NCBI GenBank assembly: GCA_021798415.1
Contig: JAJZGO010000002.1
Span: 159 to 64,158, forward strand
Source: Thermoplasmata archaeon
GTDB taxonomy: Archaea > Thermoplasmatota > Thermoplasmata > Lutacidiplasmatales > UBA184
DNA length: 64,000 bases
Direction of reading: 5' to 3'
Shown: piece after piece, positions 1-64,000 of the stretch
Layout of the letters: each line of letters opens with the position of its first letter
Numbering within the stretch: the first letter of the stretch is position 1
Notes under the pieces: model-generated
What the model saw: the letters and a program-made list of their open reading frames with translations, nothing else
Told to the model about the DNA's origin: nothing
Database searches by the model: none
Position numbers and translations under genes: made by a program

Positions 1-34
1 CGGCCGACGCCCGACCGCGTTTCCTGAACGCGGG

Positions 35-1522
35 ATGCGCACCGCGCGCCGCCGCCCGACGGCCACGGGAGACCATATGCCGACCAACGAGAGCTCACGC
101 TACGAGCGAACGCCGATCCCCGAAGAGTCGATCGCGGATAGGACTCGGACGTTCGGCGAGATCCTCGAGCCGTACTCCTCGGACGAGGCGGTGCTCGAGG
201 CACAACGTTGCCTGCAGTGCGCCATGCCGTTCTGCGTCCAGGCGTGCCCGATCACCCAGGACTGCCGGGGGTACATCTCGCTCATCGCCCAGAAGCGGTT
301 CGACGACGCCGCGCAGCTCACGCTCATCGACAACCCGCTCGCGACCGTGCTGTGCAAGACGTGCTACCACTACTGCGAGGAGGACTGCGTGATGGGCGGC
401 CGCGGCGTCCCGATCGCCATCCGTCACTTGAAACGCGCCGCGCTCGAGCTCGGGCGCTCGGACGCGCGGTACGTCCCGGGGCCGTCCAAGCACGAGCCGG
501 TCGCGGTCGTGGGAGGGGGACCGACCGGGCTGATGGCCGCGTGGGAGCTCGCGCTTCGGGGCTACTCGGTGACGGTCTTCGAATCGGAGCCGTTCCTCGG
601 CGGCCAGGTCGACACGATCCCCCAGTACCACCTCGACGGGACCGAGCTCGACCGTGACCTCGCCCGGTTCCGGGACCTCGACGTCCGGTTCGTGGTCGAC
701 CAGAAGGCGGGCGCCGGTTTCACCCCGGCGAGCCTCCTGGCCCAGGGGTACCTCGCGGTCCTCCTTGCGGTCGGCGCCTCCCGTCCCCGGACGCTCGGGA
801 TACCGGGCGAGGAGCTCCCGGGCGTCTTCCCCGCCCTGCCGTTCCTGCTCGCGGTGAACCGGGGAGCGGAGGGCTCGTTCGGCCGCAAGGGACGCAAGGT
901 CGTGGTGATCGGCGGAGGGGACGTGGCGTTCGACGCCGCCCGCTCGAGCCTGCGCCTGTCGGGGCCGGGCGACGTGACGCTGGTCTACCGAAAGGCGAGA
1001 ACCGACCTGCCCGCGGGCGAGGAGGAGGTGGGCGGGGCCGAGACCGAGGGGATCCGCTTTCTCTTCGAGCGCGCCCCGGTGCGCGTCCTCGGCTCGGGTC
1101 AGGTCTCGGGCCTCGTCGTACGGGCGACGCGCGCGGGACCGGCCGACGCTTCGGGCCGCCCGACGCTCGAGCTTGTCCCCGGTTCGGACGAGACGATCGC
1201 CTGCGACACCGTGATCGTCGCGGTCGGAGAGACGAGCGACCTCGCGGGCCTACCGGGCGAGCTCGACCTCAAGGTCTCGCCCCACGGGTTTCCCGAAGGC
1301 CGCGGGCCGGACGGACGGACCGACGTGGACGGGGTCTTCGCGACGGGGGGCGTCTCCGTGGTCTACGCAATGTCCGCCGGCTCGCGCGTCGCGGAGGCGA
1401 TCGACGCCTACCTCAGCGCGAAGAGCGGACGAGCTCCCACCCCCCGGCCCGACCCGTTCGGACGGGGAGCCCGAGCGCCTCTCCCGGACGGCTACGGCGG
1501 GCCGACCTGGCACTCCGGCTGA
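35..1522 (+). CDS. Glutamate synthase small-subunit-like (GltD/NfnB/SudA family) NAD(P)H-dependent FAD oxidoreductase with N-terminal Fe-S cysteines
   Basis: Cys cluster CLQCAMPFCVQACP...C near the N-terminus. Two Rossmann dinucleotide motifs, VAVVGGGPTGLMAA and VVVIGGGDVAFDAA. Overall GltD-like architecture. The start could be ATG 35 or ATG 77. Confidence 0.8.
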   Translation: MRTARRRPTATGDHMPTNESSRYERTPIPEESIADRTRTFGEILEPYSSDEAVLEAQRCLQCAMPFCVQACPITQDCRGYISLIAQKRFDDAAQLTLIDNPLATVLCKTCYHYCEEDCVMGGRGVPIAIRHLKRAALELGRSDARYVPGPSKHEPVAVVGGGPTGLMAAWELALRGYSVTVFESEPFLGGQVDTIPQYHLDGTELDRDLARFRDLDVRFVVDQKAGAGFTPASLLAQGYLAVLLAVGASRPRTLGIPGEELPGVFPALPFLLAVNRGAEGSFGRKGRKVVVIGGGDVAFDAARSSLRLSGPGDVTLVYRKARTDLPAGEEEVGGAETEGIRFLFERAPVRVLGSGQVSGLVVRATRAGPADASGRPTLELVPGSDETIACDTVIVAVGETSDLAGLPGELDLKVSPHGFPEGRGPDGRTDVDGVFATGGVSVVYAMSAGSRVAEAIDAYLSAKSGRAPTPRPDPFGRGARAPLPDGYGGPTWHSG

Positions 1523-1666
1523 ACGACGGGCCGGACCCATCGGGGAAGGGTCCGGGGTCCGGCCGGGGGCGGCGAACCGCTCCTGGCCCGCGCCGCGAGT
1601 GCCTTATCCCGGGTCCCCCTACGGGCCGCTCGAGGCCTCCGGGGTCGGGGACCGGGACACCGCACG

Positions 1667-2047
1667 ATGGCGGAGATCGACCCGGGACGAATCGCGTTGC
1701 GCTTCGTGAACGAGATCAATCGGCACGACCTCGAGGCGCTCGCGGGACTGATGTCGCCCGACTTTCGCCGGGTCGACACGTCCGGCAAGGAGACGCTCGG
1801 CCGGGACCGGGGGTGCGCGGCGTGGGCGAAGGAGTTCACCCGGACCCCCGACCTCCGTCTCGCGATCCACGACCACCTCTGCCAGGGCTCGGTCATCGCC
1901 CTCTTCGGGACCGCGAGCGGAACCCGACCGGGCGGTGTCGGTCTCCCGAGAGAGCACTGGGTCGTTCCGACGGCCTGGCGCGTCGTGGTGCGGGACGCCC
2001 ACGTCGCCGAGTGGCAGGTCTTCTCCCCGCCGGAGCCGGACCGCTGA
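1667..2047 (+). CDS. SnoaL-like / NTF2-fold small protein
   Basis: 126 aa; FVNEINRHDLEALAGLMSPDFRRVD and the rest fit the SnoaL/ketosteroid-isomerase-like pattern. Confidence 0.55.
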   Translation: MAEIDPGRIALRFVNEINRHDLEALAGLMSPDFRRVDTSGKETLGRDRGCAAWAKEFTRTPDLRLAIHDHLCQGSVIALFGTASGTRPGGVGLPREHWVVPTAWRVVVRDAHVAEWQVFSPPEPDR

Positions 2048-2136
2048 CCCCGGGGAGGCCCGCGCCGCCACGACGCGGCCCGGTCGAGGCGTGGGGGAGT
2101 GGAGTATAAGTCGGCCGTCCGGTTGGTCGGTCGAGC

Positions 2137-4092
2137 GTGGGAGGGACGTCGATGGTCGGGGGGAAGGGACCGGGCCCGGCCCGCGCGGCACCGTGGGTCC
2201 TCGCGGCGACGGTCGGCGTCCTCGTGCTCGCTTCGCTGTGGGCGGTTCCGTCCGGCCCGCACGGGGCCGGCCCTATCACCGACAGGGCGGCTCCGTCCGC
2301 CGGATCGGGCCATTCCGCCGTGCCGTCCGCACGTGCCCCGGCCCTGAGCTTTCCGTCGATCCCGCCGGGTGCGGTCGGGAGCCTCAACCTCACGGTGTAC
2401 AACCCCGGACCGAACGCGACGGGGACGTACGCTCAGCCGGTCGCGATCAACAGCTCCCGGTATGCTTCGCTGATCAACTCGAACTGGAGCAACGGACTCG
2501 CGGCCTACGCGTCGAACGGAACACCGGTCTACGCGTGGATCCAGTCCGGGGCATCGAACGCCTCGACCGGCACGCTCCTCTGGCTCCGACTCGGCTCGAT
2601 CGGCCCGCTGGCGAGGACGAACGTCTCCTTCTACTTCTGGCCCAAGACCGCGTTCAACCTCTCGGAAGGCGGCTACCTGGGGGAGAATCCCGGGCTGAGC
2701 CCGCAGTACGCCGAGTGGGACAATGGCTGGCGCGTGTTCGACACCTACGAGAACTTCTCGGGCACGACCCTCCCCGCGCGCTGGACCGCCCTCGGTAGCT
2801 GGGCGGGAGCCGTCCGCGACGGTCTCACCGTGTCGGCCGTCTACAGCATGGGCGCGATCGAGGCGCCGCTCGGCGCCTTCGCGTCGCGGGCGATGACGGT
2901 CGAGACGTACGCCCGGATGAACGGCACGGCGAGCCCGCTCTGCCTCTTCGTCGCCGGGGCCCCCGGATTCAGCGGCCAGTACCAGTTCTTCCCCTCGGCC
3001 TACGCCCTGGACGCCGGCGCGAACGGCACGTCGAACGCCGTCCTCCGTTCGAGCAACTCGACCGCCGCGCCCCGCTCGACGACCGGGCCCACTCCCGCGC
3101 CGGTCGACTTCGCCCAGGCCGCGCACGTCATCGGCCTCACTTGGAACGGGACGAACGCGACCGAGACCGGCAGCGTGAACGGGATCCCGTTCGTCGTCCA
3201 GACGAACGCTACGGGCTCGTCCATGGCCGAGTTCGGGGTCGGCGAGTACTGCGACCGGAACTGCTCGACCTGGAACGTCTCGTGGGTGCGCGCGCGCAGC
3301 GTCCCCGACCCGATGCCGCTCGTCTCGAACGGCGGGTTCTCCCCGATCGGCGTCGCCGTCGCCACGTCTCCGCTCGAGACCGACGTGGGGCATCCCGTGA
3401 CGTTCACGTGCCGGGCCGCCGGCGCCGGCGCACCGTTCAACTACACCTGGTCGTTCGGGGACAGCGCCCACGGAGGCGGGGCGGTCGTCCCGCACTCCTA
3501 CGCCATGCCGGGGACGTACACCTCGAGCTGTTCGGTGGTGGGAAGCTCCGGAGTCTCGGGCAACTCGACGGCGACGGTCGTCATCCGTCCGACCCCCGCG
3601 ATCCTGCTCTTCCAGGCGCTCCCGTCCGCGTTCACGCTCGGCGAGACCCTCAACCTGGTCACGAACATCTCGGGCGGCACGGGACCGTTCACCTACGCGT
3701 ACGTCGGCCTCCCGCCGGGATGCCCGGAACGCAACACCTCGACCTTCAGCTGCCTTCCCGGCGTCACGGGAACGTTCGCGATCGAGGTGATCGTCGAGGA
3801 CATCGCGCACGAGTCGACCGCGGCCTGGATCACGATCTCGGTCACCGCCCCGACGCCCCCCGCCAACGCTTCCTCGTTCTCGGCGGTCGAAGGCTACGCG
3901 ATCGCCGGTGCCGTCGCGGGCGCGGTCGTCCTCGCCGGGGTCATTCCCGTGATGCTCTGGAACCGGCACGTCGTACCGCCTCCGCCGCCCGCGCGTCCGC
4001 CCGCTACGGCGCGCGTTCGGACCGACGCCCTCGGGCCCCGCCGGCCGGAAGGGCCGGACGACCCGGACGGTCCGGACGACTTCGACCTTTGA
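2137..4092 (+). CDS. Cell-surface glycoprotein-like protein with signal peptide, lectin/ConA-like (possibly DUF2341-like) region, PKD domain and C-terminal TM anchor
   Basis: N-terminal hydrophobic segment AAPWVLAATVGVLVLASLWA and dozens of N-x-S/T sequons. PKD-like segment PVTFTCRAAGAGAPFNYTWSFGDSAHGGG...PGTYTSSC. C-terminal TM AIAGAVAGAVVLAGVIPVMLW followed by a Pro/Arg tail. TATA-like GAGTATAAGTCGG at about 2103, 30-45 bp upstream. Confidence 0.7.
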   Translation: MGGTSMVGGKGPGPARAAPWVLAATVGVLVLASLWAVPSGPHGAGPITDRAAPSAGSGHSAVPSARAPALSFPSIPPGAVGSLNLTVYNPGPNATGTYAQPVAINSSRYASLINSNWSNGLAAYASNGTPVYAWIQSGASNASTGTLLWLRLGSIGPLARTNVSFYFWPKTAFNLSEGGYLGENPGLSPQYAEWDNGWRVFDTYENFSGTTLPARWTALGSWAGAVRDGLTVSAVYSMGAIEAPLGAFASRAMTVETYARMNGTASPLCLFVAGAPGFSGQYQFFPSAYALDAGANGTSNAVLRSSNSTAAPRSTTGPTPAPVDFAQAAHVIGLTWNGTNATETGSVNGIPFVVQTNATGSSMAEFGVGEYCDRNCSTWNVSWVRARSVPDPMPLVSNGGFSPIGVAVATSPLETDVGHPVTFTCRAAGAGAPFNYTWSFGDSAHGGGAVVPHSYAMPGTYTSSCSVVGSSGVSGNSTATVVIRPTPAILLFQALPSAFTLGETLNLVTNISGGTGPFTYAYVGLPPGCPERNTSTFSCLPGVTGTFAIEVIVEDIAHESTAAWITISVTAPTPPANASSFSAVEGYAIAGAVAGAVVLAGVIPVMLWNRHVVPPPPPARPPATARVRTDALGPRRPEGPDDPDGPDDFDL

Positions 4093-4115
4093 CCGGGCCG
4101 GTTCGCGACCCGCCC

Positions 4116-5864
4116 TCAGACGGCCCCCGACCAGGCCCCGGGAAGCCGGCCGGTCGAGCGGATCTCGGCGAGCGACGCGTGGACGACGCCTTCCCGAGCC
4201 TCATGGGCGACCACCTCCTCGGCGGCGCCCACGGGCACCGACCGGGGGCCCTCCTCGGGAACCGGGTGCCCCGAAAAGCGCAGGATGACGAGCGGGGCGA
4301 AGATCATCGGCACGAGCCAGACCCCGTTGAAGACCGTGGCGAGCGGGTTGAACAGGACCATGCCCGCGAGCAGCGCTCCGTCGAGCGCGAGGGCGTAGCG
4401 CGAGATCGAGAGGACTTCGCCGAGGCCGAGCGCCGCCTCGCTCTTCGGCGTCACGGGCACCTGGCCGAGGCGCCGTCGCAATAGGGCGACCATGCTGATC
4501 GCCTCGTACGGCAGCGAGACCGCGCTCACCGCCGCGCTCAGCCAGCGGTGGCGCCAGTAGGTGCCCCACCCGATCCCGCATTGCCGGTAGACGAGCACGG
4601 TCGGGATCGTCGAGACGACTCCGACCACGAGCAGGAACCGGAAGAGCGGGATCGACCAGAACGTCGTGAGGGGATGGGCCGCGAATTGTCCGAGGAAGGC
4701 GAGCGCGGCGGCCGGGGTCGACGCGAACCCGTAGACGGTGAGGAGCATCCCGAGCGGCAGGATGAGGTTCGTGAAGTGTCCCAGCGGGGTCTGCCAGAGG
4801 TGGAACTTCCGCGAGCGGCTCAGGTTCGAGCGGCGCGAAAACTCGATGAACTCCATCGCGCCGCGGGTCCACTTGTTCTGGCGCTTGATGAACCCGCGGA
4901 CGTTCTCGGGCATCGCCTCGTAGGTGTGCAACGGGACAAAGCGGGAGTGCCACCCCCGGTCGGCGAGGGCGACGGCCGTCGCGAAGTCCTCGGAAACGTA
5001 CCCCTCGACGAAGCCTCCGATCGTGTCGACCGCCGCGCGTCGCACCAGGCAGTTGTGACCGTAGCAGAAGACCGTGTCGAGCGCGTTCGCGAGCCGGCTC
5101 TCCCACACGAACTGGCCGACCCGGGACATCGGGGCGAGCGTCTGGACGAACCGGGTGTCGAAGTTCCAGATGTTGACGAGTCCCTGGAAGATCCCGACCC
5201 GGGCCTGGGCGGGGTGTTCGGCGTACTTGAGCGCTTCTCGCACCCAGTCGGAGGGCAGGAAGGAGTCCGAGTCGAGCAGGACGAAGTACTCGTACGCGGC
5301 CCCGTGACGGGCGTACCAATCGTTGATCGCCCCGGCTTTGAAGCCGCGGCGCTCGGGGCGGCGGAGCACCGTGTACCCCCGTTCCCCCGCGATCCGATCG
5401 ACGACCTCCCGGGCCGCGGGCTCGCTCGAGTCGTCGAGCACGTAGACGTCCACGGGGTAGTCCTGGTGGATCGCGCGCAGGCACTCCGGCACGACGTCGT
5501 TCATCGTGGCGTAGAGGACCGCGACCTTCGGTCGGGTCGCGAGCTCCGCGAGCGCGGGGAGGTCCCCGTGGCGGCTCACGAGCGCGACGACCTGACGGGC
5601 GAGCCCGTACGCCGCCCCCACGAACAGCGCGGCGAGGACCCCGAAGAGCGCGATCGACGCGGGGTGGCTCCACCGGATGACGAAGAACGCCATGCTCCCG
5701 ACGAGGGTCGCGTAGATCCCCGCGAACAGCCCGTAGAAGAGACGGCGGACCCCGGGAAGGTTCGGAGGGGCGCCCTCGTAGCGGATCGGCACGGCGTTGC
5801 CGGGCCGGTCGGGCGGCAACCGGCCCGCGAGCGGACCCGAGAGCAATCGCCGCGTTCCTGGCAT
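4116..5864 (-). CDS. Membrane-embedded processive GT2 glycosyltransferase (cellulose synthase / OpgH-like)
   Basis: GT-A core with DDSSEP, DSDS and ED motifs plus a QNKWTRG (QxxRW-like) motif. Multiple TM helices at both ends. The promoter-like conserved 35-bp element sits 27 bp upstream on this strand. Confidence 0.8.
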   Translation of the reverse strand: MPGTRRLLSGPLAGRLPPDRPGNAVPIRYEGAPPNLPGVRRLFYGLFAGIYATLVGSMAFFVIRWSHPASIALFGVLAALFVGAAYGLARQVVALVSRHGDLPALAELATRPKVAVLYATMNDVVPECLRAIHQDYPVDVYVLDDSSEPAAREVVDRIAGERGYTVLRRPERRGFKAGAINDWYARHGAAYEYFVLLDSDSFLPSDWVREALKYAEHPAQARVGIFQGLVNIWNFDTRFVQTLAPMSRVGQFVWESRLANALDTVFCYGHNCLVRRAAVDTIGGFVEGYVSEDFATAVALADRGWHSRFVPLHTYEAMPENVRGFIKRQNKWTRGAMEFIEFSRRSNLSRSRKFHLWQTPLGHFTNLILPLGMLLTVYGFASTPAAALAFLGQFAAHPLTTFWSIPLFRFLLVVGVVSTIPTVLVYRQCGIGWGTYWRHRWLSAAVSAVSLPYEAISMVALLRRRLGQVPVTPKSEAALGLGEVLSISRYALALDGALLAGMVLFNPLATVFNGVWLVPMIFAPLVILRFSGHPVPEEGPRSVPVGAAEEVVAHEAREGVVHASLAEIRSTGRLPGAWSGAV

Positions 5865-5890
5865 CGGGCTCGCATGGGGCCGAGGACTCT

Positions 5891-5930
5891 ACCTCGGTTT
5901 TGGCGCAAGGCCCGTAACGATTGGTGCGGG
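5891..5930 (-). promoter_or_regulatory. Conserved ~35-bp cis-element copy B (reverse orientation, upstream of the GT2 gene)
   Basis: The reverse complement reads GCCCGCACCAATCGTTACGGGCCTTGCGCCAAAACCGAGG. It is about 33/37 identical to copy A at 6831-6870, with its A-rich end about 27 bp from the ATG at 5864. Confidence 0.6.
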
Positions 5931-5980
5931 CCCCGTATTCGAGGGAAAGTCACTTACCTTCTCGGACGCGTGGGGGCCGC

Positions 5981-6271
5981 ATGGACCTTCTTACGGTCTT
6001 CCTCGCGGTCGTCCTCGCCGGATTATCGGCCACCCTCTCCGGGATCGGCGTCGCGGCGGCGTCGCGCTACCGCGACCCGAGGCTCGCGCTCGTCTCGGCC
6101 GGGCTCGCGGTCCTCGCCGTCGTCGGCGGCCTCGACGTCTTGAACCAGGTGTCGCCGCGCTACGGCGAACCGTTCGAGGTCGCGCCGGTGCCGCTCGGGC
6201 TGACGGTGCTAGCGGTCGCGCTCCTCTACGTCGCGCTCGTCCGGGGCGCCGCACGGACCCCATCCCCGTAG
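5981..6271 (+). CDS. Small 3-TM membrane protein (cassette copy A), translationally coupled to the downstream regulator
   Basis: MDLLTVFLAVVLAGLSATLSGIGVAAASRYRDPRLALVSAGLAVLAVVGG...TVLAVALLYVALV has three hydrophobic helices. The stop at 6271 is 1 nt before the regulator ATG at 6273. It is paralogous to 13555..13833. Confidence 0.55.
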   Translation: MDLLTVFLAVVLAGLSATLSGIGVAAASRYRDPRLALVSAGLAVLAVVGGLDVLNQVSPRYGEPFEVAPVPLGLTVLAVALLYVALVRGAARTPSP

Positions 6272-6272
6272 C

Positions 6273-6797
6273 ATGGAGGGACTGGTCGCGCAGCCCACCC
6301 GCCGGAAGATCGTTGACGTCGTCACCGATCACCCGGGGTCGAGCGCGCGTGAAGTGCAGCGGCGGGCCTCGCTCGGCTGGGGCGAGACCGCGTACCACTT
6401 AGACCAGCTCACGCGGGCCGGGGCGCTGCGTCGCGAGCGCGGCGGCCGCCGCGACTACTACTTCCCTTCGACGATGACCTGGGAGGACCGACGGCTGTTC
6501 CAGGTCCTCCGCAGCGGGACCGAGCGACGGCTGTTGCTCGAGCTGAGCGCGCGGCCCGGCCGCACGCTCGCCGAGCTCAAGGAGGCGACGGGGCTCAGCC
6601 TCTCCACGACCTCCTTTCACCTGCGCCACCTGCTCGCGCAGAGTGCGGTCGAGGGGTTCCGGGACGGGCACCTCCGCCGCTACCGTCCGACGCGCCCGGA
6701 ACGGGTCGCCGCCCTCGTGACGCGGTACCGCGAGTCGTTCGAGGACCGGCTCGTCGACCGGTTCGTGGAGGCCTGGAGCGGCCTCCTCGGAGCGTGA
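6273..6797 (+). CDS. Tandem winged-HTH (ArsR-like) transcriptional regulator, cassette copy A
   Basis: Two repeats of an ArsR-type wHTH, REVQRRASLGWGETAYHLDQLTRAGALRRER and LAELKEATGLSLSTTSFHLRHLLAQSAVEG. It is a clear paralog of 13837..14364. Confidence 0.75.
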   Translation: MEGLVAQPTRRKIVDVVTDHPGSSAREVQRRASLGWGETAYHLDQLTRAGALRRERGGRRDYYFPSTMTWEDRRLFQVLRSGTERRLLLELSARPGRTLAELKEATGLSLSTTSFHLRHLLAQSAVEGFRDGHLRRYRPTRPERVAALVTRYRESFEDRLVDRFVEAWSGLLGA

Positions 6798-6830
6798 GTC
6801 GATGAAGGGACGCTCTGGGCTTCGCACCAA

Positions 6831-6870
6831 CGGTTACGGGTCTTGCGCCAAAAGGGAGGTATCTCGACGA
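6831..6870 (+). promoter_or_regulatory. Conserved ~35-bp cis-element copy A (upstream of the surface-protein gene)
   Basis: TTCGCACCAACGGTTACGGGTCTTGCGCCAAAAGGGAGGT. The A-rich end (CCAAAAG) is about 26 bp upstream of ATG 6889, the spacing of an archaeal TATA box on a leaderless mRNA. The upstream 20 bp are conserved in copies B and C. Confidence 0.6.
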
Positions 6871-6888
6871 CGTCCGTGGTCGAACGTG

Positions 6889-7878
6889 ATGCCGGGTACC
6901 GGGAAACCCCTTCTGACGGCGATAGCGCTCGCCGTCGCGCTCACGATTTCGCTCGTCGGGGCCGTCGGACCGGCCATCGGTCACGGCCTCCCCGCGGCTT
7001 CGAACCGCGCCGGAGCGGCCGCGTTCTCCCTGACGAACGGTCTCGTTCGAGCTGACTTTCCGACGGCGGCGCCGTCGTTCACGCTCACGTCGGTCGCGAA
7101 CGCATCGCTCGGGCTCTCGCAGTCCCTCGGCGGGCTCGCCGAGGTGAACGGCACCGGCTACATCGTCGCCTTCGCTCTCTTCGGCGGCCCCGGGGTCGCC
7201 TGGAGCGGGTCGACCGGGGGCTCGTCCGCGTCGACCTGGGTGCATCTCGCGGCGGCCGTGCCGGCCCGTCTCGCGAGCGGCGAGTGGGAGTCGGGGGACG
7301 ACGCGCAGGAAGGCGGGAACTCCTCCCTCGGCTCGGTGAACGTCTCCCTGACGTTCACCCTGAACAGCTCGTCGGGCCCCTCGCCCACGACCGTCGGGTA
7401 CCTGCTCAACGTCACGGGCTGGCCGTGGATTTCCACGCTGGATTCCCTCGGGGTCGAGGTCCTCACGAACACGAGCGGGCCGTCCGGGTACTGGCAGTCG
7501 AACGGGGCCAACTCGATCACCGAACGCTCGAGCACGACCGGCGGCACCGTCGCGACGTACGCCTGGGGGACGTCCGCGACCGCGACGTACGCGAGCGGCC
7601 AGGAGTCGGACAGTTCCGTAGGGGCGTACCACAACGTCTCGACGAACCGGCAGAGCTCGCTCGTCCGCCTCGACTTCGGCACCGTGACCGGGGGGTACCG
7701 CTCGCTCGGCTACGACCCTTGGCTCACCCTCGTGGTCGGCAGCCCCCTCTCCCGTCTCGTGCCCGCCTGGCTCTTGGGCCCGGACGCGCTCGTCACGATC
7801 GGCGCCGGTACGGCGCTCTCGATCGCCCTCGCGGCGGTCGCGCTCCGGCGGCGCCGGGCGCCCGAGAGCGAGCTCTGA
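6889..7878 (+). CDS. Secreted Ser/Thr/Gly-rich surface protein with C-terminal TM anchor (cassette copy A)
   Basis: Signal peptide MPGTGKPLLTAIALAVALTISLVGAVGPA. Many N-x-S/T sequons (NASL, NGTG, NSSL, NVSL, NSSS, NVTG, NTSG). C-terminal TM LVTIGAGTALSIALAAVAL followed by RRRR. The ORF track's earlier ATG at 6802 would include the conserved element, so the start is uncertain. Confidence 0.65.
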   Translation: MPGTGKPLLTAIALAVALTISLVGAVGPAIGHGLPAASNRAGAAAFSLTNGLVRADFPTAAPSFTLTSVANASLGLSQSLGGLAEVNGTGYIVAFALFGGPGVAWSGSTGGSSASTWVHLAAAVPARLASGEWESGDDAQEGGNSSLGSVNVSLTFTLNSSSGPSPTTVGYLLNVTGWPWISTLDSLGVEVLTNTSGPSGYWQSNGANSITERSSTTGGTVATYAWGTSATATYASGQESDSSVGAYHNVSTNRQSSLVRLDFGTVTGGYRSLGYDPWLTLVVGSPLSRLVPAWLLGPDALVTIGAGTALSIALAAVALRRRRAPESEL

Positions 7879-8261
7879 GCCCGAAAGTCACGCCTCGCAC
7901 GCCTCGCCTGCCTCCGTGGGGGCGAGCGTGCGCTTCTCGTTCGTCCCGGCACCGCGAGCCCTTGGGAGACCAGCATCGCGCCCAGGGCCAGACGCCCGAC
8001 AATGGGCCCGAGGTAGGCGAACCAGAAGTAGGATCCCGGCGGCGATCGCGGGCCGCCCACCCGGATCCGGAAGGCGCTTCCGGTCTCCACGCCCGCCCGT
8101 GACGAGGACGGCCCCGAGAACGTAGGGGCCGATCCCGATCAGCATGCGGTTCCTTTCGCATTTTCTGGCAAGATGCGTCCTCCGGGACGGAGGGGACGGC
8201 CGAGGAGGTCGGCATCCTCTGTCGCGACGCGGAGCCGGCGAGGCGAGGGGGACGTCTCCCG

Positions 8262-8711
8262 CTAGCGGGGGCGGTGTTCCCGCCCGCCCCGAACGACGAG
8301 GACCGGGCACGGAGCCTCGTTGACGAGCCCGGAGGAGACGCTTCCGAGGAGGAGGCGGGACCCGCGGGAGAGCCCCCGCGAGCCCACCACGACGAGGTCC
8401 TGGGGGTGCCGGTCCAACCACTCGAGGAGCGCGCGGAGCACGTCGCCCCACAGGAAGACGGTCTCGACCTTGGTGGCGCCCCGGGCGATGGCCTTCTCCC
8501 GTACCTCGTCGAGGATCGTCGCCATGGCGCGCCCGTCGTCGTCGAGCGGGACGAGCCCCTCGAGATACGGGTCGGCGGACGGCCGACGCGCCGGCCGCAC
8601 CACGACGAGGGTGAGCGAGGAGCGGAAGCGGGCCGCGAGCTCGCTCGCCACCTGGCAGGCGCGTCGGGCCTCGCGCGACCCGTCGAAGCCGACAAGGATC
8701 CGGTCGAGCAT
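8262..8711 (-). CDS. Universal stress protein (UspA family)
   Basis: ILVGFDGSREARRA...LVVVGSRGLSRGSRLLLGSVSSGLVNEAPCPVLVV is the canonical Usp fold motif. Confidence 0.85.
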   Translation of the reverse strand: MLDRILVGFDGSREARRACQVASELAARFRSSLTLVVVRPARRPSADPYLEGLVPLDDDGRAMATILDEVREKAIARGATKVETVFLWGDVLRALLEWLDRHPQDLVVVGSRGLSRGSRLLLGSVSSGLVNEAPCPVLVVRGGREHRPR

Positions 8712-8898
8712 CCGTTCTCAACTTCCCAAGTCGACGAACGCTCTTGAGCCGGCGGGCCGCACGTCCCGGACCGGACCGCGAGCGGAGCCCGGGCCCCCAC
8801 CTCGGCCCGGGGTCAGAAGGACCTCCCCCGGGTCCTCGCGGGCCCGGGGTCGGGAAGAAAGGGTTGGTGCCGTAGACCGTCGACCGAGCGAAGCCCCT

Positions 8899-11800
8899 CT
8901 ACGACGTCGGAGGCTTGTCCGGGCCTTCGCTCCAGGTGTTCGAACCCGAGCTCCCGCTCGCGGGCGAGCCGGGGCTGCTCGCGCCGGCCGGAGGCGTCCA
9001 AGCCTCGGGGGGCGACGACGGGGGCGTCGACTTGCCTCCTCCGCGGCGGAGGAAGAGCGCAATCAGCCCGACGACGAGCGCGATCACCGCGACCAGGAGC
9101 GCGAGCGCGAAGTAGTTGTTGAGGTCCGACTTCGTCGCGAGCGGCGCCGGGTTCGACGGCGAGTACATCCCCGAGATGCTGGTCGACTGGCCGGCCACGG
9201 TCACGCTGCCGTTCCCGCCCTTCACGTTGAAGCCGCCGACCGAGCCGAGCGCGTAGGTGAACGTTCCGTTCGGCTCGTAGAAGACGAGCGTCGTTCCCGA
9301 GGTCGACTGGGTCACGCCGTTGACGGTCGCGTTCCAGCTCGTCCCGCCCGGGAGGCCTCCCTCGCTGACGGTGACCGCGTAGGTCAACCGCGAGAAGGTC
9401 ACCCCGACCAGATAGGCGTTCGGTCCCGCAGCGACCGTCCCGGTCGACGGGGACGCCGCATAGCCGGGCACCGGTCCGACCGCGTAGGGGTAGCTGCCCA
9501 TCGGCACCGAGAAGGCGATCGACGCCGCCGAGGAGGTCTCGGCGATGCCGTCGAAGTTCACGGCCCAGCTCGTCCCGGCCACGAGGCCGGTCTCGTTGAA
9601 CGTGACCGTGAACATCTGGTACTCGTCCGGACCGATCGGGTAGTAGTCCCACACGCCGCTCGACACGTAGTACGGGGCGAGGACGCCGTACGAGGTGTAC
9701 GTGTGCCAGTCCGCCCAGTAGTTGCCCACGCCGTTGAGGTCGAACGAGTTGTAGACGTAGCTCCACGCCTGGACGTGCGTGGGGTCGTAGGTGCGGGTGG
9801 CGCCGTTGTCGCCCACGAAGTTGTTGTTGTAGACGAGGTTCCCTTCCCCGTAGGCGATGTAGACCCCGAAGCTCGAGTCGCCGACGAACGAGCTTCCCGT
9901 GACCAGGTTCGACTGGGCGTTCTCGTTCATCTCGACACCGACCACGTCGTGGAACGCTCCGATGTTCGAGAGCGTGGCGTACTCGGTTCCGTTCAGGAGG
10001 ACCCCGAACTCTCCACCGGTTGCGTTGACGTTCGAGAAAGTGACGCTTCCCGTGAGCGCCGTACCCGACCCGCCATCGTAGACGGCGGCGGGGTAGGTGG
10101 TCGCGGTGACGTTCGACACGGTCGTCAGGCTATCGAGGGTCGTCACGACCGCGGCCAGGGCGGGCGCGCCGAAAGTAGTGAACACGAACCCCGGCGCCCA
10201 GGGCCCGGAAAGGGTCGCGTTGCTCGCCGTGACCCCGTTCACGCTCGCGTCGGTGTCCTGGTTGAGCCCGACCGCGAGCGACTGGCCCGAGACCGTGGTC
10301 TGGTCGACGGTGACCCAGGACGAACCGAGCGCGAAGACCCCGACCGAGCCGTCCGAGGCCGTGGTCCCGCGCACGTTCACGTTGTGGGAGCCTTGGATGA
10401 TGGTGCCGACGTCTTGGCCCGAGACCGTGACCGTCGTCACGTTCACGTCCGTAGACGCCAGGATCACCGAGCCCACGCTCGCGGGTCCGGCGGCCGAGAT
10501 CCCCGAAAGGGAGACGAACGAGGAGCCCGAGACGAGCGCCGCCTGGCTTCCCGTGGTCGCGTTGACGCTCGAAACGTTGACCCATTCGGAACCGAGCACC
10601 GCCACGCCGGAACTCGAGTTCTCGGCGGTGAGGCCCGTGAGCGTCCCCGACATGAAGTTCTCGAACACGACGCCCGTGCTGCCGTTCGCCACGACGTTCG
10701 AGACCGAGGCGCTCGAGCCCCCGAGGAAGCCGACCGCGATGGGGCTCCCGTTCGTGGCGGTCACACCGTTAACCGAGCTCGTCGTAACGCCGTACCCGAC
10801 GACCCCCGCGGAGCTGCTCGCGTGGACGGTCGTGACGGTGAGGCCGATCCCTCCGGTCGCGTAGACAGCCTCCGAACCGGTCTCGGACGATACGCCGCTC
10901 AGGGTGGTGGCGTTGGCCCAGAAACCGTCGAACCCGACCGAACCGAAGGAGGCGCTCAGGGTGGTGAACGTCCCCGCCGAGCCGCCCTCGTCGAAGACGG
11001 CCGCGGAGCCGAACTCGGCGGTAAAGTTGGTCCCGACCGCATCGGCGGAGGCGATCACGCTGAACACCGCCGCGCCGAAGCCCGAGACCGAGTTCGTCAC
11101 GGTCGTGTGCGGCGAGGCGGCGGCCCAGACTCCGAACGAGTCGTCCTGGGACACGACGTTCGAGATGCTCGCCCCGGTGTCGTTCCAGAGAGAAATCGCT
11201 CCTCCCTGGACCACCCCGGCGGGGATCAGGACGCCGGCCAGGTTGAGGTTCGAGAAGGCATCGTTCGTCCCGTCGTAGACCACATACTGTTGACCGAGGT
11301 ACGGAATGTTCCCGGTGTACCCGAACGGCGACTGGAACCACTGGGTGATCCCGTGCCAGTTGGGCCCGACGTAGACGTTGTTGATGTCGACCGCCGCCGA
11401 GAACCCGCTCGCCTGCACAAGGCTGAAGGTCGGGAAGCCCCAGTCGTTCAATCGATTGAACGTGAGGTTCACACGCACCTCGAGATTCTTGAAGGTGTAC
11501 GGGGCGCTCGCGCTACCCCCGACCGCGGCGGCCAACGCGGACGCCTGAGCGGCCGACCCCATGTAGAGGGGTGCGTCCAAGACCGCGGGAGCGGCGACCA
11601 TCGTGACCGTGTCGGTGGTCGATGCCGAGAACGGCGTGCCGGCGAACTGATGGTAGCCATCGGCGAACACCGTGAAGTTGTAGCCGAAGAGCACCGGCGG
11701 CAGGTAGGTGCTGACGGTCCCCGATAGGTCCGTCGGCGCCCAGCTGAAATTGTACGTCTGGGCGAGAGCAGGACCGACGAAGACGAAGCCGTAGCTCGGC

Positions 11801-13146
11801 GTCACGTGCGCCGTGAAGTGGATGCTCCCGCTGCCGGTCTGGAGGGTGTTCCAGAGCCCGTAGAGCAGCGAGGGACCGGTCGTGACGTTCTCGGTCGCGC
11901 CGAACCACGTGCTGGCCACCCCGACCGCGGTCTCGCCGGTGTCGCCACCGTAGTCGAATGCGGCCGGGACCCCGGAGTAGGTCGGGCCGACCTGGCGCAT
12001 CAGGTTCAGGCTGCCGTTCACCGAGTTGATGACGGCGTTCGAGCCCGCGCCCGGGCCGGTGAAGACGAGCTCGGAGTCGTAGAACGCGCCGATCGGCGTC
12101 GCCGTGTTGCCGTTCACCAGGAAGTCCGCGGGCAGCGGGGGTGCGATGGAGTTGAAGACCACCGTGTCGTAGACGCCCGCGAAAACGTGGCCCGGTTCCG
12201 TGACCCGGTAGCCGAACGTCACCTGGCTGCGTCCGCTCGGGTTGTTCGAGACGTTGTTGTAGAGGGCGATCGTGACCGGGAACGCGAGGGGCATCGTGGG
12301 CCCGAGGTCGTAGTAGAACTGGCCCGAGACGAACGTCCCGTTGAAGGAGTACAGCGTCCCGGGGTTCAGCGAGGGGCCCGAGAAGTTCCAGACGTTGTCG
12401 ATGAACTGGAGCTGGTGGCCCGAGAAGTCGATGACGTTCTGGGTCCAGAATGCCGCCGTGGTCGAGCCGGGGATCGAGACGTTGGTCGTCACGGTGTTGA
12501 GCTGGACGCCCGACTGGTACGGGCTCGACGCTTGGTTGGCGGGGAGTCCGTTCCAGTAGTACCCACCGGTGTCTTCGTAGAGCTGACCGGCGGTCGCGTT
12601 GTAGCTGTTGAGCGTGAATTGGCCGTCAAAGGAGGGGGTCCAGTACTGGTAGGGGCCGCCCGAACCGATCCCGAGGTCCCCCACGCCCATCGGGGCCGGA
12701 GAGGCCGTGTAGAACGGGCTGATCAGCTGGCCAGGGTTCGAAGCGGGGTGGGCGAGGAGATTGTAGTTCGGAAGGTACGCCGCGTAGGACGGCACTCGGC
12801 CCGTGGAGATCGAGTTCAGGACGCTCGTGACGGTCGAGGTCGCCGCGAGACCCGCGGTCGACTGGGGAGATGCGCCGGGAGAACCGGGCGAATAGTGCCC
12901 CGGGGAAAAGGGCGTCGAGGTCGGCACGGTCGGGGACGAGCCTTTCGCGGCGGCGAAGTTCCCGCCCCATGGGGTCGAGCCTACGGCCGCCGAGTGAACG
13001 CCCGACCCGCTCGCGCTCGTCTGGGACGACCCCGCGATGGACTGGGCGCCGGCAAACGCCCCGGCGGGCAGCACCATCAACGCGGCGATTACGAAAACGA
13101 TCGGCAATGCCCAGACTGCTTTCCGTACGGACGGCAACGCGGCCAT
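8899..13146 (-). CDS. Giant (1415 aa) secreted right-handed beta-helix repeat surface protein with C-terminal TM anchor
   Basis: N-terminal signal peptide WALPIVFVIAALMVLPAGAFA. Long tracts of degenerate roughly 22-residue repeats rich in N/G/S/T/V (NVTTVTVSGQDVGTIIQGSHNVNVRGT...) typical of a parallel beta-helix or pectate-lyase fold. More than 40 N-x-S/T sequons. C-terminal TM ALALLVAVIALVVGLIALFL followed by RRGGGK and a Pro/Ser tail. Confidence 0.8.
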   Translation of the reverse strand: MAALPSVRKAVWALPIVFVIAALMVLPAGAFAGAQSIAGSSQTSASGSGVHSAAVGSTPWGGNFAAAKGSSPTVPTSTPFSPGHYSPGSPGASPQSTAGLAATSTVTSVLNSISTGRVPSYAAYLPNYNLLAHPASNPGQLISPFYTASPAPMGVGDLGIGSGGPYQYWTPSFDGQFTLNSYNATAGQLYEDTGGYYWNGLPANQASSPYQSGVQLNTVTTNVSIPGSTTAAFWTQNVIDFSGHQLQFIDNVWNFSGPSLNPGTLYSFNGTFVSGQFYYDLGPTMPLAFPVTIALYNNVSNNPSGRSQVTFGYRVTEPGHVFAGVYDTVVFNSIAPPLPADFLVNGNTATPIGAFYDSELVFTGPGAGSNAVINSVNGSLNLMRQVGPTYSGVPAAFDYGGDTGETAVGVASTWFGATENVTTGPSLLYGLWNTLQTGSGSIHFTAHVTPSYGFVFVGPALAQTYNFSWAPTDLSGTVSTYLPPVLFGYNFTVFADGYHQFAGTPFSASTTDTVTMVAAPAVLDAPLYMGSAAQASALAAAVGGSASAPYTFKNLEVRVNLTFNRLNDWGFPTFSLVQASGFSAAVDINNVYVGPNWHGITQWFQSPFGYTGNIPYLGQQYVVYDGTNDAFSNLNLAGVLIPAGVVQGGAISLWNDTGASISNVVSQDDSFGVWAAASPHTTVTNSVSGFGAAVFSVIASADAVGTNFTAEFGSAAVFDEGGSAGTFTTLSASFGSVGFDGFWANATTLSGVSSETGSEAVYATGGIGLTVTTVHASSSAGVVGYGVTTSSVNGVTATNGSPIAVGFLGGSSASVSNVVANGSTGVVFENFMSGTLTGLTAENSSSGVAVLGSEWVNVSSVNATTGSQAALVSGSSFVSLSGISAAGPASVGSVILASTDVNVTTVTVSGQDVGTIIQGSHNVNVRGTTASDGSVGVFALGSSWVTVDQTTVSGQSLAVGLNQDTDASVNGVTASNATLSGPWAPGFVFTTFGAPALAAVVTTLDSLTTVSNVTATTYPAAVYDGGSGTALTGSVTFSNVNATGGEFGVLLNGTEYATLSNIGAFHDVVGVEMNENAQSNLVTGSSFVGDSSFGVYIAYGEGNLVYNNNFVGDNGATRTYDPTHVQAWSYVYNSFDLNGVGNYWADWHTYTSYGVLAPYYVSSGVWDYYPIGPDEYQMFTVTFNETGLVAGTSWAVNFDGIAETSSAASIAFSVPMGSYPYAVGPVPGYAASPSTGTVAAGPNAYLVGVTFSRLTYAVTVSEGGLPGGTSWNATVNGVTQSTSGTTLVFYEPNGTFTYALGSVGGFNVKGGNGSVTVAGQSTSISGMYSPSNPAPLATKSDLNNYFALALLVAVIALVVGLIALFLRRGGGKSTPPSSPPEAWTPPAGASSPGSPASGSSGSNTWSEGPDKPPTS

Positions 13147-13554
13147 GTCGGTCTTTCGTGGCTCGTTCGACTATACAAACCTAGGTGCGGCTCAGGAAAC
13201 GCCGGCACGTGGCCGGCCCCCAGGGTGCCCGCGGGTCGGCCGCGCGCCGGGCCGAGATAAGGAATCGAGCCTCGCCGGCCTTAAGCCGGCCTGGGGAGCT
13301 TTCCGACCGGGACTCTGGGGTCGCTGGAGGACCCGCCCGCCTCCCAAGGCGGATGTCGAACGCCCAGGGTCCGGAGGGTACCGACCCCGACCGCCCGCTC
13401 CCGAACCCCGGACGTGGTTCTCGGAAACTACCGAACGCGGATGCGGGCCGAGGTCCGCCGAGTAGGGTCGGTCCCTCACGAGCGTTCCGGGTCGCCCGGC
13501 CGATGTGATCGGCCGCGAACCAACTCCTTAAGCCGCGGGGCCTTCTCGGGGCCC

Positions 13555-13833
13555 GTGAGCCTCCTCGAGCTCTTCGTCGTGGTCCTGGTGACCGGCGTGG
13601 CGCTCCTGAACGCGGGGGTGCCGCTCGCCGCGTGGGCCCGCTCCCGGGACGGCCGCTTCGTCCTCTTGGCGGGAGGGAACCTCGCTCTCGCCGCATTGGG
13701 GGGCCTTTGGCTATGGGGTCAGCTTCCGGGAAGCCCTCCGCCGTATACCGAAGTCCAGCTGCCCGCGTTGTCGATCGTATTGGTCGCGGTTCTCCTCGGC
13801 CTGGCGGCCACCCTCTGGCCCCGTCATGTCTGA
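13555..13833 (+). CDS. Small 3-TM membrane protein (cassette copy B), coupled to the downstream regulator
   Basis: GTG 13555 gives VSLLELFVVVLVTGVALLNAGVPLAAWARSRDGRFVLLAGG...IVLVAVLLGLAATLWPRHV, which aligns along its length with 5981..6271. CTTAAG lies 25 bp upstream. The stop at 13833 is 3 nt before the regulator ATG at 13837. The ORF track starts earlier at 13414 with a non-hydrophobic extension. Confidence 0.5.
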   Translation: MSLLELFVVVLVTGVALLNAGVPLAAWARSRDGRFVLLAGGNLALAALGGLWLWGQLPGSPPPYTEVQLPALSIVLVAVLLGLAATLWPRHV

Positions 13834-13836
13834 GCG

Positions 13837-14364
13837 ATGGAGGAAGACCCCCTCGCTCTCGAAACGCGGCGTCGGCTGTACGAGGCGGTGCGGATGGCCC
13901 CGGGCACCGGGGCCCGCGAGGTCCAGCGCCGTGTCGGTACCGGTTGGGGCGAAACGGTGTACCACCTCGATCGTCTGACGACGTCCGGGCTGCTCCATCG
14001 GGAACGCTCGGGATATCAGGACCATTACTTCGTCGCGACGGTCCCTCTCGCGGACCGAAGCCTTCTCAAGATCACCCGCTCCCGTTCGGCGCGCCGACTT
14101 CTGATCGCCCTCCTCGAAGCCCCGGGGTCGACCGTCCCGGACCTCGAGACGCGCACCGGACTGAGCGAGGGCCGTCTCTCCGTCCATCTCCGGCGACTGG
14201 CGGAGATAAGGGTGGTGCGGACGGGACGCGCCGGCCGGCTGCGCACCTTCGAGCTCACCGACCGTGAGCGAGTCCTCCGGACGCTCGTCGCCTTCCGCCG
14301 AGGGTTCGCCGACGAGTGGATCGAGCGTACCCTCGAGACGTGGTCGGAGCTCTTTCGTCCGTAG
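13837..14364 (+). CDS. Tandem winged-HTH (ArsR-like) transcriptional regulator, cassette copy B
   Basis: AREVQRRVGTGWGETVYHLDRLTTSGLLHRER and VPDLETRTGLSEGRLSVHLRRLAEIRVVR. It is about 40% identical to 6273..6797 along the full length. Confidence 0.75.
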   Translation: MEEDPLALETRRRLYEAVRMAPGTGAREVQRRVGTGWGETVYHLDRLTTSGLLHRERSGYQDHYFVATVPLADRSLLKITRSRSARRLLIALLEAPGSTVPDLETRTGLSEGRLSVHLRRLAEIRVVRTGRAGRLRTFELTDRERVLRTLVAFRRGFADEWIERTLETWSELFRP

Positions 14365-14372
14365 CGCCGTCG

Positions 14373-14415
14373 GGTTCGGACCAACGGCTTACGGTCTTGG
14401 ACCAAAAGCAGGGAC
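14373..14415 (+). promoter_or_regulatory. Conserved ~35-bp cis-element copy C (upstream of the second surface-protein gene)
   Basis: TTCGGACCAACGGCTTACGGTCTTGGACCAAAAGCAGGGAC aligns with copy A with only a few substitutions and indels. It lies about 26 bp upstream of the candidate GTG start at 14441. Confidence 0.55.
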
Positions 14416-14440
14416 AAGGGGAACGCCCTGCTCTCCTCCG

Positions 14441-15433
14441 GTGGCCGACCGACGAACGCCCCACGGAAGTCGCCGCCGAGGCCGGTGGGACTTCCGGGCG
14501 TTCTTCGGGGTCGCCGCGACCGCGCTTGTCCTCGCGGTCACGCTCGTGCCGTTCGGGTCGGGATCCTCGCTGGGGGCGGACTGGTCCTCGACCACGCTCG
14601 CCTGGAGCAACGGCGTGACCCAGTGCATCTTCGTCCCCGGTGCCCCGACGGTCGCCGTGTCGGCGATGAGCCTCGCCGGCTCGGGTCTCTCGACGACCCT
14701 CACGTCTCTCGACGAGGTCACCGCGTCCGGCAACCTCACCGCGGTGGCGGCCCTCTCTTCGGCGACATGGAACTCGACGAACCTCAGCGGCCCGGATCGG
14801 TTCGACATGGCCTACGCCGCGGACGTGCTGATCGTCTCCCCGGTCAATCCCGCGCGGGTCCTCGGCTCGGTCGGTCTGCGAGTGGACTACCTCCTTCCCG
14901 CCTACGCGGATTCCCCTGGCGTCAACCTCCGTAACGTCACTCAGGAGGTCACCATCACGGACTGGACGTGGCAGGGAGCCGGCGACCGGCTCGCCCTTGG
15001 TGTCTCCCTTTGGCCGACGTTCACCGCGCTGGAACGTCTCACCGCCCCTTCGCCAACGAGCTATTCGGTGACGAGCGTCGAGGTCCAAACTGGGGAACCG
15101 CGGGAGTCCGTGGACCTCGGTCGGTCGGCCAACATCAGCCTCCCCGCAAATGGGACCGCGCTGGTTCCCGTTACCCCCGAGGTCCAGATCGCGGGGCAGG
15201 GCACCTACGCCTCGGTCGGCGTGTGGGTCGGCGCCGTCGCCGGAGAGTTCCGGTCGCTCTCGTACGTGTCGGTCATCTCGCTTCCCGTGCCCAAGACCCT
15301 CGCGGGACTTCCGCTCTACGACTACGCGGCCGTGGGCGGAGCGGGATTGGTCGCCGTGGCCGCGCTCGCTCTGACGGCGCGCCGAGTGCGCCGGAGACCT
15401 TCCGACCTCACCTTCGTGGAGGAGCAACTGTGA
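14441..15433 (+). CDS. Secreted Ser/Thr-rich surface protein with C-terminal TM anchor (cassette copy B)
   Basis: A GTG 14441 start gives a basic n-region plus hydrophobic core FRAFFGVAATALVLAVTLVPFG. Sequons NLTA, NSTN, NLSG, NVTQ, NISL, NGTA. C-terminal TM AVGGAGLVAVAALALTA followed by RRVRRR. The ORF track start at 14264 overlaps the regulator and is less likely. Confidence 0.6.
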   Translation: MADRRTPHGSRRRGRWDFRAFFGVAATALVLAVTLVPFGSGSSLGADWSSTTLAWSNGVTQCIFVPGAPTVAVSAMSLAGSGLSTTLTSLDEVTASGNLTAVAALSSATWNSTNLSGPDRFDMAYAADVLIVSPVNPARVLGSVGLRVDYLLPAYADSPGVNLRNVTQEVTITDWTWQGAGDRLALGVSLWPTFTALERLTAPSPTSYSVTSVEVQTGEPRESVDLGRSANISLPANGTALVPVTPEVQIAGQGTYASVGVWVGAVAGEFRSLSYVSVISLPVPKTLAGLPLYDYAAVGGAGLVAVAALALTARRVRRRPSDLTFVEEQL

Positions 15434-15653
15434 ACGACGGGGGAACGGTGGAGAAGAAGCAGGCCGACGATCGTGCGATTGCCGTGGACGAGCGAGAGCG
15501 GAGATCCCATTCGGATTCACCTTCCGGGCCTCCTCCCGCCCAAGCTTCCCGCCCCCACGGGTCGATCATCCTTCGGAGGGTCTTCGACACCTTGCGCGGC
15601 GGCCGCCGACCGCGACGCGGCCCGGTGACGGACCCGGCCCCATGGGAGGTCCC

Positions 15654-16292
15654 ATGACCGTCTCGAACGGTCGGATCGTTCCCCGGTCGGCGGGACTCCT
15701 ACGGACCCTGCTGATCGTCGGGGTGGTCGTTGGGTTGCTCGCACTCCCGCTTGCCTTGGGCCTCGATCCCACGACGCCGAGAGGTCCCCAGGAGCTTGCG
15801 CCGGCGACCACGACTGCCATCAGCGTGCAGGTAACCTCGACGCTCAAATTCACGCCGGACGTGCTGGATGTCGTCCCGGGTGCCCTCGTTCAACTCGTCG
15901 TGATCCAGGAGGCGTCGATCCCCCACACTTTCGTCCTGTCGCCCGTCGCGAACTTCACGATCCCTGCGAACGACACGCCCGCCCAGCTCTTCGAGTTCTT
16001 CAATGCCCACCCACCCCTCGTGAACCTCAGCCTGCCGGGAACCCCGGGGGCCCGAGCGTACGCGAACTTCACGGCGCCGTCGGTCGGAACGTATGAGTTC
16101 GTCTGCGAGATCCCCGGGCATTTCCAGTCCGGGATGCACGGGATTCTGGTCTCGTCGGTCGCCGCTCCGTCGAACGGATCATCGACTCTCTTTACACCGA
16201 CCGTGCTCATCGTCCTCGGCGCCGTGGTGGTCGTGGTCGGAGTCGGTTCCGGCCTCGCTCTCTGGCGACGTTCGCGGCGCTCGCCCAAGTGA
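15654..16292 (+). CDS. Type-1 (blue) copper protein, halocyanin/plastocyanin-like cupredoxin, with N-terminal signal/TM and C-terminal TM anchor
   Basis: Copper site H...C-x2-H-x4-M: HTFVL...YEFVCEIPGHFQSGMHG. N-terminal hydrophobic LLRTLLIVGVVVGLLALPLALG. C-terminal TM LIVLGAVVVVVGVGSGLALW followed by RRSRR. Confidence 0.8.
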   Translation: MTVSNGRIVPRSAGLLRTLLIVGVVVGLLALPLALGLDPTTPRGPQELAPATTTAISVQVTSTLKFTPDVLDVVPGALVQLVVIQEASIPHTFVLSPVANFTIPANDTPAQLFEFFNAHPPLVNLSLPGTPGARAYANFTAPSVGTYEFVCEIPGHFQSGMHGILVSSVAAPSNGSSTLFTPTVLIVLGAVVVVVGVGSGLALWRRSRRSPK

Positions 16293-16344
16293 GGCCTGAT
16301 GGGCCAGGGGTCTTCGGGAAACGTGGCGGCACCGGAGGGATAGA

Positions 16345-18336
16345 TTGAGCGAAGGCCCAGGAGTCGTCGACGGGGGAGGCGCGGCCCGGCGGGCGGGCGA
16401 TGGGGGTACGGAGGCTCGCCTCGAGCTCGCGGGGGGAGTCGTAGCCTACAACGAAGAGGCCCACATCCAGCGGGCTCTGGAGTCGCTCCTGGCCCAAGAC
16501 CTTCCGGACGGGGTCCGCTGGGGGCAGATCTGGGTCGTCGCGAGCGGCTGCACGGACCGAACGGTCGAGATCGCCCGGGGAGTGGCCGCCCGCGACCCGA
16601 GGGTCATGGTCGTCGTCGAGCCGGAGCGGACCGGAAAGGCGCGGGCCCTTCGCGAGATCTTCCACCGCGCCCGGGGCCACGCGGTGGTGCTCCTGAACTC
16701 GGACGCCGAGGCGGCGCCGGGAGCCGTAGCCGAACTCCTTCGGCGCGCACGAGGGCACTCCCCTCCCTACGCCGTCATGGCCCGCCCCGTCGTGTCCCCC
16801 GACGCCCCGGGTCGCATGGCCCCGCTACTGCGATTGATGTGGGACCTCCATCACGAGTTCCATCTCCACCTCGCGTCGGAAGGCGGAGGAGCTCACCTCT
16901 CCGACGAGCTTCTCCTCGTCAGCCTCGACCCTCACCCGCCGCTTCCGGAGGGGATCGTCAACGACGGCTCGTACTTCGGGGTCTGGCTGGCGCAGCACGG
17001 AGGGCGACGACTCTACGCGCCCGGGGCCCGCGTGCAGATCGCGATCCCGACGCGACTCACGGACCACCTCCACCAGCGCCGGCGGATCCACGTCGGGAAC
17101 TCCCAGGTCACCGCGGCCCTCGGTCGACGGCCGAGCACCCTCGTGGGACACGCGCGGTCTACGCCGGGCGCGGTGGCGAGGGTGGTCCAGCGATCGGCGC
17201 GCCGTCAGACCCGGGGCTGGCGACGGTTCGTGGCGCTGACGGCCCTCGAGCTCGCGGCGGCTACCCTCTCCTTCTGGGACCGACTGCCCCCGCCGAAGGA
17301 CCACGTCCGCTGGCAGCGGATCCGACCCCCGGCTCCGCGAACCGCCCCTCGCTCGCTCTCGCGCGCTCGTCTCTCGCACAACGCGAGGGGACTGACCGCC
17401 CCGCCTCTCGAGCTGCGGGTAGCGACCTTGGTGGACGTGGCGGCGCGATTCGGGACGGGCATCGCGCTGCCGGACCTCATCTCCCTCCTCCCTCCCGACG
17501 GGCCCTTTACGCCGGGGGACACTCGGGGCTGGCTGGAAGGCCATCCCAGCCTCGCGCGAGTGGACGGTGACCTGGTCCTTGCCCCACGCGCGACCACGGT
17601 CGGGCAGGACGAGCGGCGGACCCGAGGAGAGGCGTCCCTTCGCCACGCGCTCGGGCTGTTCAACGGACCGCTTCGACCGACCCGCAATTGGGTTCGCTGC
17701 GTCTCCGTCACCGGCTCGGTCGCCTACGGCGAGCCGCAGCCGGAGGACGACCTGGACCTGTTCGTGGTCGTTCGAAAGGGGGCGCTTTGGTGGTTCCTGG
17801 GCTACACGTACCTGGCCCTGCGGATCGAGCGGTGGCGTCGGGGCCGCGGGTTCGGACCGGTCGCGTGCTTCAATTACACGATCGAGGACTCGACGGCCGC
17901 CGAGGCACTGACCGAACGCCGTGACTTCCTGACGGCCCGCGACGCGCTCTCGGCGAAGCCTATCCTGGGAGCGTCCTACTATCAGGGACTCCTCGCCCGC
18001 TGCCCGTGGATGGCCACCGAGATCCCGCGATTGTATGCGGTCCGCGCTCGACCTTCCGACGACCCCGATTCCCTCCCCGCGCCGATCGCGCTCCGGGTCG
18101 CGGACGCGGTCGTCTACCCTCTCCTCGCGACGTACCTTCAATTGGCCGGTCTCTGGAGGAACGCGCGGAATCGTTCCAACGAGACCGGGGCCTTCCGGAC
18201 GGTGACGCGATTGGGACGCATCGCCTTCGTTTCCCGTCGATTCGAGGCTCTCCGTTCCCAGTACGTGGAAGGGCGCGAGCCGTCGGAGGCATCGACGGGG
18301 GTAACGTATCCGTCGGCGCTCCCGTCCGCCCGATGA
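16345..18336 (+). CDS. GT2 glycosyltransferase fused to a C-terminal minimal (Pol-beta-type) nucleotidyltransferase domain
   Basis: N-terminal GT-A domain GGVVAYNEEAHIQRALESLLAQ...VLLNSDAE. C-terminal segment VTGSVAYGEPQPEDDLDLFVVV matches the G[SG]x9-13DxD nucleotidyltransferase signature. No in-frame stop separates the two domains. Confidence 0.7.
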   Translation: MSEGPGVVDGGGAARRAGDGGTEARLELAGGVVAYNEEAHIQRALESLLAQDLPDGVRWGQIWVVASGCTDRTVEIARGVAARDPRVMVVVEPERTGKARALREIFHRARGHAVVLLNSDAEAAPGAVAELLRRARGHSPPYAVMARPVVSPDAPGRMAPLLRLMWDLHHEFHLHLASEGGGAHLSDELLLVSLDPHPPLPEGIVNDGSYFGVWLAQHGGRRLYAPGARVQIAIPTRLTDHLHQRRRIHVGNSQVTAALGRRPSTLVGHARSTPGAVARVVQRSARRQTRGWRRFVALTALELAAATLSFWDRLPPPKDHVRWQRIRPPAPRTAPRSLSRARLSHNARGLTAPPLELRVATLVDVAARFGTGIALPDLISLLPPDGPFTPGDTRGWLEGHPSLARVDGDLVLAPRATTVGQDERRTRGEASLRHALGLFNGPLRPTRNWVRCVSVTGSVAYGEPQPEDDLDLFVVVRKGALWWFLGYTYLALRIERWRRGRGFGPVACFNYTIEDSTAAEALTERRDFLTARDALSAKPILGASYYQGLLARCPWMATEIPRLYAVRARPSDDPDSLPAPIALRVADAVVYPLLATYLQLAGLWRNARNRSNETGAFRTVTRLGRIAFVSRRFEALRSQYVEGREPSEASTGVTYPSALPSAR

Positions 18337-19283
18337 CGAACGGCGACGCGCACGAGTCCGTCAGCGACTACGCGCGGTTCGACTTCGCGGCGCAATGGCG
18401 GGGTCGGGAAAGGGTCACCGAGGTGGAGCGGGCGATCGTCTCGCGCCAGCTGGGCTCGGCGGACCGACGACGGATCCTCGAGCTGGGCACGGGCTTCGGG
18501 CGGCTCCTCAGCGCCCTCACCGAGCTCGGCGGAGAGGTCGTCGCCACCGACTTCGACGTCGAGAGCCTGAACGGTCTGCCCGCGAGAGCCGGGTCGAGTC
18601 GGCCCCTGCGCGTCGCGGCGAACATCTACCACCTGCCGTTCGTGGACGGGGCGTTCACGAGCGCGTCGATGGTCCGGGTCTACCACCACCTCTCGGATCC
18701 GGTGGCCGCCCTGGCCGAGGTCGGCCGCGTCCTCCGGGGCGGAGGCCGATTCCTCGTCTCGTACAACCCGAAGCCCACGCTCGGGACGCTCGTCAACGAC
18801 ATCCAACGCGCGATCCATCCGTCCCCCCGCACGCGATTCCGGTCGACCACGTTCGCCCGAGGGCCCGTCACGCTCGACCCCGAACCGTTCCCGGTGTACG
18901 TCGCGAGCCGCCGCGAGTTCGAGCGGACCGTACGGGCGGTCGGGTTCCGGCCGGTCAGCGAGGTCGTCTCGGGCCTGGAGGAGTACTACCTGATGCGACG
19001 CGTCCCCGCGGGCGTGTTCGTCCGGCTCGGGAGCGCCCTCGGCCGGGCGCCGGCCTTTCCCGCCCGGTTCGCCGTGCTGGAAAAGGACCAACGGCCCGGA
19101 GCGTCGCTCCCCGACCTCGAACGGATCCTCGCGTGTCCTCGATGCCGGACTCCGTTCTCCCCCGGGAGCGGCGATGGCCCACCGGTCTCTTGTGCGTGCG
19201 GGTATCGGGGAACGATCCGGGGAGCCGTCCTCGACCTCCGCTATGTCCCCGAGGGGGTCCGGCGGTGGGAGGCCCCGACGTGA
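18333..19283 (+). CDS. Class I SAM-dependent methyltransferase with C-terminal Trm112-like zinc ribbon
   Basis: ILELGTGFGRLL (motif I) ... VATDFD ... RVLRGGGRFLVS. C-terminal CPRCRTPFS...CACGY. The ATG at 18333 overlaps the upstream stop as ATGA. Confidence 0.7.
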   Translation: MTNGDAHESVSDYARFDFAAQWRGRERVTEVERAIVSRQLGSADRRRILELGTGFGRLLSALTELGGEVVATDFDVESLNGLPARAGSSRPLRVAANIYHLPFVDGAFTSASMVRVYHHLSDPVAALAEVGRVLRGGGRFLVSYNPKPTLGTLVNDIQRAIHPSPRTRFRSTTFARGPVTLDPEPFPVYVASRREFERTVRAVGFRPVSEVVSGLEEYYLMRRVPAGVFVRLGSALGRAPAFPARFAVLEKDQRPGASLPDLERILACPRCRTPFSPGSGDGPPVSCACGYRGTIRGAVLDLRYVPEGVRRWEAPT

Positions 19284-19689
19284 GCGGGACCCCGGAAGCC
19301 GGGCCCGGCGGCCGCCTCGGACGCGGGCCGTCGAGCCCCGAACGCACGAGCAGTTCCTGGGGAGGGAGCTCTACGGCCATCTCTCCTCTCTCCCCCACTT
19401 GGGGATCGAGGTCACACGTCCAGGGTAAGCCGGAAGTTTGCCCAACTTGTCACAAGACGGAAAACTTGGCGACGGCCACCAACTCCTCGGGCGGGTCGGA
19501 GCACTGAAGCGCCGAGTCGAGCGCCTCGGCGACGTGCCCTCGGCGGCTCTATGCCATGACGACAACCGCGTGCGAAGCCGGGGGAATGGCCGGGACGGCC
19601 CGGCATCGGGCTCGGGGCCTGCCGGAGCGTCCGGGAAGTCCGCCTCCCGGGACTCCAACGGAGGAGAGGGGAGGACCTTCGAAACTCAG

Positions 19690-20889
19690 TTACGCCCCTC
19701 CGTTCCCAGTCGAGGGGGCCCGGGGCGAGACTTCCCGAAAGAGCTGAACGTATTCCGCCGCCACGACCGACCAATCGAACCGGGCGGCACGCTCGCGCCC
19801 TGCGGCGCCGAAGCGCACCCGAAGCTCCGGGTCCGCGAGGACGGTCCGGATCCCCTCGGCGAGCGCCGCGGGATCCTCGGGAGGCACCAGTAGGCCGCTC
19901 CTTCCCTCCTCCACGGCCTCGGGGACGCCTCCGACCCGCGTGGCCACGACCGGTAGCCCGGCCGCCATTGCCTCGAGCACGACCACGGGAAAGGAATCGA
20001 ATCGTGAGGGGAGCACGAGGAGCTCCGCGGAGGCGTACTCCTCGACGAGGCGCTCGCGCGAGACGGCGCCCAGCGCCTCCATGCGGTCCGATACCCCGAG
20101 CGATCGGGCCAACGCCAGCGTGGAGTCGAGACCCCCCCAGTCCGCCCCGACCAATCGGAGGCGGGAACGGAACCCTCGAGGGACCTTGGCGAACGCCCGT
20201 ACGAGAGTCCCGAGGCCCTTCTGCTGGGCGCTGAGTCGGCCCACGAATAGTATCACCGGCTCCTCCGCAGGTTTCAAGCGCGCCGGCAACGCTGCGAACT
20301 CTCCGACATCGATCCCGGGCGGGATCACACGGATCCGCTCGCGAGGAGCCCCGAGGCCGGCGAGCCAATCCCGCTCGAGGCGGCTTAGGGCCACGATCCG
20401 GTCCGCACTTCGGACGGAGGTTCGAACCACGTATCGGGACCAGACCCTGGCGACCGGAGTTCCGGACCCGGGGTCCGAGTGCGTCGTGACGACGAGCGGA
20501 GTTCCTCGAAGTGCCTGGGTGAGCGCGCCGACCCACAGAGGAAAGTGACCGAACGCGTGGGCGTGCACGACATCAACGGGCGAGCGGAGCGCGTCGAGGA
20601 CCATCCCGGGCACGACGACACCGGAACCGTGAGGCATCGGGGCCGCGAGATACGCCCGATGTCTTCGAACCGCGACCGGGCCCGAGCCCGGAGAGAACTG
20701 ACCGCGGGTCATGGGCTGGTCGCGCGCAAGGTCCGAGGTGGAGACCTCTACGCGGGCCCCTGCGCTCGTGAGTTCCTTCGCAAGCCGCTCCACATACCGT
20801 TCCACGCCCCCGAGGGCCGGGGCGAACCGTTGGGTGAGCTCGAGGACGCGCAACCCGGCGAGCGGTCCCCGAGCCCCGTACCCGTTCAC
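19690..20889 (-). CDS. GT4 (group 1) glycosyltransferase
   Basis: GT4 N-domain LRVLELTQRFAPALGGVERYVERLAKEL and C-domain EPVILFVGRLSAQQKGLGTLVRAF...LVLPSRFDSFPVVVLEAMAAGLPVVATRVGGVPE. GTG start at 20889, 21 bp after the stop of the upstream membrane protein. The ORF track merges this gene into a 1137-aa read-through ORF. Confidence 0.8.
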   Translation of the reverse strand: MNGYGARGPLAGLRVLELTQRFAPALGGVERYVERLAKELTSAGARVEVSTSDLARDQPMTRGQFSPGSGPVAVRRHRAYLAAPMPHGSGVVVPGMVLDALRSPVDVVHAHAFGHFPLWVGALTQALRGTPLVVTTHSDPGSGTPVARVWSRYVVRTSVRSADRIVALSRLERDWLAGLGAPRERIRVIPPGIDVGEFAALPARLKPAEEPVILFVGRLSAQQKGLGTLVRAFAKVPRGFRSRLRLVGADWGGLDSTLALARSLGVSDRMEALGAVSRERLVEEYASAELLVLPSRFDSFPVVVLEAMAAGLPVVATRVGGVPEAVEEGRSGLLVPPEDPAALAEGIRTVLADPELRVRFGAAGRERAARFDWSVVAAEYVQLFREVSPRAPSTGNGGA

Positions 20890-20909
20890 GGCCCTGCCTT
20901 CGGGGGGGC

Positions 20910-22238
20910 TCAAGGTCGAGCCCGGGACCCCACGACGAAGATCCACGGGCGGGGATGGCCTTCGTCTCGGTAGATGGCAACGATCCACTGGACCAGCGTG
21001 ACGGTCACCATGACGGCAAGGGCCGCGAGCGCGAAAGTCCGGGCCGCTCCCCAACCGCCGCTCTGATCGATCGACGTGGTGAAGGTGAGAATCCCCGGGT
21101 CGGCCGGGGCAAGAAAGCGCATCCCAAGATCGTTGTTCACCAGCAGGTATAGCATGGAAAGGGCCACCGTGAACCACAGAAGTGCCCTCCGACCGGGGTG
21201 GAAGGTCGCGGCGTCCAGAGCAGCCGGAGCGAACAGGAAGAGCATGTACTGCTCGTAGAGACCCCACCGAAGCAAGAGAAAGGCGGTGACGATCAGCATC
21301 AGGGCTCGAAGCTCCGACCGGGCGTCGTTTTCGCTCACCCATCTCGCCGCGGCCCATCCGGCGACGATCACGCCGGGTATCCAGGCGTACTGGACCAGGG
21401 TGTAGAAGCCGGGCACGAGGGAGAGGACGGAGACCACGTAGGGTAGGCTGAGGAGGAAGGCGAGGTTCATGCCGAGCCCTCCGCCGTGAACTTGGGAGCC
21501 GGACACGGGTCCGAGGAATGCGATCGACCACCCTTCGGCGGCGAAGGCGAGTGCGGTGAGCGCGGCCGGCACTGCGAGCGCGGTCAGCATCGCGAGGCGA
21601 CGGAAGCGGCGCTCGCGCAGGAACTCGAGAGGCAGGAAGATGACGGTGACCCACTTCGCGAAAATCCCGATGCCGTAGAGAACGTTCCGCGACAACGACC
21701 CTCGGAACCACAGCGTGCCGAGGAGCACCAGAACTACGATCGAGTCGAACTGCCCCCAAATCGCCGTGATGATTACCGCATACGAGAAGAACGACCAGAA
21801 GACGAGGAGACCCAGAGCGGCCCGCTCGTCGAACGCCCATCGAAGGGCGAGCCGGTAGAGAATGTAGGCGGTCCCGACGTCCGCCAGGATCCCGGGTTGC
21901 TTCAGAAGGAAGTAGAGGACGAAGCGGTTCCCTCCACCGACGAAGTCCCACAGCCGGTAGAGCCCTCCGAGCGTCAGCGGCCACAACGGCAGGTACGACG
22001 CCGAGGAGATGCTCGCCGAAGTGTAGGAGAAGCTGACACCGGGGACCGCGGGCAAGAACCCGTTGTACGGGTTCGCCCCTCGGGAGACCTGGTAGCCGGT
22101 TCGGATCCAAACCTCGAAGTCGTAGGGGTGTCCCGTCCAGAACGAGAACAGCTCTCGCAGGAGCAGGCCCCCTAGGAGGAACGTCCCAGCCCTCGAGGAG
22201 AGAGCCCGAGCTAGTGCGGGAACGGGACCAGATGGCAT
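20910..22238 (-). CDS. Polytopic membrane protein, probable GT-C-fold glycosyltransferase (DUF2029 / ArnT / PMT-like)
   Basis: 442 aa with about 10-12 TM helices, rich in W/F/Y, and a periplasmic-loop pattern resembling GT-C mannosyltransferases. Directly upstream of GT4 on the same strand. Confidence 0.6.
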   Translation of the reverse strand: MPSGPVPALARALSSRAGTFLLGGLLLRELFSFWTGHPYDFEVWIRTGYQVSRGANPYNGFLPAVPGVSFSYTSASISSASYLPLWPLTLGGLYRLWDFVGGGNRFVLYFLLKQPGILADVGTAYILYRLALRWAFDERAALGLLVFWSFFSYAVIITAIWGQFDSIVVLVLLGTLWFRGSLSRNVLYGIGIFAKWVTVIFLPLEFLRERRFRRLAMLTALAVPAALTALAFAAEGWSIAFLGPVSGSQVHGGGLGMNLAFLLSLPYVVSVLSLVPGFYTLVQYAWIPGVIVAGWAAARWVSENDARSELRALMLIVTAFLLLRWGLYEQYMLFLFAPAALDAATFHPGRRALLWFTVALSMLYLLVNNDLGMRFLAPADPGILTFTTSIDQSGGWGAARTFALAALAVMVTVTLVQWIVAIYRDEGHPRPWIFVVGSRARP

Positions 22239-22340
22239 CGGCTGGGAGACGGAACCCGGGGGCGGCCAAATAGCCCTCGGTAACGCGGCGGAGCATCCCG
22301 CGTCTTCGTCCGCTCACGGCGAAGCGCGGGGCGACGACCT

Positions 22341-23513
22341 CTAGAGTCGAGTGTACAACAGCGACACCCACTCGGAGGCCGCCCAGGAGTACCGCCGGTC
22401 CGCCAGGAAGGCATCCCATCGACGGACTTTCTCCGAGCCGCTCTTCCCGAGGAGCCGGACGATGCGGTCGGAGTCGAACGGCGGGGCGAGGACCGATACG
22501 GAACCGGTCGAGCTCCGGCGGAATCCTTCCGAGAGGGCGCGGTCCCACTCCCGCGGGGTCCGCAGGTGCAGCGCGAGCGGATAGCGGATTCCGCCGGGAG
22601 GGACTTCGTGGCGGGTGCGATTGATGGCCGCGCGGGGGCGACCGAGGGCGAGGTCCCAGAAGAACGGGACCACGCCGGGCCGATTGAGCGAGGTGAACAG
22701 GAGCTTGCCGCCGGGGCGGAGGAGCCTCCGGAGGGCCGCCACTCCTACGTCCGGTTCGAGATTGAACGCTCCGAACGCCGAGAATGCCGCCGCGAAGTTT
22801 CCGTCCGGGATGTCTCGGAGGTCGGTTTCCAGGTCGGCGAGTCTCGCGGTTCGAGTCTCGAGCCGGTCCCCGTAGCCGCGTCGGTCGGCGGAAAGCCGCA
22901 AACGATCGAGCATGCCCTCCGAGAGATCGATCGCGGTGACCCGATGTCCGGCCGCGAGCAGAGGGAGCGTGTGGTAACCCGTGCCGGAGCCGATCTCGAG
23001 GATGGGATCGGAGCCCGAGAGCGAACTCGTGGCGATCGCGACAACCCGGTCCTTCAGGTAGCGATCGATTGGCTTCCGGGCCAGGGCCCCATCGTATCCC
23101 CAAGACACCGCATCAAACTCGCCGCGGATCCGGTCGGCCGTGGTCGAGGTTCTCGGTGCCACACCGGAGAAAACCTGGAGCGCCTCGCGCATCCTGTCGA
23201 AATGCTCCGTCCAGACGACCGCTCCGTACTTGGATTCAAACAGACTCCGGATCTGCTCGAGAGCTTCCGGACTACGGACGATCGCCACCAGCGAGGACAT
23301 CTCCCGTCCGTTCGGGAAACGGATCCGGCATCCTCCCTCGCGAACCGCCGCCGAAAACCACGCCGCGGGCGAATCGCTCGGTATCACGTAGACGGAGTCG
23401 GCGTCCTCCACGAACAGCAGAGGCACCGACGGGCCGGTCCCCGCCGTGAGGAGAAGATGGTCACGGGGGTCCGCTCGCGGGCGGTCCTCACCACCGGTGC
23501 CGGCCCGGTTCAC
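22341..23513 (-). CDS. Class I SAM methyltransferase, possibly with an N-terminal PNPOx-like (DUF385 / deazaflavin-dependent nitroreductase-like) domain
   Basis: MTase core EFDAVSWGYDG...ILEIGSGTGYHTLPLLAAGHRVTAIDLSEGML...LRPGGKLLFTS. The upstream in-frame segment DHLLLTAGTGPSVPLLFVEDADSVYVIPSDSPAAWFSAAV...SLFESKYG resembles DUF385. A GTG at 23513 forms a GTGA overlap with an upstream small ORF. If the N-domain is spurious the MTase starts at ATG 23192. Confidence 0.5.
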   Translation of the reverse strand: MNRAGTGGEDRPRADPRDHLLLTAGTGPSVPLLFVEDADSVYVIPSDSPAAWFSAAVREGGCRIRFPNGREMSSLVAIVRSPEALEQIRSLFESKYGAVVWTEHFDRMREALQVFSGVAPRTSTTADRIRGEFDAVSWGYDGALARKPIDRYLKDRVVAIATSSLSGSDPILEIGSGTGYHTLPLLAAGHRVTAIDLSEGMLDRLRLSADRRGYGDRLETRTARLADLETDLRDIPDGNFAAAFSAFGAFNLEPDVGVAALRRLLRPGGKLLFTSLNRPGVVPFFWDLALGRPRAAINRTRHEVPPGGIRYPLALHLRTPREWDRALSEGFRRSSTGSVSVLAPPFDSDRIVRLLGKSGSEKVRRWDAFLADRRYSWAASEWVSLLYTRL

Positions 23514-23659
23514 GGTCCGTGAGGGTAGAGCTCCGAGATGAGCGAAAGGACCTTCGGCGTGCTGTACCCGGCCCGCGCGACGACCCGGTCGCGGGTCCGG
23601 ATCTTCTTTAGCCCGATGAACCGCTTCGACGCGATGAAGAGATAGGAATAGGTCTTCAT
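23513..23659 (-). CDS. Small ORF (49 aa) in a locally AT-richer patch, GTGA-coupled to the downstream gene
   Basis: MKTYSYLFIASKRFIGLKKIRTRDRVVARAGYSTPKVLSLISELYPHGP. Its stop overlaps GTG 23513 of the next gene. Codon usage is atypical for this genome (tat, tcc, cta, aag). No recognisable family. Confidence 0.3.
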
Positions 23660-24115
23660 CGTGACCGCGAAAATCGCCCCCTGGGGCTCGAGCAGGACCT
23701 TGATCGTCCGTCGCTCGGAGATCCAACGGGGCGGCACGCTTTGTGGGACCGCTTCCCAAGAGATAAAGTTGAAGGGGAGGGCCGGGTCGCATCCCCGAGC
23801 CACGCAGGAGCGGCCCCCGGAGGGAGGACGCTCCGATCGGGTCCTCGAAGCCGTGTGCAGAGCGACGATGCGCGGGCCCGGCTTCGGTTGACCGGACCTT
23901 CGCGCATGGACCGTGAAAAGTACCTCGTCCGGCTATTCGTCGATGACGACTTCGAGCCCACTCCATCCAGTTCGCCGCGTGCTTCGTTCGGTCGACCCCA
24001 CCGACCCGCAGTCCAACGGACCCCCCCCTCGCTCGACGGCGGACGACGGAGCGCGGGCCGGAGCGCGACCATGCTCCCGACGAATATTTGACACACGGAC
24101 GCCGTAGGGAGAGCC

Positions 24116-24499
24116 ATGGCGCGACCGATCGCGGCCGGGGCGCTCACGATCCTCGGCGGGCTCTTCATCATGGCGGGCGGTGCGGTCCTCGCGTTCATCG
24201 GGGGCGTCCTCGCGGCCGTCCTGGGCGTCTTCAGCGGCCTCTTCCTCCTCGGGCTGGTGGTCGGGTTCCTCACGTTTCTCGTGGGGATCCTGATGCTCGC
24301 GCTCCCGTCGGCCCACACACTCCTCGGGATCGTGGTCATCCTGTTCGCCTTTGTGAGCATCCCGTTCGCGTTCGGTGGCCTGATCGTGGGGTTCTTCCTT
24401 GCGCTGACCGGCGGGATCCTGGCCGTCGCCTGGCATCCTCCGCAACCTTCCCCCGCGATCACGGTCGAGGGACGGGTGGTCTCCCCGCCGGCCCCGTAG
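24116..24499 (+). CDS. Small polytopic membrane protein (4 TM), unknown function
   Basis: 127 aa, almost entirely hydrophobic helices (LTILGGLFIMAGGAVLAFIGGVLAAVLGVFSGLFLLGLVVGFLTFLVGILML...). Confidence 0.5.
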   Translation: MARPIAAGALTILGGLFIMAGGAVLAFIGGVLAAVLGVFSGLFLLGLVVGFLTFLVGILMLALPSAHTLLGIVVILFAFVSIPFAFGGLIVGFFLALTGGILAVAWHPPQPSPAITVEGRVVSPPAP

Positions 24500-24622
24500 G
24501 CCGGTCGCGAGTTCCGCGCCCTGCCCGGCCTCTAGCCCCCGCCTCGGCGACCGACCCGGGTCGGGGGAGTTCGCTCGCGGGGTTCGGGTCGAGCGTCAAG
24601 GAAGCCTCATCTTCCGGCGAGA

Positions 24623-25105
24623 TTGTCTTTCGGGACCAGATACGGTGCGGGAGGTCCGGTGATCGTCGAGGGGAGCTTCCAAGTGCGTCGGGACCGTGAG
24701 AGCGTCTTCGCCTTCTTCACGGACGCTCGCGAGCTCATCGGTTGTCTCGATGACCCCCATACGGTCGAGGTTGCCGACCGGACGCACTTCTCCGGCACCG
24801 TGACCACGGGCGTCGCGTTCATCCGCGGCACGTTCCGCTTCTCGGGCGAGTACCGGGGCCTGGAGCGCCCCAGCCGCGTCGTCGCGGCCATCCACGGGGC
24901 GGGTCTCGGCAGCGGCCTCGACGCGACCCTCGCGACGGGCCTCGACGAGTCGAACGGGGTCACGACAGTGCGGTGGACCGCCGACCTTGCGTTCTCGGGT
25001 CCTCTCGCCACGGTCGGGGACCGCATCGTCCGCTCGACGGTCGACAAGAAGACGATGGGGCTCTTCGACCGGGCCCGCCAGCGGCTCGAGGCCAGTCCCC
25101 CGTAG
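24623..25105 (+). CDS. coxG: CoxG-like SRPBCC protein (CO dehydrogenase subunit G family)
   Basis: PVIVEGSFQVRRDRESVFAFFTDARELIGCL...GVAFIRGTFRFSGEY follows the CoxG pattern. It sits at the edge of the cox cluster. Confidence 0.7.
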   Translation: MSFGTRYGAGGPVIVEGSFQVRRDRESVFAFFTDARELIGCLDDPHTVEVADRTHFSGTVTTGVAFIRGTFRFSGEYRGLERPSRVVAAIHGAGLGSGLDATLATGLDESNGVTTVRWTADLAFSGPLATVGDRIVRSTVDKKTMGLFDRARQRLEASPP

Positions 25106-25185
25106 AGGGGGGTCGGCCGCGCATCGCAGCCGGTCACCGCAGGCTTCTTGCGGACGGCCGGTGTGTGGGCCGGCGCAGGCCCCCC

Positions 25186-25638
25186 ATGACGGTCGAGTTT
25201 GCCTTCAAGAAGAGCCCGGCCTACCGAGTCGCTTACATCACCTGGAAGGGACCGTGGAGCGACCGGCGGATCCAGCAGAAATTCGATACGCTCCTGGCGT
25301 GGACCCGCGACCGCCACCTCCGGACCGGCAAGTGGATCTTCCGCGAGCCGGCCGAGCGGACGTGGGAGGTGGCGATCGAGGTCCGAGGGACGGCCGTGCC
25401 GACCGCGCCGATTCGGCTCAAGACGATCCCGGCGACCTCGGTGGCCAGCGTCGTCTTTGATCCCGACGTGGTCTCCTCCGAGGTCGTGTACCACGCGCTC
25501 GTCGACTGGCTGCGCTGGCGACGCCGCGACGGCAAGGTCCGGTCGGTCGGCGGCTACCGTGAGGTCTACGACGGGGACCCCTGGCGCGACCCGAAGGTGT
25601 ACGCCCGGACGGATGTCCAGTTCGCGGTCCGTCGCTAG
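25186..25638 (+). CDS. GyrI-like small-molecule-binding domain protein
   Basis: MTVEFAFKKSPAYRVAYITWKGPW...IRLKTIPATSVASVVF...YREVYDGDPW is typical of the GyrI/AraC effector-binding fold. Start ATG 25186. Confidence 0.6.
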   Translation: MTVEFAFKKSPAYRVAYITWKGPWSDRRIQQKFDTLLAWTRDRHLRTGKWIFREPAERTWEVAIEVRGTAVPTAPIRLKTIPATSVASVVFDPDVVSSEVVYHALVDWLRWRRRDGKVRSVGGYREVYDGDPWRDPKVYARTDVQFAVRR

Positions 25639-25659
25639 GTCCGCGAGCCGCGGCGGGAC

Positions 25660-26526
25660 TCAGTCGGTGGGCCCCGCGCGGGAGTGCTCGTCGCGCCGGC
25701 CCGAGCCGCCGGCCGCGCCGTGACCGTACTTGGCCGCCACGACCTCGGCGAGGATCGACAGCGCGATCTCGCTCGGTGTTCGGGCCCCGATGTCGACCCC
25801 GACGGGCGCCCGGAGCGACGCAACGAACTCCTCGCCCACGCCGCGGGCGCGCAGCTGCTCCCGGTCCTTCTCCGCGCGATGGCGACTCGCGAGAAGCCCG
25901 ACGAACCGCAGCGGAGTCCCCGACAGAGCCGAGAGGACCGCCACGTCCCGCTCGCCCTTCGTGAGCACGACGACCGAGTCGCGGTCACCGAGCGCGAGGG
26001 CGACGGGGTCGGGAACGCCGGTGGTGAGGAGCCGGTCCGGGGCCGTCGACAACCGGGGCGCGGGGTCGACGACCACGACCTCGAATTCGAGGTCCCGGCC
26101 GAAGCGCACGAGAGACTCCTCGACGTCGTCCCGCCCGCCCTGACCGACGAGGACGAGTCGCTCCGAGGGCATCATCGGCTCGACGTGGACCTCGAGCGTT
26201 CCGCCGCAGTCGGTCTCGACGTAGATCTCGTCCGGTCCCGGGTCCGTCGTCATGCCCGCGAGGGAACCCTTCGCGTCCACGAGGTGGACCCGGACGAGGC
26301 GGCTCTCGCCGGTCCGCATCGCCTCCTCGGCGACCGCGACGATCGGGCCCTCGGGACATCCCCCGCCGAACGTCCCTCCGGCGATCGTCCCGTCGTGGGC
26401 GATCAGGAGCTTGAACCCGCGGCGGGCGAGCGTAGACCCTTCGGTCCGGACCACCGTCGCCATCGCGAACGGGCGCCGCCGGGCCGCGAGCTCGTGCACG
26501 CGCTCGGAGAACTCGTGGGAGCGCAC
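25660..26526 (-). CDS. xdhC: XdhC/CoxI-family molybdenum-cofactor insertion chaperone
   Basis: N-terminal XdhC domain FAMATVVRTEGSTLARRGFKLLIAHDGTIAGGTFGGGC and Rossmann-like LVLVGQGGRDDVEESLVRFGRDLEFEVVVVD. Confidence 0.8.
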   Translation of the reverse strand: MRSHEFSERVHELAARRRPFAMATVVRTEGSTLARRGFKLLIAHDGTIAGGTFGGGCPEGPIVAVAEEAMRTGESRLVRVHLVDAKGSLAGMTTDPGPDEIYVETDCGGTLEVHVEPMMPSERLVLVGQGGRDDVEESLVRFGRDLEFEVVVVDPAPRLSTAPDRLLTTGVPDPVALALGDRDSVVVLTKGERDVAVLSALSGTPLRFVGLLASRHRAEKDREQLRARGVGEEFVASLRAPVGVDIGARTPSEIALSILAEVVAAKYGHGAAGGSGRRDEHSRAGPTD

Positions 26527-26653
26527 GCCCGACCGACCCGACGAACGCGTATCTACTTGTCGTGGGGGTGCTCGGGGCGGCCCCTCACGGCGGCCGACCG
26601 AGAGTAGATATTCCGGTGCACGGTGCCTCGGGCCAAGAGAGGAGCTGCGGCCG

Positions 26654-27382
26654 ATGCCCCCCGCCCAACCGCGATGGTCCGTCGCCGAGGAGCGCGGCGT
26701 CTACCGCATCGCCCTCGGCGCGTGGCTCGGGCTCTTCGCCGGGGCGATCACGATCGTCCTTCCCTCGACCGCGATCTTCCTGAGCGTCTACGCCCCGGGG
26801 AGCCTCTTCTCGCTCGGAACGGCTCTCTTCCAGATCGTCGGCCTGCTCGTCCTCGGGGGGGCCGTCCTGTACCTGCTCTCCCTCTTCCTCTACCGCCGAG
26901 GCTTTGCCGCCTTGCGTCGGGTCGAGGGGGAGTTCGCGCTCGCGACGGTCCTCTGCCTCGTCGGCTCCGTCGGGTTCCTCCTCCTTCTCGTAACCGCGAC
27001 GGTCCTGGCGGGCTCGTCAGCCGCGGTCGCGGGCTGCATCCATGGTCAGCCCACCCGGTCGCTCTCCTGCCTCGAGACGAACCAGCCGCTCGGGGCGTAT
27101 ACCGCCGTCCTCGGGTTCGTCTTCGGGTGGGTCGGCGGGATCGGGATCGTCGTGGGGCTCGCGTTCGCGGGGAACCGCTTTGACGAGCCGGCCCTGCGGC
27201 TCGGCGCGTTCTTCTACCTCGGTCTTCTCGTTCTCCTGATCGCCCCGACGCTCGCCCTGATGGCGCCGTTCGACGGCGTCCAGTTCCTCCTTCTGATCGT
27301 GCCGATCCTCGCGGTCGCCGCCCCGGCGCTCGTCCTCGCGGGGACGATCCCGAAGTTGGGGAGGGTCGCGAGCGCCGCATGA
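26654..27382 (+). CDS. Polytopic membrane protein, unknown function
   Basis: ATG 26654; six or more hydrophobic helices. Its stop overlaps the msrA ATG as ATGA. Confidence 0.5.
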   Translation: MPPAQPRWSVAEERGVYRIALGAWLGLFAGAITIVLPSTAIFLSVYAPGSLFSLGTALFQIVGLLVLGGAVLYLLSLFLYRRGFAALRRVEGEFALATVLCLVGSVGFLLLLVTATVLAGSSAAVAGCIHGQPTRSLSCLETNQPLGAYTAVLGFVFGWVGGIGIVVGLAFAGNRFDEPALRLGAFFYLGLLVLLIAPTLALMAPFDGVQFLLLIVPILAVAAPALVLAGTIPKLGRVASAA

Positions 27383-27942
27383 CGACCGCGGCGGCTCCCG
27401 CACCCGAACGGTCGACGATCACGCTCGCCGGAGGCTGCTTCTGGTGCACGGAGGCGGTCTTCTCCGAACTGAAGGGCGTGCACGAGGTCGTGCCCGGCTA
27501 CACAGGCGGCACCGTGCCCCACCCGACGTACGAGGAGGTCTGCACGGGCCGCACCGGCCACGCCGAGGCGGTCGAGGTCACGTTCGACCCGCGCGAGATC
27601 CGGCTCCACGACCTGCTCGGGATCTTCTTCACGACCCACGACCCGACGACCCCGAACCGGCAGGGGAACGATGTCGGCTCACAATACCGGTCGGCGGTCT
27701 TCTACCGCGACACCGCCCAGAAGGAGGCGACGGAGGCGGTGGTGCGCGAGCTGGTCGGCCAGGGCCTGTGGCGGAGGAAGGTCGTCACCGAGATCGTCCC
27801 GTTCACGGTGTTCTTCCCGGCCGAAGCGTACCATCGCGACTACTTCCGACGCAACCCGGAGAAGGGGTACTGCCAGCTCATCATCGCCCCGAAGGTCGCG
27901 AAGCTCCGCGCACAGTACACGGACCGTCTGCGCGCCCGTTGA
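27379..27942 (+). CDS. msrA: Peptide methionine sulfoxide reductase A
   Basis: ITLAGGCFWCTEAVFSELKGV...GHAEAVEVTFDP...FFTTHDPTTPNRQGNDVGSQYRSAVFY is the canonical MsrA active site and fold. Confidence 0.9.
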   Translation: MTTAAAPAPERSTITLAGGCFWCTEAVFSELKGVHEVVPGYTGGTVPHPTYEEVCTGRTGHAEAVEVTFDPREIRLHDLLGIFFTTHDPTTPNRQGNDVGSQYRSAVFYRDTAQKEATEAVVRELVGQGLWRRKVVTEIVPFTVFFPAEAYHRDYFRRNPEKGYCQLIIAPKVAKLRAQYTDRLRAR

Positions 27943-27962
27943 CGGGGCCGGCCCGACCGCCG

Positions 27963-28538
27963 CTAGAGCGCGAGGAAGACGAAGTACGCGGCGAACGCGA
28001 GCATGATCACGCCCGAGGCGAGCGCGACCCATCGTCCGGCGCTCGGCGCCTTCCGGGTCCCCCGGTGGACCACCCAGGGGAACGCGACGATCCAGGTCGC
28101 GATCGCGCCAAATAGCCCGAGGAAGAGCGGCGCACCGCCGAGGTAGGCGAACGCGAGGCCCGACGTGAGCCACCAGAGGATCTGGAACGGGTTCGACAGC
28201 CCCATCGCGAGCGCCGCCGTGTACGTTCGGACCGGAGGCACCTCGCGCGTCGGCTCCTCGGCCCGCCGCGCGAGGAGGCGAACGCCGAAAGCGGCCGTCA
28301 CGACCGCGCCGATGACGTAGATCGCCCGCACGAACTCTCGGAGGCCAAAAGCGCTCCCGACGGCGTAGACGACCGCCCCGAGGACCGCGTCGGCGCTCAT
28401 CGCGCCGAGACCCGTGACCGCCCCTCGACGCCACGCGCGCACCGACTCGGACGCGATGAGGGCGTTCATCGGTCCCGGCGGTCCGGCCAAGGAGAGCCCG
28501 AGGACGAACCCGAACGCCACTTCGTAGGGTCCGCTCAC
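27963..28538 (-). CDS. LysE/RhtB-family amino-acid exporter
   Basis: GTG 28538 gives VSGPYEVAFGFVLGLSLAGPPGPMNALIASE..., a LysE-type N-terminus, with six TM segments. Confidence 0.7.
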   Translation of the reverse strand: MSGPYEVAFGFVLGLSLAGPPGPMNALIASESVRAWRRGAVTGLGAMSADAVLGAVVYAVGSAFGLREFVRAIYVIGAVVTAAFGVRLLARRAEEPTREVPPVRTYTAALAMGLSNPFQILWWLTSGLAFAYLGGAPLFLGLFGAIATWIVAFPWVVHRGTRKAPSAGRWVALASGVIMLAFAAYFVFLAL

Positions 28539-28554
28539 CGTCGCCGCACCGGGG

Positions 28555-29709
28555 TCACGAGAACGCGGCCGGGACGACCCGGACGCGCGCGGGGCCGTGC
28601 GACCGGGGAAAGTCCGCGGGGCCCACGAGGAGGTCGACGTGGGGGAGCGCGGCCTTGAGCGCGGCCGTCTCGGGACGGAACCCCGGGTCGGCGGCATACG
28701 GGCTCAGCCAGACGAGACGCCGCGCGCGCGCCTTGAGCCGCTCGAGCTCGCGGGCGAGGTCAAGCGAGGCGTCGAGGTCCCAGCCGTCGCTGAGGACGAG
28801 GACGGTCGTGGTCGCCCGCACGGTCGCCCCCCAGTGCCGTCGGAACTCCCCCAGGCACCGCGCGATCCGCGTGCCGCCCCCTGCGGCGGCGAGTCGGTCG
28901 GCGAGGCCCGGGATCGAGCGCTCGTACGAGAGACCCCGGAACATGGACGTGACCTCCTCGATCTCGTTGCCGAAGGCGTAGACGCGGGTCCGGAGCACCG
29001 AGCGGGCGAGCGAATGGACGAGCGCGCAGAGGGTTCCCGTGTGCTCGCGCATCGACCCGCTGACGTCCCAGAGCACGACCAGGTCGGCGCGGCGGGGCGC
29101 GCGGGACCTCCGACCGAGCCGAACCCACTCTCCGGCCGTGCGGGCCGCCGAGCGGGCTGTCCGCCTTAGGTCGATCGCGCCGTCCGGCGACGACTGCCAA
29201 CGTCGTCCGGGGAGCGTCGCGACCGACCGACGGAACCGTCGGGCCCCGGCGCGCGCGCGTCTCAGCTCGGGCGCCGGCACCGGGGCGAGCGCGTGCCCCG
29301 TGCCGGGGGCGTCGGGACTGTACCGGCCCTCGACGCGCGTCCGCCCCTCGGACTCGCTCGGCGAGGTTCCCGGGGGAACGCCACCGATCCGGCGACGCGG
29401 AACTCGGTCGCGCGGCCTCGGGCCCGCGTCCGATGGCGGCGGCACCGGCGGGGGGCCGTGCGCCGTCCAGTAGGCGTCGAACACCCGGTCGATCCGCTCG
29501 AGGTCGCCGGGCGACTTCGCGAGGGTCGCCCGGCACCCCTCAAGGACCGAGGCACGGTCGAGGATCGGCAGGGTGCGGAGCGCCCGGCCGAGGTCGACGC
29601 CGGCAGCGACCCCGACCGCAACCCCCTCGGCGCGCAGGCGGTCGAGGAACCCCTGGAGCCGGCCGAAGAAGCGGGAGCCCACCACGGACCCGCCGGGGGG
29701 CTCGTTCAT
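28555..29709 (-). CDS. coxE: VWA-domain CoxE-family protein
   Basis: ATG 29709. C-terminal VWA domain DLVVLWDVSGSMREHTGT...TTVLVLSDGWD. The ATGA overlap with coxD is typical of coxD-coxE operons. Confidence 0.8.
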   Translation of the reverse strand: MNEPPGGSVVGSRFFGRLQGFLDRLRAEGVAVGVAAGVDLGRALRTLPILDRASVLEGCRATLAKSPGDLERIDRVFDAYWTAHGPPPVPPPSDAGPRPRDRVPRRRIGGVPPGTSPSESEGRTRVEGRYSPDAPGTGHALAPVPAPELRRARAGARRFRRSVATLPGRRWQSSPDGAIDLRRTARSAARTAGEWVRLGRRSRAPRRADLVVLWDVSGSMREHTGTLCALVHSLARSVLRTRVYAFGNEIEEVTSMFRGLSYERSIPGLADRLAAAGGGTRIARCLGEFRRHWGATVRATTTVLVLSDGWDLDASLDLARELERLKARARRLVWLSPYAADPGFRPETAALKAALPHVDLLVGPADFPRSHGPARVRVVPAAFS

Positions 29710-30611
29710 GGGAGCGCGAGGAGCTCGGCGACCCGCCCGGCCCGGTAGCCTTCGAGGTCCCGCGCGTCCTTGAGCAAGAGGCCGAGGGTCTCGGCCACGG
29801 TCGGCGCGCGCAGCGATCGTTCGCCCAGGGCCAGAAGGGCCGCCGCCCAGTCGAGGGTCTCGGCGACGCCCGGCCGCTTGGCGAGGCCGTCCTCCGCTCG
29901 CAGACGCTGGACGAAACGGGTGATCTCGCCGGCGAGCGCCGCCGGGAGTTCGGGGAGACGTTGGCGGAGGATCTCGACCTCCTTCTCGGGGGTCGGGTAG
30001 CCGATGTAGGCGTACAGGCACCGACGCTTGATCGCATCGCCGAGCTCGCGCGTCCGGTTCGAGGTGAGGATCACGAGCGGGACGCGTTTCGCCCGGATCG
30101 TGCCGAGCTCGGGGACCGTCACCTGGAACTCCGAGAGGACCTCGAGAAGGAGGCCCTCGAACTCCTCGTCGGCGCGGTCGAGCTCGTCGATGAGGAGGAC
30201 GGGGCGGGCGGGGCCGGCGCCGTCGAGCGCGCGGAGGAGCGGGCGGCGGAGCAGGAACCGCTCGCTGTAGATCTCCGTCTCGACCTCGGCGGTCGTGCGG
30301 TCCCGTTCGTGGAGCCGGATCGCGAGCAGCTGGCGCGGGTAGTCCCACTCGTAGAGCGAGGCGGACGCGTCGAGGCCCTCGTAGCACTGGAGACGGATCA
30401 GCTCCGCGCCGGAGGCCGCCGCGAGGGCCTTCGCGATCTCGGTCTTGCCGCACCCCGGCTCTCCTTCGATCAGCAGCGGCTTTTCGAGCCGGACCGCGAG
30501 GTAAACCGCGGTCGCGAGACCGCGGTCGATCACGTACCGTTCGCGCGAGAGGGCTTCGAGAACCGCGTCGACCGAACGCGCGAAGTCGGGCCGATCGGTC
30601 GGTACCGTCAT
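29706..30611 (-). CDS. coxD: MoxR-type AAA+ ATPase CoxD
   Basis: Walker A LLIEGEPGCGKTEIAKALA and Walker B PVLLIDELDRADEEFEG, MoxR family. 4-nt overlaps with moaA upstream and coxE downstream. Confidence 0.85.
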   Translation of the reverse strand: MTVPTDRPDFARSVDAVLEALSRERYVIDRGLATAVYLAVRLEKPLLIEGEPGCGKTEIAKALAAASGAELIRLQCYEGLDASASLYEWDYPRQLLAIRLHERDRTTAEVETEIYSERFLLRRPLLRALDGAGPARPVLLIDELDRADEEFEGLLLEVLSEFQVTVPELGTIRAKRVPLVILTSNRTRELGDAIKRRCLYAYIGYPTPEKEVEILRQRLPELPAALAGEITRFVQRLRAEDGLAKRPGVAETLDWAAALLALGERSLRAPTVAETLGLLLKDARDLEGYRAGRVAELLALP

Positions 30612-31582
30612 GCCGAGATCCGCGTCGTCGCGCCCGGGGTCGGCTCCGGCGCCGGGGTGCGCGGCGGGAAGTCGGTCACGTACCCACCGTAGTACGGGAC
30701 GCGCGTCGCGACGACCTGACGGAACGCCGAGCGCAGGCCATCGTCGTCGAGCCCCCGCGTCGCGACGAGGTCGTCGTTGCGGTTCAGGCAACCTTTGAGC
30801 TCGCCCCGGTGGGTCACGCGGATCCGGTGGCAATGGGAGCAGAACTCGGGGTTGAAGACCGGGTCGACGACCTCGACTTCCGCTTCCCGGAAGACGTAGA
30901 TGCGCCGATGGTGCATCTCCCGGACGAGGACCCGGGTCGCGTGCTCCTCGAGCCAGCGCTTCACCGACTGGATGTCGACCATCCACTCGGGATGGGTGAC
31001 GAGCTCGGGCATGAACTGGATCAACTGGAGCTTGAGCCCGTCGGTCTCGCCGACGTATTCGACCATCCGGGGGATGTTCGCGAGGGTCGGGCGAAAGACG
31101 ACCATGTTGAGCTTCACCGGCTTCAGGCCGACCCGCAGCGACTCCCGGATCCCGCGGAGGACCGGCGCGAGCGAGCCCTTGCGGATCGAGCGGAACTGCT
31201 CGGGGTCGATCGAGTCGACCGAGACGTTCACGCGCTTGAGACCCGCATCCCGTAGCCCCTCGGCCCGTCCCTCGAGCATCGAGCCGTTGGTCGTGAGCGA
31301 CACGTCGGGGATCTCGCGCACGGTCCGGCCGACGATCTCCTCGAGGTCGAGACGAACGAGCGGTTCGCCACCGGTGAACTTCACCGACCGAATGCCGAAC
31401 TCGCGCGCGACGCGGACCAGCCGCTCGATCTCGAGGGCGGTCATCTCCTCGCCGTGGGGCGTTCGGGGGCGGTCGACGGGGCCGAGACCCTCGTCGTGGC
31501 AGTAGACGCAACCGAAGTTGCAGCGCTTGGTGACGCTGATGCGGATGTCGGTGACCTCGCGGCCGTACGCGTCCGACAGCAT
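30608..31582 (-). CDS. moaA: GTP 3',8-cyclase MoaA (molybdenum cofactor biosynthesis), archaeal type
   Basis: Radical-SAM CNFGCVYCH and the C-terminal second cluster CSHCHRIRVTHRGELKGC. TATA-like CGCTTAAAGGG about 27 bp upstream of the ATG. Confidence 0.9.
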   Translation of the reverse strand: MLSDAYGREVTDIRISVTKRCNFGCVYCHDEGLGPVDRPRTPHGEEMTALEIERLVRVAREFGIRSVKFTGGEPLVRLDLEEIVGRTVREIPDVSLTTNGSMLEGRAEGLRDAGLKRVNVSVDSIDPEQFRSIRKGSLAPVLRGIRESLRVGLKPVKLNMVVFRPTLANIPRMVEYVGETDGLKLQLIQFMPELVTHPEWMVDIQSVKRWLEEHATRVLVREMHHRRIYVFREAEVEVVDPVFNPEFCSHCHRIRVTHRGELKGCLNRNDDLVATRGLDDDGLRSAFRQVVATRVPYYGGYVTDFPPRTPAPEPTPGATTRISA

Positions 31583-31732
31583 CCTCCCGACCTATCAGCG
31601 GCCCCCTTTAAGCGGTTTTACCGGCCCATATCGGGCCCCGGGGGGCCCGGGACCCTCCCCCCGTGAGTCGGTTTCGCAAGGACTATAGCGCACGAGCCGT
31701 TGGGACTCCGGGGCGAAGCCCCGGGTGGTCGG

Positions 31733-32608
31733 ATGATCCCGCCGCAGTTCGAGTACTATGCCCCGAGTTCCGTGGACGAGGCCGTGGCCCTCCTTCGCCG
31801 GTTCGACGGCGAGGCGAAGGTGCTCGCCGGAGGGCATAGCCTGATCCCGCTCATGAAGCTCCGATTGGCGGAGCCGAAGGCGCTCGTCGACATCAACCGG
31901 ATCCCGAACCTGGCGTACCTCCGGGAGGAGGACGGCTACCTCCGGATCGGTGCGACCACGCGGACCGGGGATCTGCTCGACTCGGCGCTCCTGAGGAAGT
32001 CGTACCCGATCCTTACGGACGCAGCCCAGGAGATCGCGGACCCGCTCGTCCGCAACCTCGGCACCGTCGGTGGGAACGTCTGCCACGGAGACCCCGGCAA
32101 CGACCTCCCGGCCTGCATCCTCGCGCTCGGCGCGGTGCTCGCCGTGACGGGGCCGACCGGCCCGCGCGAGATCCCGGCCGCCGAGTTCTACCGCGACACC
32201 TTCGTCACGGCGCTCGAACCGACCGAGATCCTCACCGAGGTCCGGATCCCGAAGGCGCGGTCCCACCAAGGCAACGCCTACCAGAAGATCGAAAAGCGGG
32301 TCGGCGATTTCGCGATCGCCGGTGCGGCGGCGAACCTGGTCGTCGACGGCGCGGGCCGTATCGAGACCGCCGGTCTCGCCCTCACCGGCGTCGGCCCCAC
32401 GGTCGTCCCGGCGACGGCGGCCGCGGCCGCGCTCGTCGGGGAGGTCCTGAGCGAGACCCACCTCGCGAACGCGGCGCGGCTCGCGGAGGCGGCGACGGAT
32501 CCCTCCGGGGACCTCCGCGGGCCGGTTGCGTACAAGCGCGCGATGGCCGGCGTCCTCGTGCGTCGGGCGCTCGAACGGGCGCTCGCCCGCGCGAAGGGAG
32601 GCAGCTAG
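31733..32608 (+). CDS. coxM: CO dehydrogenase medium subunit (FAD-binding), CoxM
   Basis: FAD-binding PCMH-type domain AKVLAGGHSLIPLMKLRLAEP...GATTRTGDL...GTVGGNVCHGDPGNDL. Confidence 0.85.
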   Translation: MIPPQFEYYAPSSVDEAVALLRRFDGEAKVLAGGHSLIPLMKLRLAEPKALVDINRIPNLAYLREEDGYLRIGATTRTGDLLDSALLRKSYPILTDAAQEIADPLVRNLGTVGGNVCHGDPGNDLPACILALGAVLAVTGPTGPREIPAAEFYRDTFVTALEPTEILTEVRIPKARSHQGNAYQKIEKRVGDFAIAGAAANLVVDGAGRIETAGLALTGVGPTVVPATAAAAALVGEVLSETHLANAARLAEAATDPSGDLRGPVAYKRAMAGVLVRRALERALARAKGGS

Positions 32609-33163
32609 ATGGCGACGAGCGCTCGACCCGTCGCCCCGGCGGCTTCCCTTACCTCGGCCGGCGGCCCGACCTCTCGGATCCAGGTCACCGTCAACGGTCG
32701 GTCGGTCGTCGCCGAGGTCGAGCCGCGGACCCTCCTGGTCCACTTCCTGCGCGAGGTCCTCGGGCTCACCGGGACCCACATCGGCTGCGACACCTCCCAC
32801 TGCGGGGCGTGCACCGTCCACCTCGACGGCAAGCCGGTGAAGTCGTGCACCGTCCTGGCGGTCCAGGTGAGCGGACGCGAGGTCCGTACCGTCGAGGGCC
32901 TCGAGGTCGACGGGAAGCTTTCTCCGGTCCAGGAGGCGTTTGTCGAGGCGCACGGGCTCCAGTGCGGGTTCTGCACGCCCGGCATGATGATGACCGCGAC
33001 CGCGCTCCTCGCGCGAAACCCGAACCCGACGGACGCCGAGACCCGGGACGCGATCCGGGGCAATCTCTGCCGGTGCACGGGCTACGTGAACATCGTGAAG
33101 GCGATCCAGCTCGCGGGCAAGAAGATGCAATCCGCGAGCTCGGCGCCGGGAGGCAAGCCGTGA
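32609..33163 (+). CDS. coxS: CO dehydrogenase small subunit ([2Fe-2S]), CoxS
   Basis: [11 protein letters not shown] (plant-type [2Fe-2S]) and [10 protein letters not shown]...CRCTGY (second cluster). Confidence 0.9.
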
Positions 33164-35517
33164 GCGCGCAGGTTCCCAGCGTGAAGGGCGGGATCGGCCA
33201 GTCGATCCTCCGCAAGGAGGACGGGCGGTTCGTTCGGGGCAAGGGGAGCTACATTGACGACTTCAAGCTCCCCGGGATGCTCTACCTCGATATCGCCCGC
33301 AGCCCGTACGCGCACGCCAAGATCACGGCGATCCGCACCGACAAGGCGCTCAAGGTCCCCGGCGTCCTCGCGGTGATCACGGGCAAGGACCTCGAGGCCG
33401 CCGGCCTCGCGTGGATGCCGACCCTCATGTCCGATAAGCAGATGGTGCTGCCCACGGACACCGTCATGTACCAAGCCCAAGAGGTCGTCGGGGTCGTCGC
33501 CGACAGCCGCTACGCCGCCGCCGACGGGGCCGCCGCGGTCGAGGTCGACTACGAGCCGCTCCCGGTCGTGACGGACCCGTTCAAGGCGATCGCGCCGGGC
33601 GCGCCGGTGATCCGGACCGACCGCAAGGAAGCGTCGAACCACATCTGGCATTGGGAGACCGGCGACCGGGCGGGTACCGACCGGGCGTTCGCCGCCGCGC
33701 CCGTGAGCGTGGCCCAGGACCTGTACATCCCGCGGATCCACGTCTCGTCGATGGAGACGTGCGGGTGCATCGCACAGATGGACCCCGTCTCGGGCCGGTT
33801 CACCATCTGGATGACGACTCAGGCGCCGCACGCGATCCGCACGGTCTTCGCGCTCGTGACGGGTCTCCCCGAGCAGAACATCCGCGTCATCTCCCCCGAC
33901 ATCGGGGGCGGGTTCGGCGGGAAGGTGCCGGTCTATCCGGGCTACGTCCTCGCGTCGGTCGCATCGATCAAGACCGGCCGACCGGTGAAATGGATCGAGG
34001 ACCGGTCGGAGAACCTCCAGGCCGACTCGTTCGCCCGGGACTACCACATCCACGCGGAGGTGGCGGCCGAGCGCGACGGAACGGTGACGGCGCTGCGCGT
34101 CAAGACGCTCGCCGACCACGGCTACACGGACGCGGCGGCGAACCCGTCGAAGTTCCCCGCGGGCCTCTTTCACATCATCACGGGCTCCTATCCGTTCGCG
34201 CAGGCGTTCGTCGAGGTCGACGCCGCGTACACGAACAAGCCGCCGGGCGGGATCGCCTACCGTTGCTCGTTCCGCGTCACCGAGGCGGTCTACACGATCG
34301 AACGGATGATGGACATCCTCGCGCACCGCCTGCGGGTCGACCCGGCCGAGCTGAGGCTGAAGAACTTCATCCCGCCCGAGGCGTTCCCCTACCGCTCCGC
34401 TCTCGGCTGGACCTACGACAGCGGAAACTACGGTGCCGCGCTCGCGAAAGCGATGGAGATCATCGACTACGCGGGCCTCCGGCGCGAGCAGGCGGAGAAG
34501 CGCCGCAAGGGCGAGCTGATGGGGATCGGCATCTCGAGCTTCACCGAGATCGTCGGCGCGGGGCCGAGCGCCACGTTCGACATCCTCGGCATCAAGATGT
34601 TCGACTCGGCCGAGGTCCGCATCCACCCGACCGGGAAGGTGCTCGCCCGCTTCGGGACGAAGTCTCAGGGCCAGGGCCACGAGACGACGTACGCGCAGAT
34701 TCTCGCCGAGGAGCTCGGGATCCCGGCCGACGACATCCGGGTCGAGGAAGGCGACACCGACACCGCCCCGTACGGGCTCGGCACCTACGCGAGCCGCAGC
34801 ACCCCCACCGCGGGGGCGGCCGCCGCCATCGCGGCGCGGAAGATCCGGGAGAAGGGCCGTCGGATCGCGGCGCACCTCCTCGAGGTCAGCCCCGACGACG
34901 TCGAGTGGAAGGACTTCGCGTTCCGCGTCAAGGGCGTCCCGACGAAGTCGAAGACGATGCAGGAGGTCGCCTTCGCCGCGTACACGAACCACCCCCCCGG
35001 CGTCGAAGCGGGGCTCGAGGCCGTCGACTACTACGACCCGCCGAACATGACCTATCCGTTCGGGAGCTACATCTGTGTGGTCGACATCGACAAGGAGACG
35101 GGCCAGGTGAAGGTCCGCCGGTTCGTCGCGGTCGACGACTGCGGTACGATCATCAACCCCATGATCGTCGACGGGCAGATCCACGGGGGCCTCACGATGG
35201 GGTTCGCTCCGGCGCTGCTCGAGGAGATCCAGTACGACGAGAACGGGAACATCCACGGCGGCTCGTTCATGGACTATCTCGTGCCGACCGCGGTCGAGAC
35301 GCCGAACTGGGAGACCGCGAAGACCGTGACACCGAGCCCCCACCACCCGCTCGGCGCGAAGGGCGTCGGGGAGTCGGCGACGGTCGGCGCCCCGCCGGCG
35401 ATCGTCAACGCGGTCGTCGACGCGCTCCAGCCGTACGGTGTCGAGCACATCGACATCCCGATCCATCCGTGGAAGGTCTGGCAGATCCTCCACGCGAAGG
35501 GTGCCCCGACGCCGTAG
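33160..35517 (+). CDS. coxL: Form-I aerobic CO dehydrogenase large subunit (Mo-MCD binding), CoxL
   Basis: A GTG at 33160 overlaps the coxS stop (GTGA). The molybdopterin-binding aldehyde-oxidase fold is present. The active-site loop [13 protein letters not shown] carries the AYXCSFR signature specific for form I, the true CO dehydrogenase. Confidence 0.9.
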
Positions 35518-35554
35518 CGACTTCCCCCGTGGCCCGGTGCGGACGGACCGCCGG

Positions 35555-36514
35555 CTAGAGACGGGGCACGCGCGGGCCGGGCGCCTCGGCGAGCGGGACG
35601 CTCACGCTCGAGGGGACGCCCCGGCGGGAGAGCCCCACCTCGACGTCCGAGCCCACGGGGAACTTCGCGAGCGCTTCGAGGAGGTCACGGACGGAACGGA
35701 CCTCGAACGGCCCGACGCGGACGAGCACGTCTCCCCGCTTCAGCCCGGCGCGGTGCGCGGGGGATCGGGGGACGACCTCGTCGACCCAGACCCCCGACCC
35801 GGCGGGGAGAGCGGTCGCCCGGGCGAGGGCCGGCCCGAGCTCGGCGACGACGACCCCGACCCAAGAACGGACGACCCGCCCGCTCCGCCGCAGCTCGTCG
35901 GCGATCCGACGAACGGCATCGATCGGGATCGCGAACCCGACGCCCTGGGCGAACGGCATCATCGCGGTGTTGAGACCGATCACGGTGCCGCCGAGGTCGA
36001 CGAGCGGGCCGCCGCTGTTCCCGGGATTGATGGCGGCGTCCGTCTGGATCAGGCCCTCGAAGATGAAATCGGATCCCGGCAGGGGACGGCCGAGCGCGCT
36101 CACCACGCCCGTCGATACCGTCGGGCCGCCCGGGAGCCCGAGCGCGTGCCCGACCGCGAGCACGACCTGGCCGACCCGAAGCGCGGACGACCTGCCGAGC
36201 GGCGCCGCCGGGGCGTCCACCGCGTCGACCTTGACGAGGGCGACGTCGGTGACCGCGTCCCCTCCGAGGACCTCGGCGGCGAGGTCCCTGCCGTCCGCGA
36301 GCCGGACCCGTACCTCGGTCGCCCCGTCAACGACGTGCTGGTTGGTGACGACGAACCCGGTCCGATCGAGGACCACGCCGGTCGCGTTCGCCGACGGGCC
36401 GAATGGGTTCGCCCGGGGACGTCGGTCGGGGCGGACGCTCTCCACGCCCGCGACGCACGGGCCGATCGTCTCGACCGCGGAGACGATCCGCTCCTCGAGG
36501 TCGCCGTGGAGCAT
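35555..36514 (-). CDS. htrA: HtrA/DegP-family trypsin-like serine protease with PDZ domain
   Basis: Catalytic-triad context TNQHVV (His), DVALVKV (Asp), GNSGGPLV (Ser), plus a C-terminal PDZ domain GVWVDEVVPRSPAHRAGLKRGDVLVRVG. Confidence 0.85.
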   Translation of the reverse strand: MLHGDLEERIVSAVETIGPCVAGVESVRPDRRPRANPFGPSANATGVVLDRTGFVVTNQHVVDGATEVRVRLADGRDLAAEVLGGDAVTDVALVKVDAVDAPAAPLGRSSALRVGQVVLAVGHALGLPGGPTVSTGVVSALGRPLPGSDFIFEGLIQTDAAINPGNSGGPLVDLGGTVIGLNTAMMPFAQGVGFAIPIDAVRRIADELRRSGRVVRSWVGVVVAELGPALARATALPAGSGVWVDEVVPRSPAHRAGLKRGDVLVRVGPFEVRSVRDLLEALAKFPVGSDVEVGLSRRGVPSSVSVPLAEAPGPRVPRL

Positions 36515-36612
36515 CCGCGCCGCCTACGTCGACCGGGGCCGGGGCAGCATCGGCTCCGGCCCCACCGGCGGATGCGGCAAGGGGCCGAGCGGGGAACCGA
36601 CCGACATCGCGC

Positions 36613-36867
36613 TCACTCCGAAAGGAGGTGCTCGAGCTTCGCGAACAGCTCGCCCTCTTCCTTCTCCTTCTTCCGCCCGCCGTCCCAGCGGGCGTTGACG
36701 ATCTGGACCAGCAGGTCGGCGACCTGGTCCATCCACGGCCCCTCCTGGGCGTCGAACCGCTTCTTGATCTTGTCGCGAAGCAGCTCGTGGTAGGCCCGGT
36801 AGGCCGACCAGACCCACGGACCGTAGTTCGCTCGTCCCGCCATTCCCTCTTCGCATCCTTCCGACAT
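36613..36867 (-). CDS. Small helical hypothetical protein
   Basis: MSEGCEEGMAGRANYGPWVWSAYRAYHELLRDKIKKRFDAQEGPWMDQVADLL...KKEKEEGELFAKLEHLLSE. No recognisable family; the start could be ATG 36867 or 36843. Confidence 0.35.
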   Translation of the reverse strand: MSEGCEEGMAGRANYGPWVWSAYRAYHELLRDKIKKRFDAQEGPWMDQVADLLVQIVNARWDGGRKKEKEEGELFAKLEHLLSE

Positions 36868-37002
36868 CGTGCCTTCCTCGGGACGGTTTCCGTCCCGAAC
36901 GAGGCAGCGCGCGGCCGAGGATATTGAGCGGGTCGGGCCCGTCTCGGTCACACGTCCCTCGGCCGGCGGGAGCGGACGCGTCACGGCCGGCGGACCCAAC
37001 CA

Positions 37003-37018
37003 GTAACGCTCCCGTTAC
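37003..37018. promoter_or_regulatory. Perfect inverted repeat GTAACGctccCGTTAC in a divergent promoter region
   Basis: 6-bp arms with a 4-bp spacer, about 40 bp upstream of the wHTH regulator ATG 37056 and about 140 bp from the divergent small gene. The GTTAC/GTAAC core also occurs in the conserved 35-bp element. Confidence 0.4.
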
Positions 37019-37055
37019 CGCGGGCCTAAATCCCCGGTCGTGCCTTTTCCCACCG

Positions 37056-37676
37056 ATGGGCCTCCGAGCGGACGAGCGCACCCTCGCGTCGAGCGGACGG
37101 CTCGACGACCGGGTGCTCGACGCCCTCCAGGGCCTGCCGGGCCGCATGGCGTTCAGCGGGCTACGGCGCGTGCTGGGCGCTCACCCGGAGTCGCTCGCGA
37201 GGTCGCTGCGCCGCCTCGAGCGGGAGGGGCTGGTCGAGCGTGTGGACGGGGGTTACCGGGCCCTTGAGGGGGTCGAACGCTCGGTCGACGAGATGACCTC
37301 GGACCTTCGACCCGTCGCCCAGGTCGACCTCCCGGTCGGAACCTCGGCCGAAATGCTGCTCGGACGCCTGGCCGGGCGATGGTTCGGCGCCCTGCGCTGG
37401 GTCGGCGTGGTCGAGCGGCCGGACGGCCGGCTGCTCTCCTGGGCCCGGCGGGACGGATCGGGCCACGTGCTCCTCGGCATCGACCGCGGCACGCTGCGCG
37501 TCTATCGGCCGAGCGGTGCGCCCGACGAAGAACCGGCCGAGACCGAGGACGCGGCGTACGAGTTGCTCGTTCACGCCGTGGAGGCGCTACGCCCGACCCC
37601 CGGCGCTCCGGGGCCGATCACCTTCCTTCGGCGGCAAGGGTCTCCGGCCCCCCTGTTCGGCTGGGCCGAGAACTGA
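37056..37676 (+). CDS. Winged-HTH transcriptional regulator with C-terminal sensory/dimerisation domain
   Basis: N-terminal wHTH DDRVLDALQGLPGRMAFSGLRRVLGAHPESLARSLRRLEREGLVERV. ATG 37056. Confidence 0.55.
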   Translation: MGLRADERTLASSGRLDDRVLDALQGLPGRMAFSGLRRVLGAHPESLARSLRRLEREGLVERVDGGYRALEGVERSVDEMTSDLRPVAQVDLPVGTSAEMLLGRLAGRWFGALRWVGVVERPDGRLLSWARRDGSGHVLLGIDRGTLRVYRPSGAPDEEPAETEDAAYELLVHAVEALRPTPGAPGPITFLRRQGSPAPLFGWAEN

Positions 37677-37706
37677 CCCGCGCTCCGTCGTCTCGTCCCC
37701 GAGCTC

Positions 37707-39353
37707 CTAGCGGGCGAGGAACTCCTCGGGATGCTCGGTGAATCGTCGCAGGCAGCTCTCCGCGCAAAAGTAGTACGTCGTGCCGGAGCGCTCCAACCTG
37801 AGCGATGTCGTCGCCGGGTCGACCTCCATGTGGCAGACCGGATCGACCGCGGTCGTCGAGCCCCCGAGACCCGGCTCCGACGTGGCGGGCGGTGGGACGG
37901 TCCCTCGACGACGTTCGACGATCTCGGCGAGGATGCTGAGCGCGATCTCCTCGGGGGTCCGGGCGCCGATATCGAGACCCGCGGGGGCGCGGACCCGGGC
38001 GAGAGCGTCGGAGGGGACGCCGTGGGTGCGCAGCTCCTCGAGCAGGATCCCGGCGCGGCGCCGACTCGCCACGAGCGCCACGTAGGGCGCCGGCGACCGG
38101 ACGAGTGCCTCGAGGGCGAGGCCGTCGTACTCGGCCATCGTCGCCACGACGGCGTAGCTCGTGGGGTCGGCCTTCGCGGCGAGGTCGGCGACGTCGGCGA
38201 CGACCTCGTCGGCGTCGGGGAAGCGGGCGGGATCGAGCCCGGGGCCGGCCACGACCACGCGGTACCCCAAGAGCCGCCCGAGCGCCGAGAGGCCTTCGGC
38301 GACCGCGGACTCCCCGACGACGATCAGCTGGGGCGACGCACCGTGCGGCTCAAGGTAGATGTCCATGGCTCCTCCGCTCTGGCACTGCAAGATCCGGTCG
38401 ACGACGCCGGACGACGGCGGGGGCGCCGGCTCGGCCCCCGGCCGGAGGCGCAGAAGGCGCGGCTGGCCGTCCGCGAGAGCGGCTCGCGACTCGGCCACGA
38501 GCGCGTGCCGCGAGCAGCTTCCCCCGATCCACCCATCGATCGTCCCGTTCTCCCGCACGACCGCCTTGAACCCGGGCTTTCCCGAGGTCGGCGCCGTCAC
38601 GCGGGTCACGATCGCGAGGCAGAACGGTTCCCGGCGCCGCTCGAGCTCCGCGACGAGGCCGAGCACGTCGTCGCGCCCGCGGGTCCGTCGTCGGGCCTTC
38701 GTCATCCCCGACCCAAGGGGTCGGTTCGAGTCGAGCGCGGCCGCGACCTCCGCGAGGTCCGCTCCCCGGGAGAGGGCGGCCTCGACCCGGGCGAGGTCGT
38801 CGGGAGTGTCGAGGTCGACCACGACCCCGGGGTCGTCGACCGGAACCTCCACGGTCTCCTCGGGATGCCGCTGATGGAGGGCCCGGCACCCTCGGTCGCC
38901 CGAGATCCGGTCGACCTCGGTCTCGAGCGTCCGGTCGATCAGCACCGGATTGCCCCGGACCCCGCGGTACGTGGGAAGGACGATGCGGGCCCCGGTGCGC
39001 GCCCGCGCGGCGCGCAGCGCGGCGTACGTCGACGAACGGACGAACGGGGCGTCGCCGAGGACGACGAAGAACGCCCGGGACGACGGGTCGAGCGCGGCGA
39101 CGCCCGCGCGCAGCGAACTGCTCATCCCGTCGCGGAACCTCGGGTTCACGACGACCCGGGCTTCGCCGAGCGGTACCGCGCTCCGGACCCGGTCGGCTTC
39201 GAACCCCAGCACCACGACCGTCTCCCCGACGTCGCTGGCCCGCACCGCGTCCAGGACGTGGGCCAGGAGCGGTCGACCGTCGAGCTCGACCAAGGGTTTC
39301 GGCGCGCCCATCCGCGTCGAGGCACCTGCCGCAAGAACCACGGCGGAGATCAT
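37707..39353 (-). CDS. Tri-domain fusion: MocA-like molybdenum-cofactor cytidylyltransferase, XdhC/CoxI domain and a C-terminal YHS/TRASH metal-binding domain
   Basis: N-terminal MISAVVLAAGASTRMGAPKPLV (MobA/MocA nucleotidyltransferase). Middle REPFCLAIVTRVTAPTSGKPGFKAVV...LIVVGESAVAEGLSALGRLLGYRVVVAGP (XdhC N-terminal plus Rossmann). C-terminal VCHMEVDP...YYFCAESC (YHS). Confidence 0.8.
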   Translation of the reverse strand: MISAVVLAAGASTRMGAPKPLVELDGRPLLAHVLDAVRASDVGETVVVLGFEADRVRSAVPLGEARVVVNPRFRDGMSSSLRAGVAALDPSSRAFFVVLGDAPFVRSSTYAALRAARARTGARIVLPTYRGVRGNPVLIDRTLETEVDRISGDRGCRALHQRHPEETVEVPVDDPGVVVDLDTPDDLARVEAALSRGADLAEVAAALDSNRPLGSGMTKARRRTRGRDDVLGLVAELERRREPFCLAIVTRVTAPTSGKPGFKAVVRENGTIDGWIGGSCSRHALVAESRAALADGQPRLLRLRPGAEPAPPPSSGVVDRILQCQSGGAMDIYLEPHGASPQLIVVGESAVAEGLSALGRLLGYRVVVAGPGLDPARFPDADEVVADVADLAAKADPTSYAVVATMAEYDGLALEALVRSPAPYVALVASRRRAGILLEELRTHGVPSDALARVRAPAGLDIGARTPEEIALSILAEIVERRRGTVPPPATSEPGLGGSTTAVDPVCHMEVDPATTSLRLERSGTTYYFCAESCLRRFTEHPEEFLAR

Positions 39354-39506
39354 CGGAGTCGGACGCCCGCGTGGCCCCGCGAACCAGCGCCTCCGGGCCG
39401 CGTAGGGGGTTGCCCGCTCTTAATCCCTCGTCGGTGGGATCGGTCGGAGTCCGACGCGGTCCCCGGGGCGAGCTAAAGGCGGGCGGGGAGTGACCTCGGG
39501 CGCTCG

Positions 39507-40331
39507 ATGTCCGCTCTTGAGACGTCCGACCGGGTGGTCGGAGCCCTTCCGTCGACCCCGCGGGCCCCGGCGCTCGAGGTCCGACACGTATCGAAGTCCT
39601 ACGGCCCCGTGCGCGCGCTCGTGGACGTGAGCTTCGACGTGCCCGCGGGCCAGATCGTCGGGCTCCTCGGCCCCAACGGGGCCGGGAAGTCGACCACCAT
39701 GAAAGCGGTCCTCGGACTGATCAGGCCGGACGCGGGCGAGATCCGCCTCTTCGGACGGGAGGTCCGGGAGGACCCGGTCGAGGCGAAGCGCGACATCGGC
39801 TACGTGCCGGAGTCACCGGCCCTGTACGAGTTCCTGACCGGCGCGGAGTACCTTGACTTCGTCGCCGACATGTACGGTCTTTCTCTCGCGGTCCGCCAGG
39901 AACGCCTCCCTCAGTTCCTCGTCGGGCTCGAGCTCGCCGGCCACGAGGACAGCCTCATCAGCGGCTACTCCCAAGGTATGAAGCAGAAGATCGCGCTCAT
40001 CGCCGCGCTCGCCCATCACCCCCGCCTGCTGGTGCTCGACGAGCCGCTGAACGGCCTCGACCCCCGCTCCGCCCGCGTCACGAAGGACGTGCTGGCGAAC
40101 CTCGCGGCCTCCGAGGGGGTCGGTGTCCTGTTCAGCACCCACGTGCTCGAGATCGCCGAGGCGATCTGCGACCGCGTCGTGATCCTCCACCGCGGCGCGG
40201 TGCTCGCGAGCGGCACCGTCGGGACGCTGCGCGAACGCGCGGGCCTCCCGGGCTCGGGACTGGAGGACGTCTTCCTCGCGCTCACCGGCACCGACGACCT
40301 CACGGACGTGGTGAAGGGGCTCGTCCGGTAG
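39507..40331 (+). CDS. ABC transporter ATP-binding protein
   Basis: Walker A GPNGAGKST, signature LSGYSQGMKQKIALIAAL, Walker B LLVLDEPLNGLD. Confidence 0.85.
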   Translation: MSALETSDRVVGALPSTPRAPALEVRHVSKSYGPVRALVDVSFDVPAGQIVGLLGPNGAGKSTTMKAVLGLIRPDAGEIRLFGREVREDPVEAKRDIGYVPESPALYEFLTGAEYLDFVADMYGLSLAVRQERLPQFLVGLELAGHEDSLISGYSQGMKQKIALIAALAHHPRLLVLDEPLNGLDPRSARVTKDVLANLAASEGVGVLFSTHVLEIAEAICDRVVILHRGAVLASGTVGTLRERAGLPGSGLEDVFLALTGTDDLTDVVKGLVR

Positions 40332-40337
40332 GCTCGC

Positions 40338-41936
40338 ATGGATCTGCACCGGGTCCGTCGGCTTTCCGAGGTCCTCGTCGTCTCGCAACTGCGCAGCGGC
40401 CGCAGCACCTCCGATCCCAAGAGCTTCCTCGGGCGGCCGGTCCTCCTGGCGGTCGTGGACGTGGCGGCGTTCCTCGTCGCCTTCTCGCTCGCCGAGTTCG
40501 TCCTCGCCTCCGCGAGGCTGCCCGCCGCGACGCTCGCCGCGGTCGCGAACCAGATCGTCCCGTACTTTCCGCTGCTCTCCGCCTCCGTGGTGCTGGTCGC
40601 CGGCGTGATGTTCGAACTGACCGCGACCGCGAAGTTCTCGGGAAGCGACGCGGCGAACTGGCTTCCTCTCACCGCCGCCGAGTACGTCGCCGCCTCGGCG
40701 AGCGCGATCGCCTACACCTACTCGTTCGGGGTCGCGGTCATTCTCGGGGGGCTCCTGTCGATCGCTCTCGCGGCGGGAACGATGTCCACGTTCGCGCTGA
40801 CGGCGGCCCTGAGCGTCCTCGCGCTCTTCGAAGGGGCCCTCCTGGTCGAGATGGTTCGGTCGGTCAGTCAGCGAGCCGGGTCGGTCCGACTCGGCCGCGG
40901 GGGCCGCCTGACGCTCGTCCTGCGGGCCCTCGTGCTGGCCGTCGTCATCCTCGCGATCCAACTCCTCGTGAACCCGGTCTTCCTCTTCGCGAGCCTCCAC
41001 GCGCTCTCGTCCGTCGCCTACGCGAGCGCGCTCGTCCCGTTCCTGTGGTCGACCGAGGCGCTCCTCCTCTGGACCCAGGGCGCGGTGCTCGTGGCGCTCG
41101 CCTACGCGCTCGGGCAGGTCCTTTTCGTCGCGGCCCTCCTCTACGCCGCCGCTCGACTCCGGGTCCGTTTCTGGGTGCCGTCCGCGGTCGAGGTCCGCTT
41201 CGAGCCTCGCCGGTCTCCCTCGGGCCACCGGGGCCTCGCCGCCCTCGGCCTGGCGCCCAACGAGGCCGCGCTGGTCGCCAAGGACCTCCGCGGGCTCACG
41301 CGCCGACGCGAGATGCTTCCCATGCTGGTGCTCCCGATCGTCCTGGTCGTCCTCGTGTTCGTCGAAGGACCGTTCCTAGGGGCGGAGGGCTCGGTCGTCT
41401 GGGTCGGCTGGGCCGCCGGGTTCTTCGCGCTCCTCGTCTCGGCGACCTCGGTCGGGCAGGAACGACGGTCCCTCCAATTCCTCTACGCGCTACCGATCGC
41501 CCCGCGGAACGTCGCCCGCGCGAAGGTCGTCGCGGTCCTTCTGCCGGCCCTCCTCGTCGCGGCCGGGGTTTCCGTGCTGGTCGGTCTCGTCGTTCACCTT
41601 GCGCCGGTCGCGGTCGGCGGGACGGTCCTCCTGGCCGGGGGTGCCACCGTCGCGCTCGCGCTCTGGGGGCTCGTGTTCGCCGCACGGTTCTCGGACTTCC
41701 AGGACCGGCCGCGACCCCAGTACCTGCGACCCGCCGCCATGCTCGCGGCGATGGGGTCCGGCATGGTGGTTCTTTTTGCGATCGTCGTTCCCGGCGCCCT
41801 CGTCATCGCCCAGCCGAGCGTCGACCCCGCGATCCGCATCGGCCTCGCGCTCGCGACCGTGGTCGTCTCGAGCGCCACGGCCGCCCACTGGGTGAGGACC
41901 GGGTTCGACCGACTGTTCCGCGAGCTCCCCGTCTGA
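40338..41936 (+). CDS. Large polytopic membrane protein, probable ABC-2-type permease partner
   Basis: 532 aa with at least 12 predicted TM helices. It starts 7 bp after the ABC ATPase stop. Confidence 0.55.
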   Translation: MDLHRVRRLSEVLVVSQLRSGRSTSDPKSFLGRPVLLAVVDVAAFLVAFSLAEFVLASARLPAATLAAVANQIVPYFPLLSASVVLVAGVMFELTATAKFSGSDAANWLPLTAAEYVAASASAIAYTYSFGVAVILGGLLSIALAAGTMSTFALTAALSVLALFEGALLVEMVRSVSQRAGSVRLGRGGRLTLVLRALVLAVVILAIQLLVNPVFLFASLHALSSVAYASALVPFLWSTEALLLWTQGAVLVALAYALGQVLFVAALLYAAARLRVRFWVPSAVEVRFEPRRSPSGHRGLAALGLAPNEAALVAKDLRGLTRRREMLPMLVLPIVLVVLVFVEGPFLGAEGSVVWVGWAAGFFALLVSATSVGQERRSLQFLYALPIAPRNVARAKVVAVLLPALLVAAGVSVLVGLVVHLAPVAVGGTVLLAGGATVALALWGLVFAARFSDFQDRPRPQYLRPAAMLAAMGSGMVVLFAIVVPGALVIAQPSVDPAIRIGLALATVVVSSATAAHWVRTGFDRLFRELPV

Positions 41937-41948
41937 CCGGACCGAAGG

Positions 41949-42428
41949 CTACAGGGGCGCGCCGCAGAACGGGCATCGGCGGTCCGACTCCTGACCGAGG
42001 TTGCCGCAGTAGCGGCAGCGTACCTTGACGACCGGGCGCTCGCCGATACCGGGGCCCGATGCGTCGGGGCCCGGCCGCACGGGCACCGCGCGCCGCGCGT
42101 CCGCGATCGATCCGGCCCACTCCCCGGGCTCGAGGAGGTCGAACGCCGGCCGCCCGCGCGCGAGGTCGAGGACGAGGCGGGGCCCTCGGATCCGGCCCGG
42201 GCGGATCGACAGGTGCCGGAGCTCCTCGAGCGGGACGTCGAGCACGATCTCGGTCTCGCGATCCGAGACGAGGTCCCGGACGAACCCGCGGGAGATGCGG
42301 GACTCGAACACGAGCCGGCGGTTCGTGAGGTAGAGAACGCCCGGGCGGCGCCCCGGGAAGGCGGGGCCTCCGCCGTCGAGGACCGCGTACGCGCTGCGCA
42401 CGAGATGCTCGCCCGAGTGGAGCAGCAT
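41949..42428 (-). CDS. GRAM/PH-like domain protein with C-terminal zinc ribbon
   Basis: LYLTNRRLVFESR is a bacterial PH/GRAM-like core. The C-terminal CRYCGN...CPFCGAP is a Cys4 ribbon. Confidence 0.4.
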   Translation of the reverse strand: MLLHSGEHLVRSAYAVLDGGGPAFPGRRPGVLYLTNRRLVFESRISRGFVRDLVSDRETEIVLDVPLEELRHLSIRPGRIRGPRLVLDLARGRPAFDLLEPGEWAGSIADARRAVPVRPGPDASGPGIGERPVVKVRCRYCGNLGQESDRRCPFCGAPL

Positions 42429-42454
42429 GCGGGGGCCCCGAGCGCGCCCCGGGG

Positions 42455-43261
42455 CTAATACTCTCGCCGCCGGGGACCCGACGACCGGGGCCGCGCGTGC
42501 GCGTCGCGAAGCGCGGCCCGCAGCTTCGGCGACGATCGCTCGGTCGCGACGGTGATCGCCACCGGCGCGAGGTCACGAACGTGCGCGAAGAGGAAGCGCT
42601 CCGTCCGAGGTCCGTCGACCTTCCCGCACTCCCGGAGCCACGTCCCCACGGCCCGCTGGACCCACCGCTCGGGATCTCGGGCGAGGCGGTCGAGAAGGAC
42701 GAACGGCCGGTCGAGCTCGCCGGAGCGGACGAGCCCGTTCATCGCGTAGGCCGCGGCCCTCCGTCGCCAGAGGTTCGGCGACCCGGTCCAGCCGAGGATC
42801 TCCCGGAAGCGACGGGGGTCGGCCGCGAGCCCCCGCGATATCGGTCCCGAGGCGAGGCTATCGGAGAGGGCCCAGCCGCTCGCGGTGTCGACGAACCGGT
42901 CGGCGAGCCTCCACGTCGCGTGATCGGCGCGGCCGATACCGGCCCGCACGAGGATCTCGATCGCGACGGCCCGTTCCTCGAACCAACGGCCGGCCCAGAG
43001 CGCCCGGAGGACGTCCCGCAACGTCCCGCGGTTCGGCGGCTCCGCGCGGCGCCAGAACTCCCGGGCGATCCGGCGAATCTCGGGGGCCCGGACGCCCCGG
43101 ACGGGGAGCGGAGAGCCAAGGTACGCGCGCAGCGCCGGGTGGGCGGGTCGCCTCGGCGCCTTGGCGAGCGTCCGGGCGAGCTCCGCGGCGAGGCGGGGCG
43201 CGGCAGCGGCTCCCGGCGACGGGGCCGACCGGCCCCGTCGTTCACCAGCCCGAGGGGGCAT
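42455..43261 (-). CDS. DNA alkylation repair enzyme (AlkD-like HEAT-repeat DNA glycosylase family)
   Basis: Alignable with AlkD: WAGRWFEERAVAIEIL, VDTASGWALSDSLA, SPNLWRRRAAAYAM, DPERWVQRAVGTWLRE. Confidence 0.75.
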   Translation of the reverse strand: MPPRAGERRGRSAPSPGAAAAPRLAAELARTLAKAPRRPAHPALRAYLGSPLPVRGVRAPEIRRIAREFWRRAEPPNRGTLRDVLRALWAGRWFEERAVAIEILVRAGIGRADHATWRLADRFVDTASGWALSDSLASGPISRGLAADPRRFREILGWTGSPNLWRRRAAAYAMNGLVRSGELDRPFVLLDRLARDPERWVQRAVGTWLRECGKVDGPRTERFLFAHVRDLAPVAITVATERSSPKLRAALRDAHARPRSSGPRRREY

Positions 43262-44978
43262 CGCGGTTCTGTTCGTCCAGCCAGCGCTTGAGCGGGGCGA
43301 AGTATTCGAGGAGACCTCGCGCGCTCATCGTCCGTTCGCCCGCGATCGCCTCGAGGGCGGACGGCCATTCCTCGCTCTGCCCCATCTCGAGCATCGTTCG
43401 CAATCGTCGTCCGGCGGCGAGCGAGCCGTAGATCGAGGTCCGGTGGAGCGGGCCGGTCGCCCCCATCTCCCGCGCGAGCGCCCGGTGGAACTGGAACTGG
43501 AGGATGTGCGCGAGGAAGTAGCGCATGTACGGGACGTTCGCGGGCACGTGGTACTTGGCGCCCGGGTCGAACTCGCCCTCGGTCCGCTCGCCCGGCGGCG
43601 CGACCCCCTGGTAGCGCCGTCGGATCTCCCACCAGGCCCGGTTGTACTGCTCGGGCGGGACCGCGCCCGAGAAGACGTCCCACCGCCACGCGTCGACGCT
43701 CAGGCCGAAGGGAAGGAACGCGACCTTTTCGAGCGCGCGGTGGAGAAGGAGCCCGATGTCGTCGTCCGGCGGAGAGGTCTCGTCCACGAGCCCGATCCGC
43801 GCGAGGTACTCGGGAGTGACCGAGAGCGAGATCGTGTCGCCGACCGCCTCGTGGAAGCCGTCGTGGGCGCTGTCCCGGAAGAGGAACGGCTGGCGCGCGT
43901 AGGCCCGCTGGTAGTAGTTGTGCCCGAGCTCGTGGTGGATCGTGCGGAAGTCCTCGCCGGTCGCCTCGATGCACATCTTGATGCGCAGGTCGTCCGCGAA
44001 GTCGACGTCCCACGCGCTCGCGTGGCAGACGACCTCGCGGTCGCGCGGCCGCACGAGCATCGACCGCTCCCAGAACGAGGCCGGCAGCGGGTCGAAACCG
44101 AGCGACACGAAGAACCGCTCGGCGTAGCGGACCATCTCCACGGGGGTCGTCTTCCGCTCGAGGAGGATCTTCGTGAGGTCGATCGCCGGCCGCGTCTCCC
44201 TCGGCGCGAGAAGGGGATAGATCCCCTCCCACGACTGCGCCCACATGTTGCCGAGAAGGTGGGCGGGGATCGGTCCACTTTCGGGCACCCGGTCCGGTCC
44301 GAATGTGTCGCGCAACCGCCGCCGGACGTAGGAGTGGAGGGCCACGTAGAGCGGGCGGACCTCCTCCCAGAGGCGGTCGACCTCCCGGGAGAACGCGGCC
44401 GGCTCCATGTCGTACTTCGACCGCCACATCGCTCCCGTGTCCTCGAACCCGAGCTCCCGCGCGCCTCGGTTCGCGAGGTCGACGTACCGCACGAACTCCG
44501 GGCGCATCGCGCGACCGACCCGGTGCCAGCCGGTCCACGCGTCCTCGAGCACGTCGGGGTCGCGGCTCTCGAGAAGGATGTGCGAAAGGCCCTGGAGGTC
44601 GGCCGAATCGGTCGCGCCCTTGGGCACGTGCCGACCCTTCGCGTACTTCCCCTGCATCGTCGCGACGAGCCGGGTGAGCTCCTCCGAGTCGGCCGCGTCG
44701 GAGGGGGCGACCAGCGTCAGCATCAGGCGCAGCAGCTTGACCTTCCGAGCGTCGGGAGACGAGGCGTCGGCGGGCGGGAGCCGGGTCGTCTCCTTGGCGA
44801 GGTCGACGGTGGTCGCGATGAGCCGCGCGTACGCGCGCGCGGACAAGGCCTCGCTGTCGGGGGTGATGTAGGTCGAATAGATCCACTCGGCCCGCTGGGC
44901 GTCGATCGACATCTCCAGCAACCGGCTCTCGGCGCGTTCGAGGAGTCGCTCGATCTCGGAGCCGGTCGACAGCGCCAT
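43242..44978 (-). CDS. M2-family zinc peptidyl-dipeptidase (angiotensin-converting-enzyme-like)
   Basis: HHELGHNYYQ (HEXXH) with downstream HEAVGD; length and the rest are colinear with ACE/M2. Confidence 0.85.
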   Translation of the reverse strand: MALSTGSEIERLLERAESRLLEMSIDAQRAEWIYSTYITPDSEALSARAYARLIATTVDLAKETTRLPPADASSPDARKVKLLRLMLTLVAPSDAADSEELTRLVATMQGKYAKGRHVPKGATDSADLQGLSHILLESRDPDVLEDAWTGWHRVGRAMRPEFVRYVDLANRGARELGFEDTGAMWRSKYDMEPAAFSREVDRLWEEVRPLYVALHSYVRRRLRDTFGPDRVPESGPIPAHLLGNMWAQSWEGIYPLLAPRETRPAIDLTKILLERKTTPVEMVRYAERFFVSLGFDPLPASFWERSMLVRPRDREVVCHASAWDVDFADDLRIKMCIEATGEDFRTIHHELGHNYYQRAYARQPFLFRDSAHDGFHEAVGDTISLSVTPEYLARIGLVDETSPPDDDIGLLLHRALEKVAFLPFGLSVDAWRWDVFSGAVPPEQYNRAWWEIRRRYQGVAPPGERTEGEFDPGAKYHVPANVPYMRYFLAHILQFQFHRALAREMGATGPLHRTSIYGSLAAGRRLRTMLEMGQSEEWPSALEAIAGERTMSARGLLEYFAPLKRWLDEQNRDAPSGW

Positions 44979-45516
44979 CGACCCCGGCAGACCGACCTGC
45001 CCTTTTTACTCGACGGGATGAACCGGCGGGGCCGACCGCGACCGCGCGTCCGCCGTACGTCGGCTCTCGATCCCTGACGTGGGAGCCCCCCGGAACCCCT
45101 CTGCTTCGTGTCCAACTTCGGGCTTTATGTATGACGTGCGTCTGACACGCGCCCGAGGACCGTGTCGGACAGACAGGAAGGGCTGGGAATCCTCGCGGCG
45201 CTGCCCCTGGGGGCGATGGGGTTCGGCGAAGAGTACTGCCCTCTCGCGGCACTTCCGTGCCGAGACGCCCTGACCCCCGAACGTTCCGCCACCGGTACCG
45301 AGGGGTCGTGGCGATAGAGGGTCGGAAGCCGCCGGTCGTCCCCGCAGGGCCCGCCCCTCCACCGGTCATCCTCGGCCAGGGAAGCCCTCGAGGTTACGGG
45401 ATGCGACCGAAGCTCTCGCTCGAAGCGGCCGCCGCGTTCGCGACGTACGTCGACTCCGCGCGCGCCCGGGCGGCGATCGAGGGCCGAACGCTCGTCTATA
45501 CGGTCCGCTGGAACGG

Positions 45517-46029
45517 CTAAGCCCCGTCCGGACCGGGCGGTTCGTCGTCCGTCGCCACCTCGACCGGGGACTCCGGCCGGTATCGCTTCGTGTCCGCGCT
45601 GGCCTCTTCGAGCGCCCGTTTCGAGAGCTCGTCGGCCCGTTCGTTCCGCTCGCGCGGGACCCACTCGAACTCGACCGAAGTGAACGATCTCGTGAGCTGG
45701 CGCAGGCGGTCGTGGTACGCCCGCAGGTGCTCCGCTCGGACCCGGTACGAGCCGTCCATCTGGCGCACGACAAGCTGGCTGTCGCCGTACGCGCGCACCG
45801 CCCCGCGGTAGCCGTGCTCCGCGAGCCACTCGAGCGCTCGGATCGCGGCGACGTACTCGGCCACGTTGTTGGTCGAGTGCGGGGAGAACGGCCGTACCGC
45901 GAGCCCGCACTCCTCGTGATGGAACCCCCCTCCCTCGACCGTGTACCCCCAGGTCGCGACGCCGCCGCCCTTCGGCGGGTCGCACGCTCCGTCAAAGTGG
46001 AGCTCGACCGTCCGCGGGTCGAACGGGAC
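45517..46029 (-). CDS. rnhA: RNase H (type 1) domain protein; start codon unresolved
   Basis: VELHFDGACDPPKGGGVATWGYTVEGGGFHHEECGLAVRPFSPHSTNNVAEYVAAIRALEW...YGDSQLVV carries the DEDD residues. No ATG, GTG or TTG was found in-frame upstream of the VELHFDGA block after the preceding gene's stop. The ORF track lists only the C-terminal 115 aa. Confidence 0.55.
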   Translation of the reverse strand, partial: VPFDPRTVELHFDGACDPPKGGGVATWGYTVEGGGFHHEECGLAVRPFSPHSTNNVAEYVAAIRALEWLAEHGYRGAVRAYGDSQLVVRQMDGSYRVRAEHLRAYHDRLRQLTRSFTSVEFEWVPRERNERADELSKRALEEASADTKRYRPESPVEVATDDEPPGPDGA

Positions 46030-46066
46030 GACGCCGCGCGGGACCTGAGGGTCGTCGGGGATGGGG

Positions 46067-46621
46067 TCACCCCCGGCGGGGCCGAGCGTAGGGGACCGGA
46101 CCGGCCTCGGTGGGTCGGGTGAGTCTCGGACAGTTGCAGAACGCCTCGATCCGGTGGCACCCCGGGCAGTCCGTTCGGTCGTCCACCGTCCCGAGGGTGC
46201 GGGCGCAGCTTCGACACTCGCGCGGGCGCGCGCACCGCGGGCAGAGCGCGAGGTCGAACGCGATCATCGTTCGGCAGTGGCGGCACGAGACCGGCTCGCG
46301 AAGACTGTAGCCCAGCGCCCGGGCCGCTTCGACCGGCTTCGGGGCCGGGGGCCGGCGCACTTGGACCTCGGGGTTTCCGAACGTCCCGCCGACGGTCGTT
46401 CGCTCCGGGTTCGGCTGGACGCCCCCGATCAGCACGACCAGCAGGCTGACCGGCACCAGGAGGATGCCGGCCTCCTGTTCGAGGTTGAACGTTTCGTGCC
46501 CAAAGAGGACGATCGGCGAGGAGATCAGGGCGAAGCCCACGAGGATGAGCCCCACGCCCACGAGCGCGATCGACCGGTTCATCGACGAAGTCCGGCGGCC
46601 CGGCCGCCGATCCGGGTGCAA
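46067..46621 (-). CDS. Membrane protein with C-terminal Cys-rich zinc-ribbon region
   Basis: N-terminal TMs SIALVGVGLILVGFALISSPIVLF and LLVPVSLLVVLIGGV. C-terminal CRHC...CPRC...CRSC...CPGC...CNC. Confidence 0.45.
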   Translation of the reverse strand: MHPDRRPGRRTSSMNRSIALVGVGLILVGFALISSPIVLFGHETFNLEQEAGILLVPVSLLVVLIGGVQPNPERTTVGGTFGNPEVQVRRPPAPKPVEAARALGYSLREPVSCRHCRTMIAFDLALCPRCARPRECRSCARTLGTVDDRTDCPGCHRIEAFCNCPRLTRPTEAGPVPYARPRRG

Positions 46622-46698
46622 ATAGCCTCCCGCTCCCTCATAAAGGGTGGGTCGAGCGGCCCCGCGCCGCTTTTAGTCCGTCGCACGGTCGCATCCCC

Positions 46699-47169
46699 AT
46701 GGCGAACCCCACCGTCACCCTGAGGACGACCGTCGGCGACATCCGCCTCGAGCTGTTTCGCGACCGCGCCCCGAAGACCGTGGAGAACTTCCTGACCCTC
46801 GTCCGCAAGGGCTTCTACACGGGCCTCACGTTCCACCGCGTGATCCCGGGGTTCATGATCCAGGGCGGATGTCCCAAAGGCGACGGGACCGGCGGGCCGG
46901 GGTACGAGATCCCGGACGAGTTCCACCCCTCCCTGCGGCATGACGGTCCCGGCGTGATCTCGATGGCGAACGCCGGCCCGAACACGGGCGGCAGCCAGTT
47001 CTTCATCACGCTCGCCGCGACGAGCTGGCTCGACAACCACCACGCCGTCTTCGGCAAGGTCCGCGGCGGTCAGGACGTGGCGGAGAAGATCGCCGCGGTC
47101 CCGCGCGACGGGAACGACCGGCCCCGCACTCCGGTGCGGGTCGTCGAGGTCAAGGTCGCGGGCGCGTAA
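46699..47169 (+). CDS. ppiB: Cyclophilin-type peptidyl-prolyl cis-trans isomerase
   Basis: FHRVIPGFMIQGGCP...GPNTGGSQFFITL...HAVFGKV is the canonical cyclophilin. Confidence 0.9.
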   Translation: MANPTVTLRTTVGDIRLELFRDRAPKTVENFLTLVRKGFYTGLTFHRVIPGFMIQGGCPKGDGTGGPGYEIPDEFHPSLRHDGPGVISMANAGPNTGGSQFFITLAATSWLDNHHAVFGKVRGGQDVAEKIAAVPRDGNDRPRTPVRVVEVKVAGA

Positions 47170-47185
47170 TCGCCGTCGGTCGCCC

Positions 47186-47677
47186 TTACGCCGGGTAGTC
47201 GTAGGGGAGCCGCTCGCCCGGCGAGCGGGCGTCCTCGACCGTCGTGACGATCCCCGAGACGAGCGCGAGCGCGGGCACGAGGAGGACGAGGTCGAGGAAG
47301 GTCGCGTAGCCGACCGAGATCGCGAGCGAGTGGCTCGGGGCGGCCAGGCGGTACGGCGAGGCGAGCCGGAGGACGAGAAGGTAGGCGATCGTCACGGCGG
47401 ACGTTGCGACCGAGAGGGGGCCGTACGCCCGTGTGGGACGGGCGATGGCGCGCACGGTCGACAGCACCGCGATCGCGACCCCGGCGGCGACCACGGTGGG
47501 GATCGGGACCGGCAGCGAGATCCCGAGGGAGTCGAGGTACGCGAGGGACGCGGCGGGCACTCCGACCAGCGCGATGAGCAACAGGACCAGACGGGCGGCT
47601 CCGGCGAGGATGCGGTAGCCGAGCGACGGGATCCGGTGGTACGACGGGAGGAACCCCGCGGGAACGGCGACGCTCAT
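47186..47677 (-). CDS. Small polytopic membrane protein
   Basis: ATG 47677 (the ORF-track N-terminus is non-hydrophobic read-through). Four hydrophobic helices. ATGA overlap with the upstream gene. Confidence 0.45.
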   Translation of the reverse strand: MSVAVPAGFLPSYHRIPSLGYRILAGAARLVLLLIALVGVPAASLAYLDSLGISLPVPIPTVVAAGVAIAVLSTVRAIARPTRAYGPLSVATSAVTIAYLLVLRLASPYRLAAPSHSLAISVGYATFLDLVLLVPALALVSGIVTTVEDARSPGERLPYDYPA

Positions 47678-48498
47678 GGGATCGCCTGCGGAGGAAGGAC
47701 GATCGTGCCCGCCGGCCCCGAGAACGTCACTACCGCGGTCCCCCCCGACACGGAGCACCCGCTCGACAAGAGGACGGGCTGAGTGGAGTAGTAGTACGCC
47801 CCGGGCACGACGTCCAGGGGGAACGAGGCCGACCCGCACGTCGCACCTCCCGCATCGCGCACGACGAGCGAGAGGGTCCCGACTTCCGCGAACGAGGCGT
47901 GGTTCGTGAAGCTGACGGTGACCGGCACGCTCACCGACCCGTTGACCAGGGTCGGCGTGCCGACCCCCACCCGCAGGTTCGAGAACGGGGCGCCCCACGA
48001 GCGGTTCTCCTCCGCATGCACCGAGATCGGGAACAGGTAGGCGTACGTCGCGTTCCCCCAGACCCCGACGACCAGGTACTGGTCGCTCACCAGGAGCGAC
48101 TCGGCGGGGCCGCCCGACGTGATCGGCAGGTAGAGCGCGACCGGCACCGTCGTCACTCCTCCCGGGACGAGGTCGACCGAAGCGGTCGTTACGGTCCCGA
48201 GATAGGCTCCCGAACCGTTGGAGATCCGCAGGCTCATGGAGAAGCCTCCGACCGGGTAGAATCCGGGGTTCGACACGCTGACCGCCCCGGTGACCGCCAT
48301 GGTGCCGTTCGCCGCGAGCCCGGCGGAGAACCCTCCCGTCTGAGGGCTCTGGCGCACGAGCTCGGATGCGGAGTACGCTACGGTCCCCAAAAAGACCAAA
48401 AGGAGGACGAGCACAACGGCCGACAGCCGGGCGAATGCGCGGGCCGTGCGGTACAGACGCGGCGGGCGCCGAGGCGGGAGGGCAGCGAACGACACCAT
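47674..48498 (-). CDS. N-terminally anchored secreted protein with N-glycosylation sequons
   Basis: Signal anchor LSAVVLVLLLVFLGTVAYSA. Sequons NGTM, NGSG, NATY, NRSW, NGSV. Forms a two-gene operon with 47186..47677. Confidence 0.45.
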   Translation of the reverse strand: MVSFAALPPRRPPRLYRTARAFARLSAVVLVLLLVFLGTVAYSASELVRQSPQTGGFSAGLAANGTMAVTGAVSVSNPGFYPVGGFSMSLRISNGSGAYLGTVTTASVDLVPGGVTTVPVALYLPITSGGPAESLLVSDQYLVVGVWGNATYAYLFPISVHAEENRSWGAPFSNLRVGVGTPTLVNGSVSVPVTVSFTNHASFAEVGTLSLVVRDAGGATCGSASFPLDVVPGAYYYSTQPVLLSSGCSVSGGTAVVTFSGPAGTIVLPPQAIP

Positions 48499-48639
48499 GA
48501 GAGTGCCGTCTCTAGGAACGCGCGGGCGCACCTTGAAAAGCTGTCGGTCCGGGCGATTCTCGCAAAGGACGGCGACGACCGGAGGCGCGCCGAGACGACG
48601 CCCCGTCCGTGTCCATCGATGCCCTCGGACCGGCCCCTA

Positions 48640-49045
48640 GTTCCTAGGGAAGTGGGGGACCGCCCGGAAGTTGCCCTCGGAACCCTCGAAGCGGCCGATC
48701 CGCCAGCCCCACGGTTGCGCCTTAGGGGTCCCAGAAAGGGAACGTCCTCGTTCGTGAGCTCCGAGCATTCCCGGCCCGTGTCGTCCACGAAGTAGGCAAC
48801 GTAGGCTCGGCGGGTCGTCCCCTCCCCCCGTCGAAGCCGGGAGGGTCACCACCCGAAGTGGCCCGCCACTGGAGGGTTTTGTCGTTCGGTTCGAATCCCT
48901 TGGCGCCGCGGAAGACCCGGTCGAGGTAATCCACCCTTAGGGAACGGAGGGTTTCCGAAGCTGGGTCGGCGCAGCCCGCTCGGCCGCCCGACGCGTTCCT
49001 CCCCGCCCTTTCATCTCCCGAACGCCATTTGCGCTCCCGAGATCA
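48640..49045 (-). pseudogene. Frameshifted VOC/glyoxalase-family pseudogene (paralog of 56625..57026)
   Basis: The segments FEGSEGNFRAVPHFPRN*, YLDRVFRGAKGFEPNDKTLQWRAT and VAYFVDDTG lie in three different frames. In order they align with EDPEGNLWEISHFPKE*, AYEELRKKGVRFLQPPDTRPNGQRFAFF and LAVFLDDAD of the intact VOC gene. Confidence 0.45.
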
Positions 49046-49053
49046 GCCGGACC

Positions 49054-49932
49054 CTAGAAAGTTCCCGCGTCCCGGGCCGAGTAGCATGACGGGTAGAGCG
49101 GTAGGAAACCCAATTCCTCACGGGCCCGACGCGTGTCCAGCAGACCCTCCCAGGGATCCCAGGGCAGGTCGAATCTATCGGGGGTCGGCTCCGGAGCTTG
49201 GGCAAGTCTCGTCAACTCAAGGAGTGTGATGGGAGCGTCGTCAGCGATGTTGTAGACACCCCCGGCACGGGGCTCCCGATAGAGTGCCCGAATCACGGCT
49301 TGGCCTACATCGGCATGGTGAACGGAGTGCATTCGCCGCGCCGGATTCCATCGGGCCACGTGAGGTATCATCTCCCAAACGTGCCGGTCGCCCTCACCGT
49401 ACACGAACCCGAGGCGGAGGACGTAGACTCCCACGCCCTGGTCACGACCCAAGTCCGTCAACTTCGCCTCGGCCTCCACTTTCGAGGCGGGATAAGGATG
49501 GGAGGGAGGCTCCGGACCCGGGGAATCGCCTTCTCGGGCCGGACGCTTCAGTCCGGGCGGATAGACGTTGCTGGTACTGGCGAAGATGATCTTCTCGACT
49601 CCCGCCTGTTGGGCAGCTGCCGCCAAACGCTCGGTACCCACCACGTTCACCTCACGTGCCTGCTCGGGCGTAGCGCCCCGGAAGAACGCGGCGAGATGAA
49701 CCACGGTTTTCACCCCGTTCAAGGCCGGGCCCAGGGACTCCGCCCGGAGCAAGTCCCCCTCCGCGATTTCCGTTCCCAGGGCTCGAAGTTCCTGGACCCT
49801 GGGTCCGGGTCGGATGAGGGCCCGGACAGGAAGACCGTGGTTCAGGAGTCGAGGAACCAGGTGCGAGCCGACTTTACCGGTGGCTCCCGTGACGAGAATC
49901 GGGTCCGACCGATCCAATGCACGGCTAATCAT
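49054..49932 (-). CDS. NAD-dependent epimerase/dehydratase (SDR superfamily)
   Basis: ILVTGATGKVGSHLVPRLL (GxxGxxG) and the YxxxK motif YPASK. Confidence 0.85.
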   Translation of the reverse strand: MISRALDRSDPILVTGATGKVGSHLVPRLLNHGLPVRALIRPGPRVQELRALGTEIAEGDLLRAESLGPALNGVKTVVHLAAFFRGATPEQAREVNVVGTERLAAAAQQAGVEKIIFASTSNVYPPGLKRPAREGDSPGPEPPSHPYPASKVEAEAKLTDLGRDQGVGVYVLRLGFVYGEGDRHVWEMIPHVARWNPARRMHSVHHADVGQAVIRALYREPRAGGVYNIADDAPITLLELTRLAQAPEPTPDRFDLPWDPWEGLLDTRRAREELGFLPLYPSCYSARDAGTF

Positions 49933-49976
49933 TAGCCAGCTAATGTTAGGGATGGATTTAAGGATTCGTGCGGTAG

Positions 49977-50444
49977 GTGGTGAGCGGGACTCTCGTGGCG
50001 CCTCCGGATTTCTGGGACGATTTCGTCCGCGTGGCGAAGCTGTCCCGGTCCGCCGTGGACGAGATCATGAAACAATACGGAGGTCGTGGCGGGCAGAACC
50101 GCGTCCTCTGGGCCCTGTACGCGGAAGATGGGCTCACGCCCGTCGAGATCGCGCGGAAGCTAGGGGTCGCGGCTCCTACCGTCGTGAAGATGTCGTCCCA
50201 CATGGTAGCCTCGGGGCTCATCACGAGACGAAGGGACTCGGTCGACCGACGCCGCGTACACCTCTATTTGACCGATCGAGGTCGCGCGGTCAAGCGACCC
50301 ATCGAGGATGCGACACGACAGTTCAGGCGCGCGACCAGCGCCGGATTGACGGCCGAGGAACGTAAGGTCATGTCGACCGCCCTCGCGAAGATCGTCCGAA
50401 ACCTGGAACGATCCACCCGAACGGCCCCATCGGACGAACCTTGA
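49977..50444 (+). CDS. MarR-family transcriptional regulator
   Basis: LTPVEIARKLGVAAPTVVKMSSHMVASGLITRRRDSVDRRRVHLYLTDRG is the MarR wHTH. Confidence 0.85.
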   Translation: MVSGTLVAPPDFWDDFVRVAKLSRSAVDEIMKQYGGRGGQNRVLWALYAEDGLTPVEIARKLGVAAPTVVKMSSHMVASGLITRRRDSVDRRRVHLYLTDRGRAVKRPIEDATRQFRRATSAGLTAEERKVMSTALAKIVRNLERSTRTAPSDEP

Positions 50445-50528
50445 ATGACGTCGCAGGACCATCGTTCTGTCGCGCGACGGCCGGCTCGCAGCCCCATGGC
50501 CGATGCGGGTGAGGCTCCGTCGATTCCC

Positions 50529-50601
50529 GAAGCCACTGGAGGGACTTGAACCCCCGACCTGCTGATTACGAATCAGCCGCTCTGCCGGCTGAGCTACAGT
50601 G
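50529..50601 (-). tRNA. tRNA-Thr (anticodon CGT)
   Basis: Hand-folded 73-nt cloverleaf: acceptor GCCACTG/CAGTGGC, D arm GCTC-AGCCGGCA-GAGC, anticodon arm GCTGA-TTCGTAA-TCAGC, variable loop AGGTC, T arm GGGGG-TTCAAGT-CCCTC, discriminator T. No encoded CCA. Confidence 0.8.
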
Positions 50602-50642
50602 GCAACCGTCAGGGTCCTTGCCCGAGTTTTCATAAGCTTGGC

Positions 50643-50830
50643 TCACGCCCCGGCCGTCAGAGCCTCGGCCGTCGCGGATTCGAATCTGCCGACCGTGGCG
50701 TACCCCTGGGCCCCGTCCCAGCCGACGTAGCGTGCGGCCCTGTCGACCGATTCGTGCCCGGAGAGGTGCTTGAGGTCGACCCGGCTCGCACCGGCGTAGT
50801 AGGCGCTCCGACCTAAACTTCGTCTCAGGT
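50643..50830 (-). pseudogene. C-terminal remnant (~60 aa) of a tyrosine recombinase/integrase, 42 bp upstream of tRNA-Thr
   Basis: DLRRSLGRSAYYAGASRVDLKHLSGHESVDRAARYVGW matches the integrase box II (R...LGH-x-s...R-Y catalytic Tyr). The N-terminal catalytic and DNA-binding domains are absent. The rest of the listed ORF (50643..51176) is non-homologous read-through. Confidence 0.5.
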
Positions 50831-50866
50831 CGGTGCCGACCGGGAGGGAGGCACTGACTACGCATC

Positions 50867-51622
50867 CTACCCCTTCCCGACTTTGACCCCGACGAGCAGC
50901 CCGCGACCGGGCATCAACCCGCGGGACAGGAAGTGCGGTCGGAGCCCGGCGGACCGCATACACTGAAGGAGCTCGTAGCGTGTGAGCAGCAATCCGACAT
51001 CGGTCGCACGGTAGTAACGGACCCCTTGACCGGGCCTCCCGATGAGGAAGTGCCACTGGATCGTCGAACGATTCCCCCGCCGGATCGAGTACGCCATTCG
51101 GACCGCAGTCAAGTCGGGCGACTCGGTCTTCCGAAGATGGACTGTGCCAGGGTGAAACGCCGAGGGGTCGAACCATGGTTCCACGATCGCGACTCCGCCA
51201 GGGTCCAGGTGGCGCGCGAAATTGGCGAAGGTTCTTCGCACGTCTTCCTTCGTGCCGAGGTGACCGATCGCGCTGAAGAGACAGCTCACGACGTCAAATC
51301 GACGCCCGAGGCGAAAAGAACGCATATCGCCGCGGACCAGCCGAACTCCGGGCAAACGGCTCCGCGCTGGCCGGAGCATCTCCCGGCTCCCGTCCACGCC
51401 AACGACGGCGTGTCTCCGCCGCAGGAACTCGAGGTGCCGCCCGGTACCGCACGCGACATCGAGCCAAGTCGTCTTTCCCTTGCGTCCAAAGCGGCGAGCG
51501 ATGGCCTCGAGACGGCGGGATTCGCCCTGGTAGTCCTTCCAATCGTTGAGGGCGTCGTAGTACTTGGCCAGTTCGTGGAACTGGGACAGCGACACCGAGG
51601 TCCCGCTACCCCCTCTCCCCAT
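50867..51622 (-). CDS. Class I SAM-dependent methyltransferase
   Basis: FHELAKYYDALND...WLDVACGTGRHLEFL...VVGVDGSREML...LDPGGVAIVE. Start ATG 51622 (or slightly upstream). Confidence 0.7.
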   Translation of the reverse strand: MGRGGSGTSVSLSQFHELAKYYDALNDWKDYQGESRRLEAIARRFGRKGKTTWLDVACGTGRHLEFLRRRHAVVGVDGSREMLRPARSRLPGVRLVRGDMRSFRLGRRFDVVSCLFSAIGHLGTKEDVRRTFANFARHLDPGGVAIVEPWFDPSAFHPGTVHLRKTESPDLTAVRMAYSIRRGNRSTIQWHFLIGRPGQGVRYYRATDVGLLLTRYELLQCMRSAGLRPHFLSRGLMPGRGLLVGVKVGKG

Positions 51623-51978
51623 GCTCGCTTCGACGAGCGCATGGTATTTGATAGGCTCCACCTTCCCCGCCCCCTCGAGCCTCTGAAACCGTCGCGAGCG
51701 TTCGGGGGTCGAACGCGAGGAGCGCACGGAAGGGGCCGCGGACAGCCCCGGCCAGGGACATAGTGGCGCACCCACGCACTCCGGACGGACGGGGACTTCG
51801 TTCCCGCCCGTAGGGCCCGCGTGGCGACCGGCATCAACCGTAGGGGCGGGAAAAAGGGGCTCGGTTTCCTCAACCCACCAGCGGGACCGGACGATTGCTC
51901 CCGGCCCGCTTTGTGACTCCAGGCACCGGGTTCCGTTTCCGGACGCGTTCTAGCGAACGGCCCCCCGGGAGGCCCAGT

Positions 51979-52371
51979 TCAACCGACACCGATCTGTTTG
52001 CGAAGAGAGTCGGTCTCAAAGTAGACGTGGGCGGTTCGGATCTTCCCCTGCCGGAGCTCGTACGCGACACAGAGCGGCACGCGTACCGACTTCCCGCTGG
52101 CCTTGAGGTCGCCGAAATCGCCCACATGGCGCCCCACGAAGTCCGCCTCCAGGATCGCTCTGTCTCCCTCGATCACGAGGTTCTTCGCCTCCGCCGTCGC
52201 CTGAAACGCGCGGTGGTAGAAGAACTCGAGCAGCCCCTCGATCTCAACTCGTCCCCGGGCCCGCTGGCCCGTGCCCATTACCGTGAACTCGGCATCGGGC
52301 GCGACCGCCCCGGGGTCGTGACCGTTCAAGTATCTCTCCATAACCTCCTTGGTCTCCTGCGATCCCATTTC
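51979..52371 (-). CDS. SnoaL-like / NTF2-fold protein
   Basis: ATG 52371 gives MGSQETKEVMERYLNGHD...FYHRAF...FVGRHVGDF (ester-cyclase-like). The ORF track's N-terminal 62 aa look like read-through. Confidence 0.6.
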   Translation of the reverse strand, partial: EMGSQETKEVMERYLNGHDPGAVAPDAEFTVMGTGQRARGRVEIEGLLEFFYHRAFQATAEAKNLVIEGDRAILEADFVGRHVGDFGDLKASGKSVRVPLCVAYELRQGKIRTAHVYFETDSLRKQIGVG

Positions 52372-52490
52372 CCTGCTCCCAGCGCCTCGGGCGCCGGAGC
52401 TCCGCACGGAGCCCCGGAAGAAGAACCGCGTGCTCGTGATACACGGCAAATCGGACACGGCTCCCCCACGGGCCCATTCGCGGTGGACCC

Positions 52491-53483
52491 TCACCGCCGC
52501 CGGTCGTTCGAAGAGGTACCGTCGCCGCTGATCGCTTCGAGGCGCGCGTCGAACCATGCCCCGTACGAGCGGGCTCTCAGGGGGTAATCCGGTGAGACCC
52601 TACGAACGTGGGGGATCGCGAGCACCCGGGCGATGGCCTGCTGGACGGCCGCCGCGGACTCTACCGGAATGCGGACCACCACGAGGTTCCCGAGCTGTTC
52701 GTGCCGACCCCCGTAGACGGCGGGGTCGGTGTCGAGGGGTAGGAGGTCAGGATGCAGCAGCTCGACCGAATGTTCCACTTCCGACCGAGCGCTGGCCGAA
52801 TCGCACGTGATGTGCAACACGATGCTCGGGGACCGCGACCAATCTATGTTGGGGATATACAAGATGGCCCGACCCTCGACCAAGGCGTCCCAGTGCCGGC
52901 GCACTCGTCGTTCGGGCTGGCCGATGGTCGTCGCGAGCTTCCGGACCGAGTGGCTGGGGGAGCGTCGGGCTGCGAGGATGATCCGCCAATCCAAGCGGTC
53001 CGCTCCGATCGTGGATGTCGGCGGACGCATCACGAACGGTCCCCGCACCTCGCGATCCGGTGATAATCGACGGAGGCTCTCGATACGGCGGTCCCGGCGG
53101 GGCCTCGGGTGCTCATCGACGCACAGGATCGAGACCGAGGTCCCGGGGTGGGGCGACCGTTCGTCTCCGTAGCCCGTGTACGCGCGAAGGGCTCCCTCCA
53201 ATGCGCCCACCCTCCCCAGCACCTCGTCGGCGTCCTGCGTCTCCGTGAGCAGCAGTTCAAATCGGGCCACGCCCACACCGAACAATCTCGGATTGGGCCA
53301 GACGTCGACCCCATGCCAGAAGCCTTCTTCGCGCCAACGGCGAAGGCGAAGCCGGGCCGCGTTGCGACCGAGGCCGACGGACCGGGCGATCTCCTGGACG
53401 GTGACGCGGGGATCGATCCCCCACACCGACCACCTTCGATCGGGGTACATCGCCCGGAGCATCGAGAGGTCGAGGTTGTCCAC
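52491..53483 (-). CDS. Tandem Lrp/AsnC-like HTH regulator (two HTH-plus-regulatory-domain repeats)
   Basis: GTG 53483 gives VDNLDLSMLRAMYPDRRWSVWGIDPRVTVQEIARSVGLGRNAARLRLRRWREEG. The second repeat is LDWRIILAARRSPSHSVRKLATTIGQPERRVRRHWDALVEG. Confidence 0.55.
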   Translation of the reverse strand: MDNLDLSMLRAMYPDRRWSVWGIDPRVTVQEIARSVGLGRNAARLRLRRWREEGFWHGVDVWPNPRLFGVGVARFELLLTETQDADEVLGRVGALEGALRAYTGYGDERSPHPGTSVSILCVDEHPRPRRDRRIESLRRLSPDREVRGPFVMRPPTSTIGADRLDWRIILAARRSPSHSVRKLATTIGQPERRVRRHWDALVEGRAILYIPNIDWSRSPSIVLHITCDSASARSEVEHSVELLHPDLLPLDTDPAVYGGRHEQLGNLVVVRIPVESAAAVQQAIARVLAIPHVRRVSPDYPLRARSYGAWFDARLEAISGDGTSSNDRRR

Positions 53484-53738
53484 GAAAGGGGGGAAGGGCG
53501 CTTCGGCAAAAGGACCACGCGATACCGTCCGGGGCCTTCCGAGAAGCCTGGGATTCTCCTTTCGACGAGGCGCCCGGTGGGCGGTCGGGGCCGCGCGCGC
53601 CACCTTGACCGGACGGCTCCGACGTCCCCTCTCCGAGGACTTTCGACGCACATCCACCGTTCACTCTTTGACGGTACACGGACCCGGGGGTCGCGTCGTA
53701 AGTGCTACTAAGGTTCCGAGCAATGGGTACGAAGGTCG

Positions 53739-54989
53739 ATGACCTCGGCTCCGATTCGAATCTCCCTTCAAGCGGCTCGGCGGCTCGCCGTCACCAAGCA
53801 GCACCTCGCCGGCAAGCGTCCCGGGCGGGCCACGGCCGAGCGGATTGTGGAGACCGTTCGCGACTTGCCGTACGTCCAGTGGGATCCGGTCAGCGTCGTG
53901 GCCCCCTCCCACATCCTCTCGCTATGGGCGCGAGTCGGGTCGTTCCGGCTTGCCGAACTGGACCGGCTGTTATGGACCGAGAGGCGCCTCCTCCAGCACT
54001 GGATCCCCTTCGCCAGCGTCGTAGCGACCGAAGACTACCCCGTCTACTCCTCCCTCATGCGGAGGTATCCCGAGTCCCTCTCCGACTCTTGGGGAGCCCA
54101 ACGCGTCCGCGCCCGAGCGTTCCTCGCAAAGCACGCGGAACTTCGACGGAGGGTTCTCGCGGACCTGCAAGGCGGTCCGATGCAGTTGACCCAGTTCAGC
54201 GACCACGCACGGACCAAGAGGGTCGCCGGGGACTGGGAGCCTTCGAGCGCGGTCTCCGAGATGCTCTGGCACCTCCTCATGTCGGGCGAGGTGATGGTAG
54301 TCGGGCACGCTGGTAACCAGAATCTGTGGGGGCTGCCCGACGCCTTCCTCCCGTCATGGGTCAACCGCGAGGTGCTCTCCGAGGAGGAGGCCGATTTGGA
54401 GGCGGCCCAGCGGGCCCTGAGAGGGCTTGGAGTGTCGACGGCGAAGGAGATCCACTACTACTTCATCCGGGGCTGCTACCGGGATATTCGATCGACCCTG
54501 GAGACTCTCGTGGCCGACTCCCGAGTCCACCGCGTGGGGATCGAGGGGCTGGCCGACCGTGACGAGCGCTTTGTCCACGCGGACGACGTGGCCCTGCTCG
54601 ATGACCTGACCCGAGGCAAGTTCTCGCCGCGGATCGCGGTCCTTCCCCCCTTCGACAACATGATCTACAACCAGGCTCGGGGCAGACGGTTGTTCACCTT
54701 CGACTACGTCCGCGAGCAGTTTCTCCCGAAGGCAAGGCGGCGGTTCGGAATGTGGGTGCTTCCCATCCTACGGGGAGAGCGGTTGATCGGGCGCATGGAC
54801 GCCCGCTTGGACAAGCCGGCGCGACGGTTACGGGTCAACGCGCTGTTCGCGGAGCCGGGCGCACCGACGGCCCCGGCCGTCGCCACCGCGATTCGAGAGG
54901 AGCTGGATCGCCTCGCCGCGTTCCTTGGAGCGGACTCGGTGGCATTTGCATCAAAAGTGCCGTCGATCTGGAAGAGGGGCCTCGTCTAG
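53739..54989 (+). CDS. YcaQ/AlkZ-family winged-helix DNA glycosylase-like protein (DUF1006)
   Basis: Colinear with E. coli YcaQ: RISLQAARRLAVTKQHL, VQWDPVSVVAPSHILSLWARVGSF, FGMWVLPILRGERLIGRMDARLDK. Confidence 0.75.
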   Translation: MTSAPIRISLQAARRLAVTKQHLAGKRPGRATAERIVETVRDLPYVQWDPVSVVAPSHILSLWARVGSFRLAELDRLLWTERRLLQHWIPFASVVATEDYPVYSSLMRRYPESLSDSWGAQRVRARAFLAKHAELRRRVLADLQGGPMQLTQFSDHARTKRVAGDWEPSSAVSEMLWHLLMSGEVMVVGHAGNQNLWGLPDAFLPSWVNREVLSEEEADLEAAQRALRGLGVSTAKEIHYYFIRGCYRDIRSTLETLVADSRVHRVGIEGLADRDERFVHADDVALLDDLTRGKFSPRIAVLPPFDNMIYNQARGRRLFTFDYVREQFLPKARRRFGMWVLPILRGERLIGRMDARLDKPARRLRVNALFAEPGAPTAPAVATAIREELDRLAAFLGADSVAFASKVPSIWKRGLV

Positions 54990-55330
54990 ATGCTCCCAAC
55001 TCGGAGTCGCGGGTAGGTTGTCACTACGTCCGATCTCCCGCGAGCCGGCGAGCACGCCGGGGGCATCCCCCGTCGCCCACCGGCCCGGTTCGTTCGGTGT
55101 TTCCCGCCGCAGCGGCCACTAGGGCCACTCATCCAGCGGATAGGCTAGCTAGGTAGGGGGCACATCGGGATGCCCGCACCGGTCGCCCAGGTGTTGTCAC
55201 GACGGCGTTCTCGTAGCTCCTCACGCACGATAGGAACAGGTTACTCGGACCGAGCGTGGAACCATCCCCCGCGAAGGAAGTCGGCGGGTCCGACGCACCG
55301 CGTGCATGGCGGCCTTCTGACTGAGATGGG

Positions 55331-55756
55331 TCAAGCGGAATCTACTCGCAAGCCCTTTCCTCGGCCCCGGCGCCGTGGAGCCGAGCTCGACCGGCCGCTA
55401 CCGTCGGGGTAGACCGCCAGAAAGACAGTCGCGCGACGAGATCTCCTCGGCCACCGATAGGCTCTGCACTTCGCCCGGGCCGGCAGAACGAGCACATCAC
55501 CAACCCCGAGTACTTGCGACCGTTGGCGCTTCTCGAGGAACTCGACGCGGAGCCGGCCCTGAACCACGACCAAAAGATCGACTCGGGGTGATTCGAACCA
55601 GTTAGGGTCGAGCGCCTCCCGCTGCTTTCGGACCCAAACGACCTCGAACCCTGAGCCGTGATAGACGGTACCTACTTCCCCCGTCGGCCCCGTTCGAAGC
55701 CCGCTCCCGTCCTTTTTCAGCGTGCGAATCACGCGAGGACGAACCTTCCCGCCCAT
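55331..55756 (-). CDS. Cupin-fold protein
   Basis: DLLVVVQGRLRVEF...VLGVGDVLVLPA fits the two-motif cupin barrel. Start ATG 55756. Confidence 0.45.
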   Translation of the reverse strand: MGGKVRPRVIRTLKKDGSGLRTGPTGEVGTVYHGSGFEVVWVRKQREALDPNWFESPRVDLLVVVQGRLRVEFLEKRQRSQVLGVGDVLVLPARAKCRAYRWPRRSRRATVFLAVYPDGSGRSSSAPRRRGRGKGLRVDSA

Positions 55757-56022
55757 ATCCGGTGTAGCTGCGGACGCCACGGGACCCGCCTCTCAGTGAA
55801 AGGGTTTGTGGAAAGCCGGACGGGGTCCTGAGGTCATGCAGTGTTGGGAGCACAGGGCGATGTGCGCCCACGTTCGAGTCAAGCGATAGGTAGCCACCAC
55901 TACGGTGGATCTGCTGACGGAGAACGGGCCCAGGGGGTGCGAGCGATACGCCGAGATCGTCCCGGCGGAGGTATATCGGCGAAGGACCGCCTCGCGGTTG
56001 GGATCGATCGAGGACGCCCGAA

Positions 56023-56586
56023 TCACTCGGCCAGCGTGCTGCTGAACCAGGCGCGAGTCGGCGCGTCGATATCCATCTGCCAGAAGAGCGCGTTCATTTC
56101 GCCCCGGTGCTGGAGCTCTTCCTCCACCACGTGCCAGAGGATCGTACGAAGGTTCGCCCTCATCTCGAAGGGCGTTCCGTTCCCCTGAACTCCCCGGATC
56201 ACGAAGCTCCGATTGAGTCGGGCTGGGGTCAACGACCTCGCGAGGGCCCGACTGGCCCGGGCGACGTGACCGACCACCCTTCGGATCTCCTTCGGGGACA
56301 GGGCTCCCTTCACCTCGGGATGCGATTCCTGACGATCCCCGGGAACGCTTTCCAGCCACCAGATGTTGTTGTCGAGGATGTGGAGGAAGATGTCTTGGAT
56401 CGAAGGGAAGGATGCGCCCCGGTCCCGGACGCGTTCCTCTCTCGGAAGCCCGAGCAGTTTCTCCAGGTAGTCCCTACGGGTCTCCACGAGCCATTGAATC
56501 CACGCCCCGGCCAAGTCGGCTTCGCTGACGCTCCGCCGCGAAGGCGCTCCTTTCGGGCTCGGCGCCCTAGCTCTTCGACCCGTCAT
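56023..56586 (-). CDS. DinB/DinB_2-family (DUF664-like) metal-dependent four-helix-bundle protein
   Basis: ATG 56586. DIFLHILDNNIWWLESV, VGHVARASRALARSL and ILWHVVEEELQHRGEM are the three His-containing helices. Confidence 0.65.
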   Translation of the reverse strand: MTGRRARAPSPKGAPSRRSVSEADLAGAWIQWLVETRRDYLEKLLGLPREERVRDRGASFPSIQDIFLHILDNNIWWLESVPGDRQESHPEVKGALSPKEIRRVVGHVARASRALARSLTPARLNRSFVIRGVQGNGTPFEMRANLRTILWHVVEEELQHRGEMNALFWQMDIDAPTRAWFSSTLAE

Positions 56587-56624
56587 CGAACCGTCCTTCT
56601 CGCCGACCGGTGTTGCAGGTCTTG

Positions 56625-57026
56625 CTACTCCTTCGGAAAGTGAGAGATCTCCCAGAGGTTCCCTTCCGGGTCCTCGAAGAACGCGAAGCGCTGTCCGTTC
56701 GGGCGGGTGTCTGGCGGCTGAAGGAACCGAACCCCCTTCTTGCGGAGCTCCTCGTAGGCACGGTCCGCATCGTCCAAGAAGACCGCGAGGTAGTTCCGTT
56801 GAAGGAGGCTCTCCCCGGGTCGCACGCGCTCTTTGGGAATCTCCCGAGCAAGGCCCTCGGCGGAGACGAGCGCGAGTCCCGGCCCGGCTTTGTCGCCGAA
56901 CTTCAAGTACGCGAAACCGTCCGAGAGTTCCTCCAGCTTCAAACCTAGCTTGTCGCGATAGAACTCTGCGCACCCCTTCACGTCGCGGGCGGTCAGGGCG
57001 TACGCGTTCACGTGGTCCATCGCCAT
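56625..57026 (-). CDS. VOC-family (glyoxalase/bleomycin-resistance/dioxygenase) protein, intact copy
   Basis: MAMDHVNAYALTARDVKGCAEFYRDKLGLKL...FEDPEGNLWEISHF is a classic betaalphabetabetabeta-module pair. Confidence 0.75.
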   Translation of the reverse strand: MAMDHVNAYALTARDVKGCAEFYRDKLGLKLEELSDGFAYLKFGDKAGPGLALVSAEGLAREIPKERVRPGESLLQRNYLAVFLDDADRAYEELRKKGVRFLQPPDTRPNGQRFAFFEDPEGNLWEISHFPKE

Positions 57027-57421
57027 CGGCTCAACCTCGTCGGCGGCTGTCGAGGCATTCGAGCTCAACTATAAGACGGGCGAGTGGGCCGAATCCTCCC
57101 GTCATCGCACCGAACCGATCCACGGCACGGGAGGAGCCCGGAGCACGTGACCGCGAGGTCACCTCTCTGCCGGTACGGAGGCCCACACGAGGAATCGGCC
57201 GTAACGACCTGCCGGGGGGGAGCGCATCGTACCCGCGGGCGGGTCCGGTTCTCTCCCGTGAAAGCGGACCGTGGTGGCACGCTCGAAGTGCTGCTATCGA
57301 ACTTGGGCTCCGAGGACGGACCACGGTTTCTATCCAATTTCGAGGCGCCGCGTGGGAATCCGTCCGGCGTTGCATGATACTTCTGAGCGGGGGATTCACG
57401 CTCCGTGAAATCGGGGCATTC

Positions 57422-57999
57422 CTATCTCGCTGTCTCGTAGTGGAGGAACAGCTCGCCGCCCTTGAAGTGCTTGGCTTCGACGAGCCGCAGCGTCTGCTGG
57501 CCCTCCATCTCGCCAAAGAACTGGCGGCCCTTCCCCAAGATGACCGGACAGATCGCGAACAGGTACTCGTCGATGAGGCCCCGGCGCATAAGCTCCCTTC
57601 CCAGGTCGGGCGCGACCACGACCACATTCTTGCCGTCTTCCTCTCTCAGACGAGCGACGGAGGCGCCCACGTCGCCGGCCAGGACCCTTGAATTCTTCCA
57701 CGTGGCGGGCACCCGCGAGTCCGAGAGGACCGCCTTCTGAGCCTTCTCCGCAAACTCCGACATCTGCCGGTACCACGGATGCTCGCCCGGCGTTCGTTTG
57801 GAGGTGGGCCAGAACTCCGCCCACTCCTCGTACGTTCGGCGGTCGAACAGGAGGGTATCGACGGACCCCCACCTCTTGACCCACATCTCGGTGGAAATCG
57901 GGTCTTCCACCGAGGCGGGCGGGTCTCCCGATCCTGGGTAGACCGGAAACTCGTTGAACCCATCGAGAGTCATGTACATGCTCAGTATGATCCTTCGGT
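57422..57999 (-). CDS. RibD C-terminal domain / dihydrofolate-reductase-family protein
   Basis: MPNHRRIILSMYMTLDGF...LVEAKHFKGGELFLHYE is the DHFR-like reductase fold. Start ATG 57999 or 58011. Confidence 0.75.
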
Positions 58000-58017
58000 G
58001 GTTCGGCATGGCCAACC

Positions 58018-58497
58018 TCATCCATCCGAAGCCGATCGAAGGTCGTGTCGGTGCTCGAGGACGGACTTGAGGTTCATCGCGAAGTAGGTCCAACCCCACT
58101 CGGCACTGCCGTAGAGTTCCGTCCATTTCTCCATACGAGGGAATCCGGTGTGCTCGACGTTGAGGACGGTCCCCCCGTCTTTCGCCGTGACGGAAAGCGA
58201 GAGCACCGTGCCGTGCAACTCCACGCCCGGCCACGTCCACGCGAGGGCGACCCTCTGACCCTCTCGGAAAGCGACGATGCTCCCCGTGTGGGTTGGTCCG
58301 TCGTTCCACGCCAGCAAGTACTTGCCCCCCTTCTTGGGAGAAAACGCCGCCCGATCGCAGAGCCACCGGGTCAGCCACTTGGCATCGGTGAGGGCTCGAA
58401 ACACCGAGTCGGGCGCCGCTCGAATGAAATAATGATGGCTCACCGATCTCTTCGTCTTGGCCGCCACGGGAAGATCCTCCGGCCAACGCATTATCAC
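58018..58497 (-). CDS. SRPBCC (AHSA1 / polyketide-cyclase-like) domain protein
   Basis: SVSHHYFIRAAPDSVFRALTDAKWLTRWL...GTVLSLSVTAKDGGTVLNVEHTGF. Confidence 0.7.
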   Translation of the reverse strand: MIMRWPEDLPVAAKTKRSVSHHYFIRAAPDSVFRALTDAKWLTRWLCDRAAFSPKKGGKYLLAWNDGPTHTGSIVAFREGQRVALAWTWPGVELHGTVLSLSVTAKDGGTVLNVEHTGFPRMEKWTELYGSAEWGWTYFAMNLKSVLEHRHDLRSASDG

Positions 58498-58538
58498 GGT
58501 GCGATTTAATCGGGTAGGGGAATGAAAGTGGGGCGGCG

Positions 58539-59012
58539 ATGACGACGAAGAGATCCCGCTATCAGCCCCCCCCGATGAAAGTCGAGTTCCTTTCGTGCCC
58601 GGTTCAGGCCAGCCTCAAGGTCCTTGGTCGTGAGTGGGCCTTCTTGGTGCTCACTTCGATTGCACTTTTTCGAGCCAACCGTTTCAACGCGATGATCCGG
58701 GCCATGCCGGGGCTCTCGAAGCGGCTCCTCACCATGCGGCTATCAGAACTCGAGCACGCCGGATTCATCGTGCGCGCAGAGAGTCGGCAGGGGTACGTCC
58801 GATGGGAGTTGACGACCAAGGGGGCGGATGTGGTGCCGATCCTCGTGACGATGGTGCGGTTCGGTTCGAGGTGGTATGCGGACGAGGTGTTCGCTGACCG
58901 AACTGCCCGCCCTTTGAGCGACATCTTTGACGAAGGGTACATCCGTAAGACTCTGGGAATCCCCCCGAGTCGAGGGCCAGCCATTCCCGAAGGGGCTATC
59001 CCGGAAGCATGA
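58539..59012 (+). CDS. HxlR-family transcriptional regulator
   Basis: CPVQASLKVLGREWAFLVL...LSKRLLTMRLSELEHAGFIVR is the HxlR-type wHTH. Divergent from the SRPBCC gene. Confidence 0.8.
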   Translation: MTTKRSRYQPPPMKVEFLSCPVQASLKVLGREWAFLVLTSIALFRANRFNAMIRAMPGLSKRLLTMRLSELEHAGFIVRAESRQGYVRWELTTKGADVVPILVTMVRFGSRWYADEVFADRTARPLSDIFDEGYIRKTLGIPPSRGPAIPEGAIPEA

Positions 59013-59083
59013 CCCGCGCTCACGACGCACGGCCACGGTTCACTTTCTGACGGTAGAAGGACCTGGGGGTCGCGTCGTACGTG

Positions 59084-59420
59084 CTACGTCGGACCCGGTT
59101 CGTACGTGATCTCGAATACCTTACCATCGGGCATCCGAAAGTGCTGCCATGCGTACCCACCGGGTCTGTCCCTATGGACCGGACCGAGAAGCTCGATCCC
59201 AGCGGCTTCTAGCTCTTCCCGGGCCCGGTCGATGTCGTCCACTCGGAAGCCGCACACGACCTCGTTGCGAGCAAACTGTTCCGGCGCGAGGGACATTTCG
59301 GACCGAAGATCTCAAACTTGTCCCCGTTCGGAAGCCGGTACACGACAAAGTCCGGGACTCGCGGACGGCCGAGTGTCCGAGAGTCTGTTCGGCGAGGTGC
59401 TTCATAGATTCGAACGCCTT
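59084..59420 (-). pseudogene. Second frameshifted VOC/glyoxalase-family pseudogene
   Basis: RVPDFVVYRLPNGDKFEIFGP (one frame) is followed by MSLAPEQFARNEVVCGFRVDDIDRAREELEAAGIELLGPVHRD...PDGKVFEITYEP (another frame). Both are VOC-like but no single frame spans them. Confidence 0.45.
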
Positions 59421-59517
59421 CGGCTCATCAACGTACCGGGGAACCCCCCCCGCACCGACGTGCCGGAGCCACGTGGCCCCGAGCCTCGGTCGCCGGCTCG
59501 TCGGGCCGCTCGGATCG

Positions 59518-60777
59518 TCAGACTTCGGGCTCGGTGCGCCCCCGGGGTCCCATCGTGTACGCCTCCTCGCCGTGCTGGCTGAGGTCGAGCCCGGCCTCTT
59601 CCTCCTCGGGGCGGACCCGGATCGGTGTGATGAGGTTGATCGCGCGCAGGAGGAGATACGAGCCGACGAACGAGAACGCGCCCACTACGGCGACCGCGAA
59701 GAGCTCCACGAGGAACAGGTGCGGGTTACCGTAGAAGAGGCCGTTCGCGCCGGACGCGTTGATCGCGACCGTAGCGGCGAGCCCGGTCGCGAGGACGCCC
59801 CACATCCCACCGACCCCGTGGCAAGCGAAGACGTCGAGCGAATCGTCGAGGCGGCTGCGGGCGCGCAGGTTGGTGACGAAATTCGCAAGGATCGCCCCGC
59901 TTGCACCGATCAGGATCGCCACCATCGGGGTCACGAACCCGGCGGCCGGGGTGATCGCGACCAGCCCCACCACGGCCCCGATCGACATCCCAACGGCCGA
60001 CGGCTTTCCCTTGAAGGTCCAGTCGACGATCATCCAGGTCACGGCCGCGGCCGCCGCGGCGAGGTTCGTGTCCACGAGCGCGGAGACGGCGAGCTCGTTC
60101 GCGGCCAGCGCGCTGCCTCCGTTGAACCCGAACCATCCGAACCACAGCAACGCCGCTCCGAGCATGACGTAGGGAACGTTGTTCGGCCGGGCGCTCTTCG
60201 CCCGGTCCGTCTCCTCCCTCCGGCCGATGACGAGGGCCGCGGTGATCGCCGAGACTCCAGCCGTGGTGTGGACGACGAGCCCGCCGGCGAAGTCGAGAAC
60301 CCCGAGGTCCCTCAGCCAGCCTCCGTCGCCCCACACCCAGTGGGCGACCGGCGCGTAGATGAGCGTCGTCCAGAGGACGACGTAGATGAGCAGGGCCTTG
60401 AAGCGAATCCGCTCCGCGAATGCGCCGATGATCAGCGCCGGAGTGATCGCCGCGAACTTGAGCTGGAAGGCGAAGTAGAGCAGCGCGGGGATCGTGGAGG
60501 CGTAGAAGGGGTTCGGGGCGGCACCCACCCCGTTCAGTCCGACGTTGGAGAGGTTGCCGATCACTCCGTCGACATTGGGACCGAAGGAGAGGCTGTACGC
60601 CCAGAGTGCCCAGACCAGGCTCACGACGGCGAAGATGATCATCGTCTGGACGATCGTGGACACGAGGTTCTTGCGACGGACGAGGCCGCCGTAGAAGAAC
60701 CCGAGCGCCGGCGTCATGAGCATCACGAGCCCAGTCGCCGTCAGGACCCAAGCCACGTCGCCGGAGTCGATGGTCAT
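59518..60777 (-). CDS. amt: Ammonium transporter (Amt/MEP family)
   Basis: 11 TM helices and DFAGGLVVHTTAGVSAITAALVIGRR, the conserved Amt twin-His region. Confidence 0.9.
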   Translation of the reverse strand: MTIDSGDVAWVLTATGLVMLMTPALGFFYGGLVRRKNLVSTIVQTMIIFAVVSLVWALWAYSLSFGPNVDGVIGNLSNVGLNGVGAAPNPFYASTIPALLYFAFQLKFAAITPALIIGAFAERIRFKALLIYVVLWTTLIYAPVAHWVWGDGGWLRDLGVLDFAGGLVVHTTAGVSAITAALVIGRREETDRAKSARPNNVPYVMLGAALLWFGWFGFNGGSALAANELAVSALVDTNLAAAAAAVTWMIVDWTFKGKPSAVGMSIGAVVGLVAITPAAGFVTPMVAILIGASGAILANFVTNLRARSRLDDSLDVFACHGVGGMWGVLATGLAATVAINASGANGLFYGNPHLFLVELFAVAVVGAFSFVGSYLLLRAINLITPIRVRPEEEEAGLDLSQHGEEAYTMGPRGRTEPEV

Positions 60778-61040
60778 CTCCGCCCGATGTCTCGGCGGCC
60801 ACCGGCGGCCCGGCCCTTAATCTCTGCGGCGCAGGGGTCGCAGGGAGGCGGGCCATATGCTCGAGGGGCCCTCGGGACCCGCCGAGGTCGGCCGTGTCGC
60901 CCGAGACGCGCCGGCCCGCACCGACGGCGCGTCGGGATGGGGCGAACCGGCCCAGGCCGCCCGCGTCGCGGGTCGCCGGAACCGGTTCACGCGGCTCGCC
61001 CACGAGCGGTCGAGCTTGACCTACGTCGCGGGAGGGCGGG

Positions 61041-62198
61041 TCACCGAACGGCGTCCAGAGCCTCGGTGACGTCCCGGACGAGGTCTTCGGTGTCCTCGAT
61101 GCCCAAGGAGAGCCGTACGAGCCCCGCGTCGATCCCCCGGCGGGCGAGCTCGTCGGCCGGCAGGTGTCGATGCGACGTGAGCCCCGGTACGCTCGCGAGG
61201 CTCTCGACCCCGCCCAGGCTCGCCGCGACATGGACGAACCGCAGCCGGGAGAGGAACCGCTCGGCCGTCGCCGCCCCGCCGCGCAGCGAGAGGGAGACCA
61301 TCCCGCTGCGGCCGCGCATCTGGCGGGCGGCGATCGACTCCTCCTCCGCGCTCGCCCAGCCGGGGTAGTGAACTCGGCGGACCGCGGGGTGGTCGCGCAC
61401 GGACTCCGCCACCCTTCGGCCGTTCTCGTTCTGCCGCGCGACCCTCAGCGCGAGAGTCTTGAGCCCCCGCCCGAGCAGGTACGCGGCGAACGGGTCGACG
61501 GACGCCCCGAAGTACCCTTTCGCGTCGACCCGTTCGACGAGGCGTTCGGCGCCGACGACGACCCCGGCGAGGAGGTCGGAGTGCCCGCCCAGGTACTTGG
61601 TGGCGCTGTGGACGACGAGGTCGGCGCCGAGCGCGATCGGGTTCTGGTTGATGGGCGTCGCGAACGTGTTGTCGACGAGCAGGACGGCCCCGACCCGGTC
61701 GGCGGTTTCCGACCACCGGGCGAGGTCGTGGACTTCGAGGAGCGGGTTCGTCGGGCTCTCCACCACCACGAGCCGGGTCGCGTCCGAGACGACCTTCTCG
61801 GGCTCGCGGGCCTCCGACGCGCCGACCTCGCGGACCCGGACCCCGTAACGCGGCAACAGGTCCGTGAGGAGGTCCGTCGTGCCGCCGTAGAGGCCCTCGA
61901 GAGCGACGACCTCGTCGCCGCTCTTGAGGAGCGAGAGGACGCACGCGGTGATGGCGCCCATGCCGGAGCCGAAGAGTCGGGCGGCTTCGCCGCCCTCGAG
62001 CTGGCGGACGATCTCGGCGGGGAGCTCGAGCGTCGGGTTCTCGATGCGGGTGTAGAGGTAGGCCCGTCCTTTCTCCGACGCTTCGGAGCGGTCGGCGGGC
62101 CAGTGGAACGTCGACGTCTGGTAGATCGGCGGCACCACCGCGCCCGCGTTGTAGTCGGGACGGCGCGCGCCGTGGACGAGGCGGGTCGTCGGCCCCAC
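61041..62198 (-). CDS. Cys/Met-metabolism PLP-dependent enzyme (cystathionine gamma-synthase / O-acetylhomoserine sulfhydrylase / methionine gamma-lyase family)
   Basis: GTG 62198 gives VGPTTRLVHGARRPDYNAGAVVPPIYQTSTF. PLP lysine context VVHSATKYLGGHSDLLAGVVV. The ORF-track upstream extension to 62954 is out-of-frame overlap with nadM. Confidence 0.85.
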   Translation of the reverse strand: MGPTTRLVHGARRPDYNAGAVVPPIYQTSTFHWPADRSEASEKGRAYLYTRIENPTLELPAEIVRQLEGGEAARLFGSGMGAITACVLSLLKSGDEVVALEGLYGGTTDLLTDLLPRYGVRVREVGASEAREPEKVVSDATRLVVVESPTNPLLEVHDLARWSETADRVGAVLLVDNTFATPINQNPIALGADLVVHSATKYLGGHSDLLAGVVVGAERLVERVDAKGYFGASVDPFAAYLLGRGLKTLALRVARQNENGRRVAESVRDHPAVRRVHYPGWASAEEESIAARQMRGRSGMVSLSLRGGAATAERFLSRLRFVHVAASLGGVESLASVPGLTSHRHLPADELARRGIDAGLVRLSLGIEDTEDLVRDVTEALDAVR

Positions 62199-62266
62199 CC
62201 AGGACGGCAGCGGTTCGAACCGTGCGCGTCGCGGGCGGTGGGGCGTCGCGGGTTCGCCGCCGTCGG

Positions 62267-62806
62267 TCAAAGGAACCGTCCCGCGGCGGAGCGGCCCTGG
62301 CCCTGCCGCAGGATCCTGAGGCGGGCGGGGGCTTCGAGGCTCGCCAGGTACCGGGCCACCGCCGGCGGGACGAGCTCCTTCCAGCCGCGGCCGCCCGCGA
62401 GCCGCCGGCGCAGGTTCTCGCCCTCGAAGCGGCGTCGGTCGAGGAGGGGGAGGCCCTCGACATCGTACCCCGCCTTCTCGAACAGGAGGCGCGTGAGCGG
62501 GTTGTTGGTGTAGACCCGGTCGAAGTGCGGGAGGAGCCCTTCGAGGTAGCGGACCCAGAGGGCGTGGCGGCCGATGTCCGGCACCGGTACGATCTCGACG
62601 CCGTCGAGCTTCGCCTCCGCGAGCGCGCGGGAGATCATCTCGTACCGCTCGCCGGCCGTGAACGGGTTCTTCCAGGTGTACGACTCCTCGGCGCTCCCGA
62701 TCCCCACGAGCAGGCGGTCGTCGGGCCGACGGGCGAGGATCGCCCGGACCAGACCGAGGTGGCCCCCGTGGAACGGCTGGAACCGGCCGACGAGGAGCCC
62801 GCGCAC
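62267..62806 (-). CDS. nadM: Archaeal-type nicotinamide-nucleotide adenylyltransferase
   Basis: GRFQPFHGGHL (HxGH), IGIGSAEESYTWKNPFTAGER and YTNNPLTRLLFEKAGY are colinear with Methanocaldococcus NMNAT. Confidence 0.85.
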   Translation of the reverse strand: MRGLLVGRFQPFHGGHLGLVRAILARRPDDRLLVGIGSAEESYTWKNPFTAGERYEMISRALAEAKLDGVEIVPVPDIGRHALWVRYLEGLLPHFDRVYTNNPLTRLLFEKAGYDVEGLPLLDRRRFEGENLRRRLAGGRGWKELVPPAVARYLASLEAPARLRILRQGQGRSAAGRFL

Positions 62807-62818
62807 GGAGAGCCGATA

Positions 62819-63052
62819 TCACTCCGGGGTCAAATCTTCCACGTCGTCCAGGAACTCGTCGATGTGCGGGCAGCGGGCGGTCAGGTAGTGACGGCAGTGC
62901 TCGCAGCGTCGGTCGTTCCAGGCGGGCCGCAGAAGCTGGTTGAACTCGAAGCACTCCCGGTCGACGAACCGGTCCTCGTCGCCCTCCACGGGAAGGGTGG
63001 CGGAACGCGTCGCGAGGGGGGGGTGGACCGGGATCCGGAACGAGCCTCTCAC
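62819..63052 (-). CDS. Small Cys/His-rich hypothetical protein
   Basis: 77 aa; C-x15-C-x2-C-x7-C-P-H (ECFEF...CEHCRHYLTARCPH). Possibly zinc-binding. The overlap with the nadM start region makes it uncertain. Confidence 0.3.
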   Translation of the reverse strand: MRGSFRIPVHPPLATRSATLPVEGDEDRFVDRECFEFNQLLRPAWNDRRCEHCRHYLTARCPHIDEFLDDVEDLTPE

Positions 63053-64000
63053 GAGCCGGTCGGTCGCCCCGTGGAGGGTGGTGCTGGGGTCGCGGAGGCC
63101 GGGATCTCCTCGGGGGTGCGGCTCGTGGCCCGGACCATCGCGGAGAGGCGTTCGAGAAGCGACTCCTTCTGGCTCCCCTGGCCGACGAGCGCGTACTTGA
63201 GGACGTCCCGCAGCGTGCGCACCGGGATCACTTCGACCATGCCGCGATACTTCGCCTCGAGCACGAGGTCATCGAGGTTGTCCTCGGGGACGAGCACGCG
63301 CTTGATGCCCGAGTCGGCCGCCGCTTCGACCTTCGCGGTGACCCCGCCGACGGGCAGGACCTGGCCGCGGACGGACAGCGAGCCGGTCATCGCGACCGAC
63401 TGGTCGACGGGGACCCCTTCGAGCGCGCTGATGACCGCGGTCGCGATCGATACCGAGGCACTGTCGCCCTCGACCCCGTCCGACGTGCCGACGAACTGGA
63501 TGTGGATGTCGTAGCGCGAGATGTCCTCTCCCGTGTACTTCTTGATGAGCGCGCTCACGTTCTGGACCGCCTCGCGAGCGATCTCGCCGAGCTTGCCCGT
63601 GGCGACCACCACCCCGCCGTTGCGGGTCTGCGCCGGCGTCACCTCGGCCACGATCGGAAGGACGATCCCGGAGAACTCGGCCATGCCGGTCTGGGCGTTG
63701 ATCGCGGCGAGCCCGTTGACGACGCCGACCGCCGCCCCCTCGACCGAGAACATCCGGTACTCCTTGCGGCGCTCGATGTACCGGTCGGCGATCTGCTGCT
63801 CGAGCGAGCGGCTCGCTCGCTTCGCCCGCACGACCTGCTCGGCTTGGACGATCGAGACCCCCTCGGACAGCGCGATGTCCCCCGCGACGCGCACGAGACC
63901 GCCGAGCTCGCGCAGGCGCAGCGTGAGCTGCCCCGAGCGGCCCGACCGACGCTGGGCCTCGCGGATCACCTCCGTGATCGCGCCGAGGTCGAAGTGGGGG
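63049..64000 (-). CDS. lonB: Archaeal Lon protease (LonB), C-terminal proteolytic domain; gene continues beyond the window end
   Basis: GDSASVSIATAVISALEGVPVDQSVAMTGSLSVRGQVLPVGGVTAKVEAAADSGIKRVLVPEDN is the S16 Ser-Lys dyad domain. There is no stop before 64000, so the N-terminal AAA+ part lies off-window. Confidence 0.8.
   Translation of the reverse strand, partial: PHFDLGAITEVIREAQRRSGRSGQLTLRLRELGGLVRVAGDIALSEGVSIVQAEQVVRAKRASRSLEQQIADRYIERRKEYRMFSVEGAAVGVVNGLAAINAQTGMAEFSGIVLPIVAEVTPAQTRNGGVVVATGKLGEIAREAVQNVSALIKKYTGEDISRYDIHIQFVGTSDGVEGDSASVSIATAVISALEGVPVDQSVAMTGSLSVRGQVLPVGGVTAKVEAAADSGIKRVLVPEDNLDDLVLEAKYRGMVEVIPVRTLRDVLKYALVGQGSQKESLLERLSAMVRATSRTPEEIPASATPAPPSTGRPTGS

Follow-up and report, generated by a model that had tools for sequence, protein, structure and literature searches.

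A fused GT2 glycosyltransferase and predicted Pol-beta-fold nucleotidyltransferase in Thermoplasmata, and the archaeal gene pair to which it is related

The window analysed here, a stretch of 64,000 nucleotides from a Thermoplasmata archaeon, carries a gene whose product joins a GT2 glycosyltransferase (module 1) to a second, C-terminal module with the features of a nucleotidyltransferase (NTase; module 2). It lies among genes for methyltransferases, a further glycosyltransferase and a polytopic membrane protein. The features of the locus are as follows.

16345..18336, forward strand: the whole fusion gene (GT2, linker, wHTH and NTase), 663 aa, TTG start with GGAGGG 6 nt upstream
16417..17280, forward strand: GT2 (GT-A) module, aa 25-312, recognized by Pfam, phmmer, Foldseek and AF2
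17281..17400, forward strand: poorly conserved linker of ~40 aa (aa 313-352), predicted to be disordered (pLDDT <50) and variable in alignment A1
17404..17580, forward strand: predicted winged-helix domain (three helices and a beta-hairpin in the AF2 secondary structure), aa 354-412, with a conserved LLPxxxP..W
17605..17967, forward strand: predicted NTase core (AF2 pLDDT ~80-96; Foldseek; NTP_transf_2 below threshold)
17707..17772, forward strand: hG[GS]...[DE]h[DE]h motif VTGSVAYGEPQPEDDLDLFVVV, aa 455-476, placed by sequence, alignments and AF2
17884..17886, forward strand: E514, putative third catalytic carboxylate (h[DE]h) within C508-x-N510-xxx-E514, at the end of beta-3 (strand 507-514)
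17971..18270, forward strand: predicted C-terminal helical domain with beta-hairpin, aa 543-642, followed by a disordered tail ending in Arg (AF2, alignments)
18333..19283, forward strand: class I SAM methyltransferase, 316 aa, with a C-terminal Cys4 ribbon (Methyltransf_11, E=5.7e-15)
19690..20889, reverse strand: GT4 glycosyltransferase, 399 aa (Pfam Glycos_transf_1, E=1.8e-40)
20910..22238, reverse strand: polytopic membrane protein, 442 aa, at least 7 TM-like segments, whose orthologues have weak GT87 (GT-C) Pfam matches
22341..23513, reverse strand: MTase2, a methyltransferase of ~390 aa with an N-terminal split-barrel-like domain and a GTG start at 23513
23513..23737, reverse strand: conserved basic ORF of 74 aa, translationally coupled to MTase2

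A preliminary description of this locus had proposed a fusion of two domains in a 663-aa protein with a GSx(10)DxD-type motif, while allowing for a frameshift artefact with a stop expected in the linker. The open reading frame at 16345..18336 does encode this motif, and the fusion is genuine: a search for homologues returned 179 matches, and at least 120 clusters, with 46-98% identity and 86-100% coverage, retain GT2 and NTase over more than 85% of the length. The taxon-named homologues among the matches listed are all Thermoplasmata MAGs. The GC content by codon position is unbroken along the whole gene, and the linker (aa 313-352) contains neither a stop nor an in-frame ATG, GTG or TTG that could serve as an internal start. 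Whether relatives are fused or split has a mixed answer, since the fusion is conserved and homologues are nevertheless often encoded by two genes; the split form is the ancestral arrangement and not the sign of an artefact.

The assignment of the N-terminal part to GT2 stands. It matches Pfam PF00535 with 74.2 bits (E=1.5e-20), far above the cut-off of 23.3, and PF13641 with 57 bits (cut-off 27, E=3.8e-15). Its best phmmer match in the PDB is PcManGT, the GT2 mannosyltransferase of Pyrobaculum calidifontis (6yv7; E=2e-5), which also heads the Foldseek matches (E=2e-12), followed by hyaluronan synthases; 363 PDB matches were obtained at E<=1e-3, and the AF2 pLDDT is ~90-97. A cellulose-synthase-like motif set is present, with I replacing the W of QxxRW: YNEE (N36-E-E), D120-A-E, the TED-like S186-D187-E188 and the QxxRW-like Q244-R-R-R-I248. 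D120, E188, Q244, R247 and I248 are invariant in alignments A1 and A4, and D187 in A1 only. Module 1 is an inverting GT2 of the PcManGT/minimal cellulose-synthase-like type. It has the D, DxD, TED-like and QxxRW-like motifs in common with PcManGT and with cellulose/hyaluronan-synthase-like GT2s, and PcManGT is its nearest relative in sequence and fold, but the identity between the two is ~20% and the window protein has QRRRI, with I for W. Unlike these enzymes, it lacks hydrophobic TM helices and bears the NTase module at its C-terminus. Judged by its hydrophobicity, the weakly hydrophobic helix that ends module 1 (aa 291-312; maximum Kyte-Doolittle value 1.07) is not a classical TM helix. Module 1 is, moreover, strongly basic, with a pI of ~10. 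The enzymes of the cluster have pI values of 9.6-10.5 versus 5.3-7.7 for metabolic enzymes; a high pI and the lack of a TM helix suggest a membrane-peripheral character for the fusion protein.

In the preliminary description, the C-terminal 250 aa were considered to be a minimal NTase of Pol-beta type. The type agrees with the predicted fold and with the conservation of all three catalytic carboxylates; the size and the word 'minimal' do not hold. The non-GT2 module covers ~290 aa (aa 354-642); in the AF2 model, it begins with a winged helix, continues with the NTase core and closes with a helical domain that includes a beta-hairpin, so that both an N- and a C-terminal domain are added to the core. 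The neighbours examined included no HEPN partner. The model of the C-terminal part reaches a pLDDT of 82 and a pTM of 0.79, versus a pTM of 0.53 for the full-length protein, in which a confident contact between modules 1 and 2 is not predicted. Two independent AF2 runs gave the same core elements (H421-440, E450-456, H457-460, E470-476, H481-499, E507-514 and H515-524). Nearly all of the best 50 of 220 Foldseek matches of module 2 in the PDB are NTase-fold proteins, led by AadA ANT(3'')(9), MNT antitoxins, ANT(9), ANT(4'), LinB, GlnE and DrrA. Module 2 is thus predicted to have the Pol-beta NTase fold. Its resemblance to characterized NTases is at the superfamily level only, with a best Foldseek E of 0.017, TM-scores of 0.2-0.5 and a best sequence E of 0.021 that concerns GS..DxD only. 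Conservation extends to the flanking domains: in alignment A1, L381, L382 and P387 of the winged helix are invariant, and P383 and W396 nearly so, and in the C-terminal domain this applies to W555, Y597, N606 and F617 and, nearly, to R618 and T619.

The motif positions agree with the published definition of the NTase fold (PMC2794190). T456-G457-S458 stands where the short second helix of the core (H457-460) begins, its G and S being invariant in alignments A1 and A3, and D469-L-D471-L lies at beta-2 (strand 470-476) and is likewise invariant; the catalytic Asp residues, whose absence on closer alignment would have spoken against an NTase, are therefore in place. Of 23 diverse members, 22 have an acidic residue at position 514, and I513-E514-D515 closes strand 507-514. 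Among 150 family representatives, 144 have GS..DxD and 141 the extended pattern with the third carboxylate; GS..DxD is also present in 40/40 relatives from Nitrososphaerota, and the catalytic residues (G457/S458, D469/D471 and acidic 514) are kept down to 22% identity. By contrast, the bare motif hG[GS]x9-13[DE]h[DE]h is not significant alone, with one occurrence in the 17.4k residues of window proteins versus 0.83 expected in shuffles; the support for the NTase assignment comes from conservation and predicted fold instead. As modelled, module 2 appears to carry a complete two-metal active site formed by G457-S458, D469, D471 and E514.

Two groups of known NTases were compared with module 2. 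The aminoglycoside and lincosamide enzymes AadA ANT(3'')(9), ANT(9), ANT(4')/KNTase and LinB resemble module 2, as modelled, in that helices follow the Pol-beta NTase core and that the active site is formed by GS, DxD and a third carboxylate, and they nucleotidylate hydroxyls of sugar-like substrates. The best Foldseek match of module 2 is a structure of AadA (5lpa; E=0.017, prob 0.91, 207 aligned columns). AadA matches as a whole have E=0.017-0.03, a TM-score of 0.23-0.29 and an rmsd of ~13 A over 207 columns, and they are not accompanied by a sequence match; for this group of enzymes, TM-scores are ~0.24-0.31. In contrast to these enzymes, with which it has no sequence likeness past the motif, the window protein additionally possesses a winged helix on the N-terminal side of the core and a beta-hairpin on the C-terminal side, and its gene is archaeal, chromosomal and paired with or fused to GT2, and is not a resistance gene. 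In the MNT antitoxins (MntA, 1wot; NTP_transf_2, PF01909), the motif GSxAxGxxxxxxDxDhhh and its spacing are identical to those of module 2, and the only sequence-level matches of module 2 are of this kind (1wot, E=0.021 with a family profile; PF01909, best E=0.0023). NTP_transf_2 matches 14 of 19 members, always below threshold (16.2-17.4 bits versus a cut-off of 21), and the match covers 27 residues round the motif; fold matches include 7ae9, 7bxo and 6m6u. However, MNT antitoxins are single domains of 100-140 aa, whereas module 2 has three sub-domains in ~290 aa, and the context in the window is neither toxin-antitoxin nor defence. We considered and rejected module 2 as the MNT of a HEPN-MNT pair: PF01909 remains below the gathering score, the module is too large, and among the neighbours of the NTase gene in 15 loci, which include GT2, methyltransferases, GT-C and GT4, no HEPN Pfam match was listed.

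Module 2 is a member of an unnamed archaeal family found in Thermoplasmatota and Nitrososphaerota, with 3158 representatives at E<=1e-3 and 199 cluster representatives at E<=1e-30. Its relatives are mostly standalone proteins of ~315 aa annotated only as 'hypothetical'; there is no Pfam or NCBIfam model for the family, and an NCBIfam search with module 2 gave no match. In Thermoplasmata and Nitrososphaerota, the NTase gene adjoins an orthologous GT2 gene and the gene of a ~390-aa methyltransferase with its ~75-aa ORF, often together with GT-C and GT4 genes. Among split loci, a GT2 gene is near the NTase gene in seven and immediately adjacent in five of those; the adjacent GT2s of the four split loci tested are orthologues of module 1, and in one split locus (L012) the two genes follow the same order as in the fusion and overlap by 4 nt. 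As the standalone NTase lies beside an orthologous GT2 in most lineages, the window gene represents an old gene pair that has become fused in a particular clade, and because the two modules are separate neighbouring genes in other archaea, they almost certainly cooperate in building a cell-surface glycan. A second type of fusion, between the NTase and MTase2 (P0131), was found on one contig.

The ATG of the ribbon methyltransferase, at 18333, overlaps the stop of the fusion gene in an ATGA, as the preliminary description stated. The pair was proposed there to act probably on one substrate, but this enzyme is a partner in a subclade only (L005, L006 and L011). The methyltransferase that accompanies the NTase family widely is MTase2. 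It was matched in 13 of the 13 loci compared, matches the gene that follows the fusion in L001 with E=1e-40, and is 41% identical to the methyltransferase half of P0131. The 74-aa ORF follows MTase2 and not the NTase gene across loci. The ribbon enzyme ends in CPRC...CAC, and its 59%-identical orthologue in L006, with the same 4-nt overlap, in CPRC...CAAC. This resembles the CPxC...C(x1-2)C of Trm112-type zinc ribbons placed at the end of Methyltransf_11 enzymes, except that Pfam Trm112p matches the ribbon of the orthologue only, below the cut-off (E=0.012), and not that of the window; the four Cys are kept in both. Orthologues of the window GT4 adjoin the module 2 gene in two loci (L003 and L009), and cluster content across loci comprises GT4, GT-C/DUF2079, CesA-like GT2 and methyltransferases. 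The family shows no consistent linkage to a gene for making a dedicated nucleotide-activated donor.

We are highly confident of the structural and evolutionary statements, namely that the fusion is real, that there are two folds and a conserved active site, and that the gene pair is present in two phyla. The fusion gene appears to encode a genuine two-module enzyme that takes part in assembling a lipid-linked glycan (or a glycolipid). At the cytoplasmic face of the membrane, module 1 would most likely transfer a hexose from an NDP-sugar onto a lipid-linked acceptor. Tethered to it by ~40 disordered residues, module 2 would use Mg2+ and a nucleotide donor to place a nucleotidyl group (NMP from NTP) or a phospho-linked group on the sugar or lipid intermediate handled by module 1, at one of its hydroxyls. 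The methyltransferases of the cluster could then modify the product further, and the neighbouring GT4 and GT-C proteins could extend or transfer it. Aminoglycoside and lincosamide nucleotidyltransferases provide a precedent, as they put NMP from NTP onto sugar hydroxyls; we know of no described archaeal modification consisting of a nucleotidylated glycan. That the lipid-linked glycan of the GT2 receives a nucleotidyl or phospho-linked group through module 2, in a scheme whose chemistry, donor, acceptor and order of steps we infer, is a tentative proposal with a little less than an even chance of being right.

The preliminary description also envisaged an action like that of LicD/fukutin-type phosphotransferases, which add phospho-alcohol substituents to glycans. 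In this reading, the donor of module 2 would be an alcohol or sugar activated by an NDP (CDP-glycerol, CDP-ribitol, CDP-choline or GDP-hexose), whose phospho-alcohol or phospho-sugar would be put on the glycan with release of NMP. LicD, fukutin and FKRP are glycan-acting enzymes of the NTase fold, their chemistry departs from nucleotidyl transfer solely in the phosphate attacked, and PF04185 phosphoesterase genes are present in two related loci. To our knowledge, however, the GS-to-DxD spacing is longer in LicD than the 11 residues of module 2, which fit MNT/ANT. Pfam LicD (PF04991) was matched by 0 of 19 members at E<=1, FKRP/LicD structures are absent from the best 50 of 220 Foldseek matches in the PDB, and a CDP-alcohol cytidylyltransferase is not consistently linked to the family. 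Membership of module 2 in this group is not supported, and we regard a phosphotransfer of this type as unlikely. These NTase-fold glycan decorators (group XXIII; Kuchta et al., 2009) nevertheless offer the closest functional analogy for a combination of GT-A and NTase fold: some of them have a predicted N-terminal GT2-like domain (PMC2794190), and LicD-family enzymes are employed in capsule and teichoic acid pathways (PMC11666461), both of which count in favour of such a phosphotransfer. The GT2-like domain predicted in that group has been described as probably inactive, whereas the window GT2 has an intact set of catalytic motifs. The metal and nucleotide ligands of module 2 would be equally conserved if it were a nucleotide-binding regulatory domain. 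It could NMPylate a protein (the GT2, MTase2 or the 74-aa protein), or gate the GT2 by binding a nucleotide or making a signal. GlnE, DrrA and MntA NMPylate proteins and PilZ gates BcsA. Foldseek matches to GlnE, DrrA, MntA, HalB and CD-NTases (E 0.03-0.4), the winged helix ahead of the core, the conserved 74-aa protein and a long flexible tether suited to action in cis or in trans are consistent with such a role. Yet the constant partners are glycan enzymes and not signalling proteins, the 74-aa ORF accompanies MTase2 rather than the NTase gene, neither a HEPN partner nor a receiver-type domain was found, and the GlnE/DrrA-type matches are not better than those to small-molecule NTases; the probability of a regulatory role thus appears small.

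It is improbable that module 2 makes the donor of the GT2, as a sugar-1-phosphate nucleotidylyltransferase of Pol-beta fold (sugar-1-P + NTP -> NDP-sugar + PPi) from which the NDP-sugar would be channelled to module 1. The reaction would be a standard nucleotidyl transfer, pairing a donor-maker with a donor-consumer is metabolically sensible, and one related locus has a PGM/PMM gene at its margin. On the other hand, the characterized enzymes known to us have a Rossmann-like fold and not the Pol-beta fold, there is no sign of sugar-phosphate binding in the model or the matches of module 2, and the tether offers no fixed channel. The existence of each half as a standalone protein, and of sequence-level matches to MNT-type models only, might suggest an assembly or frameshift artefact, or a functionless, decayed MNT remnant of a toxin-antitoxin or defence system. 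This is highly improbable, as at least 120 clusters, drawn from many independent assemblies, keep the fusion down to 46% identity, codon-position GC is continuous and the linker devoid of stops and internal starts, the active site and ~20 further positions are invariant, PADLOC/PHROG searches gave nothing beyond the motif, and no HEPN neighbour was found.

Extending the proposal of a nucleotidyl or phospho-linked group, it is tempting to suggest that the wHTH-NTase module represents a previously unrecognized archaeal enzyme class which, together with GT2, attaches a substituent through a phosphodiester, either to a lipid-linked glycan or to the head groups of tetraether glycolipids, a suggestion that we consider rather unlikely as a whole. 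Such a substituent could be a nucleotide cap, a phospho-sugar or a phospho-alcohol, without an assigned biosynthetic enzyme; hexose-phosphohexose-type head groups are one candidate product, as pure speculation. Archaeal surface glycans and glycolipids bear many unusual substituents that lack assigned enzymes. The family is tied to a specific GT2 by conserved adjacency and natural fusion. Its tie to one particular methyltransferase consists in co-location at 13 of the 13 loci compared and in one fusion on a single contig. These three or four proteins form a concrete and testable set for a new step of glycan or lipid modification. If module 2 acts on glycans, it would lengthen the short list of carbohydrate-acting NTase-fold enzymes (ANTs, LicD/fukutin); if it is regulatory, it would represent a new mode of control over a membrane glycosyltransferase.

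The window, whose G+C content is about 70%, encodes in a single reading frame a GT2 glycosyltransferase joined to a Pol-beta-fold nucleotidyltransferase (NTase):

16345-18336, + strand: GT2-NTase ORF, 663 aa, with a TTG start six bases after GGAGGG

This fusion is genuine. Among 5.8 billion protein clusters searched, 179 relatives came up, and the 120 listed ones (46-98% identity, 571-741 aa) align at 86-100% coverage, which reaches at least 90% in 118 of them; the taxon-named relatives among the matches listed are all Thermoplasmata MAGs. G+C by codon position is uniform along the whole gene. A check for internal start sites found no in-frame ATG, GTG or TTG in the linker, and the closest in-frame candidates sit in the winged-helix domain, within its first helix; a separate C-terminal module produced from an internal start was rejected on this ground. 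The frameshift artefact considered in the preliminary description is therefore contradicted by broad conservation, uniform codon-position composition and the linker devoid of starts. The distribution of the fusion and of its family was drawn from protein searches; a genome search with the single fusion protein returned only a near-identical genome, Thermoplasmata archaeon YP4.bin89.

The full-length AF2 model, built from a 48-sequence alignment (pLDDT 83.6), comprises two well-folded modules separated by a disordered and poorly conserved stretch (aa 313-352, pLDDT <50), and its pTM of 0.53 reflects modules without confident packing on each other. Module 1 (aa 25-312) is the GT2 (PF00535, 74 bits). 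PcManGT (6yv7) is its best PDB match both by sequence (E=2e-5) and by fold (Foldseek, E=2e-12), followed in the fold search by the Chlorella-virus and Xenopus hyaluronan synthases. The cellulose-synthase-like motif set is kept (D120-A-E, S186-D-E, Q244-RRR-I), and the GT2 looks catalytically complete. A classical transmembrane (TM) helix is absent from module 1, the last helix reaching a maximal Kyte-Doolittle value (KD) of 1.07. Transmembrane anchoring of the fusion protein was rejected, as no segment reaches KD 1.6, a value attained by at least 7 segments of a 442-aa neighbour used as positive control. Apart from its lack of TM helices, module 1 is an ordinary PcManGT-like enzyme.

Module 2, also modelled alone (AF2, pLDDT 82, pTM 0.79), surrounds its NTase core with two further elements:

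aa 354-412: winged helix (AF2 model)
aa 543-642: helical domain and beta-hairpin (AF2 model), with a disordered tail after it

The tail (18271-18336, + strand) has a final Arg in 81 of the 120 listed homologues, often as ..PSRxPxxR, which could serve as a short motif for docking or processing.

The NTase motif VTGSVAYGEPQPEDDLDLFVVV occupies aa 455-476. In bare form it has a single match in 17.4k residues, where shuffled proteins lead one to expect 0.83, and is not significant alone; the case for module 2 therefore rests on conservation and fold. In the predicted structure, the short second helix of the core opens with G457-S458, strand 2 holds D469 and D471, and strand 3 ends in E514; this layout of GS, DxD and third carboxylate is the one by which the NTase superfamily is defined (PMC2794190). 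The catalytic Asp residues, whose absence would have undermined the preliminary description, are present: G457-S458, D469, D471 and E514 are invariant across 48 fused homologues, 22 of the 23 sequences in an alignment reaching down to 22% identity have an acidic residue at position 514, and of 150 family representatives 144 contain GS..DxD (all but one of the six that lack it are short fragments), as do all 40 Nitrososphaerota relatives. The pattern of conservation indicates strong purifying selection on this active site, and in the model the NTase looks catalytically complete.

The top 50 Foldseek matches of module 2 in the PDB are almost exclusively NTase-fold proteins, including AadA ANT(3'')(9), minimal nucleotidyltransferase (MNT) antitoxins, ANT(9), HalB, ANT(4') and LinB, and likewise GlnE, DrrA, Cid1 and CD-NTases. 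Although AadA is among the top folds, the likeness to ANT/KNTase enzymes is weak, as are all these matches (best E=0.017, TM-scores 0.2-0.5); against BFVD only weak viral NTases were returned. Sequence matches are confined to the motif (1wot, E=0.021; PF01909, E=0.0023 or worse, under the cut-off), and searches of PDB, Pfam, NCBIfam, PADLOC and PHROGs gave motif-level MNT matches or none. All four structural and sequence hallmarks being present in the model, module 2 is probably a member of the NTase superfamily. The fold and motif proposed in the preliminary description thus stand, and its assignment to the MNT family does not.

Searched against 1.84 billion representatives, the module 2 profile matched 3158 proteins at a threshold of E<=1e-3; tightening this to E<=1e-10 left 652, and E<=1e-30 left 199. 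Among the best 150 relatives, 112 are proteins of 290-399 aa that mostly match the near-full module and are therefore standalone; the 15 of at least 600 aa comprise 14 GT2-NTase fusions and one NTase-methyltransferase fusion. Module 2 is a separate family and the GT2-NTase fusion is derived. All members are labelled 'hypothetical protein' in their source names. Where a host is named, it is a Thermoplasmata or Nitrososphaerota/Thaumarchaeota MAG, except for one labelled Methanobacteriota/Euryarchaeota.

In seven loci with a standalone NTase (L007, L008, L009, L012, L013, L014, L015), a GT2 gene of 287-327 aa directly adjoins the NTase gene in five (L007, L008, L012, L013, L014) and lies farther away in two, within ~2.6 kb (L015) and ~7.2 kb (L009). 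The three Nitrososphaerota loci have GT2 and then NTase on the same strand, in the order of the fusion, with a 4-nt overlap in L012; the order is reversed in L008. The adjacent GT2s tested in four split loci are orthologues of module 1 (31-42% identity) and share with it ExxRxGK, D120, SDEL, VND, QRRRI and W323.

Further partners of the pair are represented in the window by the following genes:

18333 (ATG), + strand: class I ribbon methyltransferase, 316 aa, Methyltransf_11 E=5.7e-15
22341-23513, - strand: MTase2, a methyltransferase of ~390 aa with an N-terminal split-barrel-like domain, GTG start
23513-23737, - strand: conserved 74-aa basic ORF containing …WISERRTIKVLLEPQGAIF…ARAGYSTPKVLSLISELYP

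GT2, NTase and MTase2 co-occur in 13 of 13 loci by tblastn, the Nitrososphaerota MTase2 matches having just 24-26% identity; a polytopic GT87/GT-C-like protein is found in 9 of 13 and a conserved ~75-aa ORF in 6 of 13. The 74-aa ORF, for which Pfam, PDB and PHROG searches gave no match, directly adjoins an MTase2-type gene in two archaeal phyla, upstream of it in Thermoplasmata-type loci and downstream in L012; the window copy has a stop codon that shares 1 nt with the MTase2 GTG. The ribbon methyltransferase, whose ATG overlaps the fusion stop as ATGA, ends in CPRC...CAC, and an orthologue at 59% identity retains the four Cys and the 4-nt overlap. This coupled methyltransferase was seen in closer relatives only (L005, L006, L011). 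The gene downstream of the fusion in L001, L003 and L010 is of the MTase2 type, and a ribbon assignment for these distant relatives proved wrong.

One protein from outside the window (P0131, 739 aa) joins the NTase module to MTase2 and not to GT2, its methyltransferase half being 41% identical (E=3e-75) to MTase2 of the window. It may be a second natural fusion, or else a read-through introduced by gene calling; because it comes from one short contig (3.8 kb), it is supporting evidence only. Two loci with a standalone NTase carry, adjoining MTase2, a gene for a phosphoesterase of PF04185, the phospholipase C / acid phosphatase family (L008, 4711-6339; L009, 4958-6433), which could bear on a phosphodiester intermediate.

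In the window, the cluster runs GT2-NTase (+), ribbon methyltransferase (+), GT4 (-), GT-C-like (-), MTase2 (-) and 74-aa ORF (-), a context of glycan or glycolipid assembly. Nearby lie:

4116-5864, - strand: CesA-like GT2, 582 aa
8899-13146, - strand: thermopsin and NosD/beta-helix surface protein, 1415 aa

The surface protein has several NxS/T sequons and a C-terminal TM segment, keeps its place next to the cluster in relatives and is a plausible candidate for glycosylation. Third-codon G+C is ~0.73-0.83 in most glycan-cluster genes called (13400-24000) versus ~0.9 in most genes of the adjacent flanks. Cluster products have a pI of 9.6-10.5, against 5.3-7.7 for metabolic enzymes in the window; since the glycan enzymes are all equally basic, we rejected a pI of ~10 as evidence of nucleic-acid binding. 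Basic, TM-less proteins are expected of enzymes at the inner membrane surface. Two alike gene pairs on the + strand (6273-6797 / 6802-7878 and 13837-14364 / 14264-15433) each encode an HTH_HVO_0163-type regulator and then an unannotated protein of ~360-390 aa; many relatives show synteny between the second pair and the GT2-NTase gene. Farther on, a 548-aa MobA-like NTP transferase, XdhC and YHS domain fusion (37707-39353, - strand) adjoins genes for a xanthine/CO-dehydrogenase-type molybdoenzyme (31700-35517) and a MoaA-like radical SAM protein (30608-31582). In the nearest genome (YP4.bin89, L005, JAKAWX010000002.1; NTase module 98% identical), gene order past the ribbon methyltransferase differs from window 19300-24500, and GT4 and the 74-aa ORF are absent within the flank, which points to a different strain or to a rearrangement in the recent past.

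Because its constant partners are glycan enzymes and its active site appears to be under strong purifying selection, we tentatively favour, at somewhat short of an even chance, that the NTase module would carry out two-metal transfer of a nucleotidyl or phospho group onto a hydroxyl of the intermediate handled by the GT2. Such chemistry would resemble that of ANT enzymes on aminoglycoside sugars, or of LicD/fukutin on glycans. The LicD-type variant, counted within this transfer reading and raised in the preliminary description, is unlikely: none of 19 module 2 members matched PF04991 at E<=1, and FKRP is not among the top 50 PDB fold matches. A regulatory or protein-NMPylating role for module 2 is likewise improbable, and synthesis of the GT2 donor by module 2 very unlikely. 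We regard an artefact, or the remnant of a decayed toxin-antitoxin system, as effectively ruled out.

A GT2-like and NTase architecture was predicted by Kuchta et al. for some LicD-group proteins (PMC2794190). The window fusion recalls it but differs in that its GT2 appears active and its NTase belongs to another family. The literature yielded nothing specific on a GT2-NTase pair or on the module 2 family in Thermoplasmata. Both the family and the gene pair are, as far as we could find, without prior description, and GT2-NTase is a natural fusion of this conserved archaeal gene pair.

Follow-up and report, generated by a model that had tools for sequence, protein, structure and literature searches.

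In the plasmid pHCG3 of Oligotropha (Afipia) carboxidovorans OM5 (PDB 1N5W, 1ZXI), the coxMSL genes of the aerobic CO dehydrogenase are followed by genes for a MoxR ATPase, a VWA protein, XdhC, CoxG and a further XdhC. The roles of CoxD, CoxE, CoxF and CoxG were studied genetically (PMC4240915), and CoxG has been described as a menaquinone shuttle (PMC12202499). The closest cultured relative of the enzyme described here is the form I CODH of the bacterial thermophile Thermomicrobium roseum ('mixed' clade, Cordero et al. 2019), an organism that oxidizes atmospheric CO (PMC6776052). Among archaea, Natronorubrum bangense carries a plasmid cluster consisting of coxG, coxMSL, an XdhC-YHS fusion gene, a MoxR ATPase, a VWA protein and a second XdhC, and Acidianus brierleyi (Sulfolobales) possesses an experimentally CO-active form I enzyme with the AYXCSFR signature that is thought to be derived from bacteria (PMC11018855). 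Form II CoxL-like enzymes have the same xanthine-oxidase-family architecture of three subunits, with coxG, MoxR, VWA and XdhC genes as frequent neighbours, but carry the loop AYRGAGR, without the copper-ligand Cys, and have the gene order SLM. The first-pass annotation called such modules sparsely reported in archaea, a statement that holds broadly. However, a cave metagenome study of 2024 had already recorded CO dehydrogenases in the Thermoplasmata orders RBG-16-68-12 and UBA184, so the novelty of the present locus is modest; a marine survey also recorded two Thermoplasmatota Mo-CODHs.

An intact cluster for an aerobic Mo-Cu CO dehydrogenase is carried by an uncultured soil Thermoplasmata archaeon (~70% GC) within the 64-kb stretch of DNA analysed here (the window). 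On sequence grounds, the cluster very probably encodes a form I system (Mo-Cu, MCD-dependent) that looks functional. The M-S-L gene order and the AYRCSFR loop are the same as in O. carboxidovorans, and both clusters contain a MoxR-type CoxD, a VWA-type CoxE, two XdhC-family proteins and CoxG. In contrast to O. carboxidovorans, coxD and coxE belong to a divergent operon whose first gene is an archaeal-type moaA and do not lie downstream of coxL, the MHYT-domain genes (coxB, coxC, coxH) and coxK are lacking, the CoxF-like protein forms a fusion with MocA and with a YHS domain that O. carboxidovorans CoxF does not have, and the host is archaeal with what appear to be archaeal-style promoters. The T. 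roseum cluster likewise has coxMSL, followed by an XdhC-YHS fusion gene, but its MocA is a separate, unfused gene upstream; the annotation of the 20-kb stretch compared lists no coxD, coxE or coxG. N. bangense shares the archaeal host and the AYRCSFR loop, but its genes lie on one strand and its operon has no moaA. A. brierleyi, compared by its published description, belongs to another phylum and has the order coxEDLSMF.

Organization of the cox locus

Genes were called and assigned using GC3 frame analysis, Pfam and NCBIfam (Table 1). Rather than one contiguous module, the cluster consists of three cox blocks with unrelated genes between them; seven unrelated or unassigned genes occur within positions 24623-39353 (MsrA, a GyrI-like protein, a membrane protein, LysE, an HtrA-like protease, a small ORF and an HTH protein). 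The ORF at 27379-27942 encodes the MsrA and is not a cofactor gene. The initial description of a full, apparently functional module is borne out in that every cox ORF is full length and free of frameshifts, and the cox genes are under purifying selection (dN/dS 0.09-0.37 against three relatives, values in which extreme GC3 bias may distort dS); it is qualified by the separation into blocks and by the MocA-XdhC-YHS fusion.

Table 1. Positions of cox genes and candidate spacer elements in the window
Feature	Position	Strand	Basis or remark
coxG, SRPBCC-type CoxG, 160 aa	24623-25105	+	Pfam COXG PF06240, 76 bits (cut-off 22)
Stand-alone XdhC-family maturation factor, CoxF/CoxI-like, 288 aa	25660-26526	-	Pfam XdhC_CoxI, XdhC_C
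coxE, von Willebrand A protein, 384 aa	28555-29709	-	Pfam VWA_CoxE, 155 bits
coxD, MoxR-type AAA+ ATPase, 301 aa	29706-30611	-	Pfam AAA_5, AAA, AAA_3
moaA, archaeal-type GTP 3',8-cyclase	30608-31582	-	TIGR02668 moaA_archaeal, 346.3 (cut-off 325.25); Pfam Radical_SAM, Mob_synth_C
TATA-like element TTTAAG	31607-31612		~28 nt upstream of moaA ATG; sequence read directly
Conserved block TTTCGCAAGGACTATAG	31672-31688	+	Most conserved spacer stretch across the window and L001-L005
coxM, FAD-binding medium subunit, 291 aa	31733-32608	+	Pfam FAD_binding_5 (178 bits), CO_deh_flav_C
coxS, [2Fe-2S] small subunit, 184 aa	32609-33163	+	Pfam Fer2, Fer2_2
coxL, form I Mo-Cu CO dehydrogenase catalytic subunit, 785 aa	33160-35517	+	TIGR02416; GTG start
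Winged-helix (MarR-like) protein, 206 aa	37056-37676	+	Gene call from NCBI record; weak Pfam matches
MocA + CoxF-like XdhC + C-terminal YHS/TRASH fusion, 548 aa	37707-39353	-	Pfam NTP_transf_3, XdhC_CoxI, XdhC_C, YHS

Start-stop overlaps had been proposed throughout coxM-coxS-coxL. This holds for coxS/coxL, where the coxL GTG start overlaps the coxS TGA by 4 nt (GTGA), but coxM and coxS merely abut, the TAG of one followed by the ATG of the other (0 nt overlap). An SD-like GGGAGG precedes coxS. CoxM is 47% identical to its O. carboxidovorans counterpart and CoxS 63%; the CoxS alignment matches the CxxxxCxxC, CxxC and CxC motifs of the two [2Fe-2S] sites, and the protein has an N-terminal extension of ~20 aa. 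On the opposite strand, moaA-coxD-coxE is a translationally coupled operon, divergent from and upstream of coxMSL with moaA first, and both moaA/coxD and coxD/coxE overlap as ATGA. CoxD (57% identity to O. carboxidovorans CoxD) has the Walker A motif GEPGCGKT and the Walker B motif LLIDELD, and CoxE (32% identity) has a MIDAS-type DVSGS (DxSxS) motif.

All of the accessory genes listed by the first-pass annotation (coxD, coxE, coxG, two XdhC copies, MoaA and MocA) are present, but MocA and the second XdhC do not have genes of their own: both lie within one 548-aa ORF together with a YHS domain. Pfam scores for this fusion are 135 bits for NTP_transf_3 and 51.9 for YHS (cut-off 30.3); TIGR03310 (MocA) matches with an E-value of 1.6e-43, below its cut-off. 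Over the XdhC part, identity is 40% with O. carboxidovorans CoxF and 23% with CoxI. The full domain set occurs in all but 3 of the 120 protein clusters listed, of which the named ones belong to Thermoplasmata or Methanobacteriota archaea, and the YHS cysteine triad C-x21-C-x3-C is conserved in 65/65 YHS segments from the loci compared. Fusions of a CoxF-like XdhC with YHS are common in form I clusters, and we regard this as the most interesting by-product of the analysis.

CoxG is only 23% identical to O. carboxidovorans CoxG, with Aeropyrum pernix APE2225 as its best PDB match, and is the predicted quinone-shuttling partner of the CO dehydrogenase. In related loci, coxG lies directly downstream of coxE (L003-L005) or of coxL (L007-L013); in this genome an inversion has placed it ~3.5 kb away from coxE. 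The stand-alone XdhC (33% identity to O. carboxidovorans CoxF, 25% to CoxI) is also found near the cluster in L001, L003, L004, L009, L012 and L013. The winged-helix gene keeps its place between coxL and the fusion gene in L001-L005; its matches to MarR_2 and HVO_A0261_N all fall below cut-offs. Its product is a possible regulator of the cluster, to which it belongs with some uncertainty.

The divergent TATA-like elements reported at 31605-31690 are real. The moaA/coxM spacer (150 nt) contains TTTAAG and, inside TTTCGCAAGGACTATAG, a CTATAG (31683-31688) ~47 nt upstream of the coxM ATG; an SD-like GGTGG lies at about -8 from the same ATG. Both positions are conserved in five related loci (L001-L005) whose spacers are otherwise only ~68% identical, with TTATAG, ATATAG or TTTATAG in the alignment columns of TTTAAG. 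Going by these short A/T-rich motifs only, TTTAAG is a candidate for the promoter behind a leaderless moaA-coxD-coxE transcript, and TTTCGCAAGGACTATAG one for that of coxMSL, where a regulator site may also lie. The spacer would probably hold two divergent archaeal promoters, the coxMSL transcript having a short leader and SD-like sites.

Predicted CO oxidation and its likely physiological role

Extrapolating from homologous enzymes whose structures or genetics are known, CoxL would oxidize CO to CO2 at a [CuSMoO2] centre, with the Cys of the AYRCSFR loop as the copper ligand; CoxS would relay the electrons via its two [2Fe-2S] clusters to the FAD bound by CoxM. CoxG would bring membrane quinone to the FAD site, so that electrons enter an aerobic respiratory chain. 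MoaA would begin Moco synthesis and the MocA domain would add CMP to give MCD, which XdhC-type proteins would hold and insert. CoxD (AAA+) may drive sulfuration, and Cu(I) may be delivered by CoxE and the CoxF-like XdhC, which bears its own Cys-triad metal-binding domain (YHS/TRASH).

The system probably provides its host with extra energy from trace CO (carboxydovory). Genes for a terminal oxidase, quinone biosynthesis or CO2 fixation are absent from the 64-kb window, and the case for respiratory coupling therefore draws on what has been published about related orders: 19/22 of the more complete Ca. Lutacidiplasmatales genomes contain Complex IV (PMC9287336). A true form I enzyme could instead serve CO detoxification or feed an acceptor other than O2 (e.g., nitrate, under microoxic conditions). 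This is consistent with the absence of respiratory genes from the window, with stress-related neighbours (MsrA and the HtrA-like protease), and with the lifestyle described for Lutacidiplasmatales, facultatively anaerobic and from waterlogged acidic soils (PMC9287336); SPRUCE peat is among the sources. We nevertheless consider it unlikely, given that CoxG has been characterized as the connection between the enzyme and the quinone pool (PMC12202499), that the T. roseum enzyme, at 73% identity, supports persistence on atmospheric CO (PMC6776052), and that Complex IV is common in at least one host order.

Assignment of CoxL to form I

The xanthine-dehydrogenase family is large and paralogous, and the large subunit might belong to form II or to another member (glyceraldehyde, quinoline or nicotinate dehydrogenase) that does not oxidize CO. 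NCBIfam glyceraldehyde dehydrogenase models do match the three subunits strongly (615, 283 and 251 bits), but against cut-offs of 790, 350 and 290, and Thermoplasmata locus L007 also has a form II copy (AYRGAGR) and a third paralogue. For CoxL, TIGR02416 reaches 1227.4 bits (cut-off 991.15, exceeded by 236 bits), whereas all other NCBIfam models stay below their own cut-offs. The protein aligns end to end with PDB 1N5W, without frameshift. Scores to solved form I CoxL structures are 1052 (1N5W), 1050 (8UEM) and 1039 bits (1FFU), compared with 483 for the next family; the score to solved CoxL is double the one to quinoline oxidoreductase. Since the protein scores 1052 bits against solved CoxL, the AYRCSFR loop (residues 366-372), which includes the copper-ligand Cys, is on this evidence not a chance motif. 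Residues Q221, C369 and E738 correspond to O. carboxidovorans Q240, C388 and E763. Identity is 60% to O. carboxidovorans CoxL and 73% to that of T. roseum, but 40-49% to form II CoxL-like proteins; Cordero et al. give less than 55% for form II (PMC6794299). Plasmid matches are bimodal, with 7 records at 60-80% identity and all others below 60% (at most 43% among the matches listed).

The first-pass annotation had read the loop as the mark of form I and called for phylogenetic placement of CoxL, and the placement agrees. In neighbour-joining trees with limited references (one haloarchaeal form I sequence; Sulfolobales left out), form I including this CoxL is monophyletic in 100/100 bootstraps, every AYRGAGR form II sequence falling outside. 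Together with the MSL rather than SLM gene order and the presence of coxD, coxE and a coxF-like gene, this makes an enzyme outside form I very improbable, and argues for a form I CO dehydrogenase.

Archaeal host and probable bacterial origin of the genes

The closest CoxL sequences (78-97% identity) come from twelve archaeal MAGs of independent studies, labelled Thermoplasmata (11) and Methanobacteriota (1), and L001 is syntenic with the window across 22 kb. Bacterial DNA mis-binned into archaeal MAGs might be suspected, as the nearest CoxL sequences outside Thermoplasmata are all bacterial (72-79% identity) and most window genes are not domain-diagnostic, but this can scarcely be the case: the moaA translationally coupled to coxD is archaeal by TIGR02668, the contig also encodes an archaeal LonB (best match TIGR00764; gene truncated by the window end) and an archaeal-type NMN adenylyltransferase (NCBIfam), the clade recurs across different assemblers on contigs of 128-350 kb and in a published Ca. 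Lutacidiplasmatales genome (AcS1-67, L009), the element upstream of moaA fits a leaderless archaeal transcript, and GC content is even across the cluster and its flanks. The attribution to an archaeon is thus upheld.

The Thermoplasmata CoxL clade (100/100 bootstraps) is sister to three Chloroflexota sequences in 83/100. The N. bangense sequence (58% identity) diverges basally within form I and does not join the Thermoplasmata clade in any replicate (0/100), which points to a separate origin or acquisition. Because the Thermoplasmata clade nests among bacterial sequences, apart from the one haloarchaeal form I reference, its form I cluster looks like an acquisition from bacteria. The enzyme genes probably entered the group in a single event, in a common ancestor, after which they would have been wired to an archaeal-type moaA and maintained by purifying selection.

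Identity of the large subunit and organization of the cluster

Form I CO dehydrogenase is a textbook enzyme, and the first-pass annotation had described a complete form I cluster for aerobic CO oxidation at 24623-39353. Form I comprises the true CO-oxidising Mo-Cu CoxL proteins, which carry an AYXCSFR loop, and form II comprises homologues with an AYRGAGR loop. The form I assignment of CoxL is upheld by every test applied, namely the loop, model score, sequence identity, gene order, active-site residues and tree. The AYRCSFR motif occupies CoxL residues 366-372 and aligns with O. carboxidovorans residues 385-391, including the copper-ligating Cys388, and pairwise alignment places equivalents of Q240, R387, C388, F390 and E763 of that enzyme in CoxL. 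Likewise, the cysteine motifs of both Fe-S sites in CoxS match those of O. carboxidovorans. CoxL scores 1227.4 bits against the NCBIfam equivalog model TIGR02416 (CO_dehy_Mo_lg, cut-off 991.15) and falls below the cut-off for every other xanthine-dehydrogenase-family model, including those for glyceraldehyde dehydrogenase and the "group 5" exception. The 785-aa protein aligns end-to-end with the solved enzymes of O. carboxidovorans, M. smegmatis and H. pseudoflava (1052, 1050 and 1039 bits, respectively), and the next family among solved structures is quinoline oxidoreductase, at 483 bits.

CoxL is 73% identical to the T. roseum protein and 60% identical to that of O. carboxidovorans, and its identity to AYRGAGR sequences is 40-49%; Cordero et al. 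set the boundary between the two forms at 55% (PMC6794299). A tblastn search against 72,556 plasmids gave a bimodal distribution, with 7 records at 60-80% identity, including T. roseum and O. carboxidovorans, and the rest below 60% (at most 43% among the matches listed). Low-identity matches that were sampled carry AYRGAGR and a coxSLM gene order, i.e., they are form II. The structural genes of the window lie in the form I order, coxM-coxS-coxL, all on the + strand. In trees built by neighbour-joining rather than maximum likelihood, from a small reference set with another family member as the outgroup, the AYRCSFR sequences all fall in a single clade (100/100 bootstraps). Placement of CoxL in form II or in another family is thus rejected by the motif, the model scores and the tree, as well as by the MSL order.

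Because the window has a GC content of about 70%, raw ORF lists were crowded with spurious frames, which were resolved by third-position GC content (GC3) and domain searches. All genes named in the first-pass annotation were recovered in this way, and its interpretation of the locus is supported with minor corrections. The ORF now assigned to MsrA was considered as a cofactor gene and rejected. Start-stop overlaps had been proposed throughout coxM-coxS-coxL; read directly, the coxS/coxL junction does overlap (GTGA), whereas coxM and coxS merely abut, with TAG followed by ATG. The moaA/coxD and coxD/coxE junctions each show an ATGA overlap, and GGAGG-type Shine-Dalgarno motifs precede coxS and coxL. 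Compared with O. carboxidovorans CoxS, the window protein (184 vs. 166 aa) has an N-terminal extension of ~20 aa that is rich in Ala, Ser and Pro (32609-32670); an in-frame stop upstream fixes the start, and provided that translation begins at the ATG at 32609, the extension is genuine.

Features of the cox region and of the remainder of the window
Feature	Coordinates	Strand
ORF of 1415 aa	8899-13146	-
DUF6114	24116-24499	+
coxG	24623-25105	+
GyrI-like protein	25183-25638	+
XdhC-family protein	25660-26526	-
Apparent membrane protein, without Pfam match	26639-27382	+
MsrA	27379-27942	+
LysE	27963-28697	-
coxE (VWA)	28555-29709	-
coxD (AAA+)	29706-30611	-
moaA	30608-31582	-
Divergent spacer (150 nt)	31583-31732	
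coxM	31733-32608	+
coxS	32609-33163	+
coxL	33160-35517	+
HtrA-like protease	35555-36514	-
Small ORF	about 36613-36867	-
Winged-helix protein	37056-37676	+
MocA + XdhC + YHS, single ORF of 548 aa	37707-39353	-
DNA alkylation repair enzyme (PF08713)	42455-43261	-
Peptidase M2 homologue	43242-44978	-
tRNA-Thr(CGT)	50531-50603	-
AlkZ-like DNA glycosylase (PF06224)	53739-54989	+

The divergent spacer contains two conserved A/T-rich elements amid GC-rich, poorly conserved sequence. TTTAAG (31607-31612), which reads TTATAG or ATATAG in relatives, is about 28 nt away from the moaA ATG. The block TTTCGCAAGGACTATAG (31672-31688) is situated about 47 nt from the coxM ATG, with a Shine-Dalgarno-like GGTGG after it. 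The A/T-rich hexamers at these two positions, about -28 and about -47, are conserved in six loci. In an archaeal TATA/BRE promoter, the distance from the TATA box to the downstream transcription start is expected to be about 25-30 nt, and the moaA element would fit a leaderless transcript. The divergent TATA-like elements noted previously are therefore both present and conserved, and judging from their sequence and spacing they may serve as promoters. Rfam and tRNA scans of the window identified only the tRNA-Thr, with no RNA feature inside the cluster.

A frameshift had been named as an event that might break the cluster, and none was found, as no cox gene is interrupted. Nei-Gojobori comparisons with three related loci (L001, L003 and L004) gave coxL a dN/dS of 0.085-0.11; values for the remaining cox genes, moaA and the XdhC genes were 0.10-0.37.

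Host assignment and evolutionary history

To place the DNA, related coxL loci were collected from one genome per GTDB species, yielding 80 loci, the 12 closest of which share 78-97% CoxL identity with the window. These 12 metagenome-assembled genomes (MAGs), 11 labelled Thermoplasmata archaeon and one Methanobacteriota archaeon, originate from independent studies of soil, peat and sediment, and several of their contigs span 128-350 kb. Synteny with one of these loci, L001, extends over all 22 kb fetched, and a fusion protein 99% identical to that of the window occurs with the same neighbours on DAHVBM010000003.1 (GCA_027316015.1, 122 kb). Within the window, moaA is of the archaeal type (TIGR02668, above cut-off), the ORF cut by the window end best matches archaeal LonB (TIGR00764), and an archaeal-type NMN adenylyltransferase passes NF002243 while falling just under the cut-off of TIGR01527 (arch_NMN_Atrans; 169.5 vs. 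181.2). No rRNA or ribosomal-protein marker lies within the 64-kb window. Another of the related loci, L009, is the sole order-level anchor: it belongs to isolate AcS1-67, whose genome has been published as Ca. Lutacidiplasmatales (UBA184). The archaeal assignment is sound because the closest CoxL proteins are found in archaeal MAGs, the moaA and NMN adenylyltransferase genes are of archaeal type, the cut ORF best matches archaeal LonB, and L009 is from a published genome of this order. Lutacidiplasmatales genomes have a GC content of about 67-71%, and 19 of the 22 more complete ones encode complex IV (PMC9287336).

In the neighbour-joining trees, the Thermoplasmata CoxL proteins form one clade (100/100 bootstraps) nested in bacterial "mixed-clade" sequences; its sister group consists of three sequences from Chloroflexota MAGs (83/100). 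The Natrinema plasmid protein, the best haloarchaeal match in the first search (43% identity), was discarded as a form I relative, since it carries AYRGAGR and is form II. Natronorubrum bangense, the sole haloarchaeal form I reference in the tree (58% identity), was reached through the XdhC-YHS search; it is basal in form I and groups with the Thermoplasmata clade in 0/100 bootstraps. On this one reference, haloarchaeal ancestry is accordingly rejected. The simplest reading of these relationships is a single bacterial-to-archaeal transfer into the ancestor of these Thermoplasmata, which would be independent of the Halobacteria. A bacterial origin has likewise been proposed for the CO dehydrogenase of Sulfolobales (PMC11018855).

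Gene order is most simply read as rearrangement of the cluster after transfer. More distant archaeal loci have the order coxMSL-coxG and a fusion gene that runs convergently. In the family of the window, coxL is separated from the fusion gene by an HtrA-like protease gene, a small ORF and an HTH gene, and coxD and coxE are coupled to the archaeal-type moaA in a divergent operon. In three of the related loci (L003 1352-5313, L004 2167-5318 and L005 2257-5310), coxG is immediately downstream of coxE. The block containing coxG, the GyrI-like, XdhC and membrane protein genes, MsrA and LysE (24623-28697) has the opposite orientation in the window and L001 from that in these three loci; DUF6114 and coxE flank the inversion, which leaves coxG ~3.5 kb from coxE.

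A separate observation concerns L007, a Thermoplasmata MAG contig with three XOF large-subunit paralogues within 19 kb: one form I (AYRCSFR), one form II (AYRGAGR, 49% identical to the window CoxL) and a divergent third (31%), at 4337-6292, 10001-12322 and 16104-18428. These paralogues suggest repeated expansion of the XOF family in these archaea.

Maturation genes and the YHS/TRASH domain

The maturation set is intact, with coxD (AAA+), coxE (VWA) and XdhC-type coxF for the [CuSMoO2] site and MocA for synthesis of the MCD cofactor. The translations retain the Walker A and B motifs in CoxD and the DxSxS MIDAS motif in CoxE. Both XdhC paralogues of the window are nearer to O. carboxidovorans CoxF (33% and 40% identity) than to CoxI (25% and 23%). 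By homology, we infer that CoxL would oxidise CO at a [CuSMoO2] centre, that the Fe-S clusters of CoxS would relay electrons to the FAD of CoxM, and that CoxG, described as a quinone-delivering partner (PMC12202499), would bring membrane quinone to the enzyme. Following the roles assigned to CoxD, CoxE and CoxF (PMC4240915), CoxD would drive sulfuration and CoxE with CoxF would supply copper, while the MCD cofactor would come from MoaA and MocA. The genes annotated in the window include none for respiration or CO2 fixation.

The fusion gene joins MocA and a CoxF-like XdhC to a C-terminal YHS/TRASH domain (PF04945, 51.9 bits vs. a cut-off of 30.3) with a C-x21-C-x3-C triad. The TRASH cysteine signature is reportedly C-x(19-22)-C-x3-C, in the domain description by Ettema et al. 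in 2003. All but three of the 120 protein clusters listed have the MocA-XdhC-YHS architecture (48-99% identity), and the named clusters with it, among the matches listed, are all Thermoplasmata or Methanobacteriota archaea. Form I coxL has an XdhC-YHS gene next to it in 65 of the loci fetched, which represent many bacterial phyla as well as Thermoplasmata (for example, L082 11408-12418, L088 9950-11089, L089 7968-9029 and L090 7992-9047), and C-x(18-23)-C-x3-C matches all 65 YHS segments; the bacterial loci either lack MocA or encode it as an adjacent gene. On plasmids, six XdhC matches extend through the YHS part. The XdhC-YHS proteins of T. roseum, Deinococcus, Paraburkholderia and Natronorubrum fall in clusters annotated as aerobic CO dehydrogenase, and by their coordinates those of two Caballeronia plasmids lie within about 3 kb of form I coxL. 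Unlike the window protein, O. carboxidovorans CoxF has no YHS domain.

The fused cysteine-triad metal domain is suggestive because CoxF has been proposed as a copper donor. From sequence, we consider it possible, if somewhat short of probable, that the YHS/TRASH triad on a CoxF-type XdhC is a module dedicated to binding Cu(I) and delivering it during [CuSMoO2] assembly, in which case cytidylylation of Moco, holding of the cofactor and copper supply would all fall to a single Thermoplasmata polypeptide. A PDB search with the YHS domain returned only weak matches, to ribosomal L24e and the YHS region of phenol hydroxylase; these are uninformative on copper, and a metal assignment from the PDB was dropped. 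Our literature search found no paper linking YHS with XdhC or the TRASH domain with CO dehydrogenase. If true, the copper reading would provide independent genomic support for the contested CoxF-as-copper-donor proposal and a tractable handle on copper insertion. The XdhC-YHS fusion, which is conserved in form I clusters and further joined to MocA in Thermoplasmata, could help settle copper's route to the active site.

Genomic surroundings and implications for Thermoplasmata

Elsewhere in the window, the peptidase M2 (angiotensin-converting-enzyme family) homologue is full length, scoring 710 bits over the whole Pfam model, and is conserved in three of the related loci (L001, L004 and L005; 72-95% identity). 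Damage-repair functions are plentiful near the cox genes, with the PF08713 enzyme, the AlkZ-like glycosylase, and the adjoining MsrA and HtrA-like protease. The region 48000-60000 has a GC content of 64-67%, compared with about 70-72% elsewhere, and contains the sole tRNA along with small regulator or detoxification-type genes (MarR, methyltransferase, SnoaL-like, AlkZ-like glycosylase, glyoxalase, AHSA1 and HxlR). The ORFs scanned there included no integrase. The 1415-aa ORF, whose coding signal is strong (GC3 0.91), has a signal-like hydrophobic segment at its N-terminus and no NCBIfam match, and is probably a large secreted or surface protein.

Archaeal form I CO dehydrogenase has been established experimentally in Halobacteria and Sulfolobales. 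Among lineage surveys, a 2024 cave metagenome study reported CO dehydrogenases encoded by the Thermoplasmata orders RBG-16-68-12 and UBA184, and a 2026 marine survey found two Thermoplasmatota Mo-CO dehydrogenases in bacteria-dominated clades. The published description of the order Lutacidiplasmatales does not mention CO, and the papers on Ca. Angelarchaeales (RBG-16-68-12) and Yaplasmales do not discuss aerobic CO dehydrogenase. The locus is therefore a well-documented form I case in a lineage that surveys had already flagged, and knowledge of the enzyme itself is unchanged. What it adds is a well-resolved, syntenic form I example from soil Thermoplasmata, which supports the idea that, besides Halobacteria and Sulfolobales, a third lineage of archaea scavenges trace gas, having gained the genes from bacteria in a transfer of its own. 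Lutacidiplasmatales and their relatives are abundant, uncultured members of acidic soils, peat and sediments, and we suggest CO as a lever for their enrichment or for activity assays.

Follow-up and report, generated by a model that had tools for sequence, protein, structure and literature searches.

Just upstream of its gene for tRNA-Thr, a Thermoplasmata archaeon from soil retains the final quarter of a dead integrase gene, within a window of 64,000 nucleotides (the whole stretch of DNA analysed here, to which all coordinates refer; features are on the minus strand unless a plus is given). Beside this remnant are some 9-10 kb of small stress and detoxification genes, missing at this place in more distant relatives. 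The region probably holds the fixed, decayed remains of at least one integrative element that entered at the tRNA-Thr(CGT) gene. It is an ordinary decayed genomic island except for its unusual position, 5′ of the tRNA. The original prediction, that of a degraded integrase-associated island beside tRNA-Thr, is supported in this respect and has to be amended in others.

The tRNA-Thr(CGT) gene (50531-50603) is intact and is the sole tRNA of the window. Recognized at the outset, it is borne out by ARAGORN and by Rfam (RF00005, 69.4 bits), and its sequence is identical in the sister genome L144 and in L009. Next to it, on the same strand, stands the C-terminal remnant of a tyrosine-recombinase pseudogene (50643-50879), delineated by tblastn, profile search and alignment A4. 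It had been described as a peptide of about 60 residues at 50643-50830, 42 bp from the tRNA: the peptide is genuine and adjoins the tRNA as said, but it is longer and the distance is 39 bp. Full-length P0003 (305 aa) aligns by tblastn over its residues 226-304 with positions 50879-50649 (E 9e-22, 58% identity), and the stop codon is at 50643-50645. Because the match extends to 50879, the remnant overlaps the stop codon of the neighbouring methyltransferase gene at 50867. Alone, it matches Pfam PF00589 at an insignificant E value of 0.23, though the match falls where it should in the profile (positions 131-166 of 172). Its database matches, P0001 and P0002 (the latter at E 2.4e-6 among 5.8 billion sequences), together with a profile search that gave 84 matches, with P0003 at E 4.5e-25 among 1.84 billion sequences, make integrase homology significant. 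The full-length proteins retrieved, of about 300 residues, all match PF00589 at 1e-11 to 1e-24. The remnant is that of an integrase: the profile significance proposed earlier as a check comes from the family profile and not from Pfam. It keeps the arginine of HxxR, the second histidine and the tyrosine, while the first catalytic histidine is a threonine in the window (alignment A4), and neither the box I arginine nor the catalytic lysine is left. The sister L144 copy carries an in-frame stop. A distant species has a remnant sharing 98% identity with that of the window.

The 39 bp that separate the tRNA from the stop codon of the integrase (50604-50642; alignment A6) form an element-type spacer with a TATA-like TTATGAAAA at about -32 to -24, which may act as the tRNA promoter. 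Alignment A6 resolves two spacer classes. Among 225 loci, every integrase-linked one contains the spacer signature, CGGG-N8-CTGACG-N3-GCC, a single time, at the junction with the tRNA, and no other copy exists. The integrase-free loci L061, L062 and L063 do not have it and share a promoter-like box, CATTATAGG, between the tRNA and the upstream gene, CysMet. In the window, what precedes the tRNA is now a spacer of the element type in place of the chromosomal promoter box. Between the window and L144, identity is 95% over a stretch made of the spacer and the final 57 bp of the integrase, and 100% over the tRNA; it is 79-83% over the rest of the remnant.

The arrangement is invariant in the integrase subfamily. 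All of its 12-13 loci have a tRNA-Thr in the same orientation about 40 bp beyond the end of the integrase, with an element-specific spacer between them. In intact relatives mobile-element backbone genes sit upstream of the integrase: L012, L064, L065 and L066 have in common a TraG/FtsK-like P-loop gene or its remnant, and L013 has a resolvase and a DNA methylase. This order, with the backbone genes upstream, places the island on the 5′ side of the tRNA, for which it appears to supply the promoter. GC content is lower upstream of the integrase in L012, L013 and L066, and clearly higher downstream in L012 and L013; L067 runs counter to our preferred explanation, with host-like GC upstream and low-GC DNA downstream.

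Comparison with relatives reveals the insertion. In L061, L062 and L063, CysMet is followed after 50-120 bp by tRNA-Thr(CGT), which is taken as the ancestral state. In the window, 10.2 kb plus the integrase remnant separate the tRNA from CysMet (61041-62270), a Cys/Met-metabolism PLP enzyme resembling cystathionine synthase that serves as a chromosomal anchor. The sister lineage resembles the window, with about 10 kb and a remnant in this interval; L009 has there only a differently truncated integrase remnant. Relative to integrase-free genomes an insertion is present, and the comparison with relatives suggested by the original prediction comes out in its favour. On the other side of the tRNA the anchor is a conserved membrane protein (47674-48531; tblastn to L009, L011, L062 and L063), followed by a PPIase gene (46699-47169), and homology with relatives resumes at about 48546. 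The island had been drawn from 50.6 to 59.5 kb: its composition does end at about 59.45 kb, but by synteny the insertion extends to about 61.04 kb, including an ammonium transporter, Amt (59518-60777; Pfam 3e-120). Amt falls within the synteny gap, not being beside CysMet in L009 or L061-L063; its GC3 of 0.91 is host-like, which counts against our preferred explanation. The patch itself is compositionally foreign, as the proposed profiling of GC, codon usage and tetranucleotides confirmed: GC is 0.61-0.67 against about 0.71, GC3 0.67-0.84 against 0.88-0.95, and tetranucleotide correlation 0.87-0.96 against 0.97-0.985. As already noted by eye, and now by repeat searches of the window, no direct repeat of the tRNA 3′ end bounds this patch; since the island lies 5′ of the tRNA, a repeat of its 3′ half was the wrong target. 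The window has no attL (distal attachment site), and neither the tRNA nor the chromosomal promoter box is repeated anywhere in it; no attL was found within the 10-kb flanks of any related locus either. Accordingly the crossover is placed inside the tRNA, and a single element taken as the source, only tentatively.

What the patch contains is a series of small genes, most of which were correctly named at first sight. Pfam confirms a class I SAM methyltransferase (50867-51661; Methyltransf_25, 3e-18), the last codons of which overlap integrase-derived DNA; a SnoaL-like protein (51979-52368; 1.4e-11, with a gene call in L001); an AlkZ/YcaQ-like DNA glycosylase family protein (53739-54989, plus; PF06224, 4.6e-50); a DinB-family protein (56023-56586; 6e-9); an intact VOC/glyoxalase-family protein (56625-57026; Glyoxalase, 7.7e-20); a RibD_C (DHFR-like) protein (57422-58009; 2e-9); and an AHSA1/SRPBCC protein (58018-58467; 1e-16) divergent from an HxlR-type regulator (58539-59012, plus; 4e-15). 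Two assignments are weak: the supposed Lrp-like regulator is a 330-aa winged-helix protein (52491-53483) matching HTH_24/AsnC-type domains at 1.5e-6 (Pfam HTH_24), with no NCBIfam match, and the cupin (55331-55780; GC3 0.67) is a possible one, matching Cupin_1 below cutoff (E 0.005). Replication, transfer and virion genes are absent from the patch, which has no mobile-element backbone. Of 50 Thermoplasmata loci with related integrases, 5 have an AlkZ orthologue (53-58% identity) no more than 10 kb from the integrase, and AHSA1, HxlR, DinB and RibD_C also recur near such integrases. The methyltransferase has hundreds of Thermoplasmata homologues (62-93% identity), at distances resembling those of the core CysMet gene, a pattern that fits native flexible genes rather than recent import.

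Signs of decay and turnover accompany these genes. At the compositional left edge of the island a frameshifted VOC pseudogene (59093-59373) matches residues 74-137 and 41-81 of an L049 homologue in two different frames (tblastn), and its 70-aa open reading frame matches Pfam Glyoxalase at E 5.5e-4. With the intact copy this accounts for two of the three VOC copies proposed; the third, at 48640-49045, is unconfirmed, with a single 29-aa tblastn match (E 0.003) and a stitched translation that has no Pfam match. A 65-nt imperfect palindrome (repeat family D1), with conserved inverted ends and a variable centre, is present twice in the window (53644-53708 and 59023-59087, both plus), the second copy abutting the VOC pseudogene, and is restricted to the lineage of the window. 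The sister L144 carries an insert of 552 bp at the first copy, and with it one more VOC gene.

Compositionally odd DNA also extends past the tRNA, from 48.6 to 50.5 kb. It is a separate, classical 3′-side islet (49054-50444), made of a MarR regulator (49977-50444, plus; GC3 0.76) and an NAD-dependent epimerase (49054-49932; GC3 0.71), both identified by Pfam and foreign-like in composition; other genes take its place in every more distant relative examined. The 3′ end of the tRNA is repeated directly and exactly over 12 nt (CCCTCCAGTGGC) at 48865-48876, the one further copy in the window against an expected 0.03; this copy is barely above shuffled controls in local alignment and makes a weak candidate for the attR, or distal attachment site, of this islet.

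The following course of events would account for these features. The last gene of the element would have been a classical Xer-like tyrosine integrase, with a spacer carried by the element and an attachment region resembling tRNA-Thr about 40 bp beyond it. By recombining with the tRNA-Thr of the chromosome, the element would have come to lie between CysMet and the reconstituted tRNA, leaving the latter behind element DNA with its original promoter box displaced. Deletions would later have taken away three quarters of the integrase gene from its start, along with the attL and whatever backbone genes there were, locking in some 9 kb of small stress, detoxification and regulatory genes; these we infer to have been delivered by the integrase-bearing element as its cargo, or to have accreted inside it. 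The MarR and epimerase genes form a second small islet, 3′ of this tRNA in the classical manner.

Another origin of the patch, unlikely but to be taken seriously, is that the integrase element did not bring it: the tRNA-Thr locus would be a recombination hotspot that gathered native flexible genes by way of other islands, illegitimate recombination and rearrangements, in several mutually unrelated events. The integrase remnant would then mark a different element, one that has lost its cargo, as in L009. The lack of backbone genes and attachment sites, the vertical-like distances among methyltransferase homologues and the host-like composition of Amt speak for it. Furthermore, L062 and L063 hold similar accessory genes 3′ of the tRNA, which makes of the locus a general plasticity zone; L061 has a different PF00589 integrase on that side, L011 (and possibly the window) has small 3′-side islets bounded by tRNA 3′-end repeats, and the VOC gene indel at the 65-nt repeat reflects ongoing small-scale turnover. 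Yet the patch occupies exactly the interval, from upstream chromosomal gene to integrase, taken by the element body in intact relatives, and the ancestral spacing of 50-120 bp left no room for native genes. The same pattern recurs in a second, independent pair of loci: urocanase and a full-length integrase are 6 kb apart in L067, with accessory genes in that interval, and in L010 urocanase directly adjoins an integrase remnant.

Site-specific capture of genes is very improbable as an explanation, although VOC, DinB, cupin, SnoaL and SRPBCC proteins are typical of environmental integron cassettes and are the gene types of the patch. An IntI-like recombinase would have gathered them, the 65-nt palindromes acting as attC-like sites; 10 of 12 genes are co-oriented, the repeat borders a single VOC gene that one sister genome has and the other lacks, and the integrase weakly matches an integron integrase profile. 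That match scores 52.6 bits against a cutoff of 265, however; the integrase is at the downstream end, co-oriented with the genes; several neighbouring genes are 8-38 bp apart, with no room for attC; and the repeat, with two copies in the window and confined to its lineage, has unremarkable fold z-scores and no Rfam match. Virtually untenable is the SSV-type (suicidal) integrase invoked by the original prediction, an enzyme with its attachment site inside its own gene, which is split on integration into tRNA (PMC8371274; PMC7253208), the fragment here being the int(C) half. A C-terminal integrase fragment beside an archaeal tRNA agrees with it as a general pattern. Against this, nine related loci have an uninterrupted full-length integrase beside the tRNA, in chromosomal context, and such copies at integrated sites refute the idea for practical purposes. 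Moreover, tblastn found no N-terminal fragment in the window, the remnant stops 39 bp short of the tRNA without overlapping it, and truncation points vary between genomes (in the window at residue 226; in L010 near residue 213; in L009 residues 108-163 are fused to 247-304). The family is nearest to XerA, IntI and XerC/D profiles; the integrase is of the classical Xer-like type, not of the SSV type.

An integrative element lost to decay, our preferred reading, has counterparts in several known systems. Classical tRNA-linked islands (P4 and pSAM2 in bacteria, pNOB8-type in archaea) likewise have a PF00589 integrase that stays intact on integration, a tRNA target, accessory cargo and deviant composition, and they lose integrase and attachment sites over time. 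Here, by contrast, island and integrase lie 5′ of an intact tRNA, which stands behind element DNA; in the usual arrangement, in the summary of Williams (2002) given in PMC8371274, the recombinant tRNA retains its promoter, with the island 3′ of it. [quoted passage not shown] Those enzymes are SSV-type and suicidal, their gene being split and the tRNA read from the integrase promoter; the integrase here is Xer-like and stays whole, and ends about 40 bp before the tRNA, which a separate conserved spacer precedes. By sequence profile the closest relatives of the integrase are archaeal XerA and integron integrases (best matches among profiles and structure sequences: 4a8e, XerA-like, 5e-19; IntI4, 7e-16; NF040815). 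Scores are nevertheless far under family cutoffs (72.6 against 220 bits), and unlike those genes this one is patchily present, often a pseudogene and accompanied by mobile-element genes. It is not a chromosome-dimer resolvase, nor is it an integron integrase. Finally, the SXT/R391 integrative conjugative elements insert into the 5′ end of prfC and supply it with a new promoter and 5′ end. They are bacterial, with a protein-coding target and an unrelated integrase family, but there too the 5′ part of the target gene and its promoter are replaced by the element.

The only tRNA gene that ARAGORN finds in the window is tRNA-Thr(CGT), on the minus strand at 50531-50603, and Rfam agrees (69.4 bits). 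Upstream of it, on the same strand, an integrase-like reading frame ends at 50643-50645, leaving 39 bp between its stop codon and the 5' end of the tRNA. Submitted to Pfam as a 177-aa ORF and as a 72-aa peptide, this frame gave either nothing or PF00589 with an E-value of 0.23, at the correct profile positions (131-166 of 172), so that Pfam alone cannot settle the integrase question. Among 5.8 billion proteins the remnant has two matches, P0001, a 66-aa fragment 92% identical to it, and P0002, a 114-aa JGI 'integrase' (E 2.4e-6). A profile made from these three sequences retrieved 84 proteins from 1.84 billion cluster representatives, including full-length proteins of ~300 aa aligned at their extreme C-terminus, with high significance for the 305-aa P0003 (E 4.5e-25). 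PF00589 is present in all ten full-length matches tested (1e-11 to 7e-24). When P0003 is aligned by tblastn, its residues 226-304 are covered at 50879-50649 (E 9e-22), which makes the remnant ~79 codons long, overlapping the methyltransferase stop codon. Homology to the PF00589 catalytic domain is significant both with the family profile and with P0003.

The original prediction saw here the last ~60 aa of a tyrosine recombinase, with R, H-x-x-R and Y preserved. The remnant is real, but longer than supposed, and the alignment amends its motifs: HxxR retains its R but has T in place of its first H, and the second H and the catalytic Y persist. The box I (N-terminal) arginine and the lysine are deleted, and the full catalytic set R-K-H-R-H/W-Y is absent from a stretch limited to residues 226-304. 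This is a pseudogene, a dead gene. The integrase frame has no stop over 177 codons (50643-51176, minus strand) and reads through the 3' portion of the methyltransferase gene, which is in a different frame; integrase ancestry is limited to the final ~79 codons, and high GC probably accounts for the length of the open frame.

By profile comparison the family is nearest to XerA, IntI and XerC/D, yet far below their cutoffs. A suicidal integrase of the SSV type, which the original prediction named as one possibility and which is split at an internal attachment site upon integration, has to be given up. Indeed, uninterrupted integrase genes stand in chromosomal context at nine loci (full length in an integrated context in L011-L013 and L064-L067), tblastn with P0003 finds no N-terminal fragment in the window, and the remnants begin at different places from one genome to another, at residue 226 in the window and at ~213 in L010, with L009 keeping residues 108-163 fused to 247-304. 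The family is therefore not SSV-type. An integron was also rejected, since the score with the integron-integrase model is 52.6 bits where the cutoff is 265, the window has a single 65-nt repeat in just two copies, and some genes are separated by 8-38 bp. Two scans of viral contigs for relatives of the integrase found no close one, the best being generic phage integrases at no more than 30% identity, and so gave no evidence that the element was a virus.

What stands at this place in other genomes is informative. The window matches contigs of several near-identical Thermoplasmata MAGs at >99.8% identity (e.g. GCA_027448145.1, ENA ERZ27237400), and all related loci are labelled Thermoplasmata, from soil, peat and similar samples. 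Comparison by tblastx was too noisy in this high-GC DNA beyond strong syntenic matches. Three relatives (L061-L063) were recovered through homologues, 77-79% identical in amino acids, of CysMet, the Cys/Met-metabolism PLP enzyme encoded at 61041-62270 on the minus strand. All three have CysMet 50-120 bp ahead of tRNA-Thr(CGT) and lack this integrase family, and a common box, GCGCCA(C/G)CATTATAG, lies upstream of the tRNA. Their variable accessory genes are found downstream of the tRNA, ahead of conserved membrane-protein and PPIase genes. A more distant relative, L009 (CysMet 64%, PPIase 77% amino-acid identity), has CysMet, 153 bp, an integrase remnant and the tRNA, with no patch, while L011 carries at the syntenic locus a full-length 305-aa integrase directly before tRNA-Thr(CGT). 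The window thus holds ~10.2 kb and a remnant in an interval that was ancestrally 50-120 bp. Missing from L061-L063, and represented in L009 by the remnant only, the patch is present in the sister lineage L144, which is colinear with the window over 57328-40870 (92.7% identity in the first part of the patch, 95.6% in the rest). Because L144 has the whole structure, the island is older than the split between the two. Per kilobase, they are 96-98.6% identical in the core flank and 90-96% in the island part at 53.7-48.7 kb. An independent pair mirrors the window and L009: in L067 urocanase and a full-length integrase are separated by 6 kb of accessory genes, and in L010 urocanase is directly beside an integrase remnant.

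Composition sets the same region apart. Between 49 and 60 kb the GC fraction is 0.61-0.67, against ~0.71 on either side (~70% for the whole window), and tetranucleotide usage correlates less well with that of the remaining window (0.87-0.96, compared with 0.97-0.985 elsewhere). The codon usage of individual genes deviates likewise, with a GC3 of 0.67-0.84 for patch genes and 0.88-0.95 for flanking core genes; across the tRNA, the epimerase gene has 0.71 and the MarR gene 0.76. Together, these deviations delimit a compositional island at ~48.6-59.45 kb, with the tRNA inside it. Two further GC dips occur in the window. That at 8899-13146 was rejected as an island, as it corresponds to a single 1415-aa Ser/Thr-rich protein, probably a surface protein, with a normal GC3 (0.91); that at 19000-25000, where several genes have a GC3 of 0.73-0.82, is possibly a further flexible region.

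The accessory genes that had been listed for the patch are for the most part confirmed by Pfam, namely those for a methyltransferase, SnoaL, an AlkZ-like protein, DinB, VOC, RibD_C, AHSA1/SRPBCC and HxlR; the 'Lrp-like' protein and the cupin have weak Pfam matches. One of the two predicted frameshifted VOC copies holds: the pseudogene at 59093-59373 has a homologue in L049, 64% identical, that aligns in two frames. The other, at 48640-49045, is unconfirmed, with a single 29-aa match (E 0.003) and no Pfam match for its stitched translation. An Rfam scan of 46-62 kb returned the tRNA only. An imperfect palindrome of 65 nt with conserved ends (CGACGCAC...GCGTCG) and a variable centre is confined to the lineage of the window and L144, at 53644-53708 and 59023-59087 in the former and at 3637-3692 and 4260-4314 in the latter. 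In L144 two copies stand on either side of a 552-bp insert, in which there is an additional, intact VOC gene; at that site the window has one copy, and its second copy adjoins the VOC pseudogene. The palindrome and the VOC difference look like a small cassette-type indel.

That a decayed, integrase-linked island sits at this tRNA-Thr is a real finding, and the core reading is right: the remnant is genuine, the interval measures only 50-120 bp in integrase-free relatives, and the composition deviates. How the patch itself came to be there is less direct. We consider it probable that its genes were the cargo of the integrase-linked element or accreted within it. The alternative, distinctly less probable although deserving serious weight, is that tRNA-Thr is the focus of a zone of plasticity shaped by several separate events. 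Four observations led us to apportion our belief in this way: the patch holds no backbone genes; homologues of the methyltransferase gene beside the remnant are spread over the Thermoplasmata and are about as distant as those of CysMet; the ammonium transporter gene Amt (59518-60777, minus strand) is host-like in composition, with a GC3 of 0.91; and gene types similar to those of the patch occur on the 3' side of the tRNA in two integrase-free relatives, L062 and L063. AlkZ-like orthologues (53-58% identity) lie within 10 kb of wider-family integrases at 5 of 50 Thermoplasmata loci, and homologues of AHSA1, HxlR, DinB and RibD_C recur near such integrases too; the loci noted are L018, L022, L036, L039 and L052, and also L029-L031, L038, L044 and L056. 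This association supports the island reading, and it suggests that small detox genes may be regular island cargo in Thermoplasmata.

Decay of the remnant has not been uniform. Between the window and L144 most of it (50700-50880) is 79-83% identical, with an in-frame stop in L144, while the last 57 bp of the integrase and the spacer are 95% identical and the tRNA 100%, a pattern that fits neutral decay with constraint only near the tRNA. The comparison with L009 is more puzzling. Remnant, spacer and tRNA (50530-50816 in the window, 8788-9074 in L009) are 98.3% identical over 287 bp, in blocks of 96.6-100%, when core proteins of the two are 64-77% identical and L144 differs by ~20% in the same pseudogene stretch. 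The identity stops exactly at the tRNA 3' end and, on the other side, at the junction inside the L009 remnant; decayed residues specific to the window are also in L009 and missing from L144. Two readings suggest themselves: L009 recently received the ~290-bp block from a donor resembling the window, or its assembly is chimeric. Recent independent invasion of both genomes was dropped, since L144 places the island before its split from the window, with the remnant evolving neutrally.

The 3' side of the tRNA also varies. Every more distant relative examined (L009, L011, L061-L063) has other genes in place of MarR and epimerase (49.05-50.44 kb), and homology with relatives resumes only at ~48546. 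The absence of a direct repeat of the tRNA 3' end, noted originally, is confirmed for the main patch, which none bounds. On the 3' side, CCCTCCAGTGGC, the last 12 nt of the tRNA before the discriminator base, recurs, direct and exact, at 48865-48876 (minus strand), 1.66 kb beyond the tRNA and nowhere else in the window, against an expectation of 0.03 copies. The significance of such a short repeat is weak, and it makes 48865-48876 at best a candidate distal boundary of a classical 3'-side islet containing MarR and epimerase. L011, which also has its full-length integrase upstream, offers a clearer case: downstream of tRNA-Thr(CGT) it has a 1.9-kb islet (3025-4929; methyltransferase, PIN-domain) delimited by a 21-bp repeat of the tRNA 3' end. 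In L061 a different PF00589 integrase (261 aa, 11351-12436), which P0003 does not detect, directly follows the 3' end of tRNA-Thr(CGT), ahead of PKD, NosD, rve, MFS, MarR and Usp genes; two unrelated integrase families thus use the two sides of tRNA-Thr. In L015 two tandem 638-aa paralogues, with a guanylate-cyclase-like motif at their start, come right after tRNA-Thr(TGT) (930-5117), and a 55-bp repeat there takes in the final 14 nt of the tRNA; the tRNA 3' end has here undergone tandem duplication or tandem insertion.

On the 5' side, a co-oriented tRNA-Thr starts ~40 bp past the integrase stop codon at every locus of the close subfamily (the window lineage, L144, L009, L010, L011-L015 and L064-L067, L068 apparently duplicating L012); this arrangement is absent from 45 wider-family loci (at most 45% identity). 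Whatever the anticodon or the chromosomal surroundings, the spacer is conserved across the subfamily. Each subfamily locus has one instance of its signature, CGGG-N8-CTGACG-N3-GCC, at the tRNA junction; 225 loci contain no other, and the integrase-free relatives do not have it. In the window the spacer contains TTATGAAAA at about -32 to -24, a plausible position for an archaeal TATA element, hence a putative tRNA promoter. Upstream of the integrase, L012, L064, L065 and L066 share a 1034-aa P-loop protein or its remnant, with weak TraG, TrwB and FtsK matches, L013 has a resolvase and a DNA methylase, and L011 small ORFs typical of mobile elements. GC is lower upstream of the integrase in L012, L013 and L066, and clearly higher downstream in L012 and L013. 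Backbone genes and lower GC both place the element body on the 5' side of the tRNA. A further copy of the tRNA or of its 5' half was looked for in the window and not found, and neither was the chromosomal promoter box. Searches for attL were negative for the window and for the 10-kb flanks of every related locus, including the 10 kb ahead of the integrase in L012, L013, L066 and L067; a 19-nt near-match in L067, lying inside a coding gene, was taken as chance. The contigs of L011, L014, L015, L064 and L065 repeatedly end 0-2.3 kb upstream of the integrase gene, suggesting that the DNA there varies between strains or exists in several copies, perhaps with free and integrated elements side by side in one sample.

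As a genome feature the dead island is routine, and accounts for the presence of a flexible set of stress and detox genes; the locus documents gain and loss of such small genes in uncultured soil Thermoplasmata. Its wider interest, modest, lies in the geometry. We propose tentatively, giving the idea slightly less than an even chance, that soil Thermoplasmata host classical, non-suicidal Xer-like integrases that insert elements 5' of tRNA-Thr (CGT or TGT) and bring their own spacer or promoter and perhaps the 5' portion of the tRNA as well. Element DNA would thereby become necessary to the host tRNA, and the block made of the integrase 3' end, spacer and tRNA would outlast decay. The block also appears to move between distant lineages, being 98% identical in the window and L009. 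If true, this would suggest a reason for retention of the integrase 3' end, and island finders that search only 3' of tRNAs would miss such islands.

Islands at tRNA genes are a known kind of feature; an element 5' of the tRNA is the less common arrangement, found here with a classical integrase. Like classical tRNA islands, this one has an integrase remnant adjoining the tRNA, is absent from the same locus in relatives and deviates in composition. Those islands, however, lie 3' of the tRNA with a direct repeat of its 3' end, whereas the main patch is 5' and has no repeat. A review on the tyrosine recombinases of archaea states that a recombinant tRNA gene is hardly ever parted from its original promoter, and that targeting of the 5' half is known in archaea only for the suicidal pTN3-like integrases (PMC8371274). 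Insertion 5' of the tRNA with a promoter supplied by the subfamily would, if true, be a second, mechanistically different archaeal example. As in pTN3-like integration, the element is upstream of a reconstituted tRNA parted from its original promoter, which the element-type spacer and the insertion between CysMet and the tRNA reflect; the pTN3-like integrases are suicidal, whereas those of the Thermoplasmata subfamily are classical.
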